64,000 nucleotides of DNA, taken from Polaribacter sp. (GTDB lineage Bacteria; Bacteroidota; Bacteroidia; Flavobacteriales; Flavobacteriaceae). Shown in pieces: positions 1-64,000 of the stretch; the first letter of the stretch is position 1, and each line of letters opens with the position of its first letter. Location of the stretch: positions 6,182 through 70,181 of the forward strand of contig NZ_JBDVJE010000071.1 of the NCBI RefSeq assembly GCF_039939415.1. Reading direction: 5' to 3'. Position numbers and translations under genes: made by a program. Below the pieces are notes generated by a model. That model worked only from the letters and a program-made list of their open reading frames with translations. It did no database searches and was not told the origin of the DNA.

Positions 1-1635
1 TATTTATCAGGCTTTGTTTCTTTGTTTTTTTTATTTGCTATTGTAACTGGTGTAATTATTCATTGGAAAAAAATAGTTTCAAATTTTTATCAATTTAATC
101 CAAAAATAACTTTAAAACGTATTTGGACAGATTCTCATACTGCTCTTGGTATTATTGGTTTACCCTTCCAATTTATATTTGCTATTACTGGTGCTTATTT
201 AGGAATTGGTGTTTTAGTACTCTTACCTGCCACGTTTTTATATAATGGTAATCAAGATAAATTAATTGAAAATGTACGTCCTGAAAGAAAAAATTACGAA
301 TGGATAACAACAACAAATAAAGAAATTTTAAGCTTTAATACTTTTGCAAAAAAAACAAACGATACTTGGGATGAATTTCATTTAACAAGGACTTTTATAA
401 GAAATTATAAAGGCAATAATATGGAGTATGTTTTAATTGGAGAACTAAGTGATAAAGAACGATATATTGGTATAGGTAGAATTGTTTACAATGCTTACAC
501 TGGTAAAATCAAAGAAATTAAAGATCCTAACAAACTAAATTACCTAGAAGATTCTCAAAGATTATTAGCAAGATTACATTTTGCAGATTTTGGCGGATTC
601 TGGGTTAGAATCATCTATTTTATTTTAGCTTTTATTACCTGTTTTGTAATTATAACTGGAGTCTTAATTTATATTGAAGCACGTAATAAAAAAAGTATAA
701 CATTAAAACAACGTTTGTACACCACAAAAGTTGGTCATATTTATTTAGCAATCTGTTTATCTCTGTTTCCTATTACAGCTTTATCTTTTCTATTGGTAAA
801 ACTGTTACCAGAAACTTATATGAATCAAAGAATGAACATATTGTATACTTTCTTTTTTACAACTTGGCTCATTGCAACGATCTATTTTCGTTACAAAAGA
901 GATAATTATTTTACAAACAAGGCAACATTATTATCAGGTGCAATTCTGGGTATTTTAATTCCGATTGTTAATGGTATTGTTACCAATAATTGGATTTGGA
1001 AAACGTATAAAAATAATCAAATTGAAATTTTCTCTGTAGATCTTCTTTGGATATTATTATCAATAACAGCTTTTCTAGTGTATTTAAAAATTAAACCCTC
1101 TGTTAAAGAACAAAGTGCTTTTACAAAACATCCAATAGATTATAAAAACAGAAAACAATTGTTATTAGAAGAACAAAGTAAATCAAAATTTAATAACGAA
1201 AAAACATCAATAACAAAACCAAAAATAAATAAAAACGAAATACCTATGAAAACGAAAATTGTAATCCTTTGGCTATTTTTAGGAATTGGTTGGATTGTAC
1301 ATCACATGTATGGACTTTTCAATATCTATTATAATGAAACCTTAATTTTAGAAAACGCAACTGGAGAGGCTCCTTTAGCACATCATATTTATAGAATTGT
1401 TTTTGAAGGTCTTTGTTTATTTTTTGCACTATTAACCATCGAAGTTTCTAAAAAATGGTTTATTTGGACTTCTTTTATTTGGGCAACAATAGCTGGTATT
1501 TACAACATTTATCATTTTATAGAAGCTATTATTTTTGAAAGCTCTAACATCTCAGAAATATTTATGTTAGCATTGGTTTCTACTGCAAGTATTTTATTAA
1601 TTAGAAATTTGAATTCTTGGGAAAAAGAGTTTTAA
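1..1635 (+). CDS. PepSY-associated TM helix protein (5' partial; frame open from base 1)
   Basis: Multi-TM protein with WTDSHTALG and RLHFADFGG motifs typical of PepSY-TM iron-uptake membrane proteins; extra hydrophobic C-terminal module from Met at 1246. Confidence 0.8.
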   Translation, partial: YLSGFVSLFFLFAIVTGVIIHWKKIVSNFYQFNPKITLKRIWTDSHTALGIIGLPFQFIFAITGAYLGIGVLVLLPATFLYNGNQDKLIENVRPERKNYEWITTTNKEILSFNTFAKKTNDTWDEFHLTRTFIRNYKGNNMEYVLIGELSDKERYIGIGRIVYNAYTGKIKEIKDPNKLNYLEDSQRLLARLHFADFGGFWVRIIYFILAFITCFVIITGVLIYIEARNKKSITLKQRLYTTKVGHIYLAICLSLFPITALSFLLVKLLPETYMNQRMNILYTFFFTTWLIATIYFRYKRDNYFTNKATLLSGAILGILIPIVNGIVTNNWIWKTYKNNQIEIFSVDLLWILLSITAFLVYLKIKPSVKEQSAFTKHPIDYKNRKQLLLEEQSKSKFNNEKTSITKPKINKNEIPMKTKIVILWLFLGIGWIVHHMYGLFNIYYNETLILENATGEAPLAHHIYRIVFEGLCLFFALLTIEVSKKWFIWTSFIWATIAGIYNIYHFIEAIIFESSNISEIFMLALVSTASILLIRNLNSWEKEF

Positions 1636-1648
1636 AAAGTACTAGAAA

Positions 1649-2173
1649 ATGAAAGAAATTGGTTTAGTATACGGTTCAGATACAGGAATGACAGAAGAAA
1701 TTACAAGTGCCATTGTAGATAAATGGGACTTATGTAACATCAAAGTTATTGACGTTTCTGAAGTTAAAAAAGAAGATTTTAACAAGTACGATATTTTAAT
1801 TCTTGGTCTTTCTACTTGGTATGATGGTGATTTACAAAGCGAATGGGAAAATTATTATGATGAATTTAAAACAATAGATTTTACAAATAAAACGGTTGCT
1901 CTTTTTGGTTTGGGAGATCAATATGGTTATGGAGAATATTTTATTGATGGTGTAGGTATACTAGCAGAAGTCATCCTAAAAAATAATGGAAAAATAACTG
2001 GTTATTGGCCAACAAAAGGTTACAACTTTGAAGAGTCTAAAGCACTATTTAATGATGATTTCTTTTACGGATTGGCACTAGACGAAGACAATCAACCAGA
2101 ACTTACAGAAGAAAGAATTTCTAACTGGTTATCTATTTTAATTGATGAATTTTCTATTAAATTAAATTTATAA
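1649..2173 (+). CDS. fldA: Long-chain flavodoxin
   Basis: GSDTGMTE FMN loop, LGLSTWYDGDLQ, FGLGDQYGYGEYF, GLALDEDNQ. Confidence 0.93.
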   Translation: MKEIGLVYGSDTGMTEEITSAIVDKWDLCNIKVIDVSEVKKEDFNKYDILILGLSTWYDGDLQSEWENYYDEFKTIDFTNKTVALFGLGDQYGYGEYFIDGVGILAEVILKNNGKITGYWPTKGYNFEESKALFNDDFFYGLALDEDNQPELTEERISNWLSILIDEFSIKLNL

Positions 2174-2210
2174 AAAAAATCCGAAATTCTAAAGTTTCGG
2201 ATTTTTTTTT
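2172..2210. terminator. Bidirectional intrinsic terminator between fldA and ferritin
   Basis: A8-TCCGAAA...TTTCGGA-T9. Confidence 0.85.
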
Positions 2211-2223
2211 ATACTAATTATAT

Positions 2224-2730
2224 TTATTCTTTAGGTAAACACTCATCAATCATTTTTAAAGGCATGTCTAACATTAAGTCGAAAATATCTAAAACACTCC
2301 TTATTGCATCTTCTTCTTCTACCTGTTCAGTTACAAACCATTGTAAAAACACTTCAGAAGCAAAATCATCTAAACTTCTTGCTTTCTTAAAACACTTATA
2401 AATTGATTGTGTTACATATATTTCTTGGTCTAAAGATTTTTCATAAATATCTCTTAACCCTTCAAAATCGTTATTAACATTTGTAACTGATGGAGATAAA
2501 GCTGCTCCTCCTGCATCGTTTACAAACTCAAAAATCTTCATTGCATGCCCTCTTTCTTCTTCTGCTTGCTTGTAAAAAAAAGCTTTACTGTTTAAAAGCT
2601 CACGTTGGTCACACCAAGATGCCATTGCTAAATAAGATGCAGAAGCGTGCATTTCTAACGCTATTTGTTCATTTAATACATCCATAACTTCTGGATGTAT
2701 CGTCATTTGTTTTCTTATTGCTTTTTGCAT
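2224..2730 (-). CDS. ftnA: Non-heme ferritin
   Basis: LNEQIALE, QAEEERGHA, FLQWFVTEQVEEE ferroxidase motifs. Confidence 0.9.
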   Translation of the reverse strand: MQKAIRKQMTIHPEVMDVLNEQIALEMHASASYLAMASWCDQRELLNSKAFFYKQAEEERGHAMKIFEFVNDAGGAALSPSVTNVNNDFEGLRDIYEKSLDQEIYVTQSIYKCFKKARSLDDFASEVFLQWFVTEQVEEEDAIRSVLDIFDLMLDMPLKMIDECLPKE

Positions 2731-2788
2731 AGTATCTGGTTTTTAACAAAAATACATGAAAACAAATATCGTTTTACACGTTTTTAAA

Positions 2789-2807
2789 ATTTAAAAACAG
2801 TCTAAAT
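2789..2807. promoter_or_regulatory. Candidate Fur-type box upstream of ferritin
   Basis: ATTTAAAAACAGTCTAAAT, 15/19 to ATTTAGAATTATTCTAAAT palindrome (recalled Flavobacteriales Fur box). Confidence 0.45.
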
Positions 2808-2821
2808 AAAAATAGATACCC

Positions 2822-3109
2822 TTAAAAATTAGAAAAAGAATAAGAAATTTCTTCTTTTAGATCTAATAATTTAGGAATTTCTAGCAATAACAAATGTTTT
2901 TTATCAGAAATAAATAATAATACAAAATTTTCATTTTGAATGATATTTTCTAAATTCTCTGCTGTTGTTAAAGTATTTATCTTATTCCTTAATTGAAGTA
3001 GTTGTGGAAATGTAAGTGTAATCACTTTTTCATCTATCTTTAATTGATAGTTGCAAAACGCGTGTTTTTTAAGTTGAATATTAAAAGTTACATCACTTAA
3101 GATTTTCAT
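2822..3109 (-). CDS. Hypothetical protein in iron gene cluster
   Basis: 95 aa ORF co-oriented with ferritin, Fur-like box upstream; no recognised family. Confidence 0.6.
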   Translation of the reverse strand: MKILSDVTFNIQLKKHAFCNYQLKIDEKVITLTFPQLLQLRNKINTLTTAENLENIIQNENFVLLFISDKKHLLLLEIPKLLDLKEEISYSFSNF

Positions 3110-3127
3110 GATGCAAATTTAATTATT

Positions 3128-3146
3128 ATTTAGAATAAATAAAAAT
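3128..3146. promoter_or_regulatory. Candidate Fur-type box
   Basis: ATTTAGAATAAATAAAAAT, 15/19 to same palindrome. Confidence 0.45.
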
Positions 3147-3366
3147 AATATTTATAGTTATTTAAAAATAGTTATTCATTAGAAAAATGAATCTCATAAA
3201 AACTCATAAAAAGGTGTTATGGCAATAAAAAAAAGCGAGAATTCTTATAAATGAACCTAAACTGAACTTTAATAAATCAAATGCATTTGGTTAATAACTT
3301 AATGAATAGATTCTAGACGATGTAAAGGAATCATTATTTTAAATTTTATCTAAAAAAACTATATAT

Positions 3367-3402
3367 AAAAAACTCACAAACTTTAAATTCTGTGAGTTTT
3401 TT
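3367..3402 (-). terminator. Intrinsic terminator after mrp-nfuA
   Basis: AAAAAACTCACA...TGTGAGTTTTTT. Confidence 0.7.
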
Positions 3403-3417
3403 TAATGTGCTAATAAC

Positions 3418-3501
3418 TGCGTTAGGGATTGAAATGGCATCCTTTTTATTTTTTTTATAAAAAGATATAATGTAAAGCCCGACCTTTAGGTAACGCCCAA
3501 A
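3418..3501 (+). ncRNA. Dispersed structured element, copy 1 (Flavo-1 RNA motif-like)
   Basis: TGCGTTAGGGATTGAAA..ATCCTTTT..AAAAGATA..AAAGCCCGACC..AACGCCCAAA; related copies at 48440 and 56359. Confidence 0.65.
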
Positions 3502-3506
3502 ACATT

Positions 3507-3743
3507 TTAACCTACATTAATTACTTCTTCAATTTGTGGAGCATACTTTTTTATTGTTGCTTCTACTCCATTTTTTAATGTCATTTGATTTACAGAACAA
3601 CCTGTACAAGCACCTTCTAATTGTACTTTTACAATTGATTCTTCTATAGAAAGTAACTTAATGTTTCCGCCATCACTTATTAAAAATGGACGAATTTCGT
3701 CTAATGCTTTTTCTACATTTTTTTGTGTTTCTTCTGCTGTCAT
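3507..3743 (-). CDS. NifU/NfuA C-terminal domain Fe-S carrier
   Basis: EIRPFLISDGGNI and LEGACTGCS motifs. Confidence 0.92.
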   Translation of the reverse strand: MTAEETQKNVEKALDEIRPFLISDGGNIKLLSIEESIVKVQLEGACTGCSVNQMTLKNGVEATIKKYAPQIEEVINVG

Positions 3744-3752
3744 AAAATCAAG

Positions 3753-4886
3753 TTATTTTGTACTACAACCACTCATAGTTGTAATTCTTACAACTTCTGT
3801 TGGCGGTAAATTTTCATTTCTTTTTAATAATTCTGAAACCATTTCTTTTGTAATATCGTTAAATGATTTCTCTAAAATTGTCCCCTCTTGTAAAGCTACA
3901 GGATGTCCAACATCACCAGACTCTCTTATACTTTGTACTAAAGGAACTTCTCCTAAAAACTTAGTATTAATATCTTGTGCTAAATTTTTTGCTCCATCTT
4001 GTCCAAAGATATAATATTTATTCTCAGGTAATTCTTCTGGTGTAAAATATGCCATGTTTTCGATGATTCCTAAAACAGGCACATTAATATTTTCTTGTTG
4101 AAACATTGCTACACCTTTTTTAGCATCTGCTAAAGCAATATTTTGAGGTGTACTTACTACAACTGCTCCATTAATAGGTAATGCTTGTACTATTGATAAA
4201 TGTACATCTCCTGTACCTGGAGGTAAATCAATTAAAAGAAAATCTAATTCTCCCCAATCTGCATCAAAAATCAATTGATTTAATGCTTTAGAAGCCATTG
4301 GTCCTCTCCAAATTACTGCTTGATCTGGATTTGTAAAAAAACCTAAAGACAATAATTTAACTCCGTAATTTTCTATTGGTTTCATTTTAGAACGACCATC
4401 TACTTTTACAGAAAGTGGTTTTTCTTTTTCAACATTAAACATAATATGTTGTGATGGACCATAAACATCTGCATCTAAAACACCCACATTAAAGCCCATT
4501 TTAGATAATGATATTGCTGTATTTGCTGTAATTGTAGATTTTCCTACACCTCCTTTACCAGAAGCAATAGCAATAATATTTTTAATATTTGGTATTTCTT
4601 TTCCTCTAATCTGATTTGGGTTTCCTTTTGGAGCTGCTGTAACTACTTTAATATTAATTTTTACAGCAATACTTTTATCTACTTTAGATTGAATTACCTT
4701 TGTAATTTCTGTTTCAATTTTCTTTTTAGCCTGTAAAGTTGGGTTACTAATGGTTACATCTACTATTACTTCATTACCAAAAGTTACTACGTTAGTAACA
4801 TTATTATTCTCTATTAAACTCTTACCTTCTCCTGGAGCAGTAATTGTTTCTAACGCTTTATATATATCTTGTTTTTTAAAACTCAT
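3753..4886 (-). CDS. mrp: Mrp/NBP35 (ApbC) Fe-S cluster carrier ATPase
   Basis: SGKGGVGKST, DADVYGPS, VIWRGPM, DLPPGTGD. Confidence 0.95.
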   Translation of the reverse strand: MSFKKQDIYKALETITAPGEGKSLIENNNVTNVVTFGNEVIVDVTISNPTLQAKKKIETEITKVIQSKVDKSIAVKINIKVVTAAPKGNPNQIRGKEIPNIKNIIAIASGKGGVGKSTITANTAISLSKMGFNVGVLDADVYGPSQHIMFNVEKEKPLSVKVDGRSKMKPIENYGVKLLSLGFFTNPDQAVIWRGPMASKALNQLIFDADWGELDFLLIDLPPGTGDVHLSIVQALPINGAVVVSTPQNIALADAKKGVAMFQQENINVPVLGIIENMAYFTPEELPENKYYIFGQDGAKNLAQDINTKFLGEVPLVQSIRESGDVGHPVALQEGTILEKSFNDITKEMVSELLKRNENLPPTEVVRITTMSGCSTK

Positions 4887-5057
4887 TTTTGAGGTTTTAA
4901 TTCTATTATAATCTTATTTACAAAGATACTTTTAAAAAAACTTTAAATAAAATCTAAGCAACAAATACTACTGCTAAATTATTTTAATAAGTAAACAATT
5001 TTTAAATTTTATTTTTTTTTATTATATTTATAAAATAATTTAAACCCCCATAAAATT

Positions 5058-5510
5058 ATGACACGCACAAACTCCCTAAAGTCTGCGATATTCTTACTGT
5101 TAATTTCTTTAAATTATCACACTTCTTTTTCACAAGATTTAGCTCAAAGTATTCATTTAAAACCTTTGTCTAAAATGTATTCTATTTCTAAAAATATTGT
5201 TGTAAAAAATGCTGTTTTAGAAGATGGAATGTATACTTATAAATTTAGAAAAGACGATATATTAGTTGAAATTAAAAACGGTATTTATTATGAATATCAT
5301 CCTAAAAATGAATTTATAAAAGCAAAAATTGATTGGATTTCTGAATATGAATATAAATTAATTATTATAGATATAGAAAAAAGAGGTGTTCCTTTTAAAA
5401 TTGGAGACCAACTTACTGCAGAAATTGTAAAAATTAAAAATAACGAATATTTTTATACTTCTCGTTTTAATAAAAAAACAGGTAAAGGAAGTTTTAAGAA
5501 AATAAAATAA
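5058..5510 (+). CDS. Secreted hypothetical protein, paralog of 6055..6507
   Basis: Signal-peptide-like N-terminus; shared VLEDG.YTYK, YYEYHP, KTGKGSFKK. Confidence 0.75.
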   Translation: MTRTNSLKSAIFLLLISLNYHTSFSQDLAQSIHLKPLSKMYSISKNIVVKNAVLEDGMYTYKFRKDDILVEIKNGIYYEYHPKNEFIKAKIDWISEYEYKLIIIDIEKRGVPFKIGDQLTAEIVKIKNNEYFYTSRFNKKTGKGSFKKIK

Positions 5511-5518
5511 TTCTAATT

Positions 5519-5863
5519 TTATAAAGGTGTATTATGTAATTCTTTCATAGGGTTCCAAAAAACTTTTTCTAAATCTTGAATTTGATTTTCTACAACAACA
5601 ATTCCTTCATTTTCTAGTAATTGTTGCATTAAATTTGCTCCATCAAAGTGATGTTTACCTGTTAAAATACCTTTTCTATTTACAACTCTATGCGCAGGAA
5701 CATCCTCTAAATTATGTGCTTTGTTCATAGCCCAACCAACCATTCTTGCAGATCTTGCTGCACCTAAATAAGTTGCTATTGCACCATAACTTGTTACTCT
5801 ACCATAAGGTATTAATTGCGTTACTTTATAAACTTTTTCAAAAAAATTATCTGTTTGTTTCAC
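5519..5863 (-). CDS. MGMT family alkyltransferase-like protein (Atl/YbaZ type)
   Basis: IPYGRVTSYGAIA and PAHRVV (active-site Cys replaced by Ala). Confidence 0.9.
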   Translation of the reverse strand: MKQTDNFFEKVYKVTQLIPYGRVTSYGAIATYLGAARSARMVGWAMNKAHNLEDVPAHRVVNRKGILTGKHHFDGANLMQQLLENEGIVVVENQIQDLEKVFWNPMKELHNTPL

Positions 5864-6054
5864 AAAGTGAAGGTAATAATTTTAGAATTTATAGCAACCT
5901 ATTTAACTCTATTGAAAAAAACAATTTCTAGTTACTTAAGTCTTATAAGCAGACTACCTACAGTTCAACTAAAGAAAATTGTTATTCAACAGCAATCATC
6001 TAATTCTGCTCAAATATTAAAATATTTTTACCCTAAATTTAAAAACTTTTCTTT

Positions 6055-6507
6055 ATGAAATTTAAGTGTCACTTAATTTTTATTGTATCTTTTTTATTGA
6101 TTTCCTTAAATTCTCAATTAAGTTTTTGTCAAAATATATCATATAATGATATAGAAAAACCTTCAACTAGATCCTATTCTATAAATAATCGAGTTATTGT
6201 TGAAAGTGGTGTCTTAGAAGACGGAAAATACACATACAAGTGTAAAGAAAAGAAAGTTTTAGTAGAAATTAAAGATGGATATTATTATGAATATCATCCA
6301 AATAAAGAATATATTAAAGCAAAGATTCAATGGTTAACAAGTTATAAATATCAACTTACAATAGTAGATCTTCAAAAAAAGAGATTTTCATCAAAAATTG
6401 GCAGCAAACTTACTTCTACAATTATAAAAATTAAAGATGATGAATATTTTTATAGTTTTATTTTTAAGAATAAAACAGGAAAAGGAAGTTTTAAAAAGGT
6501 ACATTAA
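6055..6507 (+). CDS. Secreted hypothetical protein, paralog of 5058..5510
   Basis: Same length (150 aa) and motifs as 5058..5510. Confidence 0.75.
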   Translation: MKFKCHLIFIVSFLLISLNSQLSFCQNISYNDIEKPSTRSYSINNRVIVESGVLEDGKYTYKCKEKKVLVEIKDGYYYEYHPNKEYIKAKIQWLTSYKYQLTIVDLQKKRFSSKIGSKLTSTIIKIKDDEYFYSFIFKNKTGKGSFKKVH

Positions 6508-6523
6508 ATTTAAAATAAAAAAA

Positions 6524-7195
6524 TTAATATTTCAATCTAAATTTAATATATGTAATAGATTTATTAACTTCTAAATACTGCTTTTCGTAAAAAGTTTGAG
6601 TTTCTGTAACTTCTTTAGGAGCGCCTTCGTTTTTATAAACTGTGTGGTTTGCATATAGTACTTCATGACCTTCTCCATGTAACAAACCTAATGTATAACC
6701 ATGCATAAATTCTGAATCTGTTTTAAGATTCATAATTCCTTCTTCTTCTAAAATATGATGGTATTTCTTTAAAAAAGCAGCATTCGTCATTCTATGCTTT
6801 GTTCTTTGGTATTTTATTTGTGGATCAGGAAAAGTAATCCAAATTTCAGAAACTTCATTTTCTGAAAAAATAAAATCTACAAGCTCTATTTGAGTTCTAA
6901 CAAAAGCAACATTTGGTAAATTTTCTTCGATAGCAGTTTTAGCTCCTCTCCAAAAACGAGCACCTTTTATATCGATACCAATATAGTTTTTGTTAGGGTT
7001 TTTTCTTGCTAAGGCAATAGTATACTCTCCTTTACCACAACCTAACTCTACAACAATAGGATTGTTGTTTCCAAAAAAAGAATGCCATTTACCTTTATGA
7101 GAAAAGTCTGTTACGACTTCTTCTCTTGTTGGCTGAATGACATTTTTAAACGTTTCATTTTCTTTGAAACGTTTTAGTTTGTTTTTGCTTCCCAA
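6524..7195 (-). CDS. trmB: tRNA (guanine-N7)-methyltransferase
   Basis: ELGCGKGE, ITFPDPQ, LKTD, TFYE motifs. Confidence 0.95.
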   Translation of the reverse strand: MGSKNKLKRFKENETFKNVIQPTREEVVTDFSHKGKWHSFFGNNNPIVVELGCGKGEYTIALARKNPNKNYIGIDIKGARFWRGAKTAIEENLPNVAFVRTQIELVDFIFSENEVSEIWITFPDPQIKYQRTKHRMTNAAFLKKYHHILEEEGIMNLKTDSEFMHGYTLGLLHGEGHEVLYANHTVYKNEGAPKEVTETQTFYEKQYLEVNKSITYIKFRLKY

Positions 7196-7204
7196 TGTGT
7201 AAAA

Positions 7205-7426
7205 TTAAGCTCTGTCTTCTGTTCCTTCTCTCTTAAATTTAAGAGACTGATTCATCCAGTATCCAAGTAATAATAAAAGAACTACTAAAAACCCCCAATT
7301 TACGGCATTAGAAACCCACCATCCTAAATCTGCATGTGCTACACTTGTGCGTAACCAATTAAAAGGAAGAAATAATAAATCAGTAAATAAACTACCAATC
7401 CATCTAAAAATATTGCTTGCTATCAT
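7205..7426 (-). CDS. Small membrane protein (DUF6341-like, recalled as upp neighbour)
   Basis: 73 aa with LPFNWLR and WWVSNAVNWGF plus a TM helix; family name from memory. Confidence 0.65.
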   Translation of the reverse strand: MIASNIFRWIGSLFTDLLFLPFNWLRTSVAHADLGWWVSNAVNWGFLVVLLLLLGYWMNQSLKFKREGTEDRA

Positions 7427-7467
7427 AACTTAATTATCTTTACGCTGCAAAAATAACAAAAGAAACA

Positions 7468-8397
7468 ATGCTAGCCAATTTTTTAGAGAAATCTAAACCT
7501 ATCAATTTTATATTCTACTTAGGATTGTTTTTTTGTTGCTTCTTATTTTCTGTTTTTACAAACTTAACTGCAGATGTATTTACTTGGGTTAAAGTAATAG
7601 AAAATATATCTTTTTTATTACTTTTTCTTGCTATTTTTTTCTTTTACCATTTTGTGGTTACAAAAAACAAATTAACATTCGACCACTCTTATTCTTTTTT
7701 CCTTTTTACTTTAGCAATAGTACTCTTTACAAGCAAACTACTAGATTTTAAAATCTTAACTTCTTTATTGGTATACCTTCTTTTTTTGAGGAAACTATAT
7801 AGTTTACGTTCTTCTAAAAACGTTCTTCAGAAAATATTTGATAGTGGTTTTTGGCTTGGAATTTTATGCATCTTAGAACCTTTTAGTATGTTATTTTTTG
7901 TTCTTATTTATGCTGCAATTTTATTACATCAAAAAATAACAATTCATAACTTAATTACTCCAATAATCGCTTTTATTAGTCCTTTAATAATCTTTTTTAG
8001 CTATTTTTTATGGAATAACACTACAGAAGTATTTTTTAATCATTTCTATTTAAAATTAAGCTATACATTTTCTATTTACTCATTTGATGCTACTTTATAC
8101 GTTTTTACAACAGTTCTTCTACTAGCTTTTTTTTCTATATTATTAAAATCTCCTAAAACATTATCTGTAAATAATACCTTTAAAAAAAGCTGGCTGCTTT
8201 TAATAATTAATACAGTTATTACAGTATTATTTGCTTTGGCGATTTCTAAAAAAAATGGAACTGAAATTGTGTTTTTTCTTGTGCCTGCGTCAATAATAAT
8301 AGCAAACGGGTTTGAAGTTATTCAAAAAAACTACATTAAGAATATTTTGTGGTGCTTATTAATTGCAGCAACAATTATTACTTTTTTTTGGTTATAA
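7468..8397 (+). CDS. Polytopic membrane protein (DUF6427-like)
   Basis: About 9 hydrophobic segments, KIFDSGFWLG; next to upp. Confidence 0.65.
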   Translation: MLANFLEKSKPINFIFYLGLFFCCFLFSVFTNLTADVFTWVKVIENISFLLLFLAIFFFYHFVVTKNKLTFDHSYSFFLFTLAIVLFTSKLLDFKILTSLLVYLLFLRKLYSLRSSKNVLQKIFDSGFWLGILCILEPFSMLFFVLIYAAILLHQKITIHNLITPIIAFISPLIIFFSYFLWNNTTEVFFNHFYLKLSYTFSIYSFDATLYVFTTVLLLAFFSILLKSPKTLSVNNTFKKSWLLLIINTVITVLFALAISKKNGTEIVFFLVPASIIIANGFEVIQKNYIKNILWCLLIAATIITFFWL

Positions 8398-9045
8398 TTT
8401 AGTTCCAAAAGCTAAATCTCCTGCATCACCCAAACCAGGAACTATATAACCTTTATCATTTAATTTTTTATCAATAGCAGCAATCCATAAATGGGTGTTT
8501 TCTGGAAACTTATCTTTTATAAATTCAATTCCTTCTTCAGAACCAATTACTGCTACAATATGAATTTCTTTTGGATTACCGTATTTTTTTATCGCTTCTA
8601 AAACCGCTACCAAAGATTGCCCTGTTGCCAACATTGGGTCTGCTAACAATAATGTTTTATTTTCTATTGAGGGAGCTGCAAAATATTCTACAACAATTTC
8701 AAACTCAGCATCATTATTTGGGTGATGACGATATGCAGAAATAAAAGCATTTTCTGCATTATCAAAATAATTTAATAAACCTTGATGTAAAGGTAAACCT
8801 GCTCTTAAAATTGAACATAAAACAATATCATTAGAAGGTAATGCTTCATTTTTTTTACCTAAAGGAGTTTCTACAGAAATATTAGAATAAGATAGCTGCT
8901 TACTTAATTCATAACCTAAAATCTCTCCTATTCTTTCAATGTTTCTTCTAAAACGAAGTGAATCTTTTTGAATTTTTACATCTCTAATTTCTGAGATAAA
9001 TTTGTTTAATATAGAATTCTTTTCTTGTATGTAATGAACTATCAT
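8392..9045 (-). CDS. upp: Uracil phosphoribosyltransferase
   Basis: ILRAGL, LADPMLATGQS, YIVPGLGDAGD. Confidence 0.96.
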   Translation of the reverse strand: MIVHYIQEKNSILNKFISEIRDVKIQKDSLRFRRNIERIGEILGYELSKQLSYSNISVETPLGKKNEALPSNDIVLCSILRAGLPLHQGLLNYFDNAENAFISAYRHHPNNDAEFEIVVEYFAAPSIENKTLLLADPMLATGQSLVAVLEAIKKYGNPKEIHIVAVIGSEEGIEFIKDKFPENTHLWIAAIDKKLNDKGYIVPGLGDAGDLAFGTKL

Positions 9046-9142
9046 TTGTATAATTTATAGTAACAAATGTAAAGAAATTGCTTAAAATTTGTATATTGCC
9101 TCAATACAAAAAATCAAAATATTAACAAAAAAATCAAAAAAA

Positions 9143-9613
9143 ATGGGAATTTTTTCATTCATTAAAAATGCAGGAGCAGCAGTTTTCGGCATAGGAAAAA
9201 CTACAGAAGAAGAAAATGCAGAAAAATCGAATCAATTAAGAGAAATTATTACTGGTTTAAATCTTGAAATTACTGACTTAGGAATTGCTGTAGATGACGA
9301 TGCTGTAACTCTTACAGGAGAAGCTGCAGATTTAGCAACTAAAGAAAAAGTTGTTATAGCTGTTGGTAATACAAATGGAGTTTCAACTGTAGATGATAAT
9401 TTAACAGTTGCAGAAGTAGAAATAATTGAAGAAGCTGCAATGGCACAGTTTCATACAGTAGAAAGTGGAGACACTTTAGGTAAGATTGCAAAAAACTTTT
9501 ATGGTAATGCAATGAAATACCCTGTTATATTTGAAGCTAACAAACCTATGTTATCACATCCAGATAAAATTTATCCTGGTCAGGTTTTAAGAATACCACC
9601 TTTAGTGGACTAA
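9143..9613 (+). CDS. BON + LysM protein (Kbp/YgaU-like); probable start 9143
   Basis: MGIFSFIKNAG, BON domain, HTVESGDTLGKIAK LysM, IFEANKPML. Confidence 0.9.
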   Translation: MGIFSFIKNAGAAVFGIGKTTEEENAEKSNQLREIITGLNLEITDLGIAVDDDAVTLTGEAADLATKEKVVIAVGNTNGVSTVDDNLTVAEVEIIEEAAMAQFHTVESGDTLGKIAKNFYGNAMKYPVIFEANKPMLSHPDKIYPGQVLRIPPLVD

Positions 9614-9636
9614 TCAAAAGTTAATCAACCAAAGCT

Positions 9637-9672
9637 AAAAAGAGTTTCAATTTATTTGAAACTCTTTTTTTT
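9637..9672 (+). terminator. Intrinsic terminator
   Basis: AAAAAGAGTTTCAA...TTGAAACTCTTTTT. Confidence 0.8.
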
Positions 9673-9764
9673 TATGCATTAAATTATAATTTTTAGCGCT
9701 GAAACAAGTAGAAAATTCTGTTAAATAAAAACTATATTTGTACTTCATCTAAAACGTTGATTTT

Positions 9765-10631
9765 ATGATTCAATCTATGACTGGTTATGGTAAATCAGTA
9801 TTACAATTACCTACAAAAAAAGTAACCATAGAAATTAAATCTTTAAACAGTAAAAACCTAGATTTAAACGTTAGAATTCCTTCTTATTATAAAGAGAAAG
9901 AATTATCTGTACGTAAAAAATTAGCAAGCTCTTTAGTTCGTGGTAAGGTAGATTTTTCTGTTTTTGTAGAAATGACTGCAGATGAAACTTCTACAACAGT
10001 AAATCATGGTGTTGTAAAAGAATATATGCAACAACTTAGAAATGTAGTTCAAACTGGTTCTTCTGATGATGTTGAGTTATTAAAAATGGCTGTTAGAATG
10101 CCAGATGCATTAAAAACTGAACGCGAAGAATTAGATGAAAATGAATGGAATCTTATCAACGAAAATATTGATGTAGCTATTAAAGAAATTGTACAATATA
10201 GAATTGATGAAGCTGCTTCTTTAGAAGTAGATTTTAAAGAAAGGATTGCCAATATCAAAAAATATTTAGAAGAAGTAAAAGCTTTAGATAGTGATAGAGT
10301 AGAAAACGTAAAAGCACGTTTAAAGAAAGCGATTGATGATTTAAAAGTTGATACCGATGAAAATCGTTTTGAACAAGAATTAATCTATTATCTAGAAAAA
10401 TTAGATATTAATGAAGAAAAAGTGCGTTTAGCAAACCATTTAGATTACTTTTTAGAAACATTGGCAACACCAGATTCTAATGGTAAAAAATTAGGTTTTG
10501 TAATTCAAGAAATGGGTAGGGAGATAAACACTACTGGTTCTAAGGCAAATTTTGCACCAATGCAAAAAGCAGTTATTCAAATGAAAAATGAATTAGAACA
10601 AATTAAAGAACAAATTTTAAACGTACTATAA
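9765..10631 (+). CDS. yicC: YicC/YloC endoribonuclease family
   Basis: MIQSMTGYG, EKLDINEE, QEMGREINTTGSKAN. Confidence 0.95.
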   Translation: MIQSMTGYGKSVLQLPTKKVTIEIKSLNSKNLDLNVRIPSYYKEKELSVRKKLASSLVRGKVDFSVFVEMTADETSTTVNHGVVKEYMQQLRNVVQTGSSDDVELLKMAVRMPDALKTEREELDENEWNLINENIDVAIKEIVQYRIDEAASLEVDFKERIANIKKYLEEVKALDSDRVENVKARLKKAIDDLKVDTDENRFEQELIYYLEKLDINEEKVRLANHLDYFLETLATPDSNGKKLGFVIQEMGREINTTGSKANFAPMQKAVIQMKNELEQIKEQILNVL

Positions 10632-11219
10632 ATGTCTGATTTTAACGGTAAACTATTCGTCTTTTCTGCACCTTCTGGTTCTGGTAAAACTACAATTGTT
10701 CGTCATTTATTAAAACAAGAAAAATTTAATTTAGAATTTTCTATTTCTTGTGCCTCTAGAGACGCAAGAGGAACTGAAAAAAATGGTGAAGATTATTACT
10801 TTATAACTTTAGACGACTTTAAAAGTAAAATTAAAAACGATGAATTTTTAGAGTGGGAAGAAGTATATAGAGATAACTTTTACGGAACTTTAAAAAGTGA
10901 GGTAGAACGCATTTGGGCTTTAAAAAAACATGTTATTTTTGATATTGATGTTGTTGGAGGGTTAAGAATTAAACATAAATTTCCAGAACAAACATTATCT
11001 GTTTTTGTTAAACCACCAAGTGTAGATGAATTAAAAATTCGTTTAAAAAAACGCTCTACAGAAAGTGAAGACAAAATAAACATGCGTATTGCTAAAGCTT
11101 CTGTAGAATTAGCAACAGCACCACAATTTGATAAAATCATAAAAAATTACAAATTAGACATTGCACTTAAAGAAGCAGAAAATTTAGTAAGTGATTTTTT
11201 AGGATTAGATAAAACATAA
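10632..11219 (+). CDS. gmk: Guanylate kinase
   Basis: SAPSGSGKTT, FLEWEEVY, YGTL. Confidence 0.96.
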   Translation: MSDFNGKLFVFSAPSGSGKTTIVRHLLKQEKFNLEFSISCASRDARGTEKNGEDYYFITLDDFKSKIKNDEFLEWEEVYRDNFYGTLKSEVERIWALKKHVIFDIDVVGGLRIKHKFPEQTLSVFVKPPSVDELKIRLKKRSTESEDKINMRIAKASVELATAPQFDKIIKNYKLDIALKEAENLVSDFLGLDKT

Positions 11220-11221
11220 AA

Positions 11222-11803
11222 ATGAAAGTAGGTTTATATTTTGGAACCTTCAACCCTATTCATATTGGGCATTTAATTATAGCCAATCATATGGTAGAAA
11301 ATTCAGATTTAGACGAAATCTGGATGGTTGTTACACCTCATAATCCGTTTAAAAAGAAAAGTTCTTTGTTAGATAATCATCATCGTTTTGAAATGGTGTA
11401 TAAAGCAACAGAAAATTATTCTAAAATAAAACCTTCTGATATTGAGTTTAAATTACCTCAACCCAATTATACCGTATATACATTAGCAAAAATTTCTGAA
11501 ATGTATCCAGACAAAGAATTTTGCTTAATAATGGGTGAAGACAATCTTAAAAGTTTACATAAATGGAAAAATTATGAAACTATTTTAGAACATTATCATA
11601 TTTATGTATACCCAAGAATTGCAGATGGCAATGTAGATCATCAATTTAAAAATCATAAAAAAATCCATAAAGTTGATGCACCTATCGTGCAAATTTCATC
11701 AACAATGATTAGAAACGGTATTAAAAACAAAAAAAACATACAACCTCTCTTATCTAAAGACGTTTGGAATTATGTAGATGAAATGAATTTTTATAGAAAA
11801 TAA
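11222..11803 (+). CDS. nadD: Nicotinate-nucleotide adenylyltransferase
   Basis: GTFNPIHIGH, IMGED, ISSTMIR. Confidence 0.96.
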   Translation: MKVGLYFGTFNPIHIGHLIIANHMVENSDLDEIWMVVTPHNPFKKKSSLLDNHHRFEMVYKATENYSKIKPSDIEFKLPQPNYTVYTLAKISEMYPDKEFCLIMGEDNLKSLHKWKNYETILEHYHIYVYPRIADGNVDHQFKNHKKIHKVDAPIVQISSTMIRNGIKNKKNIQPLLSKDVWNYVDEMNFYRK

Positions 11804-11852
11804 TTTCACCTAAAATTCGTTGTATATTTGTTATCACATCAAATAAATTTTA

Positions 11853-12719
11853 GTGGCTAAAAAAGATAAAAAAAGTGGAAAATTAAAACAAAAACTAACT
11901 GACAAATATAGGTTGGTGGTTTTAAATGAAAATACTTTTGAAGAGCGTTTTTCATTAAAACTATCTCGCTTAAATGTATTTGTTTTAGGAGGTGTTTTTT
12001 CAATCTTATTAGTGGCTGCAACAACCGTTTTAATTGCATTTACACCAATTAAAGAATATATTCCTGGTTATTCGTCTACTGCATTAAAGAAAAAAGCTGC
12101 AAAATTAACTTTTGAAGCAGATTCTTTAAAAATAAAATTAGCAGTTTTAGAAAATTATACAAAAGCTTTAAAACCCGTTTTAACAGGTGAAATTGAACCA
12201 GAAAGTATAGACTCTATTCAAACAGAAGTAAGACAGCGTTTGATAGACGAAAGTAAATTAAATGCAACTAAAGAAGACTCTCTATTTAGAGAAAAAGTAG
12301 AAACTGAAACTCGATTTTCTATACAAAACAATGCAGAAAGCTCTGTTAAAATTGTTTTTTTTGCTCCTTTAAACGGTAACATTTCTCAAGATTTTGATGC
12401 TACCTCTAAACACTTTGCTGTAGACATTACAGCAAAAACAGGAGACCCAATTAAGGCTACGGCAGACGGAACCGTAATTTTTTCTGGATGGACAACAGAA
12501 ACAGGTTATGTTATTATTTTAAAACATGCTAAAGAATATATATCTGTATACAAACACAATGGAAATTTACTAAAAGAACAAGGAGATTTTGTAAAATCTG
12601 GTGAAGTAATTGCTACAGTAGGTTCTACAGGAGAATTAACAACAGGGCCACATTTACATTTCGAACTTTGGAATGGTGGTTACACTGTAAACCCAACTAA
12701 TTTTATAGATTTTAAATAA
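11853..12719 (+). CDS. M23 family metallopeptidase
   Basis: HFAVD, YKHN, GPHLHFELW. Confidence 0.9.
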   Translation: MAKKDKKSGKLKQKLTDKYRLVVLNENTFEERFSLKLSRLNVFVLGGVFSILLVAATTVLIAFTPIKEYIPGYSSTALKKKAAKLTFEADSLKIKLAVLENYTKALKPVLTGEIEPESIDSIQTEVRQRLIDESKLNATKEDSLFREKVETETRFSIQNNAESSVKIVFFAPLNGNISQDFDATSKHFAVDITAKTGDPIKATADGTVIFSGWTTETGYVIILKHAKEYISVYKHNGNLLKEQGDFVKSGEVIATVGSTGELTTGPHLHFELWNGGYTVNPTNFIDFK

Positions 12720-14218
12720 TGAGTATCAAATCTACTTTTGCAATTCCGTTTGCTAAAATTGCGACAAAAAAAGTATATAAGTGGGCTAATAATCCGCATA
12801 AAACACAAGAAAAGGTTTTTAAAAATTTAATTTCTAAAGGAAGTAAAACAGCTTTTGGAAAAGATCATAATTTTGATAAAATTTCGAATTATGAAGATTT
12901 TAAAAAACAAGTAAAAGTTACAGATTACGAAGGTTTAAGAAAATATGTAGATAGAATTATAGCAGGAGAATCTGATGTTCTTTGGACAGGAAAACCATTG
13001 TATTTTGCAAAAACCTCAGGCACAACTTCTGGCGCAAAATATATACCAATTACCAAAGACTCAATGCCTACACATATTAAAGCAGCAAAAAATGCAATGT
13101 TGTTTTATATTGTTGAAAAAAATGATGCAAGTTTTGTAAACGGAAAAATGATTTTCTTACAAGGAAGCCCTATTTTACAAGATAAAAACGGTGTGAAATT
13201 GGGAAGATTAAGTGGTATTGCAGCACATTATGTTCCTAATTATTTACTTAAAAATCGTTTACCAAGTTGGGAAACTAATTGTATAGAAGATTGGGATACT
13301 AAAGTAAATGCAATTGTAGAAGAAACTGTAAATGAAGATATGTCTGTAATTAGCGGCATTCCTTCTTGGGTACAAATGTATTTTGAAAAATTAATTGAGA
13401 AAACAGGAAAATCTGTTTCAGAATTGTTCCCAAATTTTAATTTCTTTATTTATGGAGGTGTAAATTTTGAACCTTATAAAAATAAGTTCGAAAGTTTAAT
13501 TGGTAAAAAAATAGATTACATCGAATTGTATCCTGCATCAGAAGGCTTTATTGCCTATCAAGATTCTCAAACTGAAAAAGGAATGTTGCTACAATTAGAT
13601 TCAGGAATTTTCTATGAATTTATTCCTGCAACTGAATTTTTTGATGAAAACCCAACAAGAATTTCTTTAAAAGATGTAAAAACTGGTATTAATTATGTTA
13701 TCATATTAAATACAACTGCTGGTCTTTGGGGTTATAATATTGGTGATACTGTAGAATTTACATCAATAAAACCTTATAGAATTAAAGTTACAGGACGCAT
13801 AAAACACTTTATATCCGCCTTTGGCGAACATGTTATTGGGAAAGAAGTAGAAAAAGCGTTGAATGATTCTATTTTAGGAACACCAATAAATATTAGTGAA
13901 TTTACTGTAGCTCCTCAAGTAAATCCAAAAAGTGGTTTGCCTTATCATGAATGGTTTATAGAATTTGAAAATGAACCAGAAAATTTAGAAGACTTTGCAA
14001 CAAAAGTAGATGCTTCTATGCAAGCACAAAATATTTATTATTTAGATTTAATTGAAGGTAAGGTTCTTAGACCTCTAATAATTAAAAAAGTTAAAAAAGG
14101 TGGTTTTCATGAATATATGAAATCTATTGGTAAATTTGGGGGACAAAATAAGATTCCGCAATTATCTGATAACAGAAAAATTGCAGATGTTTTACAGAAT
14201 TTTTTAGTTGAAGAATAA
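12719..14218 (+). CDS. GH3 auxin-responsive promoter family acyl-adenylate enzyme
   Basis: AKTSGTTSG, YPASEG, YNIGDTV. Confidence 0.9.
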   Translation: MSIKSTFAIPFAKIATKKVYKWANNPHKTQEKVFKNLISKGSKTAFGKDHNFDKISNYEDFKKQVKVTDYEGLRKYVDRIIAGESDVLWTGKPLYFAKTSGTTSGAKYIPITKDSMPTHIKAAKNAMLFYIVEKNDASFVNGKMIFLQGSPILQDKNGVKLGRLSGIAAHYVPNYLLKNRLPSWETNCIEDWDTKVNAIVEETVNEDMSVISGIPSWVQMYFEKLIEKTGKSVSELFPNFNFFIYGGVNFEPYKNKFESLIGKKIDYIELYPASEGFIAYQDSQTEKGMLLQLDSGIFYEFIPATEFFDENPTRISLKDVKTGINYVIILNTTAGLWGYNIGDTVEFTSIKPYRIKVTGRIKHFISAFGEHVIGKEVEKALNDSILGTPINISEFTVAPQVNPKSGLPYHEWFIEFENEPENLEDFATKVDASMQAQNIYYLDLIEGKVLRPLIIKKVKKGGFHEYMKSIGKFGGQNKIPQLSDNRKIADVLQNFLVEE

Positions 14219-14233
14219 CAAAAAAGAAACAAA

Positions 14234-14317
14234 ATGGGAGGAGATTTTTTATTTATAGGATTAGCAATAGCATTAGTTATTGTATATTTTTACAACAAAT
14301 ATAGAAACAGACGTTAA
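14234..14317 (+). CDS. Small single-TM protein (27 aa), not in ORF track
   Basis: MGGDFLFIGLAIALVIVYFYNKYRNRR*; A-rich upstream; stop overlaps queD start (TAATG). Confidence 0.6.
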   Translation: MGGDFLFIGLAIALVIVYFYNKYRNRR

Positions 14318-14766
14318 TGAGCACGATAAGAATTACAAAACAGTTTAACTTTGAAACAGGTCATGCACTTTATGGTTATGATGGTAAGTGTAAAAATGTT
14401 CACGGACATTCTTATAAACTTTCTGTAACTGTTTCTGGAAAACCTATTGCTGATAAAACCAACGTAAAATTTGGAATGGTTATAGATTTTGGAGATTTAA
14501 AAAAGATTGTAAACGAAGAAATTGTTGATGTTTTTGACCATGCCACTGTGTTTAATAAAAACACACCTCATGTTGAGTTAGCTAAAGAATTAATTGATAG
14601 AGGTCATCATGTTATTTTAGTAGATTATCAACCAACAAGTGAAATGATGGTAATTGACTTTGCTGAAAAAATTAAAAACAGATTGCCCAAAAACATTAAA
14701 TTACATTCTATAAAATTAAAAGAAACTGACTCTAGTTTTGCAGAATGGTATGCAAGTGAAAATTAG
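14317..14766 (+). CDS. queD: 6-carboxytetrahydropterin synthase
   Basis: FETGHAL, CKNVHGHSY, VIDFGDLK, FDH. Confidence 0.92.
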   Translation: MSTIRITKQFNFETGHALYGYDGKCKNVHGHSYKLSVTVSGKPIADKTNVKFGMVIDFGDLKKIVNEEIVDVFDHATVFNKNTPHVELAKELIDRGHHVILVDYQPTSEMMVIDFAEKIKNRLPKNIKLHSIKLKETDSSFAEWYASEN

Positions 14767-14829
14767 TTTTTTATAACTTTAAACAATATCAACTATAATT
14801 ATAAGTTATATTTGAAAAAAATAAACATT

Positions 14830-15369
14830 ATGAAAATCTTAAAATTTATTTTAACTCTACTTATTTCTGTTTCTATTACTAGCTGTAGTAGTGATGAAAG
14901 TACACCTCCATTTGACCTAACTTCTTCTAATTTTGCAGGTTCTTATGATATAAATAGTATTACTTATAAAGAAGTAGAAACAATTACTTCTAGCTCAGGA
15001 AACTCAAGTATTGTTTTAACTACAATTAATGGTGTTGCAGATTCTTTTGATGATATTAGTTTTGTTATAAATGCAAACGGAACGTTTACTGCTTCAGGAA
15101 AATATAGAAATGTAATTACAGAAAAACCTAATACTGGTAGTACAATTACAGATAATGAAATTATAGTTTTTAATGCATCTGGTACTTACCAATTAAATAC
15201 AATAGATAACACAATAACTTTTAATCAACAAAGTGGTGATTTTATTGATGGAGTTTTTAGTATTAAATCTTTTAAAGAAACTGGTGTTACTATAGAACAA
15301 GAAATAATTGAAACAGATGGCAATTCTACTTTAACTTTTAATGGCTCTATTGGCTTAATTAGAAAATAG
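14830..15369 (+). CDS. Lipoprotein, lipocalin-like beta fold possible; probable start 14830
   Basis: Lipobox ITSC followed by S/T-rich beta-strand pattern. Confidence 0.7.
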   Translation: MKILKFILTLLISVSITSCSSDESTPPFDLTSSNFAGSYDINSITYKEVETITSSSGNSSIVLTTINGVADSFDDISFVINANGTFTASGKYRNVITEKPNTGSTITDNEIIVFNASGTYQLNTIDNTITFNQQSGDFIDGVFSIKSFKETGVTIEQEIIETDGNSTLTFNGSIGLIRK

Positions 15370-15389
15370 AATTCAAATAAAACTTATTT

Positions 15390-15420
15390 AAAAGCTATCT
15401 ATATATTAGGTAGCTTTTTT
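15390..15420. terminator. Bidirectional terminator
   Basis: AAAAGCTATCT...AGGTAGCTTTTT. Confidence 0.75.
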
Positions 15421-15428
15421 ATTTCCAT

Positions 15429-16058
15429 TTATTTTCCGTTAAAAGTATTCATTGTATTTGCCAATCCTGCAGTACCAAAAGAAATAATTGCTTTTGCAGA
15501 TGTAGGCAAACGCTCTATTAATAAACTAGTTTCTTCTTTAGTCCATTCTCCTAAAACAAAATCTACTTGCCTACCTCTAGAATAATTTCCTCCAACACCA
15601 AACCTAAAACGAGTATACTTTTGAGTATTTAATTTAGCTTCAATATCTTTTAATCCATTGTGGCCACCAGCAGAACCTTTTGCTTTTATACGAATGGTAC
15701 CAAAATCAATATTAACATCATCTGTTACAATTAAAATATTTTCTATAGAAATTTTTTCTTTATCCATCCAATATTTTACTGCTTTTCCGCTTAAATTCAT
15801 AAACGTACTTGGTTTTAAAAGTATAAAAGTTCTTCCCTTAAATCTGAAAGTTGCAACATCACCTAATTTTTCAGTTTCAAAAGAAACGCTGTGCTCTTCA
15901 GCAACTTCATCAACAATTTTAAAACCAATATTATGACGTGTATTGGTATATTTATTACCAATATTTCCTAAACCAACAATTAAAAATTTCTTCATTAATT
16001 CTTCTTTACTTTCAACTTTTATACCCAATAATTTAGAAAAAAAGCTTATTAAATTCAT
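15429..16058 (-). CDS. pth: Peptidyl-tRNA hydrolase
   Basis: LIVGLGN, TRHNIGF, KPSTFMNLSG, GGHNGLK. Confidence 0.97.
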   Translation of the reverse strand: MNLISFFSKLLGIKVESKEELMKKFLIVGLGNIGNKYTNTRHNIGFKIVDEVAEEHSVSFETEKLGDVATFRFKGRTFILLKPSTFMNLSGKAVKYWMDKEKISIENILIVTDDVNIDFGTIRIKAKGSAGGHNGLKDIEAKLNTQKYTRFRFGVGGNYSRGRQVDFVLGEWTKEETSLLIERLPTSAKAIISFGTAGLANTMNTFNGK

Positions 16059-16101
16059 CTAGCAAAAATACTATAAGTTCTCTAAATAAATTAAAGACAA
16101 T

Positions 16102-16134
16102 AAAAAAAGCGTTACTATAAGTAACGCTTTTTTT
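16102..16134 (-). terminator. Intrinsic terminator after rplY
   Basis: A7-GCGTTAT/GCGTTACT-ATA-AGTAACGC-T7 perfect stem. Confidence 0.85.
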
Positions 16135-16152
16135 ATATTATGCTTGCAAAAT

Positions 16153-16749
16153 TTATTCTGCTGCTGTTTCTGTTGCTTCTTCTTCTTCTTCTTCAGATAC
16201 AGTTGCGTTACGAGAAGTTCTAACTTGTACAACTACTGTATTATCTGGATGCATAAAAGTAAAATCTTCGTTTTTTAAAGATGATAAAACTAATTTACTT
16301 CCAATTTTTAATCCAGAAATATCTGCAGATATAAAATCTGGTAAATTAGCTGGTATTGCTTTTACTTTTAATTTACGATTTGTAAAACGTAAAGACCCAC
16401 CATTTAATACACCAGGAGAAGTACCTGTTAATTTTACAGGGATATTCATTGTAACTTCTTTATCATCAAATAATTGATAAAAATCTACGTGTAAAATTTT
16501 ATCTGTTACTGGGTGAAACTGAATGTCTTGTAAAATTGCTGGTATTTTTTGTCCATCAACATCAATACTTGCTGTATAAACGTTTGGAGTAAATACCAAG
16601 TTTTTAAACGCTTTTTCTTCTGCTGAAAAGTGTATTGGGTTTTCTCCTCCGTATATAACGCAAGGAACCATACCAGCATTACGTAAGGCTTTAGTTGCTA
16701 CTTTACCCACGCTTTCTCTTTTTGATCCTTTAATTGTAATTGATTTCAT
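16153..16749 (-). CDS. rplY: 50S ribosomal protein L25/Ctc
   Basis: [26 protein letters not shown]. Confidence 0.96.
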
Positions 16750-16768
16750 TACTTTTTTTATTAATTAT

Positions 16769-17710
16769 TTACATTAAAAATTTTCCGCTAATTGAGGTAT
16801 TGTCTTGTACTTTATGCATAACATCCGCAAATAACGGCGCGCAAGATACTACTTTTATTTTAGATGTAGCCTTTTTTAAAGGAATTGTGTCTGAAACAAT
16901 TAACTCTGTTAAACCTGAGTTTTCAATTTTTTCATATGCTCCTCCAGAAAGTATAGGATGTGTACAAATTGCACGTACACTTAAAGCACCTCTTTCCATC
17001 ATTAAATTTGCTGCATGTGCTAAAGTTCCTCCTGTATCAATCATATCATCAACTAAAATTACATTTTTTCCTTGAACATCTCCTATTAGCTCCATATGAC
17101 CAATAACATTTGCTTTTGTTCTTTGTTTATAACAAATAACAACATCAGAGTGCAGATGTTTAGAGTATGCATAAGCTCTTTTAGAACCTCCCATGTCTGG
17201 AGATGCAATTGTTAAGTTTTCTAATTGTAAACTCTCTATATATGGTAAAAATATAGTTGAAGCAAATAAATGATCTACTGGCTTTTCAAAAAATCCTTGA
17301 ATTTGATCTGCATGTAAATCCATGGTCATTATTCTTGTTGCACCAGCAGATTCTAAAAGTTTTGCAACTAATTTTGCTCCAATAGCAACTCTTGGTTGAT
17401 CTTTTCTATCTTGTCTTGCCCAACCAAAATAAGGCATTACAGCAGTAATATGTCTAGCAGAAGCTCTTTTTGCTGCATCACACATTAATAACATTTCCAT
17501 TAAATTATCTGCTGTTGGAAAAGTAGAACCTATTAAAAAGACTCTTCTTCCTCTTACAGATTCTTCAAAAGCTGGCTGAAATTCGCCATCGCTAAATGTT
17601 GTTGTTTTTACTTTTCCTAGTTCAGCTCCATATTCATTTGCAATTTTTTCTGCTAATACAGTACTTTGAGAGCATGCAAAAAGTTTAGGTGCTAGTTGAT
17701 TTGTAGGCAT
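16769..17710 (-). CDS. prs: Ribose-phosphate pyrophosphokinase
   Basis: FSDGE, MPYFGWARQDRK, VDDMIDTGGT. Confidence 0.97.
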   Translation of the reverse strand: MPTNQLAPKLFACSQSTVLAEKIANEYGAELGKVKTTTFSDGEFQPAFEESVRGRRVFLIGSTFPTADNLMEMLLMCDAAKRASARHITAVMPYFGWARQDRKDQPRVAIGAKLVAKLLESAGATRIMTMDLHADQIQGFFEKPVDHLFASTIFLPYIESLQLENLTIASPDMGGSKRAYAYSKHLHSDVVICYKQRTKANVIGHMELIGDVQGKNVILVDDMIDTGGTLAHAANLMMERGALSVRAICTHPILSGGAYEKIENSGLTELIVSDTIPLKKATSKIKVVSCAPLFADVMHKVQDNTSISGKFLM

Positions 17711-17834
17711 TTAGTTGTTTTTTTGTTATGTTGTTGAAAGTGTACAAAAGTAGATATTATTTATTTAGTTTGAAATTAATTTTTTGACTTTAAAATAAAA
17801 TAATTTAATACATTTGCAGTCCTATTAAATATTT

Positions 17835-17916
17835 GCTCAAGTGGCGGAATTGGTAGACGCGCTGGATTCAAAATCCAGTTCTTTCGGGAGTGTGGGTTCG
17901 ATTCCCACCTTGAGTA
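17835..17916 (+). tRNA. tRNA-Leu (CAA)
   Basis: Acceptor GCTCAAG/CTTGAGT, D-loop GGAATTGGTAGAC, anticodon arm CTGGA-TTCAAAA-TCCAG, long variable arm, GGTTCGATTCC; no encoded CCA. Confidence 0.97.
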
Positions 17917-17922
17917 CAAAGG

Positions 17923-17954
17923 AAAAACCTCAACTTTTATAGTTGAGGTTTTTT
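17923..17954. terminator. Bidirectional terminator after tRNA-Leu and SDR gene
   Basis: AAAAACCTCAACT...AGTTGAGGTTTTT. Confidence 0.85.
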
Positions 17955-18050
17955 ATTTCAAATAAATTAAGTGCTTTGTATTTCTTATAAAAAAATACTA
18001 TTTATACTTTAAGTTTACATTCTTAAATCTATTAATAGATACATTTATAT

Positions 18051-18851
18051 TTAAATATACTCTTCATTAGATGGCGTACCAATGGTTGCTAAAATACCTC
18101 CATCTACATATAAAATATGTCCATTAACAAAATCACTTGCTTTTGAAGCTAAAAATATAGCTGGACCAGATAAATCATTTGGGTTTCCCCATTTTTTAGC
18201 AGGAGTTCTATTGATTATAAAATCATTAAAAGGATGTCCATTAACCCTTATAGGTTCTGTTTGTAAAGTAGCAAAATAACCAGGTCCAATTCCATTTATT
18301 TGAATATTAAAACGTGCCCATTCTGTAGCCATGTTTTTCGTTAACATGACCAAACCACCTTTTGCTGCTGCATATGCTCCAACAGTATTTCTACCAAGTT
18401 CACTCATCATAGAGCAAATGTTAATGATTTTCCCTTCTTTTCTTTCTATCATTCCACGAACAACATATTTTGATACAATAAAAGGGCTTACCAAATCAAT
18501 ATCTATAACTTGTTTAAAATCTTCAACTTTCATGTCTACTAGAGGAGTTCTTTTAATAATTCCTGCATTGTTTACTAAAATATCAATAGCACCAACTTCA
18601 GTTTCAATTTTTTTTATGGCAGAAATTACTTGCTCTTCATCTGCAACGTTAAATTTATACCCAAAAGCTTTAATTCCTGCATTATTATATTCTTTAACAG
18701 CAATATTTATTTTTTCCTGTGATGAATTTCCATTCACAATAATAGTTGCGCCAGAATTCCCTAAGCCCATTGCCATAGACATACCCAAACCATGAGTAGA
18801 ACCAGTTACTAAAGCTATTTTTCCTTGAATATTAAATAATGATTGTGACAT
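18051..18851 (-). CDS. Gluconate 5-dehydrogenase / KduD-like SDR
   Basis: TGSTHGLG, NNAGIIKR, YAAAKGG, NGIGPGYFAT, LYVDGG. Confidence 0.88.
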   Translation of the reverse strand: MSQSLFNIQGKIALVTGSTHGLGMSMAMGLGNSGATIIVNGNSSQEKINIAVKEYNNAGIKAFGYKFNVADEEQVISAIKKIETEVGAIDILVNNAGIIKRTPLVDMKVEDFKQVIDIDLVSPFIVSKYVVRGMIERKEGKIINICSMMSELGRNTVGAYAAAKGGLVMLTKNMATEWARFNIQINGIGPGYFATLQTEPIRVNGHPFNDFIINRTPAKKWGNPNDLSGPAIFLASKASDFVNGHILYVDGGILATIGTPSNEEYI

Positions 18852-19207
18852 GTTTTTATAATAAATGATGTAAAACTACTATAATACTGATATTATTTCT
18901 TTAATAAAAGTTTAATTACTAATTATACTACATACTATTTTAAGGAGAAATTATTGTAAACTATTAGTTAAACAATAAATTTATAAAACATTATTATATA
19001 AGTACTTCATACTATTATAGGAAAGAAACTATATTAAGTTTTAAATTTTAATAATTAATTAGAAAAGGATTATAATAGATGTAAAATTTTGCTTCTTTTT
19101 TTTATTAAAAAATAATTATAATGTCAAATTCTTAAAAAAGCATATAAAAATTTAAAAGAATCATTCTTTTTTTTTAAGTTAAATATTTATTAATAAAAAT
19201 AAATACC

Positions 19208-19250
19208 TATCTTTGGCAAACCAGTTTGGTTAACCAGTTTGGCTGACCAA
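19208..19250 (+). promoter_or_regulatory. susC promoter -7 element plus triple 13-bp operator array
   Basis: TATCTTTG at 19208-19215; TTTGGCAAACCAG, TTTGGTTAACCAG, TTTGGCTGACCAA at 19212-19250. Confidence 0.7.
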
Positions 19251-19278
19251 TAAAATAATTAACTAAAATTCAAATTTT

Positions 19279-22200
19279 ATGTCAAAAAACATCTTAATTA
19301 AAAAAATAAGTACATGCTTATTTTTATTAGCGTCGCTGTTTACTTTTGCACAACAAAAAGTAAGTGGTACAGTAACGGATGCCTCCAATAAATATGGGCT
19401 TCCTGAAGTAAGTATTCAAGTAAAAGGTACAACGATAGGTACCACTACAGATTTCGATGGAAATTACTCTATTGAAGCACCAAGTTCTGAATCAATATTA
19501 GTGTTCAGATATTTAGGGTATGCTATTCAAGAAATTAAAGTAGGTAACAACAAAACAATTAATGTAGCTTTAGTAGAAGATGCTAGTGCATTAGATGAAA
19601 TTGTAGTTGTTGGTTATGGAGCTCGTAAAAAAAGTGATGTAACTGGTTCTGTTTCTTCTGTAAAGGCTGAAGAATTAAATGCTTTTCCTGTTTTAAATGC
19701 AGCTCAAGCAATTCAAGGTAGAGCAGCAGGTGTTGCTATACAATCTAATAATGGTGGTGAACCAGGAGCACCTATTAATATTCAAATTAGAGGAAATACT
19801 TCTATTAATGCAAGTAGTGCTCCTCTTATCGTTGTTGATGGTTTTGTTGGAGCTACAATGCCTCAAGCAGGTGATATTAAGTCTATTGAGATTTTAAAAG
19901 ATGCCTCAGCAACAGCTATTTATGGTTCTCAAGGAGCAAATGGTGTAGTTATGGTAACTACTAAAGTAGGTAGATCAGGTCAAATGAATTTTGAAATCAA
20001 TTCTACACATTCTGTTCAAACAACTTCTAACAGATTAGATCTTTTAAATGCTAGTGATTTTATAGACTATAGAAATCAAGTATTAGCAAATCAAGGTAGT
20101 ACTGTAGCTTATACAGACGGTGGATATGATACCGATTGGCAAGATGAAATTTATAGAGCTGGTAGCACTACAAATCATCAATTTTCTTTTTCAGGAGGAA
20201 CTGATAAAGCAAATTACTATGCATCAGCTACTTATTTTAAACAAGAAGGAGTATTGATTAATTCTGCTTACGAAAGAATGTCTTTTCTTACTAATATAAA
20301 TGCTCAATTGACAGATAAATTTAAGGTAGGACTTAATTTAACAGGGAATTTAAGTGAGAAAAATGGAGTTGCAACACAATCAGATGGTTCAGGTTCTGTG
20401 GGTAATGATGATGTTATCACTTTAGCAATGCGTTTTGCTCCTGATTTAAGTATCTATGATGATGCAGGTGGCTTTGAAGCTGTTCGTTCATATGGTGCAG
20501 GTGATATTGATAACCCTTGGGCTGTAGCTACTCAAAGAGAAGATGATACTGAGATAAATGAATTTAGAGTGAATCTTTATGGGGATTATGAAATAATAGA
20601 GGGTTTAAATTTTAAAACAACTTTAGGTTTAAGTCAAAAGAATACTTTTAGAGGAAGGTATATTCCTAGAACATTAACGGTTTCAGATGCAGGATCATAT
20701 GGTAGAGGTATTATGGAAGAAGATGATAAAAGTTCTTTGTTAACTGAAAGTTTTTTAACATACAAAAAAGAAGTAGGTAAAGGAGTTCTATCTTTATTGG
20801 CAGGTGTTTCATACCAGAAAAAAACAGATAAAGGATTTTATACTGAAGGAACAGGAACTATTTCAGATTCTTTTTCTTATTATGGTTTATGGACCGCGAC
20901 TGACGTAATAAATAGTAGCAATGGTGAAACATATTTAAAAGAAAAAGAGATTCAGTCTCAATTTGGTAGAGTAAATTATGATTACGATGATAAGTATTTA
21001 ATTACTGCTACAGTAAGGCGTGATGGTGCTTCAAATTTTGCTGCTAATGAAAAATATGCTATTTTTCCATCTGCAGCATTAGGTTGGAAAGTTTCAAATG
21101 AAAAGTTTTTAGTAAATAATGAAACTATTTCTAATTTAAAGTTAAGAGTAAGTTATGGTGTTACTGGTAATCCTGGTATTGATGCATATGAATCTTTAGC
21201 AAGTTTAGAAAGTCTTTATGCTTCTAATGGTGGAAATACTGTTTTTGCTTTTACACCTTATCAGCCTGCTAATCCAGATTTGAAATGGGAGTCATCTTAT
21301 CAAGCAAATTTTGGTTTTGACTTAGGTTTATTAGATAACAAAATAATACTTTCAGCTGATTATTATAATATTGACACAAAAGATATTATAATGGCAGATC
21401 AATCTATTCCGCAGATTGCAGGTTTTTTAAACTCTGAAATTTTAGCAAATGTAGGAGAGGTTAATAATAAAGGGGTAGATATTTCATTAAATACACGTAA
21501 TATTACTAATGATGATTTTAGTTGGACAACAGATGTTGTATTTTCTAAAAATAAAAATACAGTAGTAAGTTTAATTAATGGGATAGATTTTTTTAGTTCA
21601 GGTCAACCATCTTATTTAGGGTCTGAAAATACTTCTATATTAAGAGAAGGTGAGGAAGTAGGTTTGTTTTGGGGTTATGATTATGCAGGAGTTTATGATG
21701 GAGGAACCTTACCAACAGGAACTGTTACTAATGCTGGTGCTGTAGCTGGAGACCCGTTGTTTTATGATGTTGCTGATAAAGATGGAAATACAAATGGAGC
21801 ACTTGGTTCTGAAGATAGAAAAATTATAGGTAATCCTAATCCAGATTTTACCTGGGGTATTACAAATAATTTTAAATATAAAAATTGGGATATGAACATC
21901 TTTTTTCAAGGATCTCAAGGAGGAGAAATTTTCAACTTAAACAATTCAGTGTTAAATAATGGAGATTCTAATACTACTTATGAGTATTTTAATAATGCCT
22001 ATTCATCTTCAAATACTAATACAGACCAACCTCGTGTAGGAAATAATAGTGATAGAGAATTATCTTCTCGCTTTGTAGAAGATGGAAGTTACGTTAGATT
22101 AAAGAATATAAGCTGTAGGTTATAATTTATCTAATGATGTTATTGAAAACCTTGGAATAGATAAAGTAAGGTTATCTTTAAGCGCACAGAATTTATTAAC

Positions 22201-22348
22201 TTTTACAAAGTATTCAGGTTTAGATCCAGAGGTTAATTATACATCAGGAGATACAGGTAATACTGCTAGTAATACTATTAGAGGATTTGATTTTGGAAAT
22301 TACCCAACAGTTAAATCGGTTAGTTTTAGTGTTAATATTAAATTTTAA
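19279..22348 (+). pseudogene. susC: SusC/RagA TonB-dependent transporter with +1 frameshift near 22110
   Basis: LDEIVVVGYG, plug, VEDGSYVRLKN; frame stops at 22125, while the shifted frame from 22112 gives AVGYNL..YSGLDPE..NYPTVKSVSFSVNIKF* ending 22348. Confidence 0.9.
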
Positions 22349-22360
22349 AATAAAAAAATT

Positions 22361-23920
22361 ATGAAATTATATAAAATATTTGTTTTATTGATGATAGGGT
22401 TATCAATAACAGCATGTTCAGATTTAATAGAAGAGCCTGTTGGTGTATTGTCTCCAGAAGGTGTATTTAATACCACAGACGATATTCAAACAGCAGTAAA
22501 TGGAGCTTATACTCCAGCAATTAATGAGGAAATATGGGGTAGAAAATTATCTATAGCTTTAATGTTAAGATCAGATATGGTAAATTTACAATCTAGTCAA
22601 ACAAGAAGAGTAGAAATGGATCAACACACCATAACTGGTGATAATGAAATGGTTTATGATCCTTGGGATAGAATTTACTCTGGTATCGCAGCAGCTAATA
22701 CGGCTATTTATGCTGGGGAATTTGTTGATGTTGATGAAACTGAAAAAAACCCTGTTATTGCACAGGCATACTTTATAAGAGCTTTTTATTACTTTCACTT
22801 AGTTAGATTGTTTGGAGACGTTCCTTATATTGGTGAAGTTGTAACAATAGACAATTTAGAAGCTATTAAAACTATCAGTAGTACTCCAGAAGCAGAGGTT
22901 TATGAAAAAATTATTTCTGATTTAAAATATGCAGAAACTTGGTTACCTAATTCAGCTCCATCTGGTTTACCTTCTAAAGCAGCAGCAAAATCATATTTAG
23001 CTTTAGTTCATTTAACTATGGCCGGTACTAATGGTACTGCAAATTTTCAAAAAGCATATGATTATGCTAAAGAAGTAATTGATAATAAAGGAACTTATGG
23101 TTTAGGTTTAGATGATAATTTTCAAGATTTATTTAATGCAGAAAAAGTTGATGGATTAATGGGACCTATTTTTGTATTGGATTACAATGGTGTTGAAGCA
23201 GATGATAATGCTTATGATCAAATAGCTCCTATGACTGGTGTTAGAGGAGATCAGAGTGATTACAGCGATGATAGTGATGATGGTGATGGTGGTTGGTCTG
23301 TAGCTGTACCTACTTTAGCTGTTTATAATTCATTTGATGAAGGTGATTATAGAACACGTGTTAGTTTTCAAACAGTAGCATCAATTAAGGATTCTATTGT
23401 AGATTACACAAATTTCACTTATAGCGGTCATGAACATGCAGGTAATCAGCCATATATAGCTAAGTACACACGTTTTCCTGGTGAATATGCAAGAGGAGCC
23501 AAAAGAGCAACAAGTCATAATTATTCAATGATGCGTTATGCTGAAGTGTTATTAATTGCAGCAGAAGCAGGTGTAGAAATAGGAGCAGGAGATGCTTTAA
23601 GTTTATTGAATCAAGTAAGAGCTAGAGCAAGAAAAGGGGGAGATTCAACTGATGGAGGTTATGCTTCAGAAACTATTCCTGCAAGTACTATTCCTGCTGA
23701 TCTTACTACAATAACTGTAGAAGATGTTTTAGAAGAACGTAGAATTGAACTTGCTTTTGAATGTAAAAGATGGTATGATATTAAAAGAAGACAATTAGGA
23801 GATGTTGTATTTAGTGCTTCTGGGTACGAAGGTGAAAAACCTGATTGGAATTCTGCTGTAGATTATGATACACCAATACCTCAAGACGAGATTTTAGCCA
23901 ATCCTAATATTACAAACTAA
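22361..23920 (+). CDS. susD: SusD/RagB surface lipoprotein
   Basis: Lipobox TAC, AYFIRAFYYFHLVRLFGDVP, RYAEVLLIAAEA, ERRIELAFE.KRWYD. Confidence 0.95.
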   Translation: MKLYKIFVLLMIGLSITACSDLIEEPVGVLSPEGVFNTTDDIQTAVNGAYTPAINEEIWGRKLSIALMLRSDMVNLQSSQTRRVEMDQHTITGDNEMVYDPWDRIYSGIAAANTAIYAGEFVDVDETEKNPVIAQAYFIRAFYYFHLVRLFGDVPYIGEVVTIDNLEAIKTISSTPEAEVYEKIISDLKYAETWLPNSAPSGLPSKAAAKSYLALVHLTMAGTNGTANFQKAYDYAKEVIDNKGTYGLGLDDNFQDLFNAEKVDGLMGPIFVLDYNGVEADDNAYDQIAPMTGVRGDQSDYSDDSDDGDGGWSVAVPTLAVYNSFDEGDYRTRVSFQTVASIKDSIVDYTNFTYSGHEHAGNQPYIAKYTRFPGEYARGAKRATSHNYSMMRYAEVLLIAAEAGVEIGAGDALSLLNQVRARARKGGDSTDGGYASETIPASTIPADLTTITVEDVLEERRIELAFECKRWYDIKRRQLGDVVFSASGYEGEKPDWNSAVDYDTPIPQDEILANPNITN

Positions 23921-23949
23921 ACTTTTCTATAAGAATTAATAATTTATTC

Positions 23950-23982
23950 ACTGTCCTTGTATTAAATACAAGGACAGTTTTT
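23950..23982 (+). terminator. Terminator after susD
   Basis: ACTGTCCTTGTAT..ATACAAGGACAGT-TTTT. Confidence 0.9.
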
Positions 23983-24301
23983 GTTTTTAATGTTATGGAG
24001 ATCAGTACTAATTACATATAATTTGGTAGTAATGGAGTTGAAGTTAGAGACTTTTCTATTGAAGATTCTTTAATTACTATTATAGCTATAAACAATAATT
24101 ATAGTTTAGCTAACAATCCTGACCTAAACAAATTAATCTTTATAAATTTACAATTATAAAAAAATTGTGGCAGATTTAGTATTATCAATTTTTTTTAGCG
24201 CCAACAAAAAACTAATAATAAAATATTGCTTTTAAATTACCCTTAACAAAATTTGTGCTTTTTTACCAACAAGAAGAAAAATACAAATTTTACAATACAA
24301 A

Positions 24302-24325
24302 AAAATCCCTCGTTAGAGGGATTTT
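24302..24325 (-). terminator. Terminator of nitrate ABC/porin operon
   Basis: AAAATCCCTC-GTTA-GAGGGATTTT. Confidence 0.75.
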
Positions 24326-24387
24326 AAAGTAGCAATTAAAATTTGTTAACACAAAAACGAACGAAAATTGCTAAAATCTTATTTTTT

Positions 24388-25665
24388 TTATTTTTTTCTA
24401 CTTAAAAATTTAGGCTTAATTACTAACATTGCCCAAGCCCAATTTTGAGTTCCAGCTGCTGCAGCTTCTGTAATTCCTTTTAACTCATACATTCCATCAC
24501 TAGCAAACATTTGAGAATAACCTAACACTAAAGCATAACCTTTAAATGCTTTTTTGTAAACTAAATCTATTTCTGTACCTAAAGATTTTTCTCCGCTAGC
24601 TAATGCTTGCTCTCCTCTAAAGTTTAAAGCTTTTACCATTAAACTAGAAGATTTACTTAGTTTAAAATTAGCACTTAAATGAAGGTCTACTAAACCAATA
24701 GAGTTTGCGTGATTACCAACATAGAAATAATCCATAAATCCGTTAAATTTATGATTTGTACCATATAATGGGAAAAAAGCTCCTGTTTCTCCTGCTGCTC
24801 CATCATTACCACTTATCATCTCTAAACCTAATCCCAAACCAACTTTTGGAGAAGCTTTATATGTTGCGTCTAAACCAAGTAAATAAGCACCTTTTACATC
24901 AACTGCTCCCTGACGTTTACCTGTTTGTAAATATGCATTTGCAGCAAGACCAAAAGCTCCTTCTTTATATGTTAAATGCGTACCTAAAGTTTGTAAATTA
25001 CTTACCCCATCTGCAGCACTAGCTGCGTCAAATTCTTGGAATCCATTATTTAATAATAATAAACTACCTGTCATTTTATCCCATTTTTTCTTCATATATA
25101 ACATTTGCATTGTTTTATAAGAGAAAAGTCCTGTTGTATTATATGCTGTTCCAGAAGAAATAAATCCTGTTGGGTTTGAGTAATCTTGATTAAACGCTAA
25201 TGCTACATCTAACATAAAATTATCTTTTTTATATTTGATTAAAGCAGCATCATGATTACGACCTTGTTGTGCCCAATCTAATCCTCCTAAAATTCTTTGA
25301 TCATCATATACTAATGCCTGACGACCTAATTTAGTTGTTGTATTTTCTCCTAATTTTAATTCTGCCCAGGCTTGAAATACTGCAAAAGAATTATTGGCAT
25401 CATATGGTAAAATCTGTCTGTTTTCTCCCCAAACCATAACATCTTGTAAGCTAATAAATACTTTATAAGCATCTGTAGTATAACCCGCATTTAATCTTGC
25501 TCTTGTAGAAATTCCAAAACCAGCATCTGCTCCATCTGCAATTAAATTTCCAAATCCGCTTCTATATTCTGTTCTTGGTCTAAATTCTGCATCTAATGTA
25601 AATTGTGCTTTTGCAAATTGAAAGCTAACCAATAATAGTCCTAAAATTATATGTTGTTTTTTCAT
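24388..25665 (-). CDS. Outer-membrane beta-barrel, alginate export family (probable nitrate/nitrite porin)
   Basis: Signal peptide, FRPRTEYR, KLGRQ.L.YDDQRILG, YGTNHKFNGFMDYF; last gene of ABC operon. Confidence 0.8.
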   Translation of the reverse strand: MKKQHIILGLLLVSFQFAKAQFTLDAEFRPRTEYRSGFGNLIADGADAGFGISTRARLNAGYTTDAYKVFISLQDVMVWGENRQILPYDANNSFAVFQAWAELKLGENTTTKLGRQALVYDDQRILGGLDWAQQGRNHDAALIKYKKDNFMLDVALAFNQDYSNPTGFISSGTAYNTTGLFSYKTMQMLYMKKKWDKMTGSLLLLNNGFQEFDAASAADGVSNLQTLGTHLTYKEGAFGLAANAYLQTGKRQGAVDVKGAYLLGLDATYKASPKVGLGLGLEMISGNDGAAGETGAFFPLYGTNHKFNGFMDYFYVGNHANSIGLVDLHLSANFKLSKSSSLMVKALNFRGEQALASGEKSLGTEIDLVYKKAFKGYALVLGYSQMFASDGMYELKGITEAAAAGTQNWAWAMLVIKPKFLSRKK

Positions 25666-25718
25666 GTTCTTTGTTTTTAATTTAATTTAAATAGTGGTTT
25701 ATTTTTATTTTATTTTAT

Positions 25719-26549
25719 TTAATGTTCTAAAAAATCTATTAGGTGTTTTCTGTATGTATAATAATCTTCGTGTTCTAAAACTGATTTTCTTGTTCTAGGT
25801 CTTTCAAAATTGATGTCTAAAACGTCTCCTATTTTTGCTTTAGGACCACTAGTCATCATTACTACTCTGTCTGCTAAAAAAATTGCTTCATCAACATCAT
25901 GAGTAATCATAACTGCTGTAATTTTTTCTTTATTCCATATTTCTATTAAAATATCTTGTAATTCTCCTCTTGTTAAAGAATCTAACATACCAAAAGGTTC
26001 ATCTAATAATAATACTTTTGGCTTAATAGCAAATGCTCTAGCGATACCAACTCTCTGTTGCATTCCTTGAGATAAATCACTTGCCTTTTTATGAAATGCA
26101 TCTTCTAATCCTACTTTTTGTAGATAGTATTTAGCTACATCTTCTCTTTCTTTTTTTGTTGCGTGAGGAAATACTTGATTCACCCCTAATAAAACATTTT
26201 CTAAAGAAGTCATCCAAGGCATTAAACTTGGTGATTGAAAAATAACACCTCTATCTGGTCCTGGTCCTTTAATATGCTTTCCAAGAACTGCAATATTACC
26301 ACCAGAAATAGGGTTTAACCCTGCAATCATAGAAAGCATAGTTGTTTTTCCACATCCTGAATGACCAATAATTGTTACAAATTCTTCTTTACGGATTTGA
26401 AGGTTTAAATCTTCTAAAACCACATAATCTCCTTTTGGTGTTGGATATACTTTTTTAAGGTTTTTTAGATCTAACATTACATCTTTAGAAGGAAATTTTC
26501 CGTTTTCTAACCTGTTTTTTATAATTGTATTTTCTGTTATAGTGCTCAT
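25719..26549 (-). CDS. Nitrate ABC transporter ATPase (NrtD-like); probable start 26549
   Basis: [27 protein letters not shown]. Confidence 0.9.
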
Positions 26550-26556
26550 CTTTTTT

Positions 26557-27405
26557 CTATCTAAATTGATTAACAAAATCTTTTGGCGTTAATTCTGGAA
26601 GAATAAATTCTTCTTTTGCTTCTGATCTACGCTCATTACCTATATCCATTAAATACTCAATAATTTCATTTCTAGTTTTCTTAAAATTTTCATTATCGTT
26701 CATTTCTGTCTTGTCTCTAGGACGATCAATATCTATTTTAAATTCTGGACCTAAAGTTGCATTAGGCCCAGGTTTTAATGGAATAATCCTATCAGCCATA
26801 TAGATTCCTTCATCAACATCATTAGTAATTAACAAAGCCGTTCTTTTATCTTTCCCCCAAATATTTAAGATTTCGTCTTGTAAATTTCCACGAGTTAAAG
26901 CATCTAAAGCGCCTAAAGGTTCGTCCATAATTATCATTTCTGGTTTCATTGCTAAAGCTCTTGCAACTGCAACTCTCTGACGCATACCACCAGATAATTC
27001 ATTCGGTCTTTTATTAATAGCTGGAGTTAAACTTACCATTTCTACATAATTGGCAACAATTTCATTTAATTCTAATTTACTTTTCTTTGGAAAAGCTTCT
27101 TTAACGGCCATAAAGACATTTTGACCAACCGTTAACCATGGTAGTAAAGAATAGTTTTGAAAAATTACTCCACGTTCATGACTTGTACCAATTACTGGCT
27201 TTCCTTTAAATAAAACCTCTCCACTTGTTGGTTGTAATAATCCATTAATTAGATTTACTAAAGTTGTTTTTCCACTCCCAGTAAAACCTACAATAGCAAC
27301 AAACTCTCCTTCTTCTATTTTTAAGTTAATATTTGATAAAACTTCTGTTTCATCTCCTTCTTTTCCGTAGGTTTTACAAATATTATTTAATTCTAAATAT
27401 GCCAT
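26557..27405 (-). CDS. Nitrate ABC transporter ATPase (NrtC-like)
   Basis: [27 protein letters not shown]. Confidence 0.9.
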
Positions 27406-27410
27406 TTTAT

Positions 27411-27489
27411 TATGTTTAATTGTTGAAGCGTTTAATTGGGTAATTGTTCTGTGCGATTACACAATTAAACAATTACACATTTACACATG
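27411..27489. repeat. Opposed 8-mer microrepeat arrays in permease-ATPase spacer
   Basis: ATTACACA-ATTAAACA-ATTACACA-TTTACACA (27456-27487) facing TGTTTAATTG/GTTTAATTG/GGTAATTG (27413-27446). Confidence 0.7.
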
Positions 27490-28596
27490 TTAAATTGCAT
27501 CAGTTTTATCGAATGAAACCCAATTTTGAATTGTTAACATTAATCTATCTAATAAGAAACCAATAATACCAATCACAAACATGGCAACAATTATTTTGGC
27601 ATTAGAATCATTTGCACCATTTTGGAATTCTTCCCAAACAAACAACCCTAATCCAGGGCTCTGTGCCAAAAGTTCAATTGCAATTAAAACCATCCAAGCA
27701 ACTGATAATGTGATTTTTAAACCTGTAAAAATTAATGGTAAAGATGATGGTAAAACAACTTTAAATATTTTTTGAAAAGTTCCTAATTTTAAAACTTTTG
27801 CAACATTTATATAATCTTGATCTACAGATGAAACCCCCATTGCTGTGTTTACTAAAGTTGCCCACATAGAACATAAACCAACACTTATAAAAGAAATAGT
27901 AAACGAACTATCATTAGCAGAACCAATTAGTAAAGTTTTTACAATCATAAAAACTAACAAGTACCAAACTACAGGAGATACAGGTTTAAAAATTTGAATA
28001 AACCAATTAAAAGCACTTTTTAACGTAGCACTTAGCCCTATAAAGATTCCTAAAGGAACTGCAATTAACAATGCCAACAAAAATCCTGCAAAAACAGTTT
28101 GTAAACTTCTAAAAATTTGATCTACAAAAGATGGTCTACCCGTATATACAATTGCCTCTTTACCTTCTGCAACTCTTTTTTCATTTAACGCTGCCGTTTT
28201 TTCTATAAAAGCTGCTTTATCTTCACTAATAATTTTGTGATCTCTTATTAGTGATTGAAAAGAATCCCAAACTTGAGCTGGAGATGGCAATGTATTTGGC
28301 TGACAACTAGACTCTCCTGAAGCAATACACACTTCTAAAGCGTCTGCAGCAGCTTGACCTTGATCTTTTAATGCTTTTTCAATCTTAAATTCTGCTTCAA
28401 TATTATATAAAGTTTTTGCACCTAAATGCCAAAAACCAATAAATAACAAAATTGAAGCAAGTGGCACTATTGCTTTTCTTAAAAAGTTTTTAAACTCTTC
28501 TTTCTCTAATTTCCCAGTAAAAAGATCTTTTAATGTTGTTAAAATTCCCAATCCTAAAAAATTAGAAACTTTTCCTAGTGTTAAACTTGCTTTCAT
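27490..28596 (-). CDS. Nitrate ABC transporter permease (NrtB-like)
   Basis: IQIFKPVSP, TLVNTAMGV, IFTGLKITLSVAW, GLGLFVWEEF. Confidence 0.9.
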   Translation of the reverse strand: MKASLTLGKVSNFLGLGILTTLKDLFTGKLEKEEFKNFLRKAIVPLASILLFIGFWHLGAKTLYNIEAEFKIEKALKDQGQAAADALEVCIASGESSCQPNTLPSPAQVWDSFQSLIRDHKIISEDKAAFIEKTAALNEKRVAEGKEAIVYTGRPSFVDQIFRSLQTVFAGFLLALLIAVPLGIFIGLSATLKSAFNWFIQIFKPVSPVVWYLLVFMIVKTLLIGSANDSSFTISFISVGLCSMWATLVNTAMGVSSVDQDYINVAKVLKLGTFQKIFKVVLPSSLPLIFTGLKITLSVAWMVLIAIELLAQSPGLGLFVWEEFQNGANDSNAKIIVAMFVIGIIGFLLDRLMLTIQNWVSFDKTDAI

Positions 28597-28637
28597 GTGT
28601 TTTTTATTTGTGTTACTAAATGGTCACATGCAACACC

Positions 28638-28674
28638 TAATTGATGATTTTCTTTACTTAGAAATCATCAATTA
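28638..28674. other. Intercistronic hairpin after substrate-binding gene
   Basis: TAATTGATGATTT...AAATCATCAATTA 13-bp inverted repeat without long U tract; possible mRNA stabiliser. Confidence 0.6.
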
Positions 28675-28703
28675 TCGATGTTTCATTATTACTTTTGGTA
28701 AAA

Positions 28704-30089
28704 TTATTTTTTGTCTTTATTTCCGATAGAGAAACTATTGATGTATCCAATTGGATCTTTAGCATCGTAAGTTGTACCATCTATAAAATCTGCAGTTGCT
28801 GGCTTGTAACCATCTGTGGCAGGAATGTCTGATGCAGGTATGTTTCCTTCTTCAACTAAAAGAGCTGCTGCTTTTTTCCAAATATCTGGTCTATAAATAT
28901 CTTTAATTGTATTTGCGTACCAAGCTGCTGGTTTTGCATCAGGAATTTGACCCCATCTTCTCATTTGAGTTAAAAACCAAATTCCATCAGAATAAAAAGG
29001 ATATGTTGCATTGTATTTATAGAACACATTGAAGTCTTCCATTTGTCTTTTATCACCTTTTTCAAACTCAAAAGTACCAGTCATAGAATTTGCTAAAACT
29101 TCTACAGGAGCACCAACATATTGAGACATAGATAAAATTTGTACCGCTTCTTTTCTGTTTTCTGGTTTGTCTAACCATTTACCAGCTCTAATTAATGCTT
29201 TTGTAACTGCTATTGCTGTATTTGGATTATCTTCAATAAATTTCTCTGTCATTACAAATACTTTTTCAGGATTATTTTTCCAGATGTCATAGTTTGTTAC
29301 AACAGGCACACCAATTCCTTTAAAAACTGCTTGTTGATTCCAAGGTTCACCTACACAATATCCATGAATAGTACCTGCTTCTAAAGTTGCTGGCATTTGT
29401 GGTGGTGGTGTTACAGATAATAAAACCTCAGCATCAATTTGTCCTTGTACGTTTTCTTTTGTATACATACCAGGGTTAATTCCTGCTGCAGCTAACCAAT
29501 ATCTAATTTCATAATTATGAGTTGACACTGGAAAAACCATTCCCATTTTAAAAGCTTTCCCAGAATTTTTATATTCTGTAATTACAGGCTTTAAAGCTTC
29601 TGCTTTTATTGGATGAACTGGTTTACCATCTTTATCTTTTGGTACATGTGGTTTCATTTTAGACCAAACATCGTTAGAAACTGTAATTCCATTTCCGTTT
29701 AAATCCATAGAAAAAGGAGTTACTAATTTTGCTTGACGCCCAAAACCTGCTCCTGCAGCAATTGGCTGACCTGCTAACATATGAGAACCATCTAATTGAC
29801 CATCAATAACACGGTCTAAAATATTTTTCCAATTAGATTGTGCTTCTACAGAAACAAATAACCCTTCATCTTCGAAAAAACCTTTTTCTTTAGCAATCGC
29901 CAAAGGAGCCATATCTGTTAATTTAATAAAGCCAAAAGTTAATTGAGGTTTTTCAATTTCTAATGTTTTTGTTGTTGTTGTTTTTGCTTCAACAGTTGTT
30001 GTTGTTTTTTTAGTTTCTTTACCTCCACATGCAAATAATAACATTGCTGCTGGTAAAATGTAAGTCGATTTTTTAAATAGAGATTTCAT
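28704..30089 (-). CDS. CmpA/NrtA family substrate-binding lipoprotein; probable start 30089
   Basis: Lipobox [34 protein letters not shown]. Confidence 0.92.
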
Positions 30090-30109
30090 TTGAATGGGTT
30101 TTAACAATC

Positions 30110-30125
30110 TACGTATTAATACTTA
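30110..30125. promoter_or_regulatory. 7-2-7 operator upstream of nrtA
   Basis: TACGTAT-TA-ATACTTA; minus-strand TATATTTG promoter at 30134-30141. Confidence 0.7.
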
Positions 30126-30319
30126 TTTTTTGACAAATATATACCTAGATTTAATTTTAACTTATGATATTAACCATAAACAAACCTCTTTTTAAAACAT
30201 ATTAAAAACTACTAAAAAACATATTTTAAATATAAAAAACTAAAATACAGGTAGTTGAAAAATATAAAAAACAATTATATTTTCTACGTACTTATAGATT
30301 ATAAGTATTTTTCTACGTA

Positions 30320-30357
30320 AAAAAGACCTTTCAAATTCACTTTTGAAAGGTCTTTTT
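30320..30357 (-). terminator. Terminator of heme cassette
   Basis: AAAAAGACCTTTCAAA...TTTGAAAGGTCTTTTT. Confidence 0.85.
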
Positions 30358-30410
30358 ATAAAATTAAATTCTGATTTTCTCTTAAATCAAAAAATATAAA
30401 ATTACACTAA

Positions 30411-31118
30411 TTATGGATTTACAGTCTTTAACCATTCTTCTAGAGATAGTGCAGTATATTTTTTATCTGTTCCAAAAGGATCTTTTCCTCCTTTAAAATA
30501 TTCTTTTATATTTTTTAGAGAAATTGTGTCTGCTAATTTTTCTGGTACCTTATACTTATGATTTCCATGAAAATCGTGACATTGTATACAAGTAGACCAT
30601 TTTTCATTCAAAATTAAATCTTTATGAGAAATATCTAAAGGGTCATTCTCAATCTCTAGCGTTTGATGACAGTTCATACAGTAATTAACCTTATCAAGAG
30701 ATACTCTTTCTTTTTTATGTTCTGTATGACATGTAATACAGGTTGTAGCATTTATTTGTTCAATTGCTTCTTTAAACCTTGGCTCTGAAAACCTATATAC
30801 TGGATGTCTATCATTAGGTCTGTCATGGCATTGTAAACAATTATCTAGGGTAACATCTTTCGTTCCAAAATCTACATTTTTGTCTCTAGCTCCAATAGTA
30901 TAAGAAATATTAGACTGTATTTGTTGCACAAGATTTCCATTAGCATCTGCATGACAAGCAAAACATTTTAAATCTTTATGACCAGTATTCATTGGGCCAA
31001 TGGACAGATATTCTTCTGATGTATCTAGTGTTAAAACATAAATTAAAGGGATTGCTAATATTAAACCAATAATGCATCCAAAAAATTGCCTTTTACGAAG
31101 TGGACTTATTTTTAACAT
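30411..31118 (-). CDS. Membrane-anchored pentaheme cytochrome c
   Basis: N-terminal TM; five CxxCH (CFACH, CLQCH, CITCH, CMNCH, CIQCH); GPMNTGH. Confidence 0.88.
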   Translation of the reverse strand: MLKISPLRKRQFFGCIIGLILAIPLIYVLTLDTSEEYLSIGPMNTGHKDLKCFACHADANGNLVQQIQSNISYTIGARDKNVDFGTKDVTLDNCLQCHDRPNDRHPVYRFSEPRFKEAIEQINATTCITCHTEHKKERVSLDKVNYCMNCHQTLEIENDPLDISHKDLILNEKWSTCIQCHDFHGNHKYKVPEKLADTISLKNIKEYFKGGKDPFGTDKKYTALSLEEWLKTVNP

Positions 31119-31130
31119 ATAAATAATGAG

Positions 31131-32159
31131 TTAGATTTCTATAACTATCTTTTCACTTGTTGGATAACTGATACATGTAAGAACGCTTCCACTTTCTTGT
31201 TCATTTTCTGAAAGAATATGACCTTCTGTCATTTTTACCTCACCTTCTATACATTTAGCTTTACAAGTAGAACACATTCCAGACCTGCAAGAATAAGGTA
31301 AAGATATATTATGAGCCATTGCTTGTTGTAATATAGATTTATCACCTTTAAACTTTAAAGTATGCTCTTTTCCTTCAAATTTTAAAGTAACATCACTTAC
31401 AAAGTTTTTACCAGTTACTTTTACTTTTGGCATTTTAAATACCTCTAATTTAATTTGTTCTCTAGAAATATTATTTTCACTTAAAATTTCTTTAACTTTT
31501 TCCATATAACCAAAAGGTCCACAAATCCTATACACGTGATTAGTGTAGGTTAATTTATGTTTTAAAAAACACCTATCTATAAGTTCTTTTGTTGCTAATC
31601 CTGAATGATAATTTTTTTCTTCTTTTTTATTATTTGCAATAATATGTTCCACAAAAAAATTATTTGAATATTCTTTTTCTAAGTTTTTTATTTCATCATG
31701 AAAAATTATTGACGCTATGCTTTGGTTTGCGTAAATAAGTAAAATTTTAGAGTCTTTCTCTTCACTAAGAACAGATTTTATAATTGAAAACATGGGTGTT
31801 ATACCACTACCTCCAGCAAATAAAACATATTGTTTCTTTTCTTTTTTATCTAAAGAAACAAAGAAAGAACCTGCAGCTGGATCCACTGTTAAAGAATCTC
31901 CAACTTTTAAAGAATCACATAAATAATTAGAAACTAAACCATTTTCAACACGTTTAACAGTAATTTTTAAATCCTTGTCTGTATGAGGATTACTACTAAA
32001 AGAATAAGCTCTTTTATGATCTTCTTCATTTATTACTGCTTTAATTGTTAGAAACTGCCCTGGTTTGTATTTTATTTTTTTAAAAAAATTTCCGTTTTTT
32101 AAATGAATGCTTATGGCATCATTTGTTTCTTTAACTATATTTTTAACTAATAATTTCAC
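31131..32159 (-). CDS. FAD/NAD(P) reductase with C-terminal [2Fe-2S] ferredoxin (PaaE-like)
   Basis: RAYSFSS, GGSGITP, ICGP, CRSGMCSTC...C. Confidence 0.92.
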   Translation of the reverse strand: MKLLVKNIVKETNDAISIHLKNGNFFKKIKYKPGQFLTIKAVINEEDHKRAYSFSSNPHTDKDLKITVKRVENGLVSNYLCDSLKVGDSLTVDPAAGSFFVSLDKKEKKQYVLFAGGSGITPMFSIIKSVLSEEKDSKILLIYANQSIASIIFHDEIKNLEKEYSNNFFVEHIIANNKKEEKNYHSGLATKELIDRCFLKHKLTYTNHVYRICGPFGYMEKVKEILSENNISREQIKLEVFKMPKVKVTGKNFVSDVTLKFEGKEHTLKFKGDKSILQQAMAHNISLPYSCRSGMCSTCKAKCIEGEVKMTEGHILSENEQESGSVLTCISYPTSEKIVIEI

Positions 32160-32167
32160 TGCTTTCT

Positions 32168-32650
32168 TTATTTATAATAAAACACCATACTTACATGAAA
32201 CACTAACAGAAATGTAATTATTAATGATAATGCTACATGTGCTATCATCCATCCTTTAAACAAAATATCACTATTGTTTTTAAGAACATCTAAATTTAGA
32301 TACCCTAAAAGGGTATTAAATAAAAACACATATGACATCAATAACAAATAACCATACCCTAATTGTGTGCTATGTATATAGAAAAACAAAGGACTAACAG
32401 CTCCTAACCATTTATGAAGGTTTTGTATTGTTATATTATATTTTCTCCAGTTTTTTATTACTCTCGTAAAAGTGAGTAACCATTGGAACAAAATAAATGT
32501 GGCTAATAATACTCCTGACCATCTCTTATAAATTTCTTGTTGTTGCAGATGAGATAACCAACTCCAATCTAGTTTTAAGAAAAATTGCAAGAAATAGACT
32601 GTTAGTAATAGTAATCCTAATAAAGTAGATTTATTAGATTTAAATACCAT
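32168..32650 (-). CDS. 4-TM protein, predicted di-heme b (ferric-reductase-like)
   Basis: Two TM helices each with His pairs 14 apart: HKWLGAVSPLFFYIH and HVALSLIITFLLVFH. Confidence 0.65.
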   Translation of the reverse strand: MVFKSNKSTLLGLLLLTVYFLQFFLKLDWSWLSHLQQQEIYKRWSGVLLATFILFQWLLTFTRVIKNWRKYNITIQNLHKWLGAVSPLFFYIHSTQLGYGYLLLMSYVFLFNTLLGYLNLDVLKNNSDILFKGWMIAHVALSLIITFLLVFHVSMVFYYK

Positions 32651-32680
32651 AAATTTTTATACTTAAAAAGATAAATTATT

Positions 32681-33496
32681 TTATTTTTTTGCCATCAATA
32701 CCTTCATAGTAGTATAGGAAGATAATTTTTTCACACTATCTAAAAATACTTCTGGTGTTGGTAAGTAATTACCTTCTGCAGGCCATTTTTCTCCAATTTG
32801 TGGCTTTCCACTTTCTTTAAAATCATCAATTTCATCCAAATATTCTTTATAAATGTCTAAAGTACCTTCTGCATATGAATTTAATAAAGCAACCGTTTCT
32901 TTAAAACTTAAAGAATCTTTAGGATACTGCCAAGTTGTAGCTCCCATAACATCTCCCAACTTCCAATCTGATTTTGTAGTTTGTGGATGTTCATTATGAC
33001 AAGAAACACATGCTCCTGCACTTGCTAAATCAACAAACATTGCTGTGTGTAATTTTTGCTCTTCATCATAAAAAAACTGAGGCTTTTTATCTTTTTTTAT
33101 TTCCTCAAATAACTCTGCTTGTTTACCCTGAAATTTATTTGCTGCATTTACAGGAAAATCAGAACCAAGATATAACCCTAATGGAACTGGACTTTTTCTA
33201 ATACTAGATGCTACACCTCTTAAAAATAGAGCAGGAAGAGGACCCGCTTCTACATCGTCTTTTCTCCAATCTTCATCAAATTTCATTCCTTGAGCTTTCC
33301 CTTTACCAACAATTGCTTTGGTATATAATGTTCTAGTTACATCATTTTCTTTTGATACCATTTCTAAAACTTCTGCTACTGAAAAAGTGTTTTCAGATGC
33401 AGATCCTTTTGATTTTTCTTCAGGAACTCCATCACAAGAAATAAAAAAAGTAAAACTTAATATTGCTAATATGTATAATTTATTTGTAGTTTTCAT
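32681..33496 (-). CDS. c-type heme lipoprotein, Tll0287/DUF3365-like
   Basis: Lipobox ISC, GPLPALF, single CVSCH, WKLGDVMGA. Confidence 0.75.
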   Translation of the reverse strand: MKTTNKLYILAILSFTFFISCDGVPEEKSKGSASENTFSVAEVLEMVSKENDVTRTLYTKAIVGKGKAQGMKFDEDWRKDDVEAGPLPALFLRGVASSIRKSPVPLGLYLGSDFPVNAANKFQGKQAELFEEIKKDKKPQFFYDEEQKLHTAMFVDLASAGACVSCHNEHPQTTKSDWKLGDVMGATTWQYPKDSLSFKETVALLNSYAEGTLDIYKEYLDEIDDFKESGKPQIGEKWPAEGNYLPTPEVFLDSVKKLSSYTTMKVLMAKK

Positions 33497-33515
33497 AATG
33501 AATATTTTATGTTAT

Positions 33516-33929
33516 TTAATAAGATGCTCCTATCATCACACTAGACATTGTTTGGTATACACCTGCCCATGCATCTTTAACTTCAGGAGTAAAATCACCC
33601 CCTAAACCTGCTTCTAAAGTTGCTAGTAACGCAGCTCCAACTGTGCTATAATGAGATTCTTTAACATTATAACCCACATGTTTTTTTCCTAAACCTTCTA
33701 ATACAGGTATTAAAGCATCTAAATCACTTAAACCAGCAACAGCAGCTCCTAGCATCGTCATTAGTTTATTACCTTGTGTTTTCATTGCTTCTTCACCACT
33801 AGGAAATAAGGGTTTAAGTTCTGGGTCTAATTCAAATAATTTATTATAAAATATTGTTGCTGCAGTATCAGCTATGGGTCTTACTTTTTTAAATGATTCT
33901 TGTACAAGAGTAATTGTTTTTGCTTCCAT
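33516..33929 (-). CDS. Single-domain globin (flavohemoglobin/Vitreoscilla Hb-like)
   Basis: B10 Tyr (IFY), CD1 Phe (PLF), E7 Gln (TQG), F8 His (KKHV), WAGVY. Confidence 0.93.
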   Translation of the reverse strand: MEAKTITLVQESFKKVRPIADTAATIFYNKLFELDPELKPLFPSGEEAMKTQGNKLMTMLGAAVAGLSDLDALIPVLEGLGKKHVGYNVKESHYSTVGAALLATLEAGLGGDFTPEVKDAWAGVYQTMSSVMIGASY

Positions 33930-33962
33930 TATTATTTAATTTTGAGTTTCACTTCTATTAAG

Positions 33963-33978
33963 TAAGTATTAATACTTA
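33963..33978. promoter_or_regulatory. Perfect 7-2-7 operator upstream of globin
   Basis: TAAGTATTAATACTTA; minus-strand TATTTTTG at 33985-33992. Confidence 0.75.
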
Positions 33979-34088
33979 TTTAACAAAAATAAAATACTTA
34001 GAATTAAATAAGTATGTAAAAACACACCTTAAAAAAGGTTTTTACAACATATTAAAAACTATTAAATAGCAGGAAATTGAAAAAAGCA

Positions 34089-34838
34089 CTAACTATCTAA
34101 AAAGTAGTTATGTTCACTTATTTCTTTTTTAAGTAATTGTATATTATTTATACCAATTTTTTTTCCTTGAGAAATAATTAATCCTTCTTTTTTTAATGTA
34201 GAAAATATTCTGATAACTTGTTCTTCTGTAGTACCTGCATAGTCTGCATATTCTTTTCTACTTAATGGTAAGTTTAAGAAACCTCGTAAATCTCCAAATT
34301 TTCTATGAATGTACAATAAGGTATCAATTACTCTTTCACGAACTGTCATTTGAGAAATAGACTTTACTTTATTTTCACTTCTGTTAAGTTCGTTTGCATA
34401 AAACAACATCATTTCATAAGAAAACTTAGGGTTTTCTAACAATACTTTTTGTAGATGTTCTTTTGAAAAATAATATAATTCTGTGTCTTGTAAAGCAATT
34501 GCACCAATAGAATAATATTCTTGAGTTCCAAAACCTCGATGTCCAATAATTTCACAATCTTTTGCAAAACGAACTATTTGTTCTCGCCCATTTATACCAG
34601 TTCTAAAAACTTTTACAGTACCTTTTTTAATAAAAAACAAACCATTTACAGGAGCTCCTTCAATAATAAATTGTTGTCCTTTTTTGCATTTTAAAACTGT
34701 ATTTTTTGAAACCGATTCTAACAATAATTGATTACTATACCTATGTATCATACATTGGTTTTTCTTACATACTTCACACCCTAAACCTTTACTATTAGGG
34801 GTTTCTTGAGGTATTTTATGTGAATGAAATATTGCCAC
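34089..34838 (-). CDS. Crp/Fnr family regulator with N-terminal Cys cluster
   Basis: CEVCKKNQC, cNMP-binding barrel, HTH LSRKEYADYAGTTEEQVIR. Confidence 0.92.
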   Translation of the reverse strand: MAIFHSHKIPQETPNSKGLGCEVCKKNQCMIHRYSNQLLLESVSKNTVLKCKKGQQFIIEGAPVNGLFFIKKGTVKVFRTGINGREQIVRFAKDCEIIGHRGFGTQEYYSIGAIALQDTELYYFSKEHLQKVLLENPKFSYEMMLFYANELNRSENKVKSISQMTVRERVIDTLLYIHRKFGDLRGFLNLPLSRKEYADYAGTTEEQVIRIFSTLKKEGLIISQGKKIGINNIQLLKKEISEHNYFLDS

Positions 34839-34839
34839 T

Positions 34840-36279
34840 TTAAAGTTCTTTTTGTAATACTACTTTCTCAAAACTAGTTTTTGGAGCCTCACAAAGCGAA
34901 CACACGTAATTCTCTGGTAATTCATTAAAAATGGTTTCTGGTGCAATGCCTTGAGTAATATCTCCAAAAGCTTCATCGTAAATTGTTAAACAATCTTTAC
35001 ATTGATACACTTCTAATTCTGTGGTTTCTTTATTTACAAAAGCTTCTTTTTCCGCTTCTTTTTCACTCCCTAATTGATCAAAATATAATTGACTTAACTC
35101 CATTAACAATCCTGGTAATTCTACTTTATCTACGTCTTGAACGTGCATAATGTATTTTCTTGTATTTGGATCAAAATCTTTTGCATACAATAAATTATAA
35201 GTGTCTCTAGTTTGAAAATTACCAATCTTTTCTGGTTGTTTATTTTTTTCTACAACTATTGATGTAAAATAATGAGCAGACTTACTGTAGTTTGTAATTC
35301 CGAATGTTAAACCATAGGTACTAATATCATTTTGATCGAAGTTAGAAACCAAATATTTCTTTAAATTTAAAGCGTCTTTATTTGCCACAGGAATATGCCA
35401 GTTTAACTCTAACATAGAATGACGAACGTTAATACCTCTTTTACCTAAAAATTTTTCCCAAACCAATTTAGACTCTTTTGGAATTCCTTTTACAACAAAA
35501 GATTTCCAAGGAGTAATAGATATTTTACCAATCTTATTTTCAGAACACAATTCGCACATTTCTTTTAAGAAAGAAATATCGTATTTATTGTTTCTCCAAT
35601 ACAAACCTAACCAGTATTTATCTATTCCTATTTTGTTCATACCTTCAAAATATGGAAAAGGATAAAAAGGTACATCTAAAGGCTTGTCTACAGTTCTATT
35701 ATTGGTATCAATTGCATCATTTACCAAATCAAAAATCATTTCTACAGTTTCTGGCTCCTCTTGCAGTATGTTTTCTATTGCTGTTTCTACCTTTCCTAAA
35801 TCCCAACTATAAATTAAAGCAGGATACATTTGAGTTTTTCTCCATTCTGGAAGTCTTACATACAAATACCAATAATCTTCATGCTCTGAAGCAATAAAGT
35901 TTATATTACCAGTAAATAGAGGTACCAAACGTTGTTTGGGATCTATTAGGTTTATTTTTAATTTCGATTTTTGACGAAATTGTTCTAACAAATACAAGTA
36001 TCTATCTCCTGTTAACCAAGAAGTACTTGGAAAAATATCTGCACAAACATAAGAGGAAACTATGTTCTCTACACCTATTTCATCTGCTTCTACAATTTTT
36101 AATTTATCGAACTTTGCAAGATCTTCTTTTTTTGCTTTTTCTGATAATAAAATATCTTGTCTAGAGCCAAAAGAGATGGTTTTTAAACCTAAACTTTCTA
36201 CAGATTCACAAATATAATTTAGCTCTCCTGGAGATAAAACTCCGCCTTTTACAATCAATCTATTTAGTTGCTTACTCAT
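34840..36279 (-). CDS. Nitrite/sulfite-reductase ferredoxin-like domains fused to C-terminal rubredoxin
   Basis: GGVLSPGEL..FGSRQDI N-terminus; YQCKDCLTIYD...CSLCEAPK. Confidence 0.8.
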   Translation of the reverse strand: MSKQLNRLIVKGGVLSPGELNYICESVESLGLKTISFGSRQDILLSEKAKKEDLAKFDKLKIVEADEIGVENIVSSYVCADIFPSTSWLTGDRYLYLLEQFRQKSKLKINLIDPKQRLVPLFTGNINFIASEHEDYWYLYVRLPEWRKTQMYPALIYSWDLGKVETAIENILQEEPETVEMIFDLVNDAIDTNNRTVDKPLDVPFYPFPYFEGMNKIGIDKYWLGLYWRNNKYDISFLKEMCELCSENKIGKISITPWKSFVVKGIPKESKLVWEKFLGKRGINVRHSMLELNWHIPVANKDALNLKKYLVSNFDQNDISTYGLTFGITNYSKSAHYFTSIVVEKNKQPEKIGNFQTRDTYNLLYAKDFDPNTRKYIMHVQDVDKVELPGLLMELSQLYFDQLGSEKEAEKEAFVNKETTELEVYQCKDCLTIYDEAFGDITQGIAPETIFNELPENYVCSLCEAPKTSFEKVVLQKEL

Positions 36280-39200
36280 ACTCCTACTTTTGCGTTATTC
36301 AATATTTCTCTAACTTCAGTTTTACAACTTCCACAACCTAGACCTGCACCCGTTTTATTACATAATTCTGTAAAATTTGTACAACCTTTAGCAATTTCTT
36401 CTTCAATATTTCCAGACCCAACCTGACTACATGAACAAACTAATTCTCCTAACATTGGCGTGTCATTTGAAGCACCTCTTAACAAAGTATCACGCTTATC
36501 AGACATTTCAATTTTACTCTCAATTAAAGTTTTAAATTCTGCAAACTCGTTTTTATCGCCCACTAAAACTGCTCCAATTAACAAATCATCTTTAACAATA
36601 CACTTCTTGTAATATCCTTTAGAAATATCTGTAAATATTACTTCTTCATAACTTGGATCGTTTTCTGGAACAGAAATTTCTCCAATACTACATAGGTTTA
36701 AATCGTTAAATTTTAAAATATTCATTAACACAGAACCTTTATATGCTTCACTTATGTCTCCAGCAATAAAGTTGGCTAAAATACCTGCTTGTTCTTCTGC
36801 TGCAGATGTAATACCAAATAATTTATTTTCGAATTCTGCTATTTCACCAATGGCAAAAATATCTGGATGAGAAGATTGTAAATGTTGATTCACCTTAACT
36901 CCACGTCCGCAATTAATTCCGTTATTTTTAGCAATTTCTATATTGGGTCTTGTGCCAATTGCATACACAATTGCGTTTGCTGTAATGTATTTTCCTGATT
37001 TTAGGTTGATGGTTAATTCACCTGTATCTTCATCATCAAAAACAGTACTTACTTCATTATCAAAATAAATTTGAATACCTCTTTCTTGTACATCTTTAGA
37101 TAATAATTTACTAGAAATGGAATCTAACTGACGTTCCATTAAACGAGAAGCCCTTTGTATAATTGTAATTTTTACATTTTTATGCTTCATTGCTGCTGCT
37201 AATTCAAGCCCTAATAAACCACCACCAACGATTACAACATGTTGTTCTTCTGGAGGCAAACCTGTATTATCTAAATAACTTTTAAAACGATCTGCATCTA
37301 TTTTATTACGCATTGTAAAACGCCCAGGTAAATTTATTTGCACATCTTTAGGGATAAAAGGTCTACTTCCTGTTGCTAAAATTAACTTATCAAAAGTATG
37401 TATTTTACCATTAGAATCTGTAACTGTTTTATTATCCTTATCAATATTATTAATAATTTTTTCTGGATGAATTTTAATATCTAAATTGCTTAATTCAGCA
37501 TTTTTTATTTTTAATAATTGTTCCCAAGTTAATTCTTCTGTAATATATTCTGGCAACAAAACTCTGTTGTAAAACAAGTTTGTTTCTTTAGAAAATACAT
37601 GAATTTCATCTACTTGATTATAATCTCTATAATTTTGTAAAAAACGAAAAGCTGCAGCACCTGCACCTGCAATTATAATTTTTTCTTTCGGTTTTTTATA
37701 TTTAACCACAGAAACTGCTGTAAATTTAAAATCTGGTTCTTTAGAAACAGGATCTATATGTGTATTTGTTAAATTATTTGCTCTATTTAAGTTACTTTTT
37801 AAAACTTTACCCCAATGCATTGGTAAAAAAACAACACCTTCTTTAATGGCATCTGTTACTTTTGCACGAACTCTTACAACTCCGTTTTTACTTTTAATTT
37901 CTGTAATATCTCCATCTTTAATTCCTTTTAGAAAAGCATCAATAGGATTAATTTCTAATACAGGTTTAGGGTAATGTGTTTTTAACCTTGCAACTTTACC
38001 GGTTTTAGTCATGGTGTGCCATTGATCTCTAATACGACCTGTAGTTAAAATTAACGGAAATTCATCATTTGTTTTTACAGAAGTATTTTCTATAGTTGAT
38101 GGCGCATTAAATATTGCTTTTTGAGATGGTGTATAGAATTTTTTATCCTGAAATAAACGTGGTGTTCCTTTACTTCGATATTCATTAACTGGCCATTGAA
38201 AAGTACCTTCGTTTTTTAAACGATCATAATTTAAGAAAGAAACATCAATATTTGTGCCTTTGGTCATTGAAGCGTATTCATCATAAATTTCTTCTGCACC
38301 GTTAAAATCAAAGCCTCTAAAACCCATTCTTTGTGCAAAATCGCAGAAAATTTCTACATCTGGTCTTGCTTCTCCTGGAGCTTCAATTTCTTTGGGTAAA
38401 TAAGATATTCTACGCTCAGAATTTGTCATAGTACCTTCTTTTTCTAACCAAGCTGCTGCAGGTAACACTAAATCTGCATACTGCAAAGTATCTGCTTTAT
38501 GAGAAATTTCTTGTACAACAACAAACTTAGATTTTGCCATTGCTTTTTCTATTTGATGTGAATTTGGCATACTTACCAACGGATTTGTACTAGCAATCCA
38601 AACTGCTTTTACTTTTCCGCTTTCTAAGCCATCAAACAATTCTGTTGCTGTTAATCCAGGGTTTGGAGATATTTTATCTACTCCCCAAAATTGCGCAACC
38701 TCTCTTCTATGTTCTTCGTTTCCTAAATCTTTATGTACAGCTAGTAAATTTGCCATTCCACCAACTTCACGACCACCCATTGCATTTGGTTGCCCTGTTA
38801 ATGAAAACGGACCAGAACCTGGTTTACCAACTTGACCTGTAATTAAAGACAAATTTAAAAGCGATGTGTTTTTATCTGTACCAATAACACTTTGATTTAA
38901 ACCCATTGCCCACATACTTATAAAGCCTTTAGATAAACCAATTATTTCTGCGGCTTTTTGTATATCATCTTCTGGAACTCCACAAATTTTAGAAGCTTGT
39001 TTTAAAGTAGTATTAAAAATTACTTTCTTATAATCATCAAAACCTTGAGTATGTTTTTTAATGAAATCTTCATCAATTAATCCGCTTTTATACAATCTTC
39101 TACCAATTGCATTGTACAAAACAACATCTGTACCTGGTTTTAATTGTAAATGCAAATCAGCAAAATTTGCAGAATCTGTTTTACGAGGATCAATTACTAT

Positions 39201-39797
39201 AATTTTTACATTCGGATTTTCTTCTTTGCGTTTTTCTATCCTTCTAAATAAAATAGGATGACACCAAGCAGGATTTGCTCCTGTAATTAAAAAACAGTCT
39301 GCTAAATCTATATCTTCATAAGAAATTGGCACACTATCTTCCCCAAATGTTTTTTTGTAACCAACCACGGCAGAACTCATACATAAACGTGAGTTGGTAT
39401 CTATATTATTGGTTCCAATAAATCCTTTTGTTAATTTATTTGCGATATAATATTCTTCTGTTAAACTCTGACCTGATACGTAAAATGCAACTGAATCTGG
39501 ACCATGTTTTTTTATAATTGATTTAAATACATTGGCAGCTCTATCTAAAGCTGTATCCCAAGAAACTCTTTCTCTAGGATGAGAACGAGACCATCGCATT
39601 TCTGGATATAAAATTCTGTCTGAAGTATCATTAGCTACATAATGCAAGTTCATTCCTTTAGAACATAAAAGCCCTTTATTTACAGGATGTTCTTTATCTC
39701 CTTCAACAAAAACTTTGTTGTTAATGTCTTTTTTTACGATAATTCCACAACCAACTCCACAATAAGAGCAAGTAGTTTTAACTTCATTTTTAATCAT
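36276..39797 (-). CDS. Assimilatory nitrate reductase: Mo-bisMGD domain fused to NADH oxidoreductase and BFD [2Fe-2S]
   Basis: TCSYCGVGCG, RLCMSSA, TGQPNAMGGRE, TTGRIRDQWHT, GAGAA, GGGLLGLE, CSC...GCGSC. Confidence 0.93.
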   Translation of the reverse strand: MIKNEVKTTCSYCGVGCGIIVKKDINNKVFVEGDKEHPVNKGLLCSKGMNLHYVANDTSDRILYPEMRWSRSHPRERVSWDTALDRAANVFKSIIKKHGPDSVAFYVSGQSLTEEYYIANKLTKGFIGTNNIDTNSRLCMSSAVVGYKKTFGEDSVPISYEDIDLADCFLITGANPAWCHPILFRRIEKRKEENPNVKIIVIDPRKTDSANFADLHLQLKPGTDVVLYNAIGRRLYKSGLIDEDFIKKHTQGFDDYKKVIFNTTLKQASKICGVPEDDIQKAAEIIGLSKGFISMWAMGLNQSVIGTDKNTSLLNLSLITGQVGKPGSGPFSLTGQPNAMGGREVGGMANLLAVHKDLGNEEHRREVAQFWGVDKISPNPGLTATELFDGLESGKVKAVWIASTNPLVSMPNSHQIEKAMAKSKFVVVQEISHKADTLQYADLVLPAAAWLEKEGTMTNSERRISYLPKEIEAPGEARPDVEIFCDFAQRMGFRGFDFNGAEEIYDEYASMTKGTNIDVSFLNYDRLKNEGTFQWPVNEYRSKGTPRLFQDKKFYTPSQKAIFNAPSTIENTSVKTNDEFPLILTTGRIRDQWHTMTKTGKVARLKTHYPKPVLEINPIDAFLKGIKDGDITEIKSKNGVVRVRAKVTDAIKEGVVFLPMHWGKVLKSNLNRANNLTNTHIDPVSKEPDFKFTAVSVVKYKKPKEKIIIAGAGAAAFRFLQNYRDYNQVDEIHVFSKETNLFYNRVLLPEYITEELTWEQLLKIKNAELSNLDIKIHPEKIINNIDKDNKTVTDSNGKIHTFDKLILATGSRPFIPKDVQINLPGRFTMRNKIDADRFKSYLDNTGLPPEEQHVVIVGGGLLGLELAAAMKHKNVKITIIQRASRLMERQLDSISSKLLSKDVQERGIQIYFDNEVSTVFDDEDTGELTINLKSGKYITANAIVYAIGTRPNIEIAKNNGINCGRGVKVNQHLQSSHPDIFAIGEIAEFENKLFGITSAAEEQAGILANFIAGDISEAYKGSVLMNILKFNDLNLCSIGEISVPENDPSYEEVIFTDISKGYYKKCIVKDDLLIGAVLVGDKNEFAEFKTLIESKIEMSDKRDTLLRGASNDTPMLGELVCSCSQVGSGNIEEEIAKGCTNFTELCNKTGAGLGCGSCKTEVREILNNAKVGV

Positions 39798-39923
39798 TTA
39801 GACTACCATTTTATACTAAATACGACATTAATTTTTTACTATCCTAAGTTTCATTTTATTATTTTGAATAACTTAAAAAAACATACTATGTATTTTTAAA
39901 TCGACAAAAAAATATTTAGAAAA

Positions 39924-41354
39924 TTAACTTTTTACGTTTACAGGAATTAATTCTGGAATCAAATCTTCTAAATCTTTTGAAGCTTCGTCTTGTTCTTCTT
40001 TTGCAGAAAATTTAATAGATAATGCTATAATTCCTGTTGCAACAACTACAAAACCTATTAATAAATATCCACTTGAAACTGCACTAGAAGATGCCGCAGA
40101 TTGCGCTGCTTTTACCACCTCATCTCCTAAACCTTCACTAGATAAAATAGCTGCTTTTTCTGCTACTGCAGATTTAGATTTTAATAACATGGCTGCTAAA
40201 AAAGCCCCAACATTACCACCAGCACCTACAATTCCAGAAACTGAACCAATTGCTTTTTTATTAATAAATGGCACTACAGAAAATGTTGCCCCTTCTGCCA
40301 TTTGAACACTTAAACTAAATGAAATTAATAATACAATACCTAAAATTAAGCTTGTTGCCCCAGAAAAAGAAATTAGAATAATTCCTTGTAAAGTTAAAAT
40401 GAAAGATAAGAACAAAACACGCCCTCTTAACCCTTTTAATTTTCCAAATTTATCACCAAAGAAACCTCCTAAAGTTCTTGCAAAAATATTCATTAAAGCA
40501 AAAGACAAAACAATGTTACCTGCAGTAACTCTTTCTAATTGAAACGTATTTTGAAGATAATCATCCATCGTTCCATAAACCGTTAATTCAATTCCAAAAC
40601 TTGCTGCATACACTACAAAAAGAATCCAAACTCTATAGTCTTTTAATACCTCTAAAAAACCAACTTGATCTTTCTTAGTAACCACCATTTCACCTGCAGC
40701 CTTTAATTCACTAAAATTTCCTTTTGGAGTATCTTTTGTAAAAAAGAAATACACAATACCCATTAAAAAACAAACCATACCTGCAATTACCATAGAATAC
40801 CTCCAAGCCTCTGCATCTGCAACACCAAAAGCAACAACTGCTCCTGCAATTAAAGGCATTCCTAACCTGTTTGCTCCTCCACCTAAATTACCCCAACCTG
40901 CAGAAGTTGCATTAGCAGTTCCTACAATATTAGGCGCAAACATTAAAGAAGTATGTACTTGAGTAATAACAAATGAAGCTCCAATAAAACCAATAAATAA
41001 TCTACAAACTAAAAATTGAGTTGGTGTCTGTACTAACCCACATAATATTACAGGAATTGCCCCTAACATTAATAACCATGTATAACATAATCTTGGTCCG
41101 TATTTATCACATAATTTACCTATAAGTAAACGTGCAAAAACGGTTCCAGAAACCGCTAATATAATTGAGTTCCATTTTTGGTCTGGTGTTAAACCTAAAT
41201 CTTTAACAACATCTGGCATAAAAGGCACAATACCAAACCATGCAAAAAAACATAAAAAGAATGAAATTGACGTAATCCAAAATGTACGTGTTGATACGTT
41301 TTTAAAATCTAATAAACTTAATTTTGTTGATTTTTCTTGAGCTAAATTGATCAT
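39924..41354 (-). CDS. narK: MFS nitrate/nitrite transporter (NarK/NasA)
   Basis: CFFAWF, GTANATSAGWGNLGGG, ARTLGG, GAGGNVG. Confidence 0.92.
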   Translation of the reverse strand: MINLAQEKSTKLSLLDFKNVSTRTFWITSISFFLCFFAWFGIVPFMPDVVKDLGLTPDQKWNSIILAVSGTVFARLLIGKLCDKYGPRLCYTWLLMLGAIPVILCGLVQTPTQFLVCRLFIGFIGASFVITQVHTSLMFAPNIVGTANATSAGWGNLGGGANRLGMPLIAGAVVAFGVADAEAWRYSMVIAGMVCFLMGIVYFFFTKDTPKGNFSELKAAGEMVVTKKDQVGFLEVLKDYRVWILFVVYAASFGIELTVYGTMDDYLQNTFQLERVTAGNIVLSFALMNIFARTLGGFFGDKFGKLKGLRGRVLFLSFILTLQGIILISFSGATSLILGIVLLISFSLSVQMAEGATFSVVPFINKKAIGSVSGIVGAGGNVGAFLAAMLLKSKSAVAEKAAILSSEGLGDEVVKAAQSAASSSAVSSGYLLIGFVVVATGIIALSIKFSAKEEQDEASKDLEDLIPELIPVNVKS

Positions 41355-41379
41355 GATACCTATTTTTATGATGTAAAAA

Positions 41380-41395
41380 TAAGTATAAATACTTA
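41380..41395. promoter_or_regulatory. 7-2-7 operator upstream of narK
   Basis: TAAGTAT-AA-ATACTTA; extra ATACGTAT at 41412-41419. Confidence 0.75.
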
Positions 41396-41525
41396 GTTTT
41401 AATGTTAAAAAATACGTATTTTTATAATTATTAAAAGATTAATAATTAGGTAATAGTGATTTTAAGAATATGCTAAAATTAAGCTATAAAATTACGAGTA
41501 ATAAAAACAAAAAATTATAAAACAT

Positions 41526-42185
41526 CTATATTAAATGATATTCTTTTGCTTTAGTGGTAAGTTCTTGAAGGTTTTTAGCCTCTAACTTTTTCATTAAATT
41601 AAAACGATGAACCTCTGCAGTACGCTTACTAATAGATAATTCTTCTGCAATATCTTTATTGTTCTTCAATTCTAAAACTAAACTAAGTATTTGTTTTTCT
41701 CTCTTTGTTAATTTAAAAGGAAGCTCTTTAACTTTTGTTTTAGTTTTTTGAAATTTAGTAGCATTTCCGTTTACAAAATTATTCATAATAATAGAAGAAA
41801 CATCTCCTGTAAAATACTTACCTCCTGCAGCAACCTTAGTTACCGCTTTTAAAAACTCTTCTTTACTTGCTCCTTTTAATAAATAACCATCTGCACCTGC
41901 TTGTATAGATTTTACAACATATTCTTCAGAATCATGCATAGAAAGCATTAATGTTTTTATATCAATTTTTTGTTTTTTAATTTCTGCTACAGCTTCAATT
42001 CCATTCATTTCTGGCATACGAATATCAATAATTAAAACATGAGGCTTGTTTTTAGCTATAACCTCTAAAGCTTCTTTTCCGTTAGAAGCTTCATCAATAA
42101 CCATAATTCCTGTTTGATCTTCTAAAAGCGCTTTAATTCCATCTCTTACTAAGATGTGGTCATCTGCCAAAACTACATTAATCAT
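41526..42185 (-). CDS. NarL/LuxR family response regulator
   Basis: ADDH, DIRMPEMNG, LTKREKQIL, TAEVHRFNLMKKL. Confidence 0.93.
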   Translation of the reverse strand: MINVVLADDHILVRDGIKALLEDQTGIMVIDEASNGKEALEVIAKNKPHVLIIDIRMPEMNGIEAVAEIKKQKIDIKTLMLSMHDSEEYVVKSIQAGADGYLLKGASKEEFLKAVTKVAAGGKYFTGDVSSIIMNNFVNGNATKFQKTKTKVKELPFKLTKREKQILSLVLELKNNKDIAEELSISKRTAEVHRFNLMKKLEAKNLQELTTKAKEYHLI

Positions 42186-42243
42186 AACTGTATATATTTT
42201 ATACTTACAAAAATAAGAATTTTAAGTAAAACTACGTATTTTT

Positions 42244-44055
42244 TTAAATCGGGATATTTAAAGTAACTCTAGTTCCTTTTCCTAATTCAGAATTTAAGAA
42301 CAGTCTACCATCAATATATTTAATACGTTCTTTCATAAAAGTCATTCCCATTCCACCATCTCCATTTTTAACTTTCTTTACTTTTGATGGCTCAAAACCT
42401 TTTCCATCATCATCAATATTAATGCTTAAAATATTTTTACTATGAGAAAGTGACACTAAAATATGTGAGGAATTTGCATATTTTATGGCATTATTAATTG
42501 CTTCTTGGGTAATTCTATAAATATTTATTTCTACTAAAGAGTCTAATCGTTGATTAAAATCTGTTTTATTGTACAAAACAATTTCCTTACCCGTTAACCT
42601 ACCTAATTCTTGAGTTAATTTATTAATTGCTGGCACAATACCATGATCTGATAATTCTGGTGGAGTTAAGTTAAAAGTTGCAGTTCTAACACCTTTAATA
42701 ATGTTTGCAGTTAACTCTTTTAAATGCTCTATTTTAGAATTTGTTTTTTCAATATCTTTGGTATTGATACTTTCTAAATTATACTTTAAACCTGTTAACA
42801 TTTGCCCAATTCCATCATGAACATCTTTGGCAATTCTGTTTTGTTCTTTTTCTTGATTTTCAATAATCTTACTAGAGATTATTTTTTGCTGGCTCATTTT
42901 CTCTTCAAAACTAGCCTTTGTTAACCTTTCTATTTCTAATTGAGCCGCTTTTCTATCTGTGATTTCTGATCCTATAATTAATAACTCTAACTTGTCTTCT
43001 GTTGGTCTGTAAGGAATAATAGACATTTCTAACCAAATATCTTTACCTGCTTTTGTGGTTGCTTTAACCTCTCCTTGCCAACCTGTTTTTTTATTTTTAT
43101 CAATTAAAAGTTCTAAAGCAATTTGTTCGTTATTATTACTTGACAAAACATTCCAAAACAAAACTTCTTTTGTAAATTTAGACAACTTAAATAAGCGAGA
43201 AAACTTGTTTCCCATATGAATTAAATTTCCTTTAGGAGAAATTCTTGCAAACAATAAAGTTTCATCCATGGCATGACTTAAGGTTTTTAATTCTTTCATG
43301 GATTTTTCTTTAGCGATACTTAACAAATCTGCATCAAAAGCCATTTTTTTAGCTTTTTTTTCTGCTATCAATAATTCTGTAAGTGTTGCTTTTACAGATT
43401 TTGCTGTAGGCCAAAAAATAAATAGTAGTTCTACTAACAAAATTAGTAAAGTAAAGCCCATTAAAAAGAACTCTAACTTACGCAACCAAACAACTTTTTC
43501 ATCTGCCTCTAAATCATATTGATTTACAATTTCATCCATTATTAATAAAAATGAGCCTTCGTTGTTTGTAACTTCATTAATTTCTGGCGCTAAGTTTTCT
43601 ATAGGAATTAAAGCATTTTTATCTAATTTTTTTACAATTGACTTTGAGGCTTTTTGGATGGTTTTAAAAACCGGATTTATAACTTTAAATTTATTCTTAA
43701 CTTCTGTACTGTTTTGCTTTGGAAGCCCTAGACTGTCATTACCTTTTTGAAGTGAATTATGAGATAACTCCCATAAATAAAGTGTTTTTTTTATCTTATT
43801 TTTAAATAAAAGTCTTGCTTTTTCATTAGAGGAAACAGAAAGAGAAACAATTTCTTTTGTTAATTTCTGACTCAACATTCTTTGCCTACCTGCAATATTA
43901 ATTACAGTAGAATCGCTTTTTTGAGTTTCTAGATGATTTCTAACTAAAAATTGACTGATAATTACAGAGAGTGCAATTGTACTTAAAGCTATTACATATA
44001 AACGACTTAATTTATTAAACGTTCTTTGGTCTAATGAATTAGCATTTTTTGTCAT
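42244..44055 (-). CDS. NarX-like sensor histidine kinase (nitrate-sensing domain, PAS, HisKA_3)
   Basis: INIAGRQRMLSQK P-box-like, RIAKDVHDGIGQ, QEAINNAIKY, DDGKGF, GMGM. Confidence 0.9.
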   Translation of the reverse strand: MTKNANSLDQRTFNKLSRLYVIALSTIALSVIISQFLVRNHLETQKSDSTVINIAGRQRMLSQKLTKEIVSLSVSSNEKARLLFKNKIKKTLYLWELSHNSLQKGNDSLGLPKQNSTEVKNKFKVINPVFKTIQKASKSIVKKLDKNALIPIENLAPEINEVTNNEGSFLLIMDEIVNQYDLEADEKVVWLRKLEFFLMGFTLLILLVELLFIFWPTAKSVKATLTELLIAEKKAKKMAFDADLLSIAKEKSMKELKTLSHAMDETLLFARISPKGNLIHMGNKFSRLFKLSKFTKEVLFWNVLSSNNNEQIALELLIDKNKKTGWQGEVKATTKAGKDIWLEMSIIPYRPTEDKLELLIIGSEITDRKAAQLEIERLTKASFEEKMSQQKIISSKIIENQEKEQNRIAKDVHDGIGQMLTGLKYNLESINTKDIEKTNSKIEHLKELTANIIKGVRTATFNLTPPELSDHGIVPAINKLTQELGRLTGKEIVLYNKTDFNQRLDSLVEINIYRITQEAINNAIKYANSSHILVSLSHSKNILSINIDDDGKGFEPSKVKKVKNGDGGMGMTFMKERIKYIDGRLFLNSELGKGTRVTLNIPI

Positions 44056-44069
44056 TTTAAATTACATTT

Positions 44070-44654
44070 TTAAGAAATTGCTTTTTTTACTAAAGCTAAA
44101 CTTTTATCAGAAAAAGGAAGTGTTAATGCAGCTTTATGACCTTTTTTAGACATTTTTATCCAGGTTTTTTTTAAAATATCAATTACCTTTTCATCTGTAT
44201 GTTTTGCGGCAAACTCTTCGAAATAGTAATCTAAAAAAACCAAGCAAATAGTATCTTCTAAAGCTTGTGCTTCTTCATTCTTTTTTAGTAGTTTTTTTAA
44301 TATAATTTTCTGAACTCTTTCTACAAATTGATTATCAAAACCTACTTGTTCTAAAATTTCTCCAGTAATTTTTGCGTGCATTTTTTTTAATTCTTCACGC
44401 CATTTTAAATACCCAACTCTATCCATTGGATATTCATTTCTTGCAATTTTCCAACGACAAATATGTTGTGCTCTTGCTGCAACTTGCAATGCTTTAGATG
44501 CATTTGGCTCAAATTGCAATAACTTTCTTGTCATTCTTTGAGAATACAGCAATTCTTTAGGGTATGCTATATCTGCTACTTGATATGTGGTTGTGTCTTC
44601 AGCATTTTTCTGATCAATAATTGCAATTGCAGTTTCAAATCTTGTTGGCTTCAT
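44070..44654 (-). CDS. DUF4202-like protein
   Basis: AARAQHICRW, GYLKWR, LEDTICLVFL; typical of nitrate clusters. Confidence 0.8.
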   Translation of the reverse strand: MKPTRFETAIAIIDQKNAEDTTTYQVADIAYPKELLYSQRMTRKLLQFEPNASKALQVAARAQHICRWKIARNEYPMDRVGYLKWREELKKMHAKITGEILEQVGFDNQFVERVQKIILKKLLKKNEEAQALEDTICLVFLDYYFEEFAAKHTDEKVIDILKKTWIKMSKKGHKAALTLPFSDKSLALVKKAIS

Positions 44655-44663
44655 TTCTTGGCT

Positions 44664-45041
44664 TTATTCTGAAAAGCCAATATACACATTTTCTCCTTCA
44701 ATTTTAACAGGATAGGTAGCAATTGGATCTAAATCTCCGTTTAAATTTTCTCCTGTTTCTAATGAAAACGTTTTTTTATGTAAGGGACATGCAACCATTG
44801 GAGTTCCATTATGATCACCAATCATACCTCTACTTAAAACCATTTCTTGTTTTTCTGGTGATAAATTTTGGCATGCATACCATTTGTTTAGTCTTTCAAA
44901 ATTAAATACAGCAATTTGCAAATCATTGTACTTAACACAAGCTCCACCATCTTTTGGAAAAGCATTAATTGAAGCAGCTTTAAACCAAATTTTTACATCC
45001 TCTAACTTCGTTGTTTTATATTTATTTAGAATTCCTTCCAT
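44664..45041 (-). CDS. nirD: Nitrite reductase small subunit (degenerate Rieske)
   Basis: VLSRGMIGD, CPLHKKTFSLETG; follows nirB. Confidence 0.92.
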   Translation of the reverse strand: MEGILNKYKTTKLEDVKIWFKAASINAFPKDGGACVKYNDLQIAVFNFERLNKWYACQNLSPEKQEMVLSRGMIGDHNGTPMVACPLHKKTFSLETGENLNGDLDPIATYPVKIEGENVYIGFSE

Positions 45042-45068
45042 TTTACTTTAATTTTTAAAACTTTTTAA

Positions 45069-47585
45069 TTATTTCCAAGGTTCTGGCATTTTTTGATCTC
45101 TTAAAGGAACAAAAACTAAGTTGTCATCTTCTTCTTCACTGTTTACAAAATGATTAAAACGTTTCATTGTTTCTGGATCATTAACTGCTTGGGTCCACTC
45201 ACATTCAAACTTATTTACTAAAGTTTGCATCTCTTTTTCTAAATCTTCAACTATACCTAATTTATCATCAATAATAACTTCTTTTAAATAATCTAAACCA
45301 CCTTCTAATCTATCTTGCCACGCAGCAGTACGTTGTAATGGTTTGGCTGTACGCATGTAAAACATTAAATAACGGTCTATGTATTTAATTACAGTTTTAT
45401 TATCTATCTGTTCTGCTAATAATTCTGCATGCCTTGGTGTTGCACCACCATTTCCACCAACATATAAATTCCAACCACCTTCTACAGCAATTAAACCAAA
45501 ATCTTTTCCGCGAGCTTCTGCACATTCTCTAATACAACCAGAAACTCCACCTTTAATTTTATGAGGTGCACGAATACCTCTATAACGATTCTCTAGTTCT
45601 ATACCAAAACTTACACTTTCATCCATTCCGTAACGACACCAAGTAGACCCCACACATGTTTTTACTGTTCTTAAAGATTTACCATAAGCATGTCCACTTT
45701 CGAAACCATGACTTATTAATTCTTTCCAAATTAAAGGTAGTTGATTTAATGTTGCACCAAATAAATCAATACGAACACCACCTGTTACTTTTGTATATAA
45801 ATCGTATTTCTTAGCAATTTGACCAAGAGCAATTAATTTATCTGGAGTAATTTCTCCTCCTGGAACACGAGGTACCACAGAATAAGTACCATTTCTTTGA
45901 ATGTTTGCTAAAAATCGATCGTTAGAATCTTGAATAGCATATTCTTTATTAGCAGTATCTGCATTGATACTTGCCATTAAAGAAGCTACCAAAGGCTTAC
46001 ATAGCTCGCAACCATGACCAACATTTCCATGATTGTCTAATACTTCATCAAAAGTAGTATATCCTTTTACTTGTATAATTTTATATAAATCTTGCCTGCT
46101 TAAATCAAAATGTTCACAAACTCCTTCTTTAACCTCTATACCTAAAGATTTAAGAGTTGCATTGGTTAAATCTGTTACCATAGGCTTACAACCACCACAA
46201 CCAGTTCCTGCTTTTGTACAGCTTACAACATCTGCAACATCTTTAGCTTTACCACTTTCAATTACTCCACAAATTTGGCCTTTGGTAACACTTTCGCAAG
46301 AACATATTTGCGCTTCATCTGGCAAATCCATTACATCTCCAAAAGAACCACCTCCATCACCTGCTGGTAAAATTAATTGTGCTGGATCTTCAGGAATTTT
46401 CATTCCGTTTAAATAAATTTGATGTAACATACTGTAATCTGAAGCATCACCTACTAAGATTCCTCCTAATAAAGATTTACCATCTAAACTTACATTAATT
46501 CTTTTATATAAATGTTGTGTTTTATTTTCAAATATGATAGAATGTCCTTTAGCAGCAGGCATAAAAGGCTCTCCAAAACTTGCTACATCTACACCAATTA
46601 ATTTTAATTTGGTAGACATATCAATATCTGCTGGCATTAAACTATCTATTTCACCTAAAATCTGGTTTACAGCAACACCTGCCATATCATAACCTGGAGC
46701 CACTAAACCGTAAATCATTTGATTATACAAAGCAACCTCACCAATTGCATAAATATTTTCATCTGAAGTTTGCATTTTATTGTTTACTACAATTCCACCA
46801 CGAGTTCCCATTTCTAACCCACAAGTTTTACCAAGCTCATCTCTTGGTCTAATTCCTGCAGAAACCACCAACATTTCTACACTTAAAACATCATCTTCTC
46901 CAAATTCCATACCGATAATATGGTCTTCTCCTAAAATTTGATTGGTTGCTTTACTTAAATGTATATTTAATCCTATAGATTCTAATTTTAACTGCAACAC
47001 CTTACTACTTCTTGCATCTAATTGTCTTGGCATTAGTTTAGGTGCAAACTCTACAATATGTGGCTCTAAACCCATATCCATAACAGCTTTACCAGCTTCT
47101 AAACCTAATAAACCACCACCTAAAACTGCTGCTTTAGCTTTTGGGTTAGCTTCTTTTAATTTAGCAGCGTATGCTAACATACCTTCTAAATCTTCAATTG
47201 TTCTATACACAAAAACACCTTCTTTCTCTACTCCTTTAATTGGTGGAACAAAAGCAGAAGAACCTGTTGCTAATACTAAATAATCATAATTAAAAGTTCT
47301 ATTTTTTGCAGTAATTATGGTTTTTGTTTCTTTTTGAATATCTGTAACTCTTTCGTCTACAACTAAGTCTATTCCGTTTTCTTTATACCATTCTGCAGGC
47401 GCCATTTCTAAAGCTTTCGCATCTTGATTTTCGAAAAATTCACTTAAATGAACTCTATCATAAGCAGGTCTTGGCTCTTCACCAAAAACAATAACTTTAA
47501 AATTTTCATTTCCTGATGCTGCTACAAATTTTTCACAAAATTTATAACCAACCATTCCATTACCAACAACAATAATTGTTTTCAT
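45069..47585 (-). CDS. nirB: NADH nitrite reductase large subunit
   Basis: GNGMVG, YDRVHLS, CSC..GCGGC, CEH..CELC, CVGSTWCR, GCIRECAE. Confidence 0.96.
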   Translation of the reverse strand: MKTIIVVGNGMVGYKFCEKFVAASGNENFKVIVFGEEPRPAYDRVHLSEFFENQDAKALEMAPAEWYKENGIDLVVDERVTDIQKETKTIITAKNRTFNYDYLVLATGSSAFVPPIKGVEKEGVFVYRTIEDLEGMLAYAAKLKEANPKAKAAVLGGGLLGLEAGKAVMDMGLEPHIVEFAPKLMPRQLDARSSKVLQLKLESIGLNIHLSKATNQILGEDHIIGMEFGEDDVLSVEMLVVSAGIRPRDELGKTCGLEMGTRGGIVVNNKMQTSDENIYAIGEVALYNQMIYGLVAPGYDMAGVAVNQILGEIDSLMPADIDMSTKLKLIGVDVASFGEPFMPAAKGHSIIFENKTQHLYKRINVSLDGKSLLGGILVGDASDYSMLHQIYLNGMKIPEDPAQLILPAGDGGGSFGDVMDLPDEAQICSCESVTKGQICGVIESGKAKDVADVVSCTKAGTGCGGCKPMVTDLTNATLKSLGIEVKEGVCEHFDLSRQDLYKIIQVKGYTTFDEVLDNHGNVGHGCELCKPLVASLMASINADTANKEYAIQDSNDRFLANIQRNGTYSVVPRVPGGEITPDKLIALGQIAKKYDLYTKVTGGVRIDLFGATLNQLPLIWKELISHGFESGHAYGKSLRTVKTCVGSTWCRYGMDESVSFGIELENRYRGIRAPHKIKGGVSGCIRECAEARGKDFGLIAVEGGWNLYVGGNGGATPRHAELLAEQIDNKTVIKYIDRYLMFYMRTAKPLQRTAAWQDRLEGGLDYLKEVIIDDKLGIVEDLEKEMQTLVNKFECEWTQAVNDPETMKRFNHFVNSEEEDDNLVFVPLRDQKMPEPWK

Positions 47586-47610
47586 AATTACGTATTTTAC
47601 ACAACAAAAC

Positions 47611-47626
47611 TACGTATTATTACTTA
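47611..47626. promoter_or_regulatory. 7-2-7 operator upstream of nirB
   Basis: TACGTAT-TA-TTACTTA overlapping minus-strand TAGTTTTG (47605-47612); extra half-site 47589-47595. Confidence 0.7.
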
Positions 47627-47817
47627 TTTTTTTAGTTTCAAGTCATTATTTTTTAATTAGAAAGTAAATTTTTATCAATTTGAAAAAATAAAACAATGAA
47701 AATGAATATTCTACAAAATAGGTTTCTTAGAAATATGAATTCTGTATTTGCATATTTAAGTTTTTTACTTAGAAGTTTTTAATATCTTTGGAATCTTCTT
47801 TTAATTTAAACTTAAAA

Positions 47818-48399
47818 ATGGACGAATTTATCCTCTACTTTAAAATGGGTCTTAACCATGTGTTAGACTTCTCTGCTTACGATCATATTTTATTTTTAAT
47901 TGTTTTAGCTGTTGTTTTTAGTTTTAACCAATGGAAAAAAGTGCTTTGGTTGGTTACTCTTTTTACTATTGGGCATTCGGTTACATTAGCATTGTCTGCT
48001 TATGGAGTTCTAAAAATTAAAATGAATTTAATAGAATTTTTAATTCCTGTAACTATATTTATTACTGGTTTTATTAATGTTATTACCGCTAAGAAATCAT
48101 CGGCTGGAAAAGAAAATACTAATTTAATTTTTGCAGTATTTTTTGGATTAATTCATGGTTTAGGTTTTTCTAATTATTTTAAAATGATGATTGGTAAAGA
48201 AGAAAATAAACTTTTTCCTTTATTAGAATTCGCTCTAGGTATTGAAGCTGCTCAAATAATTATTGTTTTTGGTATTTTAATAATTGGTACGATTCTTCAA
48301 AACTTTTTTAAGGTTACAAAAAGAGATTGGATTTTGGTTTGCTCATCTATTGTAATTGGTTTTGCAATACAAATGATGTTAGACCGCGTTTTTTGGTAA
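47818..48399 (+). CDS. HupE/UreJ family membrane protein; probable start 47818
   Basis: YDHILFL, TLFTIGHSVTL, GLIHGLGF. Confidence 0.9.
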   Translation: MDEFILYFKMGLNHVLDFSAYDHILFLIVLAVVFSFNQWKKVLWLVTLFTIGHSVTLALSAYGVLKIKMNLIEFLIPVTIFITGFINVITAKKSSAGKENTNLIFAVFFGLIHGLGFSNYFKMMIGKEENKLFPLLEFALGIEAAQIIIVFGILIIGTILQNFFKVTKRDWILVCSSIVIGFAIQMMLDRVFW

Positions 48400-48439
48400 A
48401 AGAAAATGTTTTGTTTTTTTTTTAAGCTAGCAAGTAGGT

Positions 48440-48530
48440 TGCGTTAGGGATTGAAAGGTTTGTTTGAGCTCTTTTTTGTTTTTACAAAAAAAGCGAGTAG
48501 TGAAAGCCCGACCTGAAAGGAAACGTCTAA
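48440..48530 (+). ncRNA. Dispersed structured element, copy 2 (Flavo-1-like)
   Basis: TGCGTTAGGGATTGAAA..GTGAAAGCCCGACC..AAACGTCTAA with different but still pairing central hairpin. Confidence 0.6.
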
Positions 48531-48627
48531 AATATTTTTTCATTATTTTTTATAATTGTAAAAATTGATTTAAATTTTGTCTTATAATTAACGTCTTATT
48601 TCTTCAAATCTTTTTACTTTCGTTTTA

Positions 48628-49053
48628 ATGACTGATAAAAAACAATTAAAATACGATAGAGCTTACTTAAAAATGGCTTTTGAATGGGGGAAACTCTCAC
48701 ATTGTAAACGCAAACAAGTTGGAGCTTTAATTGTAAAAGATAGAATGATAATTTCTGATGGTTTTAACGGAACTCCAACTGGTTTTGATAATTGTTGTGA
48801 AGATGAAGAAGGCATTACTAAATGGGAAGTTTTACATGCAGAAGCAAATGCAATTTTAAAAGTTGCATCTTCTACTCAATCTGCAAAAGGATCTACTTTA
48901 TATATTACTTTATCTCCCTGTACACAATGCAGTAAATTAATTCATCAGGCAGGAATAAAACGTGTGGTTTTTGCTAACTCTTACAGAGATACTTCTGGAA
49001 TCGATTTTTTAGCAAAAGCTGGTGTAGAAATTATGCATTTACCTTATGAATAA
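48628..49053 (+). CDS. dCMP deaminase (ComEB family)
   Basis: HAEANAI, LSPCTQC, GFNGTP. Confidence 0.93.
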   Translation: MTDKKQLKYDRAYLKMAFEWGKLSHCKRKQVGALIVKDRMIISDGFNGTPTGFDNCCEDEEGITKWEVLHAEANAILKVASSTQSAKGSTLYITLSPCTQCSKLIHQAGIKRVVFANSYRDTSGIDFLAKAGVEIMHLPYE

Positions 49054-50617
49054 TAAAAATAACTTACCTATTTATTTTTCGATAGCTGTAGTTTTAGGAA
49101 TAATTATTGGTATTTCTTTAAATGGCAGCTCATCTAACATGTTGTCTTTGTCTAAAAACGCTTCGCAAGAAATGAAGATTAAAAGACTAATAAACTTTAT
49201 TGAAAAAGATTACGTAGATACTGTAAACACAGAATCTTTATTAGATGGTGCAATTAATGAAATGTTGGGTAAATTAGATCCTCATTCTGTTTACATTCCA
49301 AAAGAAAACTTACAAGCTGTTAAAGAGAATATGCAAGGTAATTTTGTTGGTATTGGTGTTCAATTTAGAATGATAAAAGACTCTATTACTGTAATTCAAC
49401 CTATAAAAGGAGGGCCAAGTATTAAAGCAGGAATTAAAGCTGGTGATAGAATTTTAATGGCAGATAAAGACACCTTATTTGGTAAAAAAATGTTTAGCAA
49501 TAAAGTTCCTCAATATTTAAAAGGGAAACCAAACACAAACGTTACGCTCCAAGTTTATAGAAAAAGTAATGATTCTCTTTTTAATGTAAATATAACTCGT
49601 GGAAAAGTAAATATTAAAAGTGTAGATATTTCTTATATGGTTAATGACTCTGTTGGGTATATTAAATTAGATCGTTTTGCAGCCAATACATACAAAGAAT
49701 TTAAATCTTCTTTAAACACACTTATAGATAATGGAATGACAGATCTTGTTTTAGATTTAAGAGGAAATGGGGGTGGTTTTGTACATATAGCAAATGAAAT
49801 TATTGATGAATTTTTAGAAGATGATAAATTAATTGTTTTTACTAAAAACAATAAAAATAAAATAGATGAATCTTTTGCAACTTCTAAAGGTAGTTTCGAA
49901 AAAGGTGGTTTATATGTTTTAATTGATGAAGGTTCTGCATCTGCATCAGAAATTGTTGCAGGAGCTCTACAAGATAATGATAAAGGTACCATTATTGGAC
50001 GTCGTTCTTTTGGTAAAGGTTTAGTACAAGTAGAAATGGATTTAGGAGATGGTTCTGCAGTTCGTTTAACAACTGCCCGTTATTACACACCAACTGGCCG
50101 TTCTATACAAAAACCATATTCTAAAAACGGAAATAAAAACTACTATAAAGACTATCAACAAAGAATTTCTAATGGAGAACTTTTAAATAAAGACAGTATA
50201 AAAGTAATAGATTCTTTAAAATTTACTACACCAAAAGGTAAAGTTGTTTATGGTGGTGGTGGTATTATACCAGATGTGTTTGTTGCTGTAGATACTACTT
50301 CTTACATGACTAATTTCTATTTTAACTCATTAAATAATTATGCTTTTGATTATGTAGATAACAATAGAAAAGATTTAGAAAAATGGACGATTAATAGCTT
50401 TATAAAAGGTTTTGATAAAGAAGAAACTGTTTTTAATAATTATTTATCAAAAATAAAAGACAGAGCAAACCCATCTTTTAAAATGAAGCAAAACTTAAAA
50501 AAATCTTTAAAAGCATCTATTGCAAACACGCTGTTTGGTGATGTTGGTTTTTACAGAATTATGCATCAAGATGATAAAATGTTACAAAAAGTATTAGAGT
50601 TAGAAAACACGAACTAG
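49046..50617 (+). CDS. S41 C-terminal processing peptidase
   Basis: PDZ domain, DLRGNGGG, SASASEIVAGALQD, SFGKGLVQ. Confidence 0.94.
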   Translation: MNNKNNLPIYFSIAVVLGIIIGISLNGSSSNMLSLSKNASQEMKIKRLINFIEKDYVDTVNTESLLDGAINEMLGKLDPHSVYIPKENLQAVKENMQGNFVGIGVQFRMIKDSITVIQPIKGGPSIKAGIKAGDRILMADKDTLFGKKMFSNKVPQYLKGKPNTNVTLQVYRKSNDSLFNVNITRGKVNIKSVDISYMVNDSVGYIKLDRFAANTYKEFKSSLNTLIDNGMTDLVLDLRGNGGGFVHIANEIIDEFLEDDKLIVFTKNNKNKIDESFATSKGSFEKGGLYVLIDEGSASASEIVAGALQDNDKGTIIGRRSFGKGLVQVEMDLGDGSAVRLTTARYYTPTGRSIQKPYSKNGNKNYYKDYQQRISNGELLNKDSIKVIDSLKFTTPKGKVVYGGGGIIPDVFVAVDTTSYMTNFYFNSLNNYAFDYVDNNRKDLEKWTINSFIKGFDKEETVFNNYLSKIKDRANPSFKMKQNLKKSLKASIANTLFGDVGFYRIMHQDDKMLQKVLELENTN

Positions 50618-50757
50618 CTTAATTTACTGTTATAATTATAATTTGAGGTAACTCTACATATACTTAAAAAAATATAGCATAACTTAATAATCAATAAAAC
50701 CAATTGTTATATTAAGTTTCATAATGAAAGTTTGCAATTTTTATTCGACTTATATCG

Positions 50758-50790
50758 TATATTTGCAAACAATTTAGATTTAATCTATTT
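50758..50790 (+). promoter_or_regulatory. suf promoter -7 element and candidate Fur box
   Basis: TATATTTG 50758-50765; ATTTAGATTTAATCTATTT 50772-50790 (15/19). Confidence 0.55.
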
Positions 50791-50796
50791 AAAATT

Positions 50797-51126
50797 ATGA
50801 TAAAAGTTTCAGACACAGCAAAGAAAAAAGTCAGAGAATTAATGACTGATGATGGCTTTGACCCAGCTACAGATTTTGTAAGAGTTGGTGTTAAAAGTGG
50901 AGGTTGTTCAGGATTGTCTTACGACTTAACTTTTGATAATAAAAAAGAAGAAAACGATAAAGTTTTTGAAGAAAATGAGGTAAAAATCATTGTCGACAAA
51001 AAAAGCTTTTTATATTTAGTAGGAACTACTTTAGAATACTCAGGAGGATTAAACGGAAAAGGATTTGTTTTTAACAATCCGAACGCAAACAGAACATGCG
51101 GTTGTGGTGAATCGTTTTCACTTTAA
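50797..51126 (+). CDS. sufA: A-type Fe-S carrier
   Basis: GGCSGLSY, NPNANRTCGCGESF. Confidence 0.93.
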   Translation: MIKVSDTAKKKVRELMTDDGFDPATDFVRVGVKSGGCSGLSYDLTFDNKKEENDKVFEENEVKIIVDKKSFLYLVGTTLEYSGGLNGKGFVFNNPNANRTCGCGESFSL

Positions 51127-51141
51127 AAATTTAAGATAAAG

Positions 51142-52590
51142 ATGTCAAAATATACAGAAGACGATTTAGAAAAAGAATTAGAAACCCAAGAATATAAATA
51201 CGGTTTTTATACAGATATAGAAAGTGATACATTTCCTGTTGGTTTAAACGAAGATGTTGTAAGAGCAATTTCTAAAAAGAAAAACGAGCCAGAATGGATG
51301 ACTGAATGGCGTTTAGAAGCTTTTAGAGTTTGGGAACAAATGGAAGAACCAGAATGGGCAAATGTGCATTATGAGAAACCAAAATTTCAAGACATTGCTT
51401 ACTATTCTGCTCCAAAAGCAAAACCAAAATTAAACTCTTTAGATGAAGTTGATCCAGAATTATTGGACACTTTTAAGCGTTTAGGAATTTCTTTAGACGA
51501 ACAAAAAAAATTAGCCAATGTTGCTGTAGATATTGTTATGGATTCTATTTCTGTAGCGACTACTTTTAAGAAAACATTAGGTGAAAAAGGTATTATCTTT
51601 ATGCCTATTTCTGAAGCAATTCAAGAACACCCAGAATTGGTTAAAAAATATTTAGGAACTGTTGTACCAACAAAAGACAACTTTTATGCAGCATTAAATT
51701 CGGCAGTTTTTTCTGATGGATCTTTCTGTTACATTCCAAAAGGCGTAAAATGTCCAATGGAATTATCAACATACTTTAGAATTAACGAAGGAGGAACAGG
51801 ACAATTTGAAAGAACACTAGTTGTTGCAGACAAAGGAAGTTACGTTTCTTATTTAGAAGGTTGTACAGCACCAAGTAGAGATGAAAATCAATTACACGCA
51901 GCTGTTGTAGAATTAATTGCAATGGATGATGCAGAAATTAAATATTCTACTGTACAAAACTGGTATCCTGGTAATAAAGAAGGAAAAGGTGGAGTTTACA
52001 ATTTTGTAACCAAAAGAGGTTTGTGTGAGAAAAACGCAAAAATTTCTTGGACGCAAGTAGAAACTGGTTCTGCAGTTACTTGGAAATATCCTTCTTGTAT
52101 ATTAAAAGGAGATAATTCTGTTGGTGAATTTTACTCAATTGCAGTAACAAACAACTACCAACAAGCAGATACAGGTACAAAAATGATACACTTGGGTAAA
52201 AACACCAAGTCAACTATAATTTCTAAAGGTATTTCTGCAGGAAAATCTCAAAACTCTTATAGAGGATTAGTTCAGATAAATTCTAGAGCAGAAAACGCTC
52301 GTAATTTCTCTCAATGTGATTCTTTGTTAATGGGTAATGAATGTGGAGCACACACTTTCCCTTATATAGAAACTAAAAATAAATCTGCACAAATAGAACA
52401 CGAAGCAACTACAAGTAAAATTGGTGAAGACCAATTATTTTACTGTAATCAACGTGGAATTGATACAGAAAAAGCAATTGCACTAATTGTAAACGGATTT
52501 AGTAAAGAGGTTTTAAATAAACTTCCTATGGAATTTGCTGTAGAAGCTCAAAAATTATTAGAAATTAGTTTAGAAGGCTCTGTAGGATAA
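51142..52590 (+). CDS. sufB: Fe-S assembly protein SufB
   Basis: [29 protein letters not shown]. Confidence 0.97.
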
Positions 52591-52636
52591 ACAGACATTC
52601 ACCAACTAAAAAAGTATATCAACAATAAAATAATGC

Positions 52637-52664
52637 TGATAGCCAAAAGCTAAAAGCCAATAGC
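52637..52664 (+). repeat. Degenerate heptamer array before sufC
   Basis: TGATAGC-CAAAAGC-TAAAAGC-CAATAGC. Confidence 0.7.
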
Positions 52665-52673
52665 ATAAACAAG

Positions 52674-53426
52674 ATGTTAAAAATAGAAAACTTAAAGGCA
52701 GAAATAGAAGGAAAATCAATCTTAAAAGGATTGAATTTAGAAGTAAAAGCTGGTGAAGTACATGCAATTATGGGACCAAATGGTGCTGGTAAAAGTACAA
52801 TGGCTTCTGTTATTGCGGGTAAAGAAGAATATGAAGTTACTGATGGAACTATTGAATTAAATGGTGAAGATATTAGTGAACTTGCACCAGAAGAAAGAGC
52901 ACATAATGGTGTGTTTTTATCTTTTCAATATCCTGTAGAAATTCCTGGAGTTTCTGTAACTAACTTCATTAAAACTGCTATTAACGAAACTCGTAAAGCA
53001 AAAGGTTTAGAAGATATGCCTGCAAAAGACATGTTAAAAATGATTCGTGAAAAATCTGAATTGTTAGAAATAGACCGCAAATTCTTATCTAGATCTTTAA
53101 ACGAAGGGTTTTCTGGAGGAGAAAAGAAACGTAATGAAATTTTTCAAATGGCAATGTTAGAACCAAAATTAGCCATCTTAGATGAAACGGATTCTGGTTT
53201 AGATATTGATGCTTTGCGTATTGTTGCAAATGGTGTAAATAAATTAAAATCTAAAGACAATGCAGTAATTGTAATTACACATTACCAACGTTTATTAGAT
53301 TATATAGTACCTGATTTTGTACACGTTTTACATGATGGTAAAATTGTAAAGTCTGGTGATGCTTCTTTGGCTTTAGAATTAGAAGCAAAAGGTTATGATT
53401 GGATTAAGCAAGAACTTGTAAAATAA
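52674..53426 (+). CDS. sufC: Fe-S assembly ATPase SufC
   Basis: GPNGAGKST, FSGGEKKRNE, LDETDSGLD. Confidence 0.97.
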   Translation: MLKIENLKAEIEGKSILKGLNLEVKAGEVHAIMGPNGAGKSTMASVIAGKEEYEVTDGTIELNGEDISELAPEERAHNGVFLSFQYPVEIPGVSVTNFIKTAINETRKAKGLEDMPAKDMLKMIREKSELLEIDRKFLSRSLNEGFSGGEKKRNEIFQMAMLEPKLAILDETDSGLDIDALRIVANGVNKLKSKDNAVIVITHYQRLLDYIVPDFVHVLHDGKIVKSGDASLALELEAKGYDWIKQELVK

Positions 53427-53427
53427 G

Positions 53428-53562
53428 TTTGCAGTAAAATCAGTAGCAGAATACAGTGAGCAACTGTGTGAAAATTAGTTAAGAATAAAAAAATAATCAG
53501 TCATCAATAGTTATATGAAAATTCATAAACTATTAACTGAAGACTGAAGACTGAAGACTGAA
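53428..53562. repeat. CAGT array facing ACTGAAG heptamer array in sufC-sufD spacer
   Basis: CAGT at 53432, 53441, 53454; ACTGAAG x3 + ACTGAA at 53536-53562. Confidence 0.75.
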
Positions 53563-53565
53563 ATA

Positions 53566-54879
53566 ATGGAATTAAAAGATAAATTATTATCATCATATGT
53601 AGCTTTTGAAAATCGTGTAGATACAAATACTGATGTACATGAAATTCGTTCTAAAGCGCTTAAAAGTTTCGAAGATTTAGGATTTCCTACAAAGAAATTA
53701 GAAGCTTGGAAATACACTTCTTTAAACTCAGTTTTAAAAGAAGATTACAGTTTATTTCCTAACAAAGGTGTTGCTGTAGAATTAGCAGATGTAAAAAAGT
53801 ATTTTATACATGATATAGACACTTACAAAGTTGTTTTTATTGATGGAAAATATAGCCCGTTTTTATCTGAAACTACACATGAAAATATTGATGTGTGTTT
53901 AATGTCTGCTGCATTAAGTAAACCAAAATACAAAGCTGTAATTGATAACTACTTTAATAAAATAGCAAAACAAGACAATTTAACATCGTTAAATACGGCA
54001 TTTGCAACAGAAGGAGCTTACATAAATATTCCTAGAAATATTGAAGTAGAAAAGCCAATTCAAATTATAAATTTTACAACAGGTTCTGAGGCTGCAACAA
54101 TGTTGCAACCAAGAAATTTAATTGTTGTTGGCGAAAATTCTCATGTACAAATTATAGAACGTCATCAAAGTTTAACAAGTAATCCTGTTTTAACAAATGC
54201 GGTTACAGAAATATTTGCTGATAAAAGAGCTTTTGTAGACTATTACAAAATTCAGAATGATGATATTAAAGCTTCTTTAGTTGATAATTCTTATGTAGAA
54301 CAACAGTCTAATAGTGTGGTTTCTGTACATACTTTTTCTTTTGGAGGAAATATTACTAGAAACAACTTAAACTTCTTTCAAAAAGGAGAATACATAGATT
54401 CTATTTTAAAAGGAATTACAATTAGCGAAGGAAAGCAACATATAGATCATCACACTTTAGTGCATCATATTACACCAAATTGTGAATCTCATCAAGATTA
54501 TAAAGGGATTTATGATGATAAATCTACAGCTGTTTTTAACGGTAAAGTAATTGTTGAAAAAGAAGCTCAGAAAACAAATGCTTATCAGCAAAACAATAAT
54601 GTTTTAATGAGTGACAAAGCAACAATTAACGCTAAACCTCAACTAGAAATTTTTGCAGATGATGTAAAATGTTCTCACGGTTGTACTATTGGTCAGTTAG
54701 ATGATAATGCTTTATTTTACATGCAACAACGTGGAATTCCGAAAAAAGAAGGGAAAGCATTATTAATGTTTGCTTTTGCAAATACAGTTTTAGAAAGCGT
54801 TAAAATACCAGAGGTAAAGTCTAGAATTACAAAAATAATTGCCAAAAAATTAGGTGTAGATATTGGTTTCGATCTTTAG
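53566..54879 (+). CDS. sufD: Fe-S assembly protein SufD
   Basis: EAWKYT, KPQLEIFADDVKCSHG. Confidence 0.96.
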   Translation: MELKDKLLSSYVAFENRVDTNTDVHEIRSKALKSFEDLGFPTKKLEAWKYTSLNSVLKEDYSLFPNKGVAVELADVKKYFIHDIDTYKVVFIDGKYSPFLSETTHENIDVCLMSAALSKPKYKAVIDNYFNKIAKQDNLTSLNTAFATEGAYINIPRNIEVEKPIQIINFTTGSEAATMLQPRNLIVVGENSHVQIIERHQSLTSNPVLTNAVTEIFADKRAFVDYYKIQNDDIKASLVDNSYVEQQSNSVVSVHTFSFGGNITRNNLNFFQKGEYIDSILKGITISEGKQHIDHHTLVHHITPNCESHQDYKGIYDDKSTAVFNGKVIVEKEAQKTNAYQQNNNVLMSDKATINAKPQLEIFADDVKCSHGCTIGQLDDNALFYMQQRGIPKKEGKALLMFAFANTVLESVKIPEVKSRITKIIAKKLGVDIGFDL

Positions 54880-54896
54880 AAACATTTACTTATATA

Positions 54897-54933
54897 AAAC
54901 ATAAAACCACGCTAAAAGCGTGGTTTTATGTTT
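54897..54933. terminator. Bidirectional terminator between sufD and TPR gene
   Basis: AAACATAAAACCACGCT-AAA-AGCGTGGTTTTATGTTT perfect 17-bp stem. Confidence 0.85.
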
Positions 54934-54939
54934 ATAGCA

Positions 54940-55464
54940 TTATTTTTTCTTCTCCTTGTTTTTAGATAATTTTACTTTCTTTTTTTTAGGCATTTTCTCT
55001 TTAATACGATCTTTTTCTATATTAATATCAGCCATAAAATCTGTATTATAAGCATACTCTTTTGCCTTTTTTATAAAAGTTAGTGCATCTTTATACTCTT
55101 TTAACTGTTCAAACAAAATGGCTTTCTTTAAATATAAAACACCTTTGTCTGATCCTTTTATGGTTAATGCAAAATCGATAAACTCATCTACTTCTTTAAA
55201 ATCTTCATTCCATAAAAGTGTATTTATATACGGTATATATACTTCAAAGGCATGAATGTTTTCTGCTAAAGCTTGTTTAAAATAAACAATTGCTTCTTCA
55301 TATTTATATAACTTTTCTGAATGTACTCTTCCCATTAAAGTTAAAGCCATTGTGTTTTTTTCATCATAAGACAAGGCATAATTCAATGCTTCCATTACTT
55401 CTTCTAAATCGTAAGGATAGTTTTCTAATGCTTTAAACACGTAGTTGTTTACTAATGTTCCCAT
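54940..55464 (-). CDS. TPR protein; probable start 55464
   Basis: Helical repeats (ALNYALSYD, AIVYFKQAL, KDALTFIKKA); upstream ATG at 55491 lies inside a REP palindrome. Confidence 0.75.
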   Translation of the reverse strand: MGTLVNNYVFKALENYPYDLEEVMEALNYALSYDEKNTMALTLMGRVHSEKLYKYEEAIVYFKQALAENIHAFEVYIPYINTLLWNEDFKEVDEFIDFALTIKGSDKGVLYLKKAILFEQLKEYKDALTFIKKAKEYAYNTDFMADINIEKDRIKEKMPKKKKVKLSKNKEKKK

Positions 55465-55485
55465 TTTGTTTTTGCTTTTTACGTT

Positions 55486-55544
55486 TGTCATTTCGAGCGA
55501 AGTCGAGAAATCTCAAAGACCTTTCGACTTCGCTCAAGGTGACA
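55486..55544. repeat. REP-like palindrome
   Basis: TGTCA..GAGCGAAGTCGA-GAAATCT..-TCGACTTCGCTC..TGACA. Confidence 0.85.
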
Positions 55545-55553
55545 TTCGTGCTA

Positions 55554-56243
55554 TTATTCTAATTGTTTTCGTAAATCATTTTTTAATTGATTTCTCTTAT
55601 TCTTAAATGATTTACTTTTTTTAATTTGTTTAAAATCACTTCCTGTAAAAACTCTAATAGGATTTCCTCTTTCTAATTTTTGATGATTTTCCCATTGATT
55701 TTTTAACTGCTCTTTTGCTTGGTCTACATTAAAATTGATAACCTTTTCTTGTAATCTTTTAATCGCTATTTTTTTATTTTGATGTTGAGATCTGCTATCC
55801 ATAACCAACACTTGTAAACCTGTTGTATGTTTTGCTCTTATTGCAGAACTTACTTTGTTTACATGCTGACCTCCTGCTCCTGAACTTCTTATTGCTTGAA
55901 ATTGAATTTCATTTTCATTGATTTGTATTGTTGATGAATCTTGAATTTCAAAACAGCCAATAAACCAGTTTTTACGTTTGTGTAATTTTCTAAATGTTGA
56001 TATACCAATCCATTGAATTGTACCCAACCAATTTGTTAAAAAATCAGCAAGATGGTTTCCTTTTAATTGTATGCTTACAGATTGCACTGTGCCATTTTGG
56101 AGTCCGTTTTCTTTATGAAGAATTGTATACTCAACCTTATTGGTTATCAATTCTTTTAGAAATATTTTTAACACTTTTGCAACTACAAAGGCACATTCTA
56201 AAGGTCCTTTTCCTGCTGATATTTGTATTATTTTAGTTTTCAT
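55554..56243 (-). CDS. prfH: Peptide chain release factor H
   Basis: QISAGKGPLEC, GTIQWIG.S.FR..HKRKNWF, SGAGGQHVNK; directly after rtcB. Confidence 0.93.
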   Translation of the reverse strand: MKTKIIQISAGKGPLECAFVVAKVLKIFLKELITNKVEYTILHKENGLQNGTVQSVSIQLKGNHLADFLTNWLGTIQWIGISTFRKLHKRKNWFIGCFEIQDSSTIQINENEIQFQAIRSSGAGGQHVNKVSSAIRAKHTTGLQVLVMDSRSQHQNKKIAIKRLQEKVINFNVDQAKEQLKNQWENHQKLERGNPIRVFTGSDFKQIKKSKSFKNKRNQLKNDLRKQLE

Positions 56244-56261
56244 TTTTAAATGTTCTTTTTA

Positions 56262-56341
56262 CTGTTATTTTGACTTTATGGAGAAATCTTATTATTTAAA
56301 AAAGATTTTTCGACTTCACCTTGTTTCGCTCAAAATGACAG
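56262..56341. repeat. Degenerate REP-like palindrome
   Basis: CTGTTATTTTGA..GAGAAATCT..AGATTTTTCGACTTC..TCGCTCAAAATGACAG. Confidence 0.7.
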
Positions 56342-56358
56342 ATTTATTTTAATTTGCT

Positions 56359-56436
56359 TGCGTTAAGGATTGAAACGACATCCTTTTTGCTTTTTCTGCA
56401 AAAAGATATAGTGTAAAGCCTGTTAAAACGCCCAAA
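56359..56436 (+). ncRNA. Dispersed structured element, copy 3 (Flavo-1-like)
   Basis: TGCGTTAAGGATTGAAA..ATCCTTTT..AAAAGATATAGTGTAAAGCC..AACGCCCAAA. Confidence 0.6.
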
Positions 56437-56438
56437 TA

Positions 56439-57830
56439 CTAGGTATCCATTCTTACAATTTTTGGTGTAAATGTGCCTAACACTTCTACCAATTCTTGCT
56501 GATTTGCCATCACTTTTTTGATGTTTTTGTAAGCCATTGGTGCTTCATCAATTCCACCTCCAATAAGTGTAACATCGTTTATTTTTAGTTGATGTTTTAC
56601 ATCACTTTTTGTGAATTTTTCTTTACACTTTCTACGAGAATGCTTTCTACCTGCTCCATGAGAAGCTGATTGCAAACTTTCTTGATTTCCTAAACCACGA
56701 ACTATAAAACCTGGAGCTGTCATAGAACCTGGAATAATACCCAACGTGTTTTTTTGTGCTGGAGTTGCTCCTTTTCTATGCACAATACACTCTTTGCCAT
56801 TTACAGTTTCTTTCCACGCAAAATTGTGATGATTCTCTATTTTCACAATTGGTTTCGCACCCAATTCTTTGGCAATTCTATCGTGAATATTATCATGACA
56901 AGCTTTAGCATAATCGCCAGCTAAATTCATTGCCAACCAATATTCTTGTCCATCATGCGTGTTTAAATCTAACCAAGCCAAATGCTGTACATTTTTTGGT
57001 AAATGACATTGTTTTGTTGCCAAATACGTGTAATGTTTTGCAATATTTGCACCTAAACCTCTAGAACCACTATGTGATAAAACACCAATATAATCACCAA
57101 TTTTTAATCCAAATTCATTGTTTTCTTCTGTAATTGAAACTGTACCAAATTCTACAAAATGATTTCCGCTACCAGAAGTTCCTAATTGTTTATACGCTTT
57201 GTCTTTTAAGCGTTTTATTAGCGGAATTTCTGTAAACTCATCTCTATAAAATATTTCATGATCTTGTTTTTTATCGTGCGTTTCTCGCATTCCGAATTTT
57301 GTGTGATTCTTTAAAATATTTTCATATTGATGTTGTTTTCCTTTTAAAAAAGAAACTGGAATCGGGTAAATTGTTAAACACATTCTACAACCAATATCTA
57401 CACCTACTCCATAAGGAATTACTGCATTTTCTGTGGCTAAAACTCCGCCAATTGGCAAACCATAACCATAATGTGCATCTGGCATTAAAGCTCCTTGCAC
57501 AGCAATTGGTAATTTTAATGCATCGTACAATTGAAACTTTGCTTGTTCATCTATTTCATTTTCGCCATAAATAGAAAATGGAACTCTTGTATTTTTTAAT
57601 TGATGCATTTTTACTTCTACAGGTTTTACTAAACCTTCTGCAACTTTACCCCAAATGGCATTTCCTTGAAACTTTTCTGGTGCTAAAAGCACTTCTTTTG
57701 CTTCTTCTAAAATGCGTTCTTTCTTTTCTCTTTTTCTGTATCTATTAATTTGCCCTAATGCAATATTGATACTATTATTCTTTGGAAAGCCTAATTTAAT
57801 TAGGTCTTTTCCTTTTAATTTATTTCCCAT
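56439..57830 (-). CDS. rtcB: RtcB family RNA ligase (RtcB2 type, PrfH-linked)
   Basis: PDAH, VDIGCRM, GSGNHF, SHSGSRG, NHHNFA, SHGAGR. Confidence 0.95.
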   Translation of the reverse strand: MGNKLKGKDLIKLGFPKNNSINIALGQINRYRKREKKERILEEAKEVLLAPEKFQGNAIWGKVAEGLVKPVEVKMHQLKNTRVPFSIYGENEIDEQAKFQLYDALKLPIAVQGALMPDAHYGYGLPIGGVLATENAVIPYGVGVDIGCRMCLTIYPIPVSFLKGKQHQYENILKNHTKFGMRETHDKKQDHEIFYRDEFTEIPLIKRLKDKAYKQLGTSGSGNHFVEFGTVSITEENNEFGLKIGDYIGVLSHSGSRGLGANIAKHYTYLATKQCHLPKNVQHLAWLDLNTHDGQEYWLAMNLAGDYAKACHDNIHDRIAKELGAKPIVKIENHHNFAWKETVNGKECIVHRKGATPAQKNTLGIIPGSMTAPGFIVRGLGNQESLQSASHGAGRKHSRRKCKEKFTKSDVKHQLKINDVTLIGGGIDEAPMAYKNIKKVMANQQELVEVLGTFTPKIVRMDT

Positions 57831-57884
57831 GATATTTTATCTTTTATTAAGAGAAGATGATATTTACTCTTATCACCTTCTCTT

Positions 57885-59240
57885 TTATTTACTTAACAGG
57901 ATTGCTTTGATAATGAAAAATATAATCCAAAAAACGATTCTTACTATTGTATCGAAATTTTCATCTGTATTTACATGATTAGCATTTTCAATTGCTGCTC
58001 CATTCATATAATTTTCATATTCTACAACATCATAACTTCCCTTTATTTGTGAATTATTAACCCACAAATCTATCATCTGTATAGATTTTTCATTTGGTTC
58101 TTCATTAAACTTGGCTTTTGCTTCAATAATTTTCTTTTCACTTAAACCAACTTCAATAGTTGCCAAACGTTCTGTCAATTTATTTTCAGAAACTCTTTGT
58201 AAAGAAAAAATTGTACTTACACCTTCACTACAATCTTCATCGTATTCTGCAACACAGTGATGCATTGCATTACCTTCATCAAAAAGAGCTATAGAGTTTA
58301 ATAATTCAACTGTTTTATATACTACCTTCTTCCCATTTTCTGTTTTTTCTTGATATAAGGGTGTAATTCCAGAAGCTTCCCATCTTAATATTTCACCAAT
58401 ATTACTCGCATACACATTCTTCTCCCATTCTAAAGCTTGTTGTAACAATGCTCTTTGCTTTCTATTTTTCATAGAGAACTTTTTATTTTCTCTATACTTA
58501 AACATTAAAAACTCCAAGATTTTGTCCAACTCTTTTCCATCTATATTCGTTTCTTTTGAAAAAAAATGAACTACGGTTTCCCAGAACTTTTCTTCGCTTT
58601 CATTAATATTAGATAGTTTAGAAAAACCAATAAGTTTAGCCGTTTTAAAAGAAGCTCCAAAACCTAAGGCTTGCACAAAACGTAATGTTTGATTCGGTTC
58701 AAAATAGTTAGGAGCATTTTTAAATTCGTGAGCCATTTTACTAGTTAAACGTATTGGCATTTGAGACAATTCTTTTACACTTTTACCTTTACCCAATTGT
58801 AAATACCAAAGCATAAATTTTTTATCGACTTCAAAAAAAGTGTTTTCTAAAAATACTGGTGTTTCATAAATAGCAAAACTATGTCTAATTAAAGATCTTA
58901 ATTGCTCTTCTTTGTCAAAACCTTTACGCTCCCAACTTTCTATATTTCTAACCAATTGATTACCAAAAGAACTAATATTGTGTAAAACTTCTACACTTTT
59001 ATAATCTCTAAGCAAACCATAACATTTTTGATTGTATGCATGGATTAATAACCTTTTAAAAGTTGCTCTTTTCCATATGTATTTCTTCTTACTTGTTTTT
59101 CCAAAAAACTCAAGAAGCATCGTTTCTATAGTACCTTTATAACGTGTTGATTTGTTATTTGATTTATCTATTTTCTCAACAAGTTTTAAAAAACTATTTT
59201 CACGGATATTTATATTTTGTGTTTTCCAATTTGTTTTCAT
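57885..59240 (-). CDS. PcfJ domain-containing protein
   Basis: C-terminal LFDEGNAMHHCVAEY..CSEG.STIFSL..LATIEV..AKAKFN typical of PcfJ. Confidence 0.8.
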   Translation of the reverse strand: MKTNWKTQNINIRENSFLKLVEKIDKSNNKSTRYKGTIETMLLEFFGKTSKKKYIWKRATFKRLLIHAYNQKCYGLLRDYKSVEVLHNISSFGNQLVRNIESWERKGFDKEEQLRSLIRHSFAIYETPVFLENTFFEVDKKFMLWYLQLGKGKSVKELSQMPIRLTSKMAHEFKNAPNYFEPNQTLRFVQALGFGASFKTAKLIGFSKLSNINESEEKFWETVVHFFSKETNIDGKELDKILEFLMFKYRENKKFSMKNRKQRALLQQALEWEKNVYASNIGEILRWEASGITPLYQEKTENGKKVVYKTVELLNSIALFDEGNAMHHCVAEYDEDCSEGVSTIFSLQRVSENKLTERLATIEVGLSEKKIIEAKAKFNEEPNEKSIQMIDLWVNNSQIKGSYDVVEYENYMNGAAIENANHVNTDENFDTIVRIVFWIIFFIIKAILLSK

Positions 59241-59448
59241 TTTAAAGTTCTTTACTAGATTATTGCCTACGTAAAGCCACTTAACATCTAAGCCAATTTT
59301 TATTGACCTCTTAATTTTGGCAAATACTTATTCATTCAGAAAACTCGTGATAATTGTGAGCATCTGTTTGTAAATTCCATTTATAACAATGAAATTCTCA
59401 AATTTCTGATTTTCAAAATTTTACTTAAACTACTTTTTGGAAAGGCAT

Positions 59449-59481
59449 AAAAAAAATCCGAAACTTTAATTTAGCTTCGGA
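59449..59481 (-). terminator. Attenuator terminator in leader of pcfJ-rtcB-prfH operon
   Basis: Minus strand TCCGAAGC-N9-GTTTCGGA-T8, lying between promoter and first gene. Confidence 0.8.
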
Positions 59482-59505
59482 CTTTTCATATATAATAGCA
59501 TATAA

Positions 59506-59592
59506 CTATTTGTAATGTTGAAAGTCGCGAAGTAAACAATAAAAAGAACCTAGTTCTCTTTGTATGTTTTTTGTTAATTGATGATTGAACAT
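59506..59592 (-). CDS. Putative leader peptide (28 aa)
   Basis: MFNHQLTKNIQRELGSFYCLLRDFQHYK*, between promoter and terminator; its LRDF codons are complementary to the terminator 5' arm. Confidence 0.6.
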   Translation of the reverse strand: MFNHQLTKNIQRELGSFYCLLRDFQHYK

Positions 59593-59649
59593 TGTACTTC
59601 GTTGTTTATGCTGAATTATTTCAGCAATTTTTGTTGCTTTATTGCGATG

Positions 59650-59681
59650 CAAACCTAAAACAGATTTTTGAATTACACAAA
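59650..59681 (-). promoter_or_regulatory. Bacteroidetes primary-sigma promoter of RtcB operon
   Basis: TTTG (59678-59681), 20-nt spacer, TAGGTTTG (59650-59657) on minus strand. Confidence 0.75.
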
Positions 59682-59856
59682 TAAAATTTTAAATTAACTT
59701 AATGATTATCAGGTTTTTATATTATTTTTAGACAATAAAATACCTGTCCGCTTTTAAGCAGAAATAGTGAGTTTAGATAACTCTTTGAAGTTGTGATATG
59801 TAACTAAAAACTACACTTTGATTTGGCATTTATTAATTTTTGAAAAAAATTATAAA

Positions 59857-59890
59857 AAAAACGTCCAAAAAATGAATTTTGGACGTTTTT
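59857..59890 (-). terminator. Terminator after serine hydrolase
   Basis: AAAAACGTCCAAAA...TTTTGGACGTTTTT. Confidence 0.8.
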
Positions 59891-60030
59891 ACTATTTTAT
59901 TTAAAGTTACTTACTAGAATATATACTTCAATAGTCGCAAAAAGCGTCCGTTTTTTATGTGATTTCTATATATATTCATTCGTTTAATCCTTTTTTATTA
60001 TCTTATTTTGAGTTGCAAAGATGCAAAAAA

Positions 60031-61350
60031 TTAATTTATAGATTCCAAAACTCCTTTCAGAAACTCATTTTCATCAAAATTAGTCAATCCAAAACGTACA
60101 ATTACCATTTCTTGATCTGGTAAAACATAGACTCTTTGTCCTTGATAACCATCTGCATAATACATATTTTTAGGTACATCTTTAAAATTGCCATTTGCAT
60201 TTAACCAGAACTGTGCTCCGTAAATTCCTTTAGAAGTTGGTGTTGGTGTTGTAACATATTTTACCCATTCTTTGGTTAATAAATGTGCTCCATTCCAATT
60301 TCCGTTTTTAAGGTATAACAGCCCAAATTTTGCCCAATCTCTTGTGGTTGCCCAAGAATAAGAAGAAGCTACGTAATTTCCGCTTAAATCTGCTTCTAAA
60401 ATCATAGAGTTCATTCCTATTTTATCAATAAAATCTGTATACCAAAAATCTAAATATTCTTGATGTGTTTTAAACTGACTTCTTAAAATACCAGACAATA
60501 AATTAGTAGTTCCAGAAGAATAATTAAAAGTTTCATTGGGTTTGCCAACCAAAGGCTTGTTTTCTTGCATTTTGGTCATGTCTCTTTCTAAAAATAACAT
60601 TTTAGTAGCATCAGAAATTTCATCATAATTTTCATCCCATTCTAAACCAGAATTCATTTGTAATAAATTATGAATAGTAATGTTTTTACGTTCATCATTT
60701 TGCCAAGAATCTATTGGAGCTTTATCTTGAATATTCAATTTACCTTGATGCTGCATCACTCCAAAAACAGTACTTAACAAACTTTTGGTCATAGACCATC
60801 CTAATATTTTAGAATCTTTATTAAAACCTCTATTGTATTTTTCTGCAATAATTTGATCTTTATAAACTACTAAAACAGCTCTTGTTTTATTTTTTTCTTG
60901 AAACAAAGAATCTATAGCTATATTTAAGTTCTTATAATTAATAGTACTAAAAACAGAATCTTTTTGTTCTCCATTTCCATACGGAAAAGGTGTTCTATAA
61001 TCTGGCTTTAATCTATTTGGTATTAAGTACGAAGCAGTTTCATCTTCTTCTGTTAAAGTTAAAACAGAACCTAAACCTTTTCTAATAATTGCTTTTCTAG
61101 TTAACAAACTATATACAGAAGATGTAGCTGCTTTTTTATCTACCTCAATTTCATCTGAAGCTAAATTTACAGGCGAAAAATTATTGTCGGTTGCATCTGT
61201 AAACTCTAAAGTTCTTCTAGCAACAAATACAGAAGATGCAGTATTTTTTGCAGAATAACCTGCTAAAATATTCAGTTTTGGGTAATTGTAGATTACAGCA
61301 ATTGTAATAAAAACAAGAAGTAAAAGTAAAATTCGTTTTAAAATTTTCAT
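60031..61350 (-). CDS. Serine hydrolase, beta-lactamase-like family
   Basis: WSMTKS (SxxK), FNYSSG (YxS), YADGYQGQ. Confidence 0.9.
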   Translation of the reverse strand: MKILKRILLLLLVFITIAVIYNYPKLNILAGYSAKNTASSVFVARRTLEFTDATDNNFSPVNLASDEIEVDKKAATSSVYSLLTRKAIIRKGLGSVLTLTEEDETASYLIPNRLKPDYRTPFPYGNGEQKDSVFSTINYKNLNIAIDSLFQEKNKTRAVLVVYKDQIIAEKYNRGFNKDSKILGWSMTKSLLSTVFGVMQHQGKLNIQDKAPIDSWQNDERKNITIHNLLQMNSGLEWDENYDEISDATKMLFLERDMTKMQENKPLVGKPNETFNYSSGTTNLLSGILRSQFKTHQEYLDFWYTDFIDKIGMNSMILEADLSGNYVASSYSWATTRDWAKFGLLYLKNGNWNGAHLLTKEWVKYVTTPTPTSKGIYGAQFWLNANGNFKDVPKNMYYADGYQGQRVYVLPDQEMVIVRFGLTNFDENEFLKGVLESIN

Positions 61351-61500
61351 CTAATAAAGGTTTGCTGTTGTAAAAATAAGAATTAAAAGCTCAACTTTTT
61401 TATATCAGTATAAATACCTAAAAGTAAAAAAAGGGGTTTCTATGTAAAATATAACTGATTGATTTTATTAGTTTTAACCCAAAACATCAAGCCAAATAAA

Positions 61501-62286
61501 ATGACTACACCAACTACAAAGACAGATACAACAAAACCAAAATCATCTTCAACAAAACCAACTACCACAAAAGTAAGTCCTGGAATTTCTGAAGATGTAA
61601 TTACTGAGTTAAGTAGAGAAATAAATAATATGTTGTCTTTTGCAATTTTTAACGGAATTATGGTAAACACGGAAGTAAATTCATTGATACAAAATAGTAA
61701 TGTAGACGATTTGATAAATGCACATAACCTTTTGTGTAAAAATGTAGCTCCTGCAACACCAAAATCTATTGGATATACTCAAAAATTAAATAAGGATGGA
61801 AATGGAAAATCTATCTTTAAAAAACTTCCACTATTAAGAAATTTAGTTTTATTGGCACTTGCTTTTTTGATTGCTTATATAGCTACAGGAATGTCTTCTC
61901 AAGTAAATAACGACTCTCTAGATAAAGGAATGATGAATAATAGTGGAATTCCTTTGTTACTTAATATTACTTATTTAAGCTCAGTTGCAGGTTTAGGAGT
62001 ATTGTTTTTTTTATTAAAAGAAGTAAGTATTTCCTTAAAAAAAGGGTCATTAATTCCAGAAAATGCAATTGGCTATTTATCTCAAATTATTTTAGGAATT
62101 ATTTCTGGATTAATCATGTCTGAAATCATATCATTTTATACAACAGATCCAAAACAAATTAATTTATTTAATAAAAGTATTCTTGCTTTAGTTGGTGGGT
62201 TCTCTTCAGATGCTATTTTTAGCATTTTACAAGGTATTATCAACAGAATTAAGAGCATTTTTATATCACAAAACGCCATAAACTAA
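61501..62286 (+). CDS. Hypothetical 4-TM membrane protein; probable start 61501
   Basis: T/K-rich N-tail, soluble domain, TMs with AGLG, LGIISG, ALVGGFSSD. Confidence 0.75.
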   Translation: MTTPTTKTDTTKPKSSSTKPTTTKVSPGISEDVITELSREINNMLSFAIFNGIMVNTEVNSLIQNSNVDDLINAHNLLCKNVAPATPKSIGYTQKLNKDGNGKSIFKKLPLLRNLVLLALAFLIAYIATGMSSQVNNDSLDKGMMNNSGIPLLLNITYLSSVAGLGVLFFLLKEVSISLKKGSLIPENAIGYLSQIILGIISGLIMSEIISFYTTDPKQINLFNKSILALVGGFSSDAIFSILQGIINRIKSIFISQNAIN

Positions 62287-62870
62287 TGTATAAAAAAATA
62301 TTTCTATTACTAGCAACTACACTTTTTTTATCGTGTGCTAGTTTGCCAAATTCAACATCTAAATTAACAAAAAAAGTGATTGATGAAGGTGATGCAATGC
62401 ATCAACTAAATATATCTTTAGTAAATCAATTATTTAATGAAAAAAAAGCGCGTTTAAATAATTTTATCACTAGTAAATACACACCTGCAATTATAGAAAA
62501 ATATCAAAAACTGTTACCTCAAGATATAGACTACAAAAAAGAATTACCAAATATTATTGAAGCAATTATACCTGTAATTAATAGAAAAAGAGATTCATTG
62601 CAAGATTTATTATTAAATCAACAACAGAAAATAGTTTCTGATTTAAATACAAATTTCATATCATATTCTAAAGCAACTTCTTCGCTACAAAACTTAATTA
62701 ATTCTGCCGTAAAAGAAAAAAGTGCAGAACAAAGCGCGTTAGCAGAAATTAATAATTTAACAGGAAACAAACTTAATTTTAAACAAATAGAAAATAAGTT
62801 AGATAGTTTATTAAACAAAACTGGTTTAGGAATGGGCAAATTATTAAACCTAGAAAAACTAATAAAATAA
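62286..62870 (+). CDS. Hypothetical helical lipoprotein
   Basis: Lipobox FLSC; coiled-coil character; TAATG overlap with previous gene. Confidence 0.8.
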   Translation: MYKKIFLLLATTLFLSCASLPNSTSKLTKKVIDEGDAMHQLNISLVNQLFNEKKARLNNFITSKYTPAIIEKYQKLLPQDIDYKKELPNIIEAIIPVINRKRDSLQDLLLNQQQKIVSDLNTNFISYSKATSSLQNLINSAVKEKSAEQSALAEINNLTGNKLNFKQIENKLDSLLNKTGLGMGKLLNLEKLIK

Positions 62871-62876
62871 ACCGTT

Positions 62877-63146
62877 ATGAGTGATATAGATTGGAGAGCC
62901 TTAGCAGAAAAAGCCGTTTCTCAAACAGATGCTGAATTTAAAAACCAATTAGCTGGTTTAACGAGTTTAAAAACATCAGAAATAGATACATTTATTTCAG
63001 AAAGTAATATTACAAACAACGATGCTTTAGCTGTTTTAACAGAAATAAATAATGCTTCTTTAACAAACAATGAAAAAGCTTCTGCTATTTCAAACATTCA
63101 AAATGGCGTTGGTTTTTTAGTAAAATTAGTTTCTAAAGTAGTATAA
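62877..63146 (+). CDS. Small helical hypothetical protein
   Basis: 89 aa, amphipathic C-terminus GVGFLVKLVSKVV. Confidence 0.75.
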   Translation: MSDIDWRALAEKAVSQTDAEFKNQLAGLTSLKTSEIDTFISESNITNNDALAVLTEINNASLTNNEKASAISNIQNGVGFLVKLVSKVV

Positions 63147-63219
63147 TAAAAAATTCTTATTGTCTTTTTTACAAGTTTAAAAATTCAAACTTTATCTTTG
63201 CTTTTTAAACTGACTTCGT

Positions 63220-64000
63220 ATGATAAATGTTGATAAAATTCGTGAAGATTTTCCTATTCTAAAAAGACAGGTTCATGGAAAACCTTTGGTATATTTTGAT
63301 AATGCAGCAACTTCACAAACTCCTCAAATAGTTATTGATGCTATTGTTGATTATTATAGTAATTACAACGCTAACATTCATAGAGGTGTGCATACTTTAA
63401 GTCAAGAAGCAACAGACAAATATGAAGAAGCGCGTATTAAAATTCAACAACATTTTAATGCAAAAGAAGCGTATGAAATCATTTTAACTTCTGGCACAAC
63501 ACATAGTATAAATATGGTTGCCTCTGGTTTTGCATCACTTTTAAATAAAGGTGATGAAATAATCGTTTCTGCTTTAGAACATCATTCTAATATTGTGCCT
63601 TGGCAAATGTTATGCGAAAAAACTGGCGCTATTTTAAAGGTAATTCCAATGAAATTGGATGGATCTTTAGATATGGATGTATATCATAATTTATTGAACG
63701 AAAACACAAAATTGGTTTTTTGTAATCATGTTTCAAATGCATTAGGAACTGTAAATCCTATTAAAGAAATTATTGATGCTGCTCATAAAGTAAACGCTGC
63801 TGTTTTAATTGATGGAGCACAAGCAACACCACATATTAAACTAGATGCACAGGCTTTAGATGTTGATTTTTATGTTGCTTCTGCACATAAATTATGTGGG
63901 CCAACAGGTGTTGGATTGTTGTACGGAAAACAAGAATGGTTAGAAAAACTACCTCCTTATCAAGGTGGAGGAGAAATGATAGAAACTGTTTCTTTTGAAA
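63220..64000 (+). CDS. sufS: Cysteine desulfurase SufS (3' partial, runs off window; not in ORF track)
   Basis: ATG at 63220: MINVDKIREDFPIL..YFDNAATSQTP..EHHSNIVPWQ..SAHKLCGPTGVG; own TATCTTTG at 63193-63200. Confidence 0.95.
   Translation, partial: MINVDKIREDFPILKRQVHGKPLVYFDNAATSQTPQIVIDAIVDYYSNYNANIHRGVHTLSQEATDKYEEARIKIQQHFNAKEAYEIILTSGTTHSINMVASGFASLLNKGDEIIVSALEHHSNIVPWQMLCEKTGAILKVIPMKLDGSLDMDVYHNLLNENTKLVFCNHVSNALGTVNPIKEIIDAAHKVNAAVLIDGAQATPHIKLDAQALDVDFYVASAHKLCGPTGVGLLYGKQEWLEKLPPYQGGGEMIETVSFE

Follow-up and report, generated by a model that had tools for sequence, protein, structure and literature searches.

Five transcription units in a nitrate-assimilation cluster of Polaribacter sp. 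are preceded by the same 16-bp inverted repeat, raising the question of whether the repeat is an operator, which protein reads it and to what effect. The original prediction had claimed 7-2-7 inverted repeats before nrtA, a globin cassette, narK, a response-regulator gene and nirB, and all five were found at its coordinates in the window, i.e., the whole 64-kb stretch of DNA that was analysed. The plus-strand 16-mers are TACGTATTAATACTTA (30110-30125, nrtA), TAAGTATTAATACTTA (33963-33978, globin), TAAGTATAAATACTTA (41380-41395, narK), TAAGTAAAACTACGTA (42223-42238, regulator gene) and TACGTATTATTACTTA (47611-47626, nirB). Four sites in the window lie within one mismatch of TAMGTATNNATACKTA, versus 0.16 expected, and none of 100 shuffled sequences attained that number. 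At up to three mismatches the pattern is at chance level (27 observed versus 24.7 expected), and the signal therefore resides only in near-perfect sites. Across the 3.19-Mb genome, whose G+C content is 28.5%, the pattern has three perfect matches, all inside the nitrate-assimilation cluster. The genome-wide scan that had been suggested as a check, carried out with a weight matrix, ranks the five cluster sites first to fifth (scores 19.0-21.2), and the best non-cluster match (18.1) falls within a coding region. The regulon is local to the cluster: the operator does recur before five units, as predicted, but the regulon that it defines is limited by the matrix scan to this one cluster. The density of TACGTA hexamers is 7.7 per kb upstream of the five units, compared with 0.17 per kb in the genome's intergenic-like DNA. 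Several off-cluster candidates were set aside as chance or unrelated occurrences, namely one before the ribosomal L21 gene (C89:33455, score 13.6), two at the 3' ends of paralogous LuxR-type genes (C64:84270 and 84538), one in the leader of the rtcB operon (window position 59268) and the remaining matches, which lie within coding regions.

Anchoring on the kinase gene of the cluster gave 80 loci (Polaribacter, Algibacter, Mariniflexile, Tamlana and Winogradskyella, among others) in which the palindrome is kept while its flanks diverge, and another 31 loci at greater distance show the same; its conservation spans about 75 flavobacterial genera. More than 100 related loci carry the site before nirB, narK/nasA, nrtA, the globin gene and the regulator gene. 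Among distinct promoters, it is present in 98 of 106 for nirB (fused to the -7 box in 84 of the 98), in 63 of 64 for narK (59 fused to TAnnTTT(G/A)) and in 70 of 107 for the regulator gene. Upstream of nirB, narK and the regulator gene, the shared sequence is limited to the palindrome, hexamers and -7 box; in the nirB and narK promoters, additional conserved elements precede the palindrome by about 45-60 nt.

The information profile and the weight matrix define the conserved core as a 6-4-6 palindrome, TAMGTA-N4-TACKTA, in which positions 7 and 10 carry nearly no information and position 4 is an invariant G; the regulator-gene site matches this core perfectly. Of the predicted NarL-type 7-2-7 geometry, the 16-bp frame of the NarL/FixJ family is thus retained, but the core is 6-4-6. 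The predicted dissimilarity to the enteric NarL heptamer was borne out, since that box has pyrimidines at positions 4 and 5 and position 4 here is the G. The half-site TAMGTA instead matches a FixJ-type site (SELEX class GTAMGTAG; fixK site TAAGTAATTTCCCTTA; PMC4999443), with the same A/C degeneracy and the same 16-bp frame. The two arms do not covary (positions 3 and 14: AT 28, CT 16, AG 16, CG 9); the half-sites vary independently, which fits protein contacts and not an RNA stem.

These data bear on whether the repeats are protein operators at all, as they could be chance palindromes in AT-rich DNA, remnants of promoter duplication or a leader RNA hairpin. Low genomic G+C content, chance-level frequency at three mismatches and the paralogy of the nrtA and globin upstream regions (71% identical over about 150 nt) would suit such an origin. 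It is nevertheless highly improbable, and close to refuted, given the shuffling result, the top five genomic ranks, the conservation amid diverging flanks and the three upstream regions that resemble each other solely in the palindrome, hexamers and -7 box. An RNA hairpin or attenuator was ruled out by the lack of covariation between the arms, and the nirB and narK sites lie upstream of the predicted start, hence outside the RNA.

All features described below lie on the minus strand. Promoter positions derive from -7 box matches alone, with the box placed at -12 to -5 (PMC9723704) and transcription starts predicted. The nirB operator (47611-47626; TAAGTAATAATACGTA on the gene strand) lies 25 nt before the nirB ATG and spans approximately -26 to -11; its last TA is the TA of the -7 box TAGTTTTG (47605-47612). 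An isolated TACGTA hexamer (47589-47594) occupies the predicted short nirB leader, where orthologues keep aaATACGTArttATG. Similarly, the narK operator (41380-41395; gene strand TAAGTATTTATACTTA) is fused to a -7-like box, TATTTTTA (41374-41381), with a TACGTA hexamer upstream (41413-41418). The regulator-gene operator (42223-42238; gene strand TACGTAGTTTTACTTA) spans about -35 to -20, and the -7 box TATTTTTG (42208-42215) follows 7 nt downstream. At the globin cassette, 5 nt separate the -7 box TATTTTTG (33984-33991) from the perfect palindrome that follows it (33963-33978). With a start 8 nt past the -7 box TATATTTG (30134-30141), the nrtA operator (30110-30125; gene strand TAAGTATTAATACGTA) falls at about +5 to +20. 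Site position thus differs between genes but keeps a fixed register against the -7 box. The sites overlap or follow the -7 element at the nirB, narK, globin and nrtA promoters, as had been anticipated for several sites, and the additional half-sites were confirmed at 30285-30319, 33994-34015, 41413-41418 and 47589-47594. The first of these lies some 200 nt upstream of nrtA and is a distal array of hexamers, TACGTA-N6-TACTTA-N7-TAAGTACGTA; comparable sites lie 180-216 nt upstream of nrtA in loci L009, L030, L036 and L039. A Crp-type box near -40 of the nrtA promoters was dropped, as the sequence there is a loosely conserved tCATgAgTT.

The proposed link of the globin cassette to the nitrate regulon holds, because the nrtA promoter has been duplicated and the globin promoter is its paralogue. 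One of the two sites being a copy of the other, nrtA and globin do not count as independent observations.

As to the binder, the cluster encodes its own two-component system. The response regulator (41526-42185) comprises a receiver domain and a GerE/LuxR helix-turn-helix (Pfam Response_reg 1.2e-29; GerE 2.9e-17), and its best full-length solved match is NarL (1a04, E 5.3e-31). For the DNA-binding domain, the best solved relatives are EsrB/SsrB (7vim, E 1.3e-14), followed by the C-terminal domain of Sinorhizobium meliloti FixJ (1x3u, E 3.6e-10), whereas NarL reaches just 7e-5. The helix pattern (R/K)T.E.HR.N.M.K is common to the regulator, EsrB/SsrB and FixJ, and the recognition helix reads RTaEVHRfNlMkK in the regulator versus RTvEVHRaNvMaK in FixJ. 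In the form S(K)RTxExHRFNLMKK this helix stays unchanged as overall identity falls from 100% to 42%, and it occurs once in the genome. In the 1a04 alignment, E, V and F take the places of NarL K188, V189 and K192, the DNA-contact residues of its recognition helix. Half-site and recognition helix are both FixJ-like rather than NarL-like.

The partner kinase (42244-44055), encoded by the last gene of the nirB-nirD-DUF4202 operon, is NarX-like, with a PilJ-type periplasmic domain followed by PAS, HisKA_3 and HATPase domains (Pfam HisKA_3 1.8e-9; HATPase_c 9.2e-15); Pfam detected PAS_9 but no HAMP or GAF domain. Its P-box, INIAGRQRMLSQK / VINIAGRQRMLSQKL, contains the nitrate-binding G-x-x-R, a motif defined in PMC8199190, and the protein aligns to the ligand-binding domain of the nitrate chemoreceptor McpN (6gcv; PMC6381276). 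A separate class of Bacteroidetes nitrate-sensor kinases with a PAS domain and without HAMP or GAF-like domains is described in PMC8199190 as well. From the P-box, we infer that nitrate is the signal.

Comparative genomics was based on 401 complete Flavobacteriaceae genomes. The cluster is carried by 113 of the 401 species sampled and 75 of 245 genera; nirB and a single-copy regulator orthologue are each present in 113 genomes and occur together in 112, the two exceptions being G320, whose regulator copy is truncated, and G347, an assembly of 360 contigs. Because the orthologue is coupled to nirB, the helix is FixJ-like, the half-site is that of FixJ and the site is present in the regulator's own promoter, we consider the NarL/FixJ-family regulator at 41526-42185 the probable binder of the palindrome. 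Co-occurrence with nirB is so tight that any other cluster-linked factor would show equal coupling.

The original prediction had named the response regulator and the Crp/Fnr protein as candidate binders, and comparative genomics favours the former over the latter. The Crp/Fnr-family protein (34089-34838) has an FNR-like N-terminal CxxCx4C motif, retains E and R from the E--SR recognition motif of FNR and could in principle read xxGxx-N4-xxCxx. The palindrome fits that pattern too, as a 5-4-5 FNR-type operator AAGTA-N4-TACTT with the same G-N8-C spacing as the FNR box TTGAT-N4-ATCAA, and an Fe-S cluster would then couple the genes to O2, NO or redox state. Moreover, its orthologue is confined to nirB-carrying genomes (72 of 72) and is usually the immediate upstream neighbour of nrtA or the globin gene. 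However, at E <= 1e-50 the orthologue is absent from 41 of the 113 nirB-carrying complete genomes, and in all 21 of these genomes that were inspected (loci L081-L096, L098, L115, L120, L121 and L123) high-scoring palindromes are retained upstream of nirB, narK, nrtA or the regulator gene. Adjacent genes alone are misleading on this point: of 16 seemingly Crp-less genomes, 15 proved in a whole-genome search to carry the orthologue a few kb away, and the 401-genome survey was therefore needed. In addition, no site occupies the class II position near -41, the conserved isolated TACGTA hexamers are unsuited to a strictly dimeric Crp-type site, and the half-site equals that of FixJ rather than a Crp/Fnr box; we know of no Crp/Fnr box with this half-site sequence. 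Binding by the Crp/Fnr protein is thus quite improbable.

It is also unlikely that an unlinked third transcription factor, e.g., a nitrogen-status regulator, occupies the palindrome while the two-component regulator acts elsewhere, for instance at the other conserved upstream elements. Those elements before the nirB and narK palindromes do imply more than one factor, and the repressor-like site positions would suit a repressor of ammonium-replete cells. A global nitrogen regulator should nonetheless have further sites, and the genome matrix scan found none of comparable score before other genes; the half-site is also as expected from the regulator's FixJ-like helix, and the site is present in the regulator's own promoter.

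With the cluster's own regulator as the preferred binder, we hypothesize that the NarX/McpN-type periplasmic nitrate sensor kinase is paired with this regulator, which would bind the palindrome as a dimer, one helix-turn-helix per TAMGTA half-site, and probably the isolated TACGTA hexamers as well. It would thereby control, from within their core promoters, nirBD-DUF4202-kinase, narK-nasA-rubredoxin protein-crp, nrtABC, the globin cassette and the regulator gene, the last site providing autoregulation. Sites placed like these (-26 to -11, -35 to -20 and approximately +5 to +20) typically belong to repressors. Because the nrtA and globin sites come immediately after the predicted start, binding there is likely to repress; for the -7-fused sites of nirB and narK/nasA (-26 to -11), activation and repression appear about evenly balanced. 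In the canonical logic, nitrate activates the kinase and the phosphorylated regulator binds DNA. Combined with repressor-like positions, this would repress assimilation genes when nitrate is present, which is physiologically odd, and either the geometry or the signal polarity is therefore expected to be non-canonical. Tentatively, nirB and narK/nasA may be activated from the -7-fused site that shares T-12 A-11, with nrtA and the globin cassette repressed from about +5 to +20. Such activation would represent a Bacteroidota-specific geometry, in which a response-regulator dimer replaces the -33 element and works beside sigma-A at the upstream edge of the -7 box. The alternative, likewise non-canonical, is a NarX-type system of inverted polarity, in which nitrate would relieve repression by the NarL/FixJ-family regulator. 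In E. coli, one NarL protein activates from about -40 to -49 and represses from -4/+6 (PMC4549865); as a working guess, analogous dual control would let nitrate switch the permease and reductases on, raise the regulator and lower the ABC transporter.

Marine Flavobacteriaceae play a major part in consuming the organic matter of algal blooms, and those carrying the cluster can compete with phytoplankton for nitrate. In the literature retrieved, nitrate assimilation in other bacteria is controlled by NasR, NasST, NtcA/NtcB or GlnR/NnaR, and NarXL-type systems control respiration. Our literature search for a described flavobacterial nitrate regulator or palindrome motif returned none beyond an in-silico catalogue of Bacteroidetes nitrate-sensor kinases. 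That catalogue (Gushchin et al. 2021, PMC8199190) lists 'narHK/narRR' gene pairs of the same kinase class, with a conserved nitrate-binding motif, which in Flavobacteriales and Cytophagales lie beside nitrate/nitrite genes. It is confined to proteins and gene neighbourhoods; the passages searched mention neither operator, target promoters nor regulon, and a term search for the assimilatory character of the cluster found nothing. Our sequence comparisons point to a NarX-like sensor wired to FixJ-like DNA-binding specificity at five promoters through a 16-bp operator. The circuit offers a directly testable regulon and the cluster a clean system for transcription-factor action at the unusual -33/-7 promoters of Bacteroidota; in metagenomic and metatranscriptomic data, the palindrome can serve as a sequence marker of nitrate-responsive promoters.

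Each known system shares part of this design. At the DNA the cluster regulator appears to work like FixJ, yet the system is not FixLJ: FixL is a haem-PAS oxygen sensor, whereas the kinase here is a periplasmic nitrate sensor with nitrate-assimilation genes as targets. The fixK site is asymmetric and the cluster site a symmetric palindrome, and FixJ sites are activating at -69 to -31, whereas those of the cluster lie between -35 and +20. E. coli NarX/NarQ-NarL/NarP likewise pairs a P-box nitrate-sensing kinase with a receiver-GerE regulator, and the NarL sites (7-2-7, TACYYMT, e.g., TACCCCTAAAGGGGTA) share the 16-bp inverted repeat, the outer TA(C) and additional single half-sites. Besides position 4, the differences lie in the contact residues K188 and K192, replaced by E and F, in a PAS domain instead of HAMP and GAF-like domains between membrane and DHp, and in targets that are respiratory in enterics but assimilatory and aerobic here. 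SsrB/EsrB shares the KT.E.HR.N.M.K helix, palindromic heptamers 4 bp apart (7-4-7) and freedom from any strict spacing to the start site (PMC2837388), but its biological role is unrelated and its half-site differs (ACmTTA); SsrB/EsrB sites are also degenerate, in contrast to the near-perfect ones of the cluster.

The palindromes sit in a minus-strand nitrate-assimilation cluster of the Polaribacter genome (3.19 Mb, 28.5% G+C). The gene order begins with nirB (45069-47585), nirD and a DUF4202 gene and continues with the sensor kinase (42244-44055), the receiver-GerE response regulator (41526-42185), narK and a fused assimilatory nitrate reductase, a rubredoxin/NIR_SIR-like protein, a Crp/Fnr regulator (34089-34838), a five-gene cassette (globin, Tll0287-like, unknown 160-aa protein, FNR-type reductase and multihaem cytochrome c) and, last, nrtA and nrtB, all on the same strand. 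In almost every orthologous locus examined the DUF4202 gene (44070-44654) follows nirD and precedes the kinase, and so it seems to be a constant part of the nirBD-kinase operon.

All five 16-mers, upstream of nrtA (30110-30125), globin (33963-33978), narK (41380-41395), the regulator gene (42223-42238) and nirB (47611-47626), were found where the original prediction had placed them, as were all extra half-sites. With at most one mismatch, the window holds 4 palindromes against 0.16 expected, and 0 of 100 shuffles reached 4; at three mismatches the count is at chance level, and therefore only near-perfect palindromes matter. The genome-wide scan proposed with the operator returned only three perfect matches, all inside the cluster. 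With a weight matrix derived from the palindromes of orthologous loci, the five cluster sites took ranks 1-5 genome-wide, and the remaining matches fell in coding regions or implausible places, which points to a regulon local to this cluster. TACGTA hexamers are ~46 times as dense in the five upstream regions as in intergenic-like DNA. Over the whole genome the hexamer is under-represented (0.119 per kb vs ~0.33 per kb expected, an estimate from base composition), so its concentration in the cluster stands out more.

Among lower-ranked sequences, TACGTAAAGCCACTTA (59268-59283; matrix score 13.8), in the leader region of a pcfJ-rtcB-prfH operon and 27 nt upstream of its first gene, probably matches by chance. 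Ranks 7 and 8 in the genome fall outside the window, on contig C64 (83650-84544), where two adjacent paralogous LuxR-type genes, encoding a 208-aa receiver-GerE regulator and a 74-aa GerE-only protein, both end in TACGTAGGT(T/C)TACGTA at the stop codon.

The gene order is common to 80 kinase-anchored loci of many genera, and across them the distance from palindrome to start codon is fixed: 23-25 nt upstream of nirB, 25-27 nt upstream of narK (or of nasA where narK is absent), ~21 nt upstream of nrtA, 32-33 nt upstream of the globin gene and 37-42 nt upstream of the regulator gene. Genomes further removed, whose kinases are 41-73% identical, retain the palindrome too. In one distant subgroup (loci L094-L100 and L101-L109), at 44-48% kinase identity, the kinase and regulator genes are not adjacent: the regulator gene lies a few kb off, on the far side of the nrt operon. 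There nrtA and nirB are divergently oriented, and the palindromes persist. The predicted inverted repeat thus stands, but not its 7-2-7 extent, as the information profile gives a 6-4-6 core, TAMGTA-N4-TACKTA, in which G4 and C13 are invariant and positions 7 and 10 uninformative. The choice of A or C in one arm is statistically independent of that of T or G in the other (AT 28, CT 16, AG 16, CG 9); this absence of dependence is in keeping with two half-sites contacted by protein and speaks against reading the palindrome as an RNA stem. Apart from the palindrome, the hexamers and the -7 box, nothing is common to the regions upstream of nirB, narK and the regulator gene.

Gene adjacency could not separate the response regulator from the Crp/Fnr protein as binder, since the Crp orthologue often lies a few kb off; a survey of orthologues in 401 complete genomes of the family did separate them. 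nirB, the regulator (single copy) and the kinase each have an orthologue in 113 of the 401, and 112 of the regulator and 110 of the kinase genomes belong to the nirB set. The two regulator/nirB mismatches are a truncated regulator copy (genome G320) and a fragmented assembly (G347). Two genomes without detectable kinase keep the palindromes and carry the regulator orthologue elsewhere. The Crp/Fnr protein keeps FNR's E..R, so that chemistry alone does not decide against it; phyletics, however, argue against it, since its orthologue occurs in 72 of the 113 nirB genomes and strong palindromes are kept in 21/21 Crp-less genomes inspected. Among the 401 genomes, this FNR-like orthologue (CxxCx4C) occurs solely with nirB (72/72), and the protein would be an accessory, cluster-specific regulator. 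Truncated-looking regulator orthologues were seen in G216, matched at residues 1-155 only, so that the helix-turn-helix is missing, and in G320, matched at 73-219 only (loci L120/L133); both genomes still have the nitrate cluster, and G320 still has the palindromes.

Orthologues of the regulator down to 42% identity have its recognition helix, S(K)RTxExHRFNLMKK, unchanged, and this helix occurs once in the Polaribacter genome. Searched alone, the DNA-binding domain gave much stronger matches to EsrB/SsrB (1.3e-14) and FixJ (3.6e-10) than to NarL (7e-5), and the helix pattern RT.EVHR.N.M.K is common to FixJ and the window's regulator. The in vitro-selected FixJ site class is GTAMGTAG, and the fixK site is TAAGTAATTTCCCTTA (PMC4999443); compared with these data, the palindrome has an identical half-site, A/C ambiguity and 16-bp frame. 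The FixJ match is evidence in its own right, separate from the co-occurrence data.

The kinase, whose closest relative is that of Polaribacter sp. Hel1_85 (91%), carries a P-box, INIAGRQRMLSQK, with the nitrate-binding motif G-x-x-R, in a segment that can be aligned with the nitrate chemoreceptor McpN. It belongs to the Bacteroidetes nitrate-sensor class, which PMC8199190 describes as having a PAS domain and lacking HAMP and GAF-like domains. The kinase-regulator gene pairs were already catalogued in silico in the same paper; no description of the operator or of nitrate-assimilation regulation in Flavobacteriia was found in the literature searched. The promoter geometry of the regulator's candidate operator is unusual and deserves experiment.

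The flavobacterial sigma-A box TAnnTTTG lies at -12 to -5, with a median leader of 24 nt (PMC9723704). Each cluster upstream region contains exactly one such box, save that of narK, with TATTTTTA instead; starts are predicted 5 nt past TAGTTTTG at nirB and past TATATTTG at nrtA. Across orthologous promoters three arrangements of palindrome and -7 box recur, each tied to gene class. At nirB the palindrome's final TA doubles as that of the -7 box in 84 of 98 site-carrying promoters, and narK shows the same fusion, with a TAnnTTT(G/A) box, in 59/63; both palindromes span -26 to -11. At the regulator gene the box lies 6-9 nt downstream of the palindrome (47 of 70 promoters; about -35 to -20). At nrtA it lies 7-9 nt upstream (20/25; palindrome about +5 to +20), and at globin 5-9 nt upstream (4/4), the palindrome falling just downstream of the predicted start. 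Single TACGTA hexamers are conserved directly after the -7 box at narK and at the regulator gene, within the leader of nirB, and at 20-35 nt on the upstream side of palindromes. Further conserved elements occur ~45-60 nt upstream of palindromes at nirB (47666-47682; ATTTGAGAAAT-N4-AATAAT, with a direct repeat AATTGA-N4-AATTGA in several genomes) and narK (41426-41447; AATTATyAATCT, in the window an 8-6-8 inverted repeat AATTATTA-N6-TAATAATT), and may be sites of a second regulator, e.g., a nitrogen-status sensor.

Whether the regulator would repress or activate nirB and narK is about evenly balanced. Several points favor repression: every palindrome lies inside the polymerase footprint; where palindrome and -7 box are fused, the outer TA is also T-12 A-11 of the box, so that regulator and sigma factor would need identical bases; single hexamers cover the predicted start; and NarL, an activator at sites between -40 and -49, represses frdA through a 7-2-7 site at -4/+6 (PMC4549865). 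Under the canonical polarity, from nitrate through kinase and phospho-regulator to DNA binding, repression would turn assimilation off with nitrate present, which favors activation at nirB and narK, as do the near-perfect regulator-nirB co-occurrence, the exact fused register conserved at three operons in ~75 genera and the lack of any clear -33 element further upstream than the palindrome. For nrtA and globin, the downstream geometry makes repression the probable outcome, and our working model is that the regulator could exert NarL-like dual control.

The upstream regions of nrtA (30126-30250) and globin (33979-34075) are paralogues, 71% identical over ~150 nt, and have TAGTTTTTAATATGTTKTAAAAA in common ~90 nt upstream of the operator. 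The nrtA promoter was therefore duplicated as the globin cassette entered the interval separating crp from nrtA, and the cassette gained its operator in this way, which explains the link between globin cassette and nitrate regulon noted originally.

Follow-up and report, generated by a model that had tools for sequence, protein, structure and literature searches.

A globin and putative electron-export cassette, possibly for nitric oxide removal, in nitrate assimilation clusters of Flavobacteriaceae

Described systems closest to the locus

A globin and flavoprotein system acting on nitric oxide (NO) within a nitrate-assimilation operon is already known from Bradyrhizobium (PMC4724949). There, Bjgb and Flp detoxify NO from the assimilatory nitrate reductase, and bjgb and flp are co-induced with their nitrate cluster (PMC4724949). 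The window analysed here, a whole stretch of 64,000 nucleotides of Polaribacter sp. DNA, resembles this nrtABC-narK-bjgb-flp-nasC arrangement (PMC4724949) in that genes for a single-domain globin and an NAD(P)H flavoprotein sit inside a nitrate cluster, as they do in 79 of 82 flavobacterial loci. However, no [2Fe-2S] ferredoxin domain is described for Flp, which also feeds NasC, and the Bradyrhizobium system has no membrane di-haem protein, multihaem cytochrome or Cache-haem protein. Its regulation relies on NasS-NasT, whereas the cassette described here bears a palindromic operator. No publication describing the module was found in the literature.

The globin and the reductase of the cassette also correspond to the two parts of the flavohaemoglobin Hmp. 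Against the Hmp model NF009805 (NCBIfam), the globin matches the N-terminal part, residues 3-136 (1e-23, 83.9 bits), and the reductase matches residues 159-393 (1e-42, 146.4 bits), with Tyr-B10, Gln-E7 and His-F8 present in the globin. Unlike Hmp, however, these are two separate proteins encoded two genes apart, both scoring below the model's cut-off of 432, and the reductase has an additional [2Fe-2S] domain and stands nearer to PaaE and Hcr.

A further parallel is found in NOX, FRE, SpNOX, CsNOX5 and Fre-MsrQ-MsrP, where, as in the cassette and its fused relatives, an FNR-type NAD(P)H dehydrogenase is coupled to a membrane domain bearing two pairs of His. In such a NOX-like design, His pairs on two helices suit two stacked b-haems and outward electron transfer without quinones. 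The membrane protein of the cassette nevertheless shows no significant sequence or fold match to NOX or Fre-MsrQ and has five helices rather than six. Compared with NOX, the order of fusions is reversed (reductase N-terminal), a [2Fe-2S] cluster lies in the path, and the acceptors are c-haems rather than O2 or MsrP.

The Cache-haem protein shares PF11845, an invariant CXXCH and an extracytoplasmic location with Tll0287, GSU0582/GSU0935 and the P. azotoformans CHH receptor, and its stand-alone architecture resembles Cluster 1 of the Cache-haem preprint. It differs from them in lacking a Cys axial ligand and a signalling domain, and its gene is invariably accompanied by those of a pentahaem cytochrome and a four-His membrane protein, a gene context of which no description was found in that preprint version. 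To our knowledge, no ligand chemistry other than NO binding has been demonstrated to date for Cache-haem domains. The sole stand-alone member studied, a Cys/His protein of P. putida, reportedly shows redox behaviour and no NO binding, which counts against an NO role. In signalling proteins, the ferrous Cache-haem domain binds NO, and it undergoes autoxidation in O2 (bioRxiv 10.64898/2026.02.01.703092, 10.64898/2026.05.25.727664).

Lastly, the pentahaem cytochrome follows the bis-His electron-wire design of NapC/NirT/NrfH and DmsE/MtrA-type proteins, with an N-terminal anchor and close CXXCH spacing. It differs from them in its five haems, in its marginal similarity (E = 0.044 over 38 residues against NrfH 2J7A) and in being fed probably by a b-haem protein rather than by quinol. 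Membership of the NapC/NirT/NrfH or DmsE families was rejected (TIGR03508, DmsE, 40.6 bits against a cut-off of 192).

The five genes and their control regions

Five open reading frames fill positions 30411-33929 on the minus strand of the window, with gaps of 19, 30, 8 and 12 nt in the order from globin to pentahaem gene, confirming the tightly packed cassette of the original prediction. Directly downstream, on the same strand, lie the genes of the nitrate ABC transporter NrtABCD together with one for a porin of Alginate_exp type (24388-30107).

The leading gene (33516-33929, minus strand) encodes a cytoplasmic single-domain globin of flavohaemoglobin type with 137 residues, which scores 68.1 bits against PF00042 (Pfam cut-off 22). 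Its closest solved relatives are Hell's Gate globin I of M. infernorum (HGbI, 3S1I, 4e-24), neuroglobin, Vitreoscilla haemoglobin (1.7e-16) and Hmp. Alignment to 3S1I places Tyr-B10 at Y28, Gln-E7 at Q52 and His-F8 at H84, the first two as predicted, and among 80 sequences each of the three is kept in 97% or more. At two loci, L068 and L078, the globin slot is filled by a truncated haemoglobin (PF01152), so two unrelated globin types occupy one slot; truncated haemoglobins are also found with the module in five soil loci. Both the flavohaemoglobin-type and the truncated globins include known NO dioxygenases.

The second gene (32681-33496, minus strand) encodes a lipoprotein of 271 residues of the Cache-haem (Tll0287/DUF3365) family, with 31.9 bits against PF11845 (Pfam cut-off 24.1); the Tll0287-like assignment, like that of the globin, thus lies above the profile cut-off. 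The lipobox Cys21 is invariant, and the single CVSCH c-haem site (C163, C166, H167) is retained in 100% of 83 sequences and in distant orthologues. Since the mature protein has no Cys beyond the lipid anchor and the CXXCH, it lacks the Cys/His axial ligation of Tll0287; judged from conservation in the alignment, the invariant H170, M153 and M184 are candidate distal haem ligands. A C-terminal extension of ~75 residues is also conserved. A PDB sequence search returned no match, even to solved Cache-haem members, and the AF2 model (pLDDT 44) is too poor for the fold to be read from it.

Next follows a small membrane protein of 160 residues (32168-32650, minus strand), for which the original prediction had proposed four helices and two His-x13-His pairs. 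The pairs hold, with H79 and H93 on helix 3 and H138 and H152 on helix 5, all four in 100% of 83 flavobacterial sequences; the helix count does not, as the AlphaFold2 model (pLDDT 79) has five long helices. The protein belongs to a large family of 359 clusters that has no Pfam model, in which the four His are 97-100% conserved among 145 representatives. Some traits recall PF01794, namely paired His with a spacing of about 13 residues on each of two membrane helices, and coupling to an FNR-type reductase. The suggested Ferric_reduct (ferric reductase/NOX) membership was nonetheless rejected: the match is 17.1 bits (E = 0.006, residues 106-159 only) against a cut-off of 28, there are five helices rather than six, and Foldseek of the model against the PDB gave a best E-value of 2.3 with no cytochrome among the matches. 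A PDB sequence search likewise found nothing, leaving no fold or sequence match to known di-haem proteins; a weak DUF4405 match (8e-5) was seen. The protein probably binds haem b, and is predicted to be a di-haem-b trans-membrane wire.

The fourth gene (31131-32159, minus strand) encodes a cytoplasmic NAD(P)H:FAD reductase of 342 residues with FAD_binding_6 (PF00970), NAD_binding_1 (PF00175) and a C-terminal plant-type [2Fe-2S] ferredoxin domain (Fer2, PF00111), as had been predicted. Its cluster pattern, C291-x4-C296-x2-C299-x29-C329, is invariant, and the RxYS, GGSGITP and CGP motifs are conserved along with the four cluster Cys. The domain content is that of the PaaE/Hcr class (FNR-like plus plant-type ferredoxin), and the protein is PaaE-like and Hcr-like. 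Neither equivalog was reached, with 247.9 against a cut-off of 420.8 for PaaE (TIGR02160) and 176.3 against 383 for Hcr (NF007964).

The last gene (30411-31118, minus strand) encodes the predicted pentahaem cytochrome c, a protein of 235 residues with an N-terminal membrane anchor, for which the cytochrome profile check gave a c3/c7/MtrC-like match. Its five CXXCH motifs are accompanied by six other invariant His, sufficient for five bis-His haems.

The control elements proposed at both ends of the cassette are present, all on the minus strand. Upstream (33963-33991), a promoter -7 box, TATTTTTG (33984-33991), directly precedes a 16-bp perfect palindrome, TAAGTATTAATACTTA (33963-33978). In 73 of 79 loci, the palindrome precedes the start of the globin gene by ~50 nt. 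Further copies stand before nrtA (30110-30125), narK (41380-41395) and nirB (47611-47626), giving four nitrate-gene promoters with an identical palindrome. Nitrate may induce the cassette. A 22-nt block, AGTTTTTAATATGTTGTAAAAA (34039-34060), recurs in the nrtA promoter (30189-30210); two matches were counted and 0.08 expected. In relatives without the cassette, the nrtA promoters align with this block as well, which may combine the end of the crp terminator with an upstream site for a promoter or regulator. Downstream of the pentahaem gene, an intrinsic terminator (30320-30357; -20.3 kcal/mol, z = -6.0) was matched in stability by 0 of 200 shuffles; a simple terminator scan of the window did not detect this hairpin, which folding does. 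Upstream of the globin, a Crp/Fnr-family regulator (34089-34838, minus strand) has conserved Cys21-x2-Cys24-x4-Cys29 and Cys51. Its gene holds this position in 77 of 82 loci and immediately precedes nrtA in relatives without the cassette; it is part of the nitrate cluster, not of the cassette.

Distribution and gene fusions

Within Flavobacteriaceae, the cassette is conserved as one unit, as had been proposed. The order Cache-haem, membrane protein, reductase, pentahaem is identical in 82 of 82 loci, with the globin upstream in 79, and genes for a nitrate ABC transporter and porin lie within 10 kb downstream in 69 of the 82. Among 301 genomes of the family, the cassette was found in 20 of 50 nrtA-positive and 0 of 251 nrtA-negative genomes (p = 6e-18), that is, in about 6-7% of sampled genera at one genome each. 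Where present, it is inserted between nrtA and the gene for the Fnr-like regulator; it is an optional addition and, as 60% of nrtA-positive genomes do without it, dispensable for nitrate assimilation. Together with the palindrome shared with the nirB, narK and nrtA promoters, this agrees with the original view of the cassette as an addition to standard nitrate clusters. In approximately 25 loci, the cassette lies directly downstream of napA, and in 11 of these also of nrfHA. The genome that contains the window was searched for NirK, clade II NosZ, NapA and NrfA and has none of them, so internal NO would come only from side reactions.

The core module is widespread beyond the family, with hundreds of metagenomic loci. 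In 80 such loci (28-71% GC), the Cache-haem gene adjoins the pentahaem and membrane protein genes wherever the flanks allow this to be seen. Cache-haem orthologues in distant modules are 40-46% identical, and pentahaem orthologues, at 37-44%, retain all CXXCH motifs and the extra His. Other phyla have the core module without globin and outside nitrate loci. Around FNR-type modules outside Flavobacteriaceae, no adjoining nrtA, nasA or nirB and no enriched neighbour family were found, and hence the general role of the core module need not involve nitrogen oxides.

Gene fusions tie the reductase to the haem proteins. All 20 tested relatives of the membrane domain with extra N-terminal sequence carry FAD_binding_6 there, nearly all with NAD_binding_1, most with a BFD [2Fe-2S] domain and some with two cNMP-binding domains. 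At other loci, a similar reductase is fused to the pentahaem cytochrome through a membrane anchor, and metagenomic fusions of either kind always adjoin the Cache-haem protein. These fusions, found in other phyla, lend strong support to the predicted trans-membrane route by which electrons would pass from the NAD(P)H reductase in the cytoplasm to c-haems in the periplasm.

Proposed role, alternatives and implications

The electron-export chain is well supported. Within the cytoplasmic reductase, electrons would pass from NAD(P)H to FAD and [2Fe-2S], then to two b-haems in the five-helix protein, one held by H79 and H138 on the cytoplasmic side and the other by H93 and H152 on the periplasmic side. 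From there they would reach the five bis-His c-haems of the anchored cytochrome and, as the end of the chain, the one c-haem of the Cache-haem lipoprotein, which, without the Cys ligand of Tll0287, would be the likely ligand-reactive end point. We infer this direction of flow, and that the globin shares the reductase: the cytoplasmic globin would most likely take its electron from it and act as an NO dioxygenase. Given a haem chain from NAD(P)H across the membrane and a globin of an NO-removing type, the cassette probably clears NO from nitrate use. We give an even chance to the full reading, in which quinone-independent electron export and a globin NO dioxygenase together remove NO or a close nitrogen oxide derived from nitrite. 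Removal would fall to the globin in the cytoplasm and to the Cache-haem protein in the periplasm, NO being the presumed substrate of the chain. A bolder version is possible but doubtful, namely that the reductase, four-His protein, pentahaem and Cache-haem protein form a new and widespread class of NAD(P)H-driven, quinone-independent exporter with a new di-haem-b fold, in which the Cache-haem protein would be a new enzyme that converts NO in the periplasm, either by reducing it or, as a dioxygenase, by forming nitrate that NrtABCD recaptures.

Other readings give the chain a different end. It may be a general exporter with a periplasmic acceptor other than NO, such as O2 (NOX-like superoxide formation or scavenging), nitrite, hydroxylamine, ferric iron or another oxidant, the flavobacterial nitrate link then reflecting a local need, e.g. 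protecting nitrate or nitrite handling. Many lineages with the core module and no nearby nitrate genes fit this, as do the cNMP-binding domains on some reductases, which point to a regulated enzyme, and the superoxide produced in vitro by autoxidising Cache-haem proteins (bioRxiv 10.64898/2026.02.01.703092). We consider it rather unlikely, as globins of two unrelated types accompany the module, the cassette is strictly limited to nrtA-positive genomes within the family and bears the nitrate-regulon operator, and the only demonstrated Cache-haem ligand chemistry involves NO. Alternatively, the chain would only hold a periplasmic Cache-haem NO sensor ferrous under air, with a regulatory rather than catalytic output. 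NO binding does require ferrous haem, and the cofactor autoxidises fast (bioRxiv 10.64898/2026.05.25.727664); at one locus, L089, a Cache-haem and membrane-protein pair has a Ser/Thr kinase and a Roadblock protein as neighbours. Four dedicated redox proteins would, however, be a heavy cost for one reduced haem, the flavobacterial protein has a lipid anchor but no signalling domain or transmembrane output, and it is 70-89% identical between genera, which suggests that it is constrained as enzymes are; this role is improbable.

Two further readings centre on the globin. That only the globin and reductase cooperate, as a split NO dioxygenase like Bjgb-Flp beside three unrelated membrane and periplasmic neighbours, is highly improbable: the four non-globin genes are never separated in 82 loci, and other phyla fuse the reductase to the membrane domain or pentahaem. 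What speaks for it is that the pair has the domain content of flavohaemoglobin and that locus L161 keeps the other three genes without reductase and globin. It is also very unlikely that the globin is an O2 buffer or carrier like Vitreoscilla haemoglobin that has no connection with NO and is switched on by the neighbouring Fnr-like regulator when oxygen is scarce. Vitreoscilla haemoglobin is indeed among its solved relatives and the regulator has an Fnr-like Cys cluster, but this regulator stays with the nitrate cluster where the cassette is absent, a truncated haemoglobin can substitute for the globin, and the cassette is confined to nitrate-using genomes.

In bacteria, reducing power passes from cytoplasm to periplasm mainly via quinones. 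We know of few quinone-independent cases, NOX-type enzymes and Fre-MsrQ, all with the ferric-reductase fold. If the proposed role of the cassette is true, the module would be a second solution to quinone-independent export, structurally unrelated to that fold, and the stand-alone Cache-haem proteins, about half of the family (more than 5,000 curated, about 20,000 retrieved), would gain a concrete set of partners. The concept from Bradyrhizobium, that nitrate assimilation brings along a defence against NO, would likewise apply to marine algae-associated Bacteroidota, where such a defence would bear on nitrogen-oxide turnover in coastal waters.

A conserved five-gene unit

The minus strand between 30411 and 33929 carries five open reading frames separated by gaps of 19, 30, 8 and 12 nt, in agreement with the tightly packed cassette of the original prediction. 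The first encodes a 137-aa globin recognised by Pfam and NCBIfam, with a further match to the globin portion of the flavohaemoglobin model. Among solved structures it is closest to Hell's Gate globin I, neuroglobin, Vitreoscilla haemoglobin and Hmp, and alignment to the first of these identifies Y28 as Tyr-B10, Q52 as Gln-E7 and H84 as His-F8, bearing out the Tyr-B10 and Gln-E7 proposed earlier. It is followed by a 271-aa Tll0287/DUF3365 protein (the Cache-haem protein) bearing a lipoprotein signal and a single CVSCH motif, a 160-aa membrane protein with sub-threshold matches only, a 342-aa reductase (FAD_binding_6, NAD_binding_1 and Fer2) and a 235-aa cytochrome c, anchored at its N-terminus and carrying five CXXCH motifs. 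Profile searches thereby recovered the globin, Tll0287/DUF3365 and reductase assignments made from sequence.

The unit was also said to have its own promoter/operator and terminator. A Bacteroidota-type -7 box (TATTTTTG, 33984-33991) was located upstream of the globin gene, immediately followed by a perfect palindrome (TAAGTATTAATACTTA, 33963-33978), and a stable hairpin (30320-30357; -20.3 kcal/mol, z = -6) lies downstream of the cassette. A terminator-like site within the Cache-haem gene (33248-33230) was no better than chance and was rejected. Every element of the original prediction was thus recovered, the helix count of the membrane protein being the sole point adjusted.

Close relatives of the Cache-haem protein number more than 1,100. 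Scanning one genome per species yielded 192 carriers, of which the best 80 were analysed along with two separately obtained loci; all named carriers among these are Flavobacteriaceae. The order Cache-haem protein, membrane protein, reductase, pentahaem cytochrome is kept in all 82 loci, with the globin directly upstream of the Cache-haem gene in 79, as expected of a co-conserved unit. A Crp/Fnr gene lies upstream of the globin in 77 loci, and nrtABCD follows the cassette within 10 kb in 69. The cofactor residues show no variation. They comprise four histidines in the membrane protein, five CXXCH motifs and six further histidines in the cytochrome, one CXXCH in the Cache-haem protein and four cluster cysteines in the reductase.

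In two loci (L068:451-816 and L078:9480-9845), a 121-aa truncated haemoglobin (PF01152) stands in the globin slot ahead of the Cache-haem gene; members of this globin type are also known as NO dioxygenases. This is a non-orthologous replacement of the flavohaemoglobin-type globin, which argues that globin activity belongs to the unit. Locus L083 has no globin of any kind at this slot.

The Cache-haem protein itself scores above the Pfam threshold and has a conserved C-terminal extension, but differs from Tll0287 in lacking its Cys ligand. Profile searches of PDB sequences detected no similarity to solved members, and an AlphaFold2 model from 18 close homologues (pLDDT 44) was too poor for a fold search.

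Membrane protein and predicted electron export

The membrane protein had been described as having four helices and two His pairs. The His pairs held up, their residues being kept not only in the flavobacterial loci but in 97-100% of 145 aligned representatives of the wider family, whereas AlphaFold2 predicts five long helices rather than four. With 17 bits against a threshold of 28, the protein falls short of Ferric_reduct, its model has no PDB match by Foldseek (best E = 2.3), and a profile search with its alignment found no relative among PDB sequences; one relative weakly matches DUF4405. It is predicted to work like the NOX/MsrQ membrane domain, yet cannot be filed as one.

Relatives of this protein are found well beyond the family, its profile retrieving 359 clusters (50% identity) among 1.8 billion representative proteins. 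Roughly one in four of the members listed is a longer protein, and all 20 longer proteins tested contain FAD_binding_6, nearly all NAD_binding_1 and most a BFD-type [2Fe-2S] domain; some carry two cNMP-binding domains, and the membrane domain is C-terminal in each. NirB-type fusions were sought among the top relatives and none was found, all 20 tested being FNR-type. Since the reductase directly precedes helix 1 in these fusions, the membrane domain probably begins on the cytoplasmic side. Basic loops follow helices 2 and 4, and from their positions and the five helices we infer that H79 and H138 lie towards the cytoplasmic side of the membrane and H93 and H152 towards its periplasmic side, a geometry that would suit a two-haem wire.

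The fusion genes are followed by orthologues of the pentahaem cytochrome and the Cache-haem protein, the former 37-44% identical with every haem residue retained and the latter 40-46% identical along its full length. In a second architecture, the same kind of reductase is fused via a membrane anchor to the pentahaem protein. The [2Fe-2S] source also differs by lineage, with a plant-type ferredoxin domain in the flavobacterial cassette and an unrelated BFD-like domain elsewhere. Fusion of the reductase to either membrane partner, together with these unrelated [2Fe-2S] domains, is the strongest evidence that the four proteins would form a single trans-membrane electron-transfer complex, in which a one-electron step between flavin and haem would be obligatory. 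The predicted electron-export architecture is well supported.

These distant Cache-haem proteins were aligned and used for a metagenome scan, which yielded more than 411 relatives. The 80 loci kept span 28-71% GC and come from samples whose names include soil, rhizosphere and sediment metagenomes; the Cache-haem, pentahaem and membrane-protein genes cluster in them wherever the flanks allow.

Several variants were also observed. One or two cNMP-binding domains begin many reductase fusions (for instance, membrane-protein relatives P0126, P0173, P0209, P0239 and P0253, and locus L159:221-3028), suggesting possible allosteric control of electron export; the Crp/Fnr regulator encoded next door in Flavobacteriaceae has the same domain type. 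In locus L089 (7006-11239), genes for a Ser/Thr kinase and a Roadblock/LC7 protein come after those for a 330-aa Cache-haem protein and the four-His membrane protein, an arrangement that recalls the Cache-haem receptor-kinase pairing of a 2026 preprint and hints that the pair may serve in signalling. A 7,048-aa representative (P0130) matched the membrane-protein profile in three short stretches and is probably a low-complexity or repeat artefact.

Association with nitrate genes

Across 301 Flavobacteriaceae genomes from 300 genera, the membrane protein was present in 20 and nrtA in 50, every one of the 20 carriers being nrtA-positive (p = 6e-18). The membrane protein was found in none of 400 other sampled Bacteroidota genomes, and the cassette is absent from 24 other species of the window's own genus. 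Two cassette-less congeners and one genome of another family have a Crp/Fnr gene directly in front of nrtA, which makes the cassette an optional insert between the two; the Crp/Fnr gene was accordingly rejected as a cassette member.

A common promoter layout is shared by the globin and nrtA units of the window and by nrtA of the cassette-less relatives. The palindrome precedes four units in the window (globin, nrtA, narK-nasA and nirBD), and stands before the globin in 73 of 79 loci. Together, these features make co-regulation of the cassette with nitrate assimilation likely. In the regulator itself (34089-34838), Cys21-x2-Cys24-x4-Cys29 and Cys51 are conserved at 97-100% across 77 sequences. 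The pattern resembles that of Fnr and might bind an iron-sulfur cluster sensitive to O2 or NO. A 22-nt block, identical (one K position) at 30189-30210 and 34039-34060, lies ~75 nt upstream of the nrtA- and globin-promoter palindromes; a short hairpin, perhaps the crp terminator, overlaps it in relatives.

In ~25 loci, the cassette comes after a cluster for periplasmic nitrate reductase, comprising NapA, two small c-type cytochromes and DsrO-like FeS and DsrP/NrfD-like subunits. For example, the cluster at L004:2357-8485 is directly upstream of the Crp/Fnr gene and cassette, and the same FeS/NrfD-type genes occur upstream in ~24 other loci. In 11 of the ~25, nrfHA and ccsBA (fused ResB-CcsA) are found between the Nap cluster and the cassette. 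The window's genome has assimilatory enzymes only; searches for NapA, NrfA, NirK, clade II NosZ and a second globin found none in it.

Locus L161 (1194-15262) has the order crp, nrtABCD, porin, Cache-haem protein, membrane protein, pentahaem, narL-like gene and nasA; neither globin nor reductase is present, and the three membrane/periplasmic genes are kept. Loci L162 and L165 have a complete cassette at the same position, between porin and nasA. Two further genes of the window hold conserved places. A 479-aa protein (34840-36279), which combines a half domain of the nitrite/sulfite-reductase ferredoxin-like type with rubredoxin at its C-terminus, is encoded by a gene that overlaps the nasA stop, adjoins nasA in at least 12 loci and is followed by the Crp/Fnr gene after 1 nt. 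A DUF4202 gene (44070-44654) lies between nirD and a NarX-like kinase gene, as it does in Maribacter, Zobellia and related loci.

Outside the Flavobacteriaceae, a Pfam tally of 149 neighbours of the module showed no enriched family bar a few truncated globins, which accompany it in five soil loci, and tblastn found no nrtA, nasA or nirB nearby. The hypothesis of a universal nitrate link for the FNR-type core was therefore abandoned.

Nitric oxide or another acceptor

We consider the chances even that the cassette removes NO in two compartments. This reading is favoured by the recurrence of two different globin families with the module (in Flavobacteriaceae and in the five soil loci), the strict limitation of the cassette to nitrate users within the family, the nitrate-regulon operator before it and the Nap and Nrf genes that adjoin it in many genomes. 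A precedent by analogy is also available. In Bradyrhizobium, the NO that the assimilatory nitrate reductase generates from nitrite is removed by a globin and a flavoprotein encoded in the same operon (PMC4724949). Signalling Cache-haem domains bind NO in their ferrous form, and O2 oxidises them rapidly (bioRxiv 10.64898/2026.02.01.703092, 10.64898/2026.05.25.727664). Ferrous-only binding and fast oxidation would make a dedicated reductive supply sensible in an oxic periplasm.

The main rival is a general electron exporter with a different periplasmic acceptor, followed in likelihood by a sensor-maintenance role. NO removal is disfavoured by the FNR-type module of other phyla, which showed no nitrate linkage, by the majority of nitrate-using flavobacteria, which lack the cassette, and by the L161 variant with just three membrane/periplasmic genes. 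Also against it, the sole stand-alone Cache-haem protein studied reportedly acted as a redox protein.

A full-text search, within the Tll0287/DUF3365 literature accessible to it, found no description of the cassette's gene context, and literature on globins in flavobacterial nitrate clusters gave the Bradyrhizobium work and unrelated papers only. The flavobacterial cassette is a split, FNR/ferredoxin-type, pentahaem variant of an apparently undescribed module family.

Follow-up and report, generated by a model that had tools for sequence, protein, structure and literature searches.

A probable ribosome-dependent transcription attenuator upstream of the pcfJ-rtcB-prfH ribosome-repair operon in Polaribacter and other Flavobacteriaceae

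Listeria hflXr carries a stall-sensing leader ORF with a terminator and an antiterminator, and belongs to the antibiotic-responsive class of such switches. Ribosomes that have been cut in the decoding centre of the 16S rRNA are rescued and resealed by RtcB2 and PrfH (PMC9304027, PMC9223846, PMC13166195), and a PrfH-CT subfamily has been defined for which a dual rescue, of damaged as well as of intact stalled ribosomes, is reported (bioRxiv 10.1101/2025.01.09.632186). The rtcB-prfH gene pair has been described as translationally coupled (PMC1586002). The induction of RtcB2-PrfH repair is barely addressed in the literature searched, where artificial induction was used. In Pseudomonas aeruginosa, the PA5471.1 leader is reported to control armZ (PA5471, RtcB-like) and PA5470 (prfH) by stalling-sensitive attenuation (review PMC12057347), a mechanism that still needs confirmation according to the same review. 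In E. coli and Salmonella, rtcBA is controlled by the sigma-54 activator RtcR (PMC12606134), and leader-peptide attenuation is reported in Flavobacterium (PMC9723704). A preliminary description of the locus studied here took such regulation to be undescribed for this operon. This holds for the Flavobacteriaceae, as no description of the leader in Bacteroidota was found in the literature searched, including RtcB2-PrfH and F. psychrophilum transcriptome papers, but not for P. aeruginosa, given PA5471.1 (PMC12057347); the surprise is lessened by the fact that the same logic has already been reported for the armZ-prfH operon.

The window analysed is a stretch of 64,000 nt (64 kb) from Polaribacter sp., in which the intergenic region at 60030-59241, bearing the elements read here on the minus strand, precedes a unit of four minus-strand genes. 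The first gene after the putative attenuator encodes a PcfJ-domain protein (57885..59240; Pfam PF14284, 1.6e-12), and is followed by rtcB, encoding an RtcB2-type RNA ligase (56439..57830; Pfam PF01139, 1e-80), by prfH of the long PrfH-CT subfamily (55554..56243; Pfam RF-1 domain) and by the gene of a TPR protein, which closes the unit (54940..55491; Pfam TPR hits). The translated PrfH has 229 aa and a basic, Lys/Arg-rich C-terminal tail. These domain assignments bear out the pcfJ-RtcB-PrfH order that had been proposed downstream of the leader and add the TPR protein to it; pcfJ is an accessory gene found only in some lineages. On the other side, the upstream beta-lactamase-family gene ends in a bidirectional terminator at 59890-59857. 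The genome has a single rtcB and a single leader, and a regular expression for the full layout finds this locus only; a weak model match to a second leader on contig C18 was rejected, as it is only a terminator behind a coding gene. The 195-nt spacer between rtcB and prfH, which in relatives measures only ~8-115 nt, holds a Flavo-1 RNA motif (RF01705, 54 bits; 56351-56429 on the plus strand, antisense to the operon), the sole Rfam match above the gathering score within 54000-62000. Flavo-1 was rejected as a component of the system, since its 63 matches in this genome, of which 42 exceed the Rfam cut-off, show it to be a dispersed repeat, and the copy appears to have been inserted here between rtcB and prfH.

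Upstream of pcfJ, a Bacteroidota sigma-A promoter is recognised at 59681-59650 on the minus strand, with TTTG (-33), an N20 spacer and TAGGTTTG (-7). It is the only full match to TTTG-N19-21-TAnnTTTG on both strands of the window, and it is near-invariant in relatives of many genera. As the -7 box lies at -12 to -5 in Flavobacterium psychrophilum (PMC9723704), transcription would, by analogy, start near 59645, giving a terminated leader of ~197 nt. The leader ORF has 28 codons plus stop (MFNHQLTKNIQRELGSFYCLLRDFQHYK; 59592-59506, with the ATG at 59592 and the TAG at 59508-59506) and is surrounded or overlapped by four minus-strand segments that are able to pair. Segment 1, CGAAGU (59601-59596), lies 4 nt upstream of the AUG. 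Segment 2, CUUCG-C-GACUUU (CTTCGCGACTTT; CUUCGNGACUU; 59532-59521), covers codons 21-24, L-R-D-F, and can alternatively pair with segment 1 or segment 3. Segment 3, AAAGUCCGAAGC (AAGUCCGAAG; 59485-59474), has a double role, as the antiterminator's 3' arm and as the terminator's 5' arm, and segment 4, GUUUCGGA plus U8 (59464-59449), provides the terminator 3' arm and the U-tract. Within the ORF, an inner hairpin, AAAGAGAAC-UAG-GUUCUUUUU (59561-59541), is followed by a U-rich stretch.

The terminator consists of TCCGAAGC (59481-59474), a loop (59473-59465), GUUUCGGA (59464-59457) and U8 (59456-59449), and termination is predicted from the 8-bp, G+C-containing stem TCCGAAGC/GTTTCGGA with its 9-nt loop and T8; the terminator scanner, with a loop limit of 8, missed it for this reason. 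In the antiterminator, CTTCGCGACTTT (59532-59521) pairs with AAAGTCCGAAG (59485-59475) over 11 bp with one bulged C, and the stop codon is separated from the terminator by 24-27 nt. The positions given for the promoter, ORF, terminator and antiterminator in the preliminary description proved exact in the minus-strand reading, and its competing pair of terminator and antiterminator stands, but it missed the fourth partner, CGAAGU at 59601-59596. Since this segment 1, as the 5' arm of an anti-antiterminator, pairs with the same CUUCG of segment 2, the switch would be OFF without translation. On sequence grounds, segments 1 to 4 constitute a four-segment trp-like layout, and we consider that the leader most likely attenuates transcription of the pcfJ-rtcB-prfH-TPR operon in cis and in a ribosome-dependent manner. 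The features expected of a ribosome-mediated attenuator, as which the locus had first been described, are borne out by the conserved ORF, the covarying helices, the linkage to the operon and the co-occurrence with prfH, each of which is set out below.

The unit is conserved upstream of rtcB2-prfH and on the same strand in ~40 Flavobacteriaceae genomes of ~25 genera. When 61 related genomes were searched by BLAST, 12 of them, all from the same genus, contained the region, and conservation ended at the U-tract (query position 415, window position 59446). A covariance model built from these 12 leaders was searched against 401 genomes across the family and gave full-length matches in ~27 further genomes of different genera. 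Some BLAST hits of the promoter block in relatives had looked like extra copies; they were rejected as separate elements since one of them, L010, when read, was the same kind of leader with a diverged ORF. Conservation and covariation in relatives, which the preliminary description had named as a way to check the proposal, are thus found in ~40 genomes of ~25 genera, with compensatory changes.

The 206-nt leader folds with -45 kcal/mol, compared with -25.4 +/- 3.7 for its shuffles (z = -5.3), so that the fold check proposed at the outset came out in favour of a structured leader, and the three alternative folds are near-isoenergetic (medians -16.1, -16.6 and -15.4 kcal/mol). RNAalifold, run on a MAFFT alignment, returns three helices, namely the 1:2 helix, in which segment 1 pairs with the (A)CUUCG of codons 20-22, the inner hairpin and the terminator. 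The antiterminator helix is paired at 96.5% in 12 sequences (MAFFT alignment) and at 90.1% in a 42-row alignment that was not fitted to it; in the latter, none of 500 shuffles attains the observed values and slid controls drop to 48-56%. Its covariation score is reached by 0-3 of 500 shuffles over both alignments. Its pair types (GC 26 / AU 6 / UA 4; AU 34 / GC 4; CG 25 / UA 6 / UG 3) include the outermost pair, G-C in 26 rows, A-U in six and U-A in four, whose 3' partner also covaries within the terminator. In the raw sequences, GAC/GUC is replaced by GAU/AUC, or by GGU/ACC together with GGGU in segment 4, which is a three-way change.

The helices of the terminated state covary as well. In the 1:2 helix (pair counts CG 33 / UA 5; UG 14 / CG 10 / UA 8 / AU 4), CAG in place of CGN at codon 22 comes with CUGAAG in place of ACGAAG in segment 1, and this CUGAAG covaries with CUUCAG of segment 2 in four homologues (L026, L030, L033 and L036). 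All six pairs of the inner hairpin show compensatory changes across genera (GAAC/GUUC, GCAC/GUGC, GAC/GUC, ACAC/GUGU), and the terminator helix is 98.9% paired with four covarying pairs. Taken together as the terminated-state structure, these three helices are paired at 96.3% and contain 13 doubly changed pairs, counts which are inflated because alignment A3 was fitted to this structure; the antiterminator counts are unaffected. Antiterminator and terminator are mutually exclusive, as had been claimed, and both covary.

This high conservation of the RNA structures, the coincidence of nearly all conserved codons with paired segments, and a conserved hairpin and palindrome upstream of the promoter, which hint at further regulators, would also suit an RNA-only or protein-binding switch, whose state depends on a ligand or on an RNA-binding protein (an operon product in a feedback loop, for instance) and in which the ORF is incidental. 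However, in homologues with a G+C content of 25-38%, a frame of 24-28 codons is open in ~38 of 41, from ~25 genera, while the other two frames contain stops, on average 1.8 and 1.2, respectively. An in-frame ATG is found just past segment 1 and 54, 57, 60 or 63 nt before the CTT of segment 2 in 35 homologues (60 nt in 26 cases, 57 in six, 54 in two and 63 in one), which means that the changes in length are all multiples of three, and the AUG adjoining segment 1 is invariant in 12 of the 12 same-genus genomes. Moreover, the leader (59241-59900) has no Rfam match even at E <= 10, as a result of which its motif is a candidate for a new cis-regulatory RNA family. An RNA switch with an incidental ORF is hence unlikely in our view, and these data favour an attenuator that is read by a translating ribosome.

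The N-terminal half of the leader peptide is weakly conserved and its first 12 residues vary freely, and the conserved end reads L-R/Q-D/G/A-F/Y, followed by 2-5 residues to the stop. The four-segment layout, as in the trp, his and leu leaders, and the existence of such leaders in Flavobacterium (PMC9723704) would be compatible with a classical attenuator that senses one amino acid, or the charging of its tRNA, through regulatory codons. Across the homologues, however, the first 20 codons contain no codon runs or conserved clusters, that is, none of the tandem or clustered regulatory codons by which amino-acid attenuators are recognised, and amino-acid sensing was rejected on this basis. The regulated genes, moreover, serve RNA repair and ribosome rescue, not biosynthesis, and we consider this alternative extremely improbable.

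The conserved end could instead act as an arrest peptide, with LRDF(x)2-5 stalling the ribosome near the stop codon, either through a small molecule or through the state of the release factor or PrfH. The C-terminal motif is conserved at 2-5 codons from the stop, and its aromatic residue is kept. Yet a ribosome held on codons 21-28 would mask segment 2 and favour the terminator, so that arrest would turn the rescue operon OFF, a response that is physiologically hard to understand. The motif also coincides with segments that are under a three-way RNA constraint. Furthermore, it is absent from one homologue, L028, and an arrest peptide appears very unlikely to us.

The homologue L028 (1501-1657, genome G439) has an extra base before segment 2 and reads ...LASGLLQ before the stop instead of ...LRDF..., while its ORF keeps 26 codons and the same stop position just past segment 2. 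It may be a real variant, showing that the leader can do without the peptide motif, or may result from a sequencing error. We would argue from this frame change with a preserved ORF length that the travel of the ribosome outweighs the identity of the peptide. It counts against the attenuator reading, in turn, that the conserved LRDF is accounted for about equally well by RNA pairing and by selection on the peptide, two constraints that are inseparable at the level of the sequence.

In 27 genomes, the leader is followed by an RtcB2 orthologue with 70-89% identity, and every match in a genome with an RtcB2 orthologue precedes that gene on the same strand, irrespective of which accessory gene comes next. 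Leader and rtcB are 83-143 nt apart in 12 genomes; in the others, the gap measures 201 nt (one genome), ~730-816 nt (five), ~1580-1620 nt (three) or 2251 nt (one). In three genomes (G002, G023, G009), rtcB starts within ~100 nt of the terminator and pcfJ is absent, and in two (G017, G020) an ORF of ~223-232 aa, for which no Pfam match was found in the two genomes checked, stands between the leader and rtcB; in six Polaribacter and Tenacibaculum genomes, pcfJ lies 180-228 nt downstream of the leader. PrfH is encoded in 29 of the 401 genomes, our own genome being counted, and the element adjoins the operon in 24 of the other 28. It went undetected in G093, G207, G347 and G417, the last of which has prfH at a contig end. 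In two of the 24 genomes, from two genera, the leader is placed directly before prfH, with no rtcB2 in between (G124 contig 4, 162201-163159, and G311 contig 4, 490523-491706; gaps of 117 and 344 nt), which suggests that the attenuator follows prfH as well as rtcB.

This linkage bears on the possibility that the leader constitutes a gene of its own, encoding a 28-aa micro-protein or a ~200-nt small RNA, and that the operon has a separate promoter downstream of it. Promoter, ORF and terminator do make up a complete unit, the C-terminal L-R-x-F/Y is conserved, with the F/Y exchange falling where pairing imposes no constraint, and a conserved weak -7-like block lies between the terminator and pcfJ. 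But a free-standing gene would need no antiterminator, yet the antiterminator helix covaries; the N-terminal 12 residues are barely conserved, and the frame-shifted L028 keeps the length and the stop position of the ORF and not the motif of the peptide. In addition, the short gaps before rtcB leave 83-143 nt in 12 genomes, and no TTTG was seen in three of these gaps, in three relatives, when the alignment was read by eye. Accessory genes, finally, have always been inserted after the terminator and never before the promoter. A separate micro-protein or small-RNA gene is thus decidedly improbable.

Between the terminator and pcfJ, no exact -7 box is present in our own window. Two near-invariant blocks are found in this spacer in Polaribacter and Tenacibaculum, at 59250-59285 and 59318-59329 on the minus strand. 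A GTATTTGCCAAA block is invariant among the pcfJ-bearing genomes and resembles the -7 box with two mismatches, and, judged by its sequence, it might be a weak second promoter before pcfJ. The second spacer block forms a hairpin, CUUUAC-(U/G)AG...CU(A/C)-GUAAAG, which ends ~14 nt before the pcfJ AUG and has one compensatory change. Both blocks could be peculiar to the pcfJ insertion, one serving as a weak promoter and the other acting on translation or stability.

Further elements lie around the promoter. About 20 genera share a conserved hairpin, UCUGC-UUAAAA-GCGGA with CAGGnAUUnUAUUG behind it, which in the window is found at 59747-59762 (-), ~100 nt before the transcription start of the leader. 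Covariation affects its top pairs (C-G / U-A / A-U), and on the operon strand a U-G wobble has been preserved, which points to an RNA structure, belonging to a transcript that would start further upstream. A palindrome yTGATnnnTCAr, here CTGATAATCA (59703-59712, minus strand), is centred ~62 nt upstream of the putative start, and its distance from the promoter is the same in the many genera that share it. It may thus be a transcription-factor site and provide a second layer of control. Within the leader, a small hairpin UGCUGAAAUAAUUCAGCA (59609-59626, minus strand) lies between the conserved 5' end, GCAUCGCAAUAAAGCAACAA, and segment 1; since it is restricted to some close relatives and occupies a spot of variable length, it is probably dispensable.

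A diverged sister class of leaders, with 24-25 codons and peptides ending in LRAY or LRDY, was also found (L039 1-1656, L046 1-1652 and others in G453, G126, G268, G284, G311, G409 and G085 contig 9). These leaders precede a different RNA-repair cluster, whose first gene encodes a TPR protein that is 49% identical to the one at 54940-55491 of the window (two loci), followed by a 107-aa ORF in one locus and by a metallophosphoesterase in the other. An RtcB paralog with ~34% identity is encoded 1.5-5.3 kb downstream of the sister leaders, and in PrfH-negative genomes at least five of the eight strongest matches lie 1.5-5.3 kb upstream of this paralog. The sister leaders carry another palindrome, TTAATAC-N3-GTATTAA. 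Their position before the TPR/RtcB-paralog cluster suggests that the same kind of switch gates two RNA-repair clusters.

From these data, we infer an RNA 3' end at ~59449, the direction of regulation and the inducing signal as follows. Transcription would start near 59645, at the only recognisable promoter. With no ribosome on the leader, the 1:2 helix would form and then the 3:4 helix, and transcription would stop at ~59449 (OFF). During normal translation, the ribosome would cross segment 2 and reach the stop codon 2-5 codons further on, after which segment 2 would be masked or paired again with segment 1, allowing 3:4 to form, and the operon would remain OFF. The preliminary description had assumed that a ribosome which completes the leader masks the antiterminator; this is only partly upheld, as in the 28-codon version no more than the 3' end of segment 2 would lie under the terminating ribosome, and so the OFF state after normal translation probably depends in addition on the 1:2 helix forming anew behind it. 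If the ribosome were instead held in approximately the first 15 codons, 1:2 would be blocked and segment 2 exposed, and the latter would capture the emerging segment 3, prevent the terminator and permit read-through into the repair genes (ON). The 24-27-nt spacing from the stop codon to the terminator would keep a terminating ribosome off segment 3, and the inner hairpin with its U-rich sequence might, speculatively, act as an RNA polymerase pause that synchronises the ribosome.

Such a switch would report a general failure of elongation, caused by damaged 16S rRNA, ribosome-targeting compounds or non-productive complexes, and would not report the shortage of a single amino acid. We judge it rather likely that the signal is general ribosome stalling or damage. 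The dual rescue by PrfH-CT, of damaged and of intact stalled ribosomes, fits a general stall sensor of this kind. Given the attenuator across the Flavobacteriaceae, the prediction is that the operon is induced by the stalled ribosomes themselves, and the leader would offer a compact reporter of translation damage in a phylum with few such tools. A wider reading, which we put forward tentatively and with less confidence, is that the leader senses damaged ribosomes directly and that, together with the sister class and the shared hairpin and palindrome, it defines a translation-damage regulon of the Flavobacteriaceae that replaces RtcR-type control. Ribosomes with a cleaved 16S rRNA, or otherwise unable to elongate, would initiate on the leader and stall in approximately the first 15 codons, thereby opening the antiterminator; once repaired, ribosomes would read the whole leader and return the operon to the OFF state. 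If this were true, the substrate of the repair system would be its inducer.

As in the case of the trp, his, leu, thr and pheA attenuators, the leader combines a promoter, a short ORF, the 1:2, 2:3 and 3:4 helices and a U-tract terminator, and, as in the classical amino-acid attenuators, the position of the ribosome would select the fold, with the untranslated leader presumably giving termination. Contrary to the classical attenuators, it has no runs of regulatory codons, its segment 1 lies 5' of the AUG and not inside the ORF, and the genes behind it repair RNA, while theirs make amino acids. With B. subtilis vmlR (PMC9226507) and streptococcal msrD (PMC10314930), it shares a leader ORF coupled to a terminator/antiterminator, and the logic by which a stalled ribosome induces a ribosome-acting factor is the one proposed here. 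The vmlR/msrD type, however, answers to particular drug classes via nascent-peptide contexts, none of which is evident here, and the genes behind the present leader are an RNA ligase and a release-factor homologue.

As for RtcR control, an RtcB ligase is induced upon damage to the translation apparatus there (PMC12606134) and would be so here, but RtcR is a protein activator of transcription initiation, with no leader ORF and no attenuator. In the case of PA5471.1, a short translated leader and terminator structures likewise precede an RtcB-like gene plus prfH, and the increased read-through with impaired or stalled ribosomes that is reported there (PMC12057347) is what we propose for the present leader. 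The Flavobacteriaceae belong to another phylum, and ArmZ of P. aeruginosa has gained a role as an anti-repressor of MexZ. The leader described here also differs from PA5471.1 by its four-segment trp-like layout, by a segment 1 located in the translation initiation region and by a covariation that extends across ~25 genera. We expect the two leaders to be non-homologous, their likeness consisting in an analogy of function and in the type of the downstream genes.
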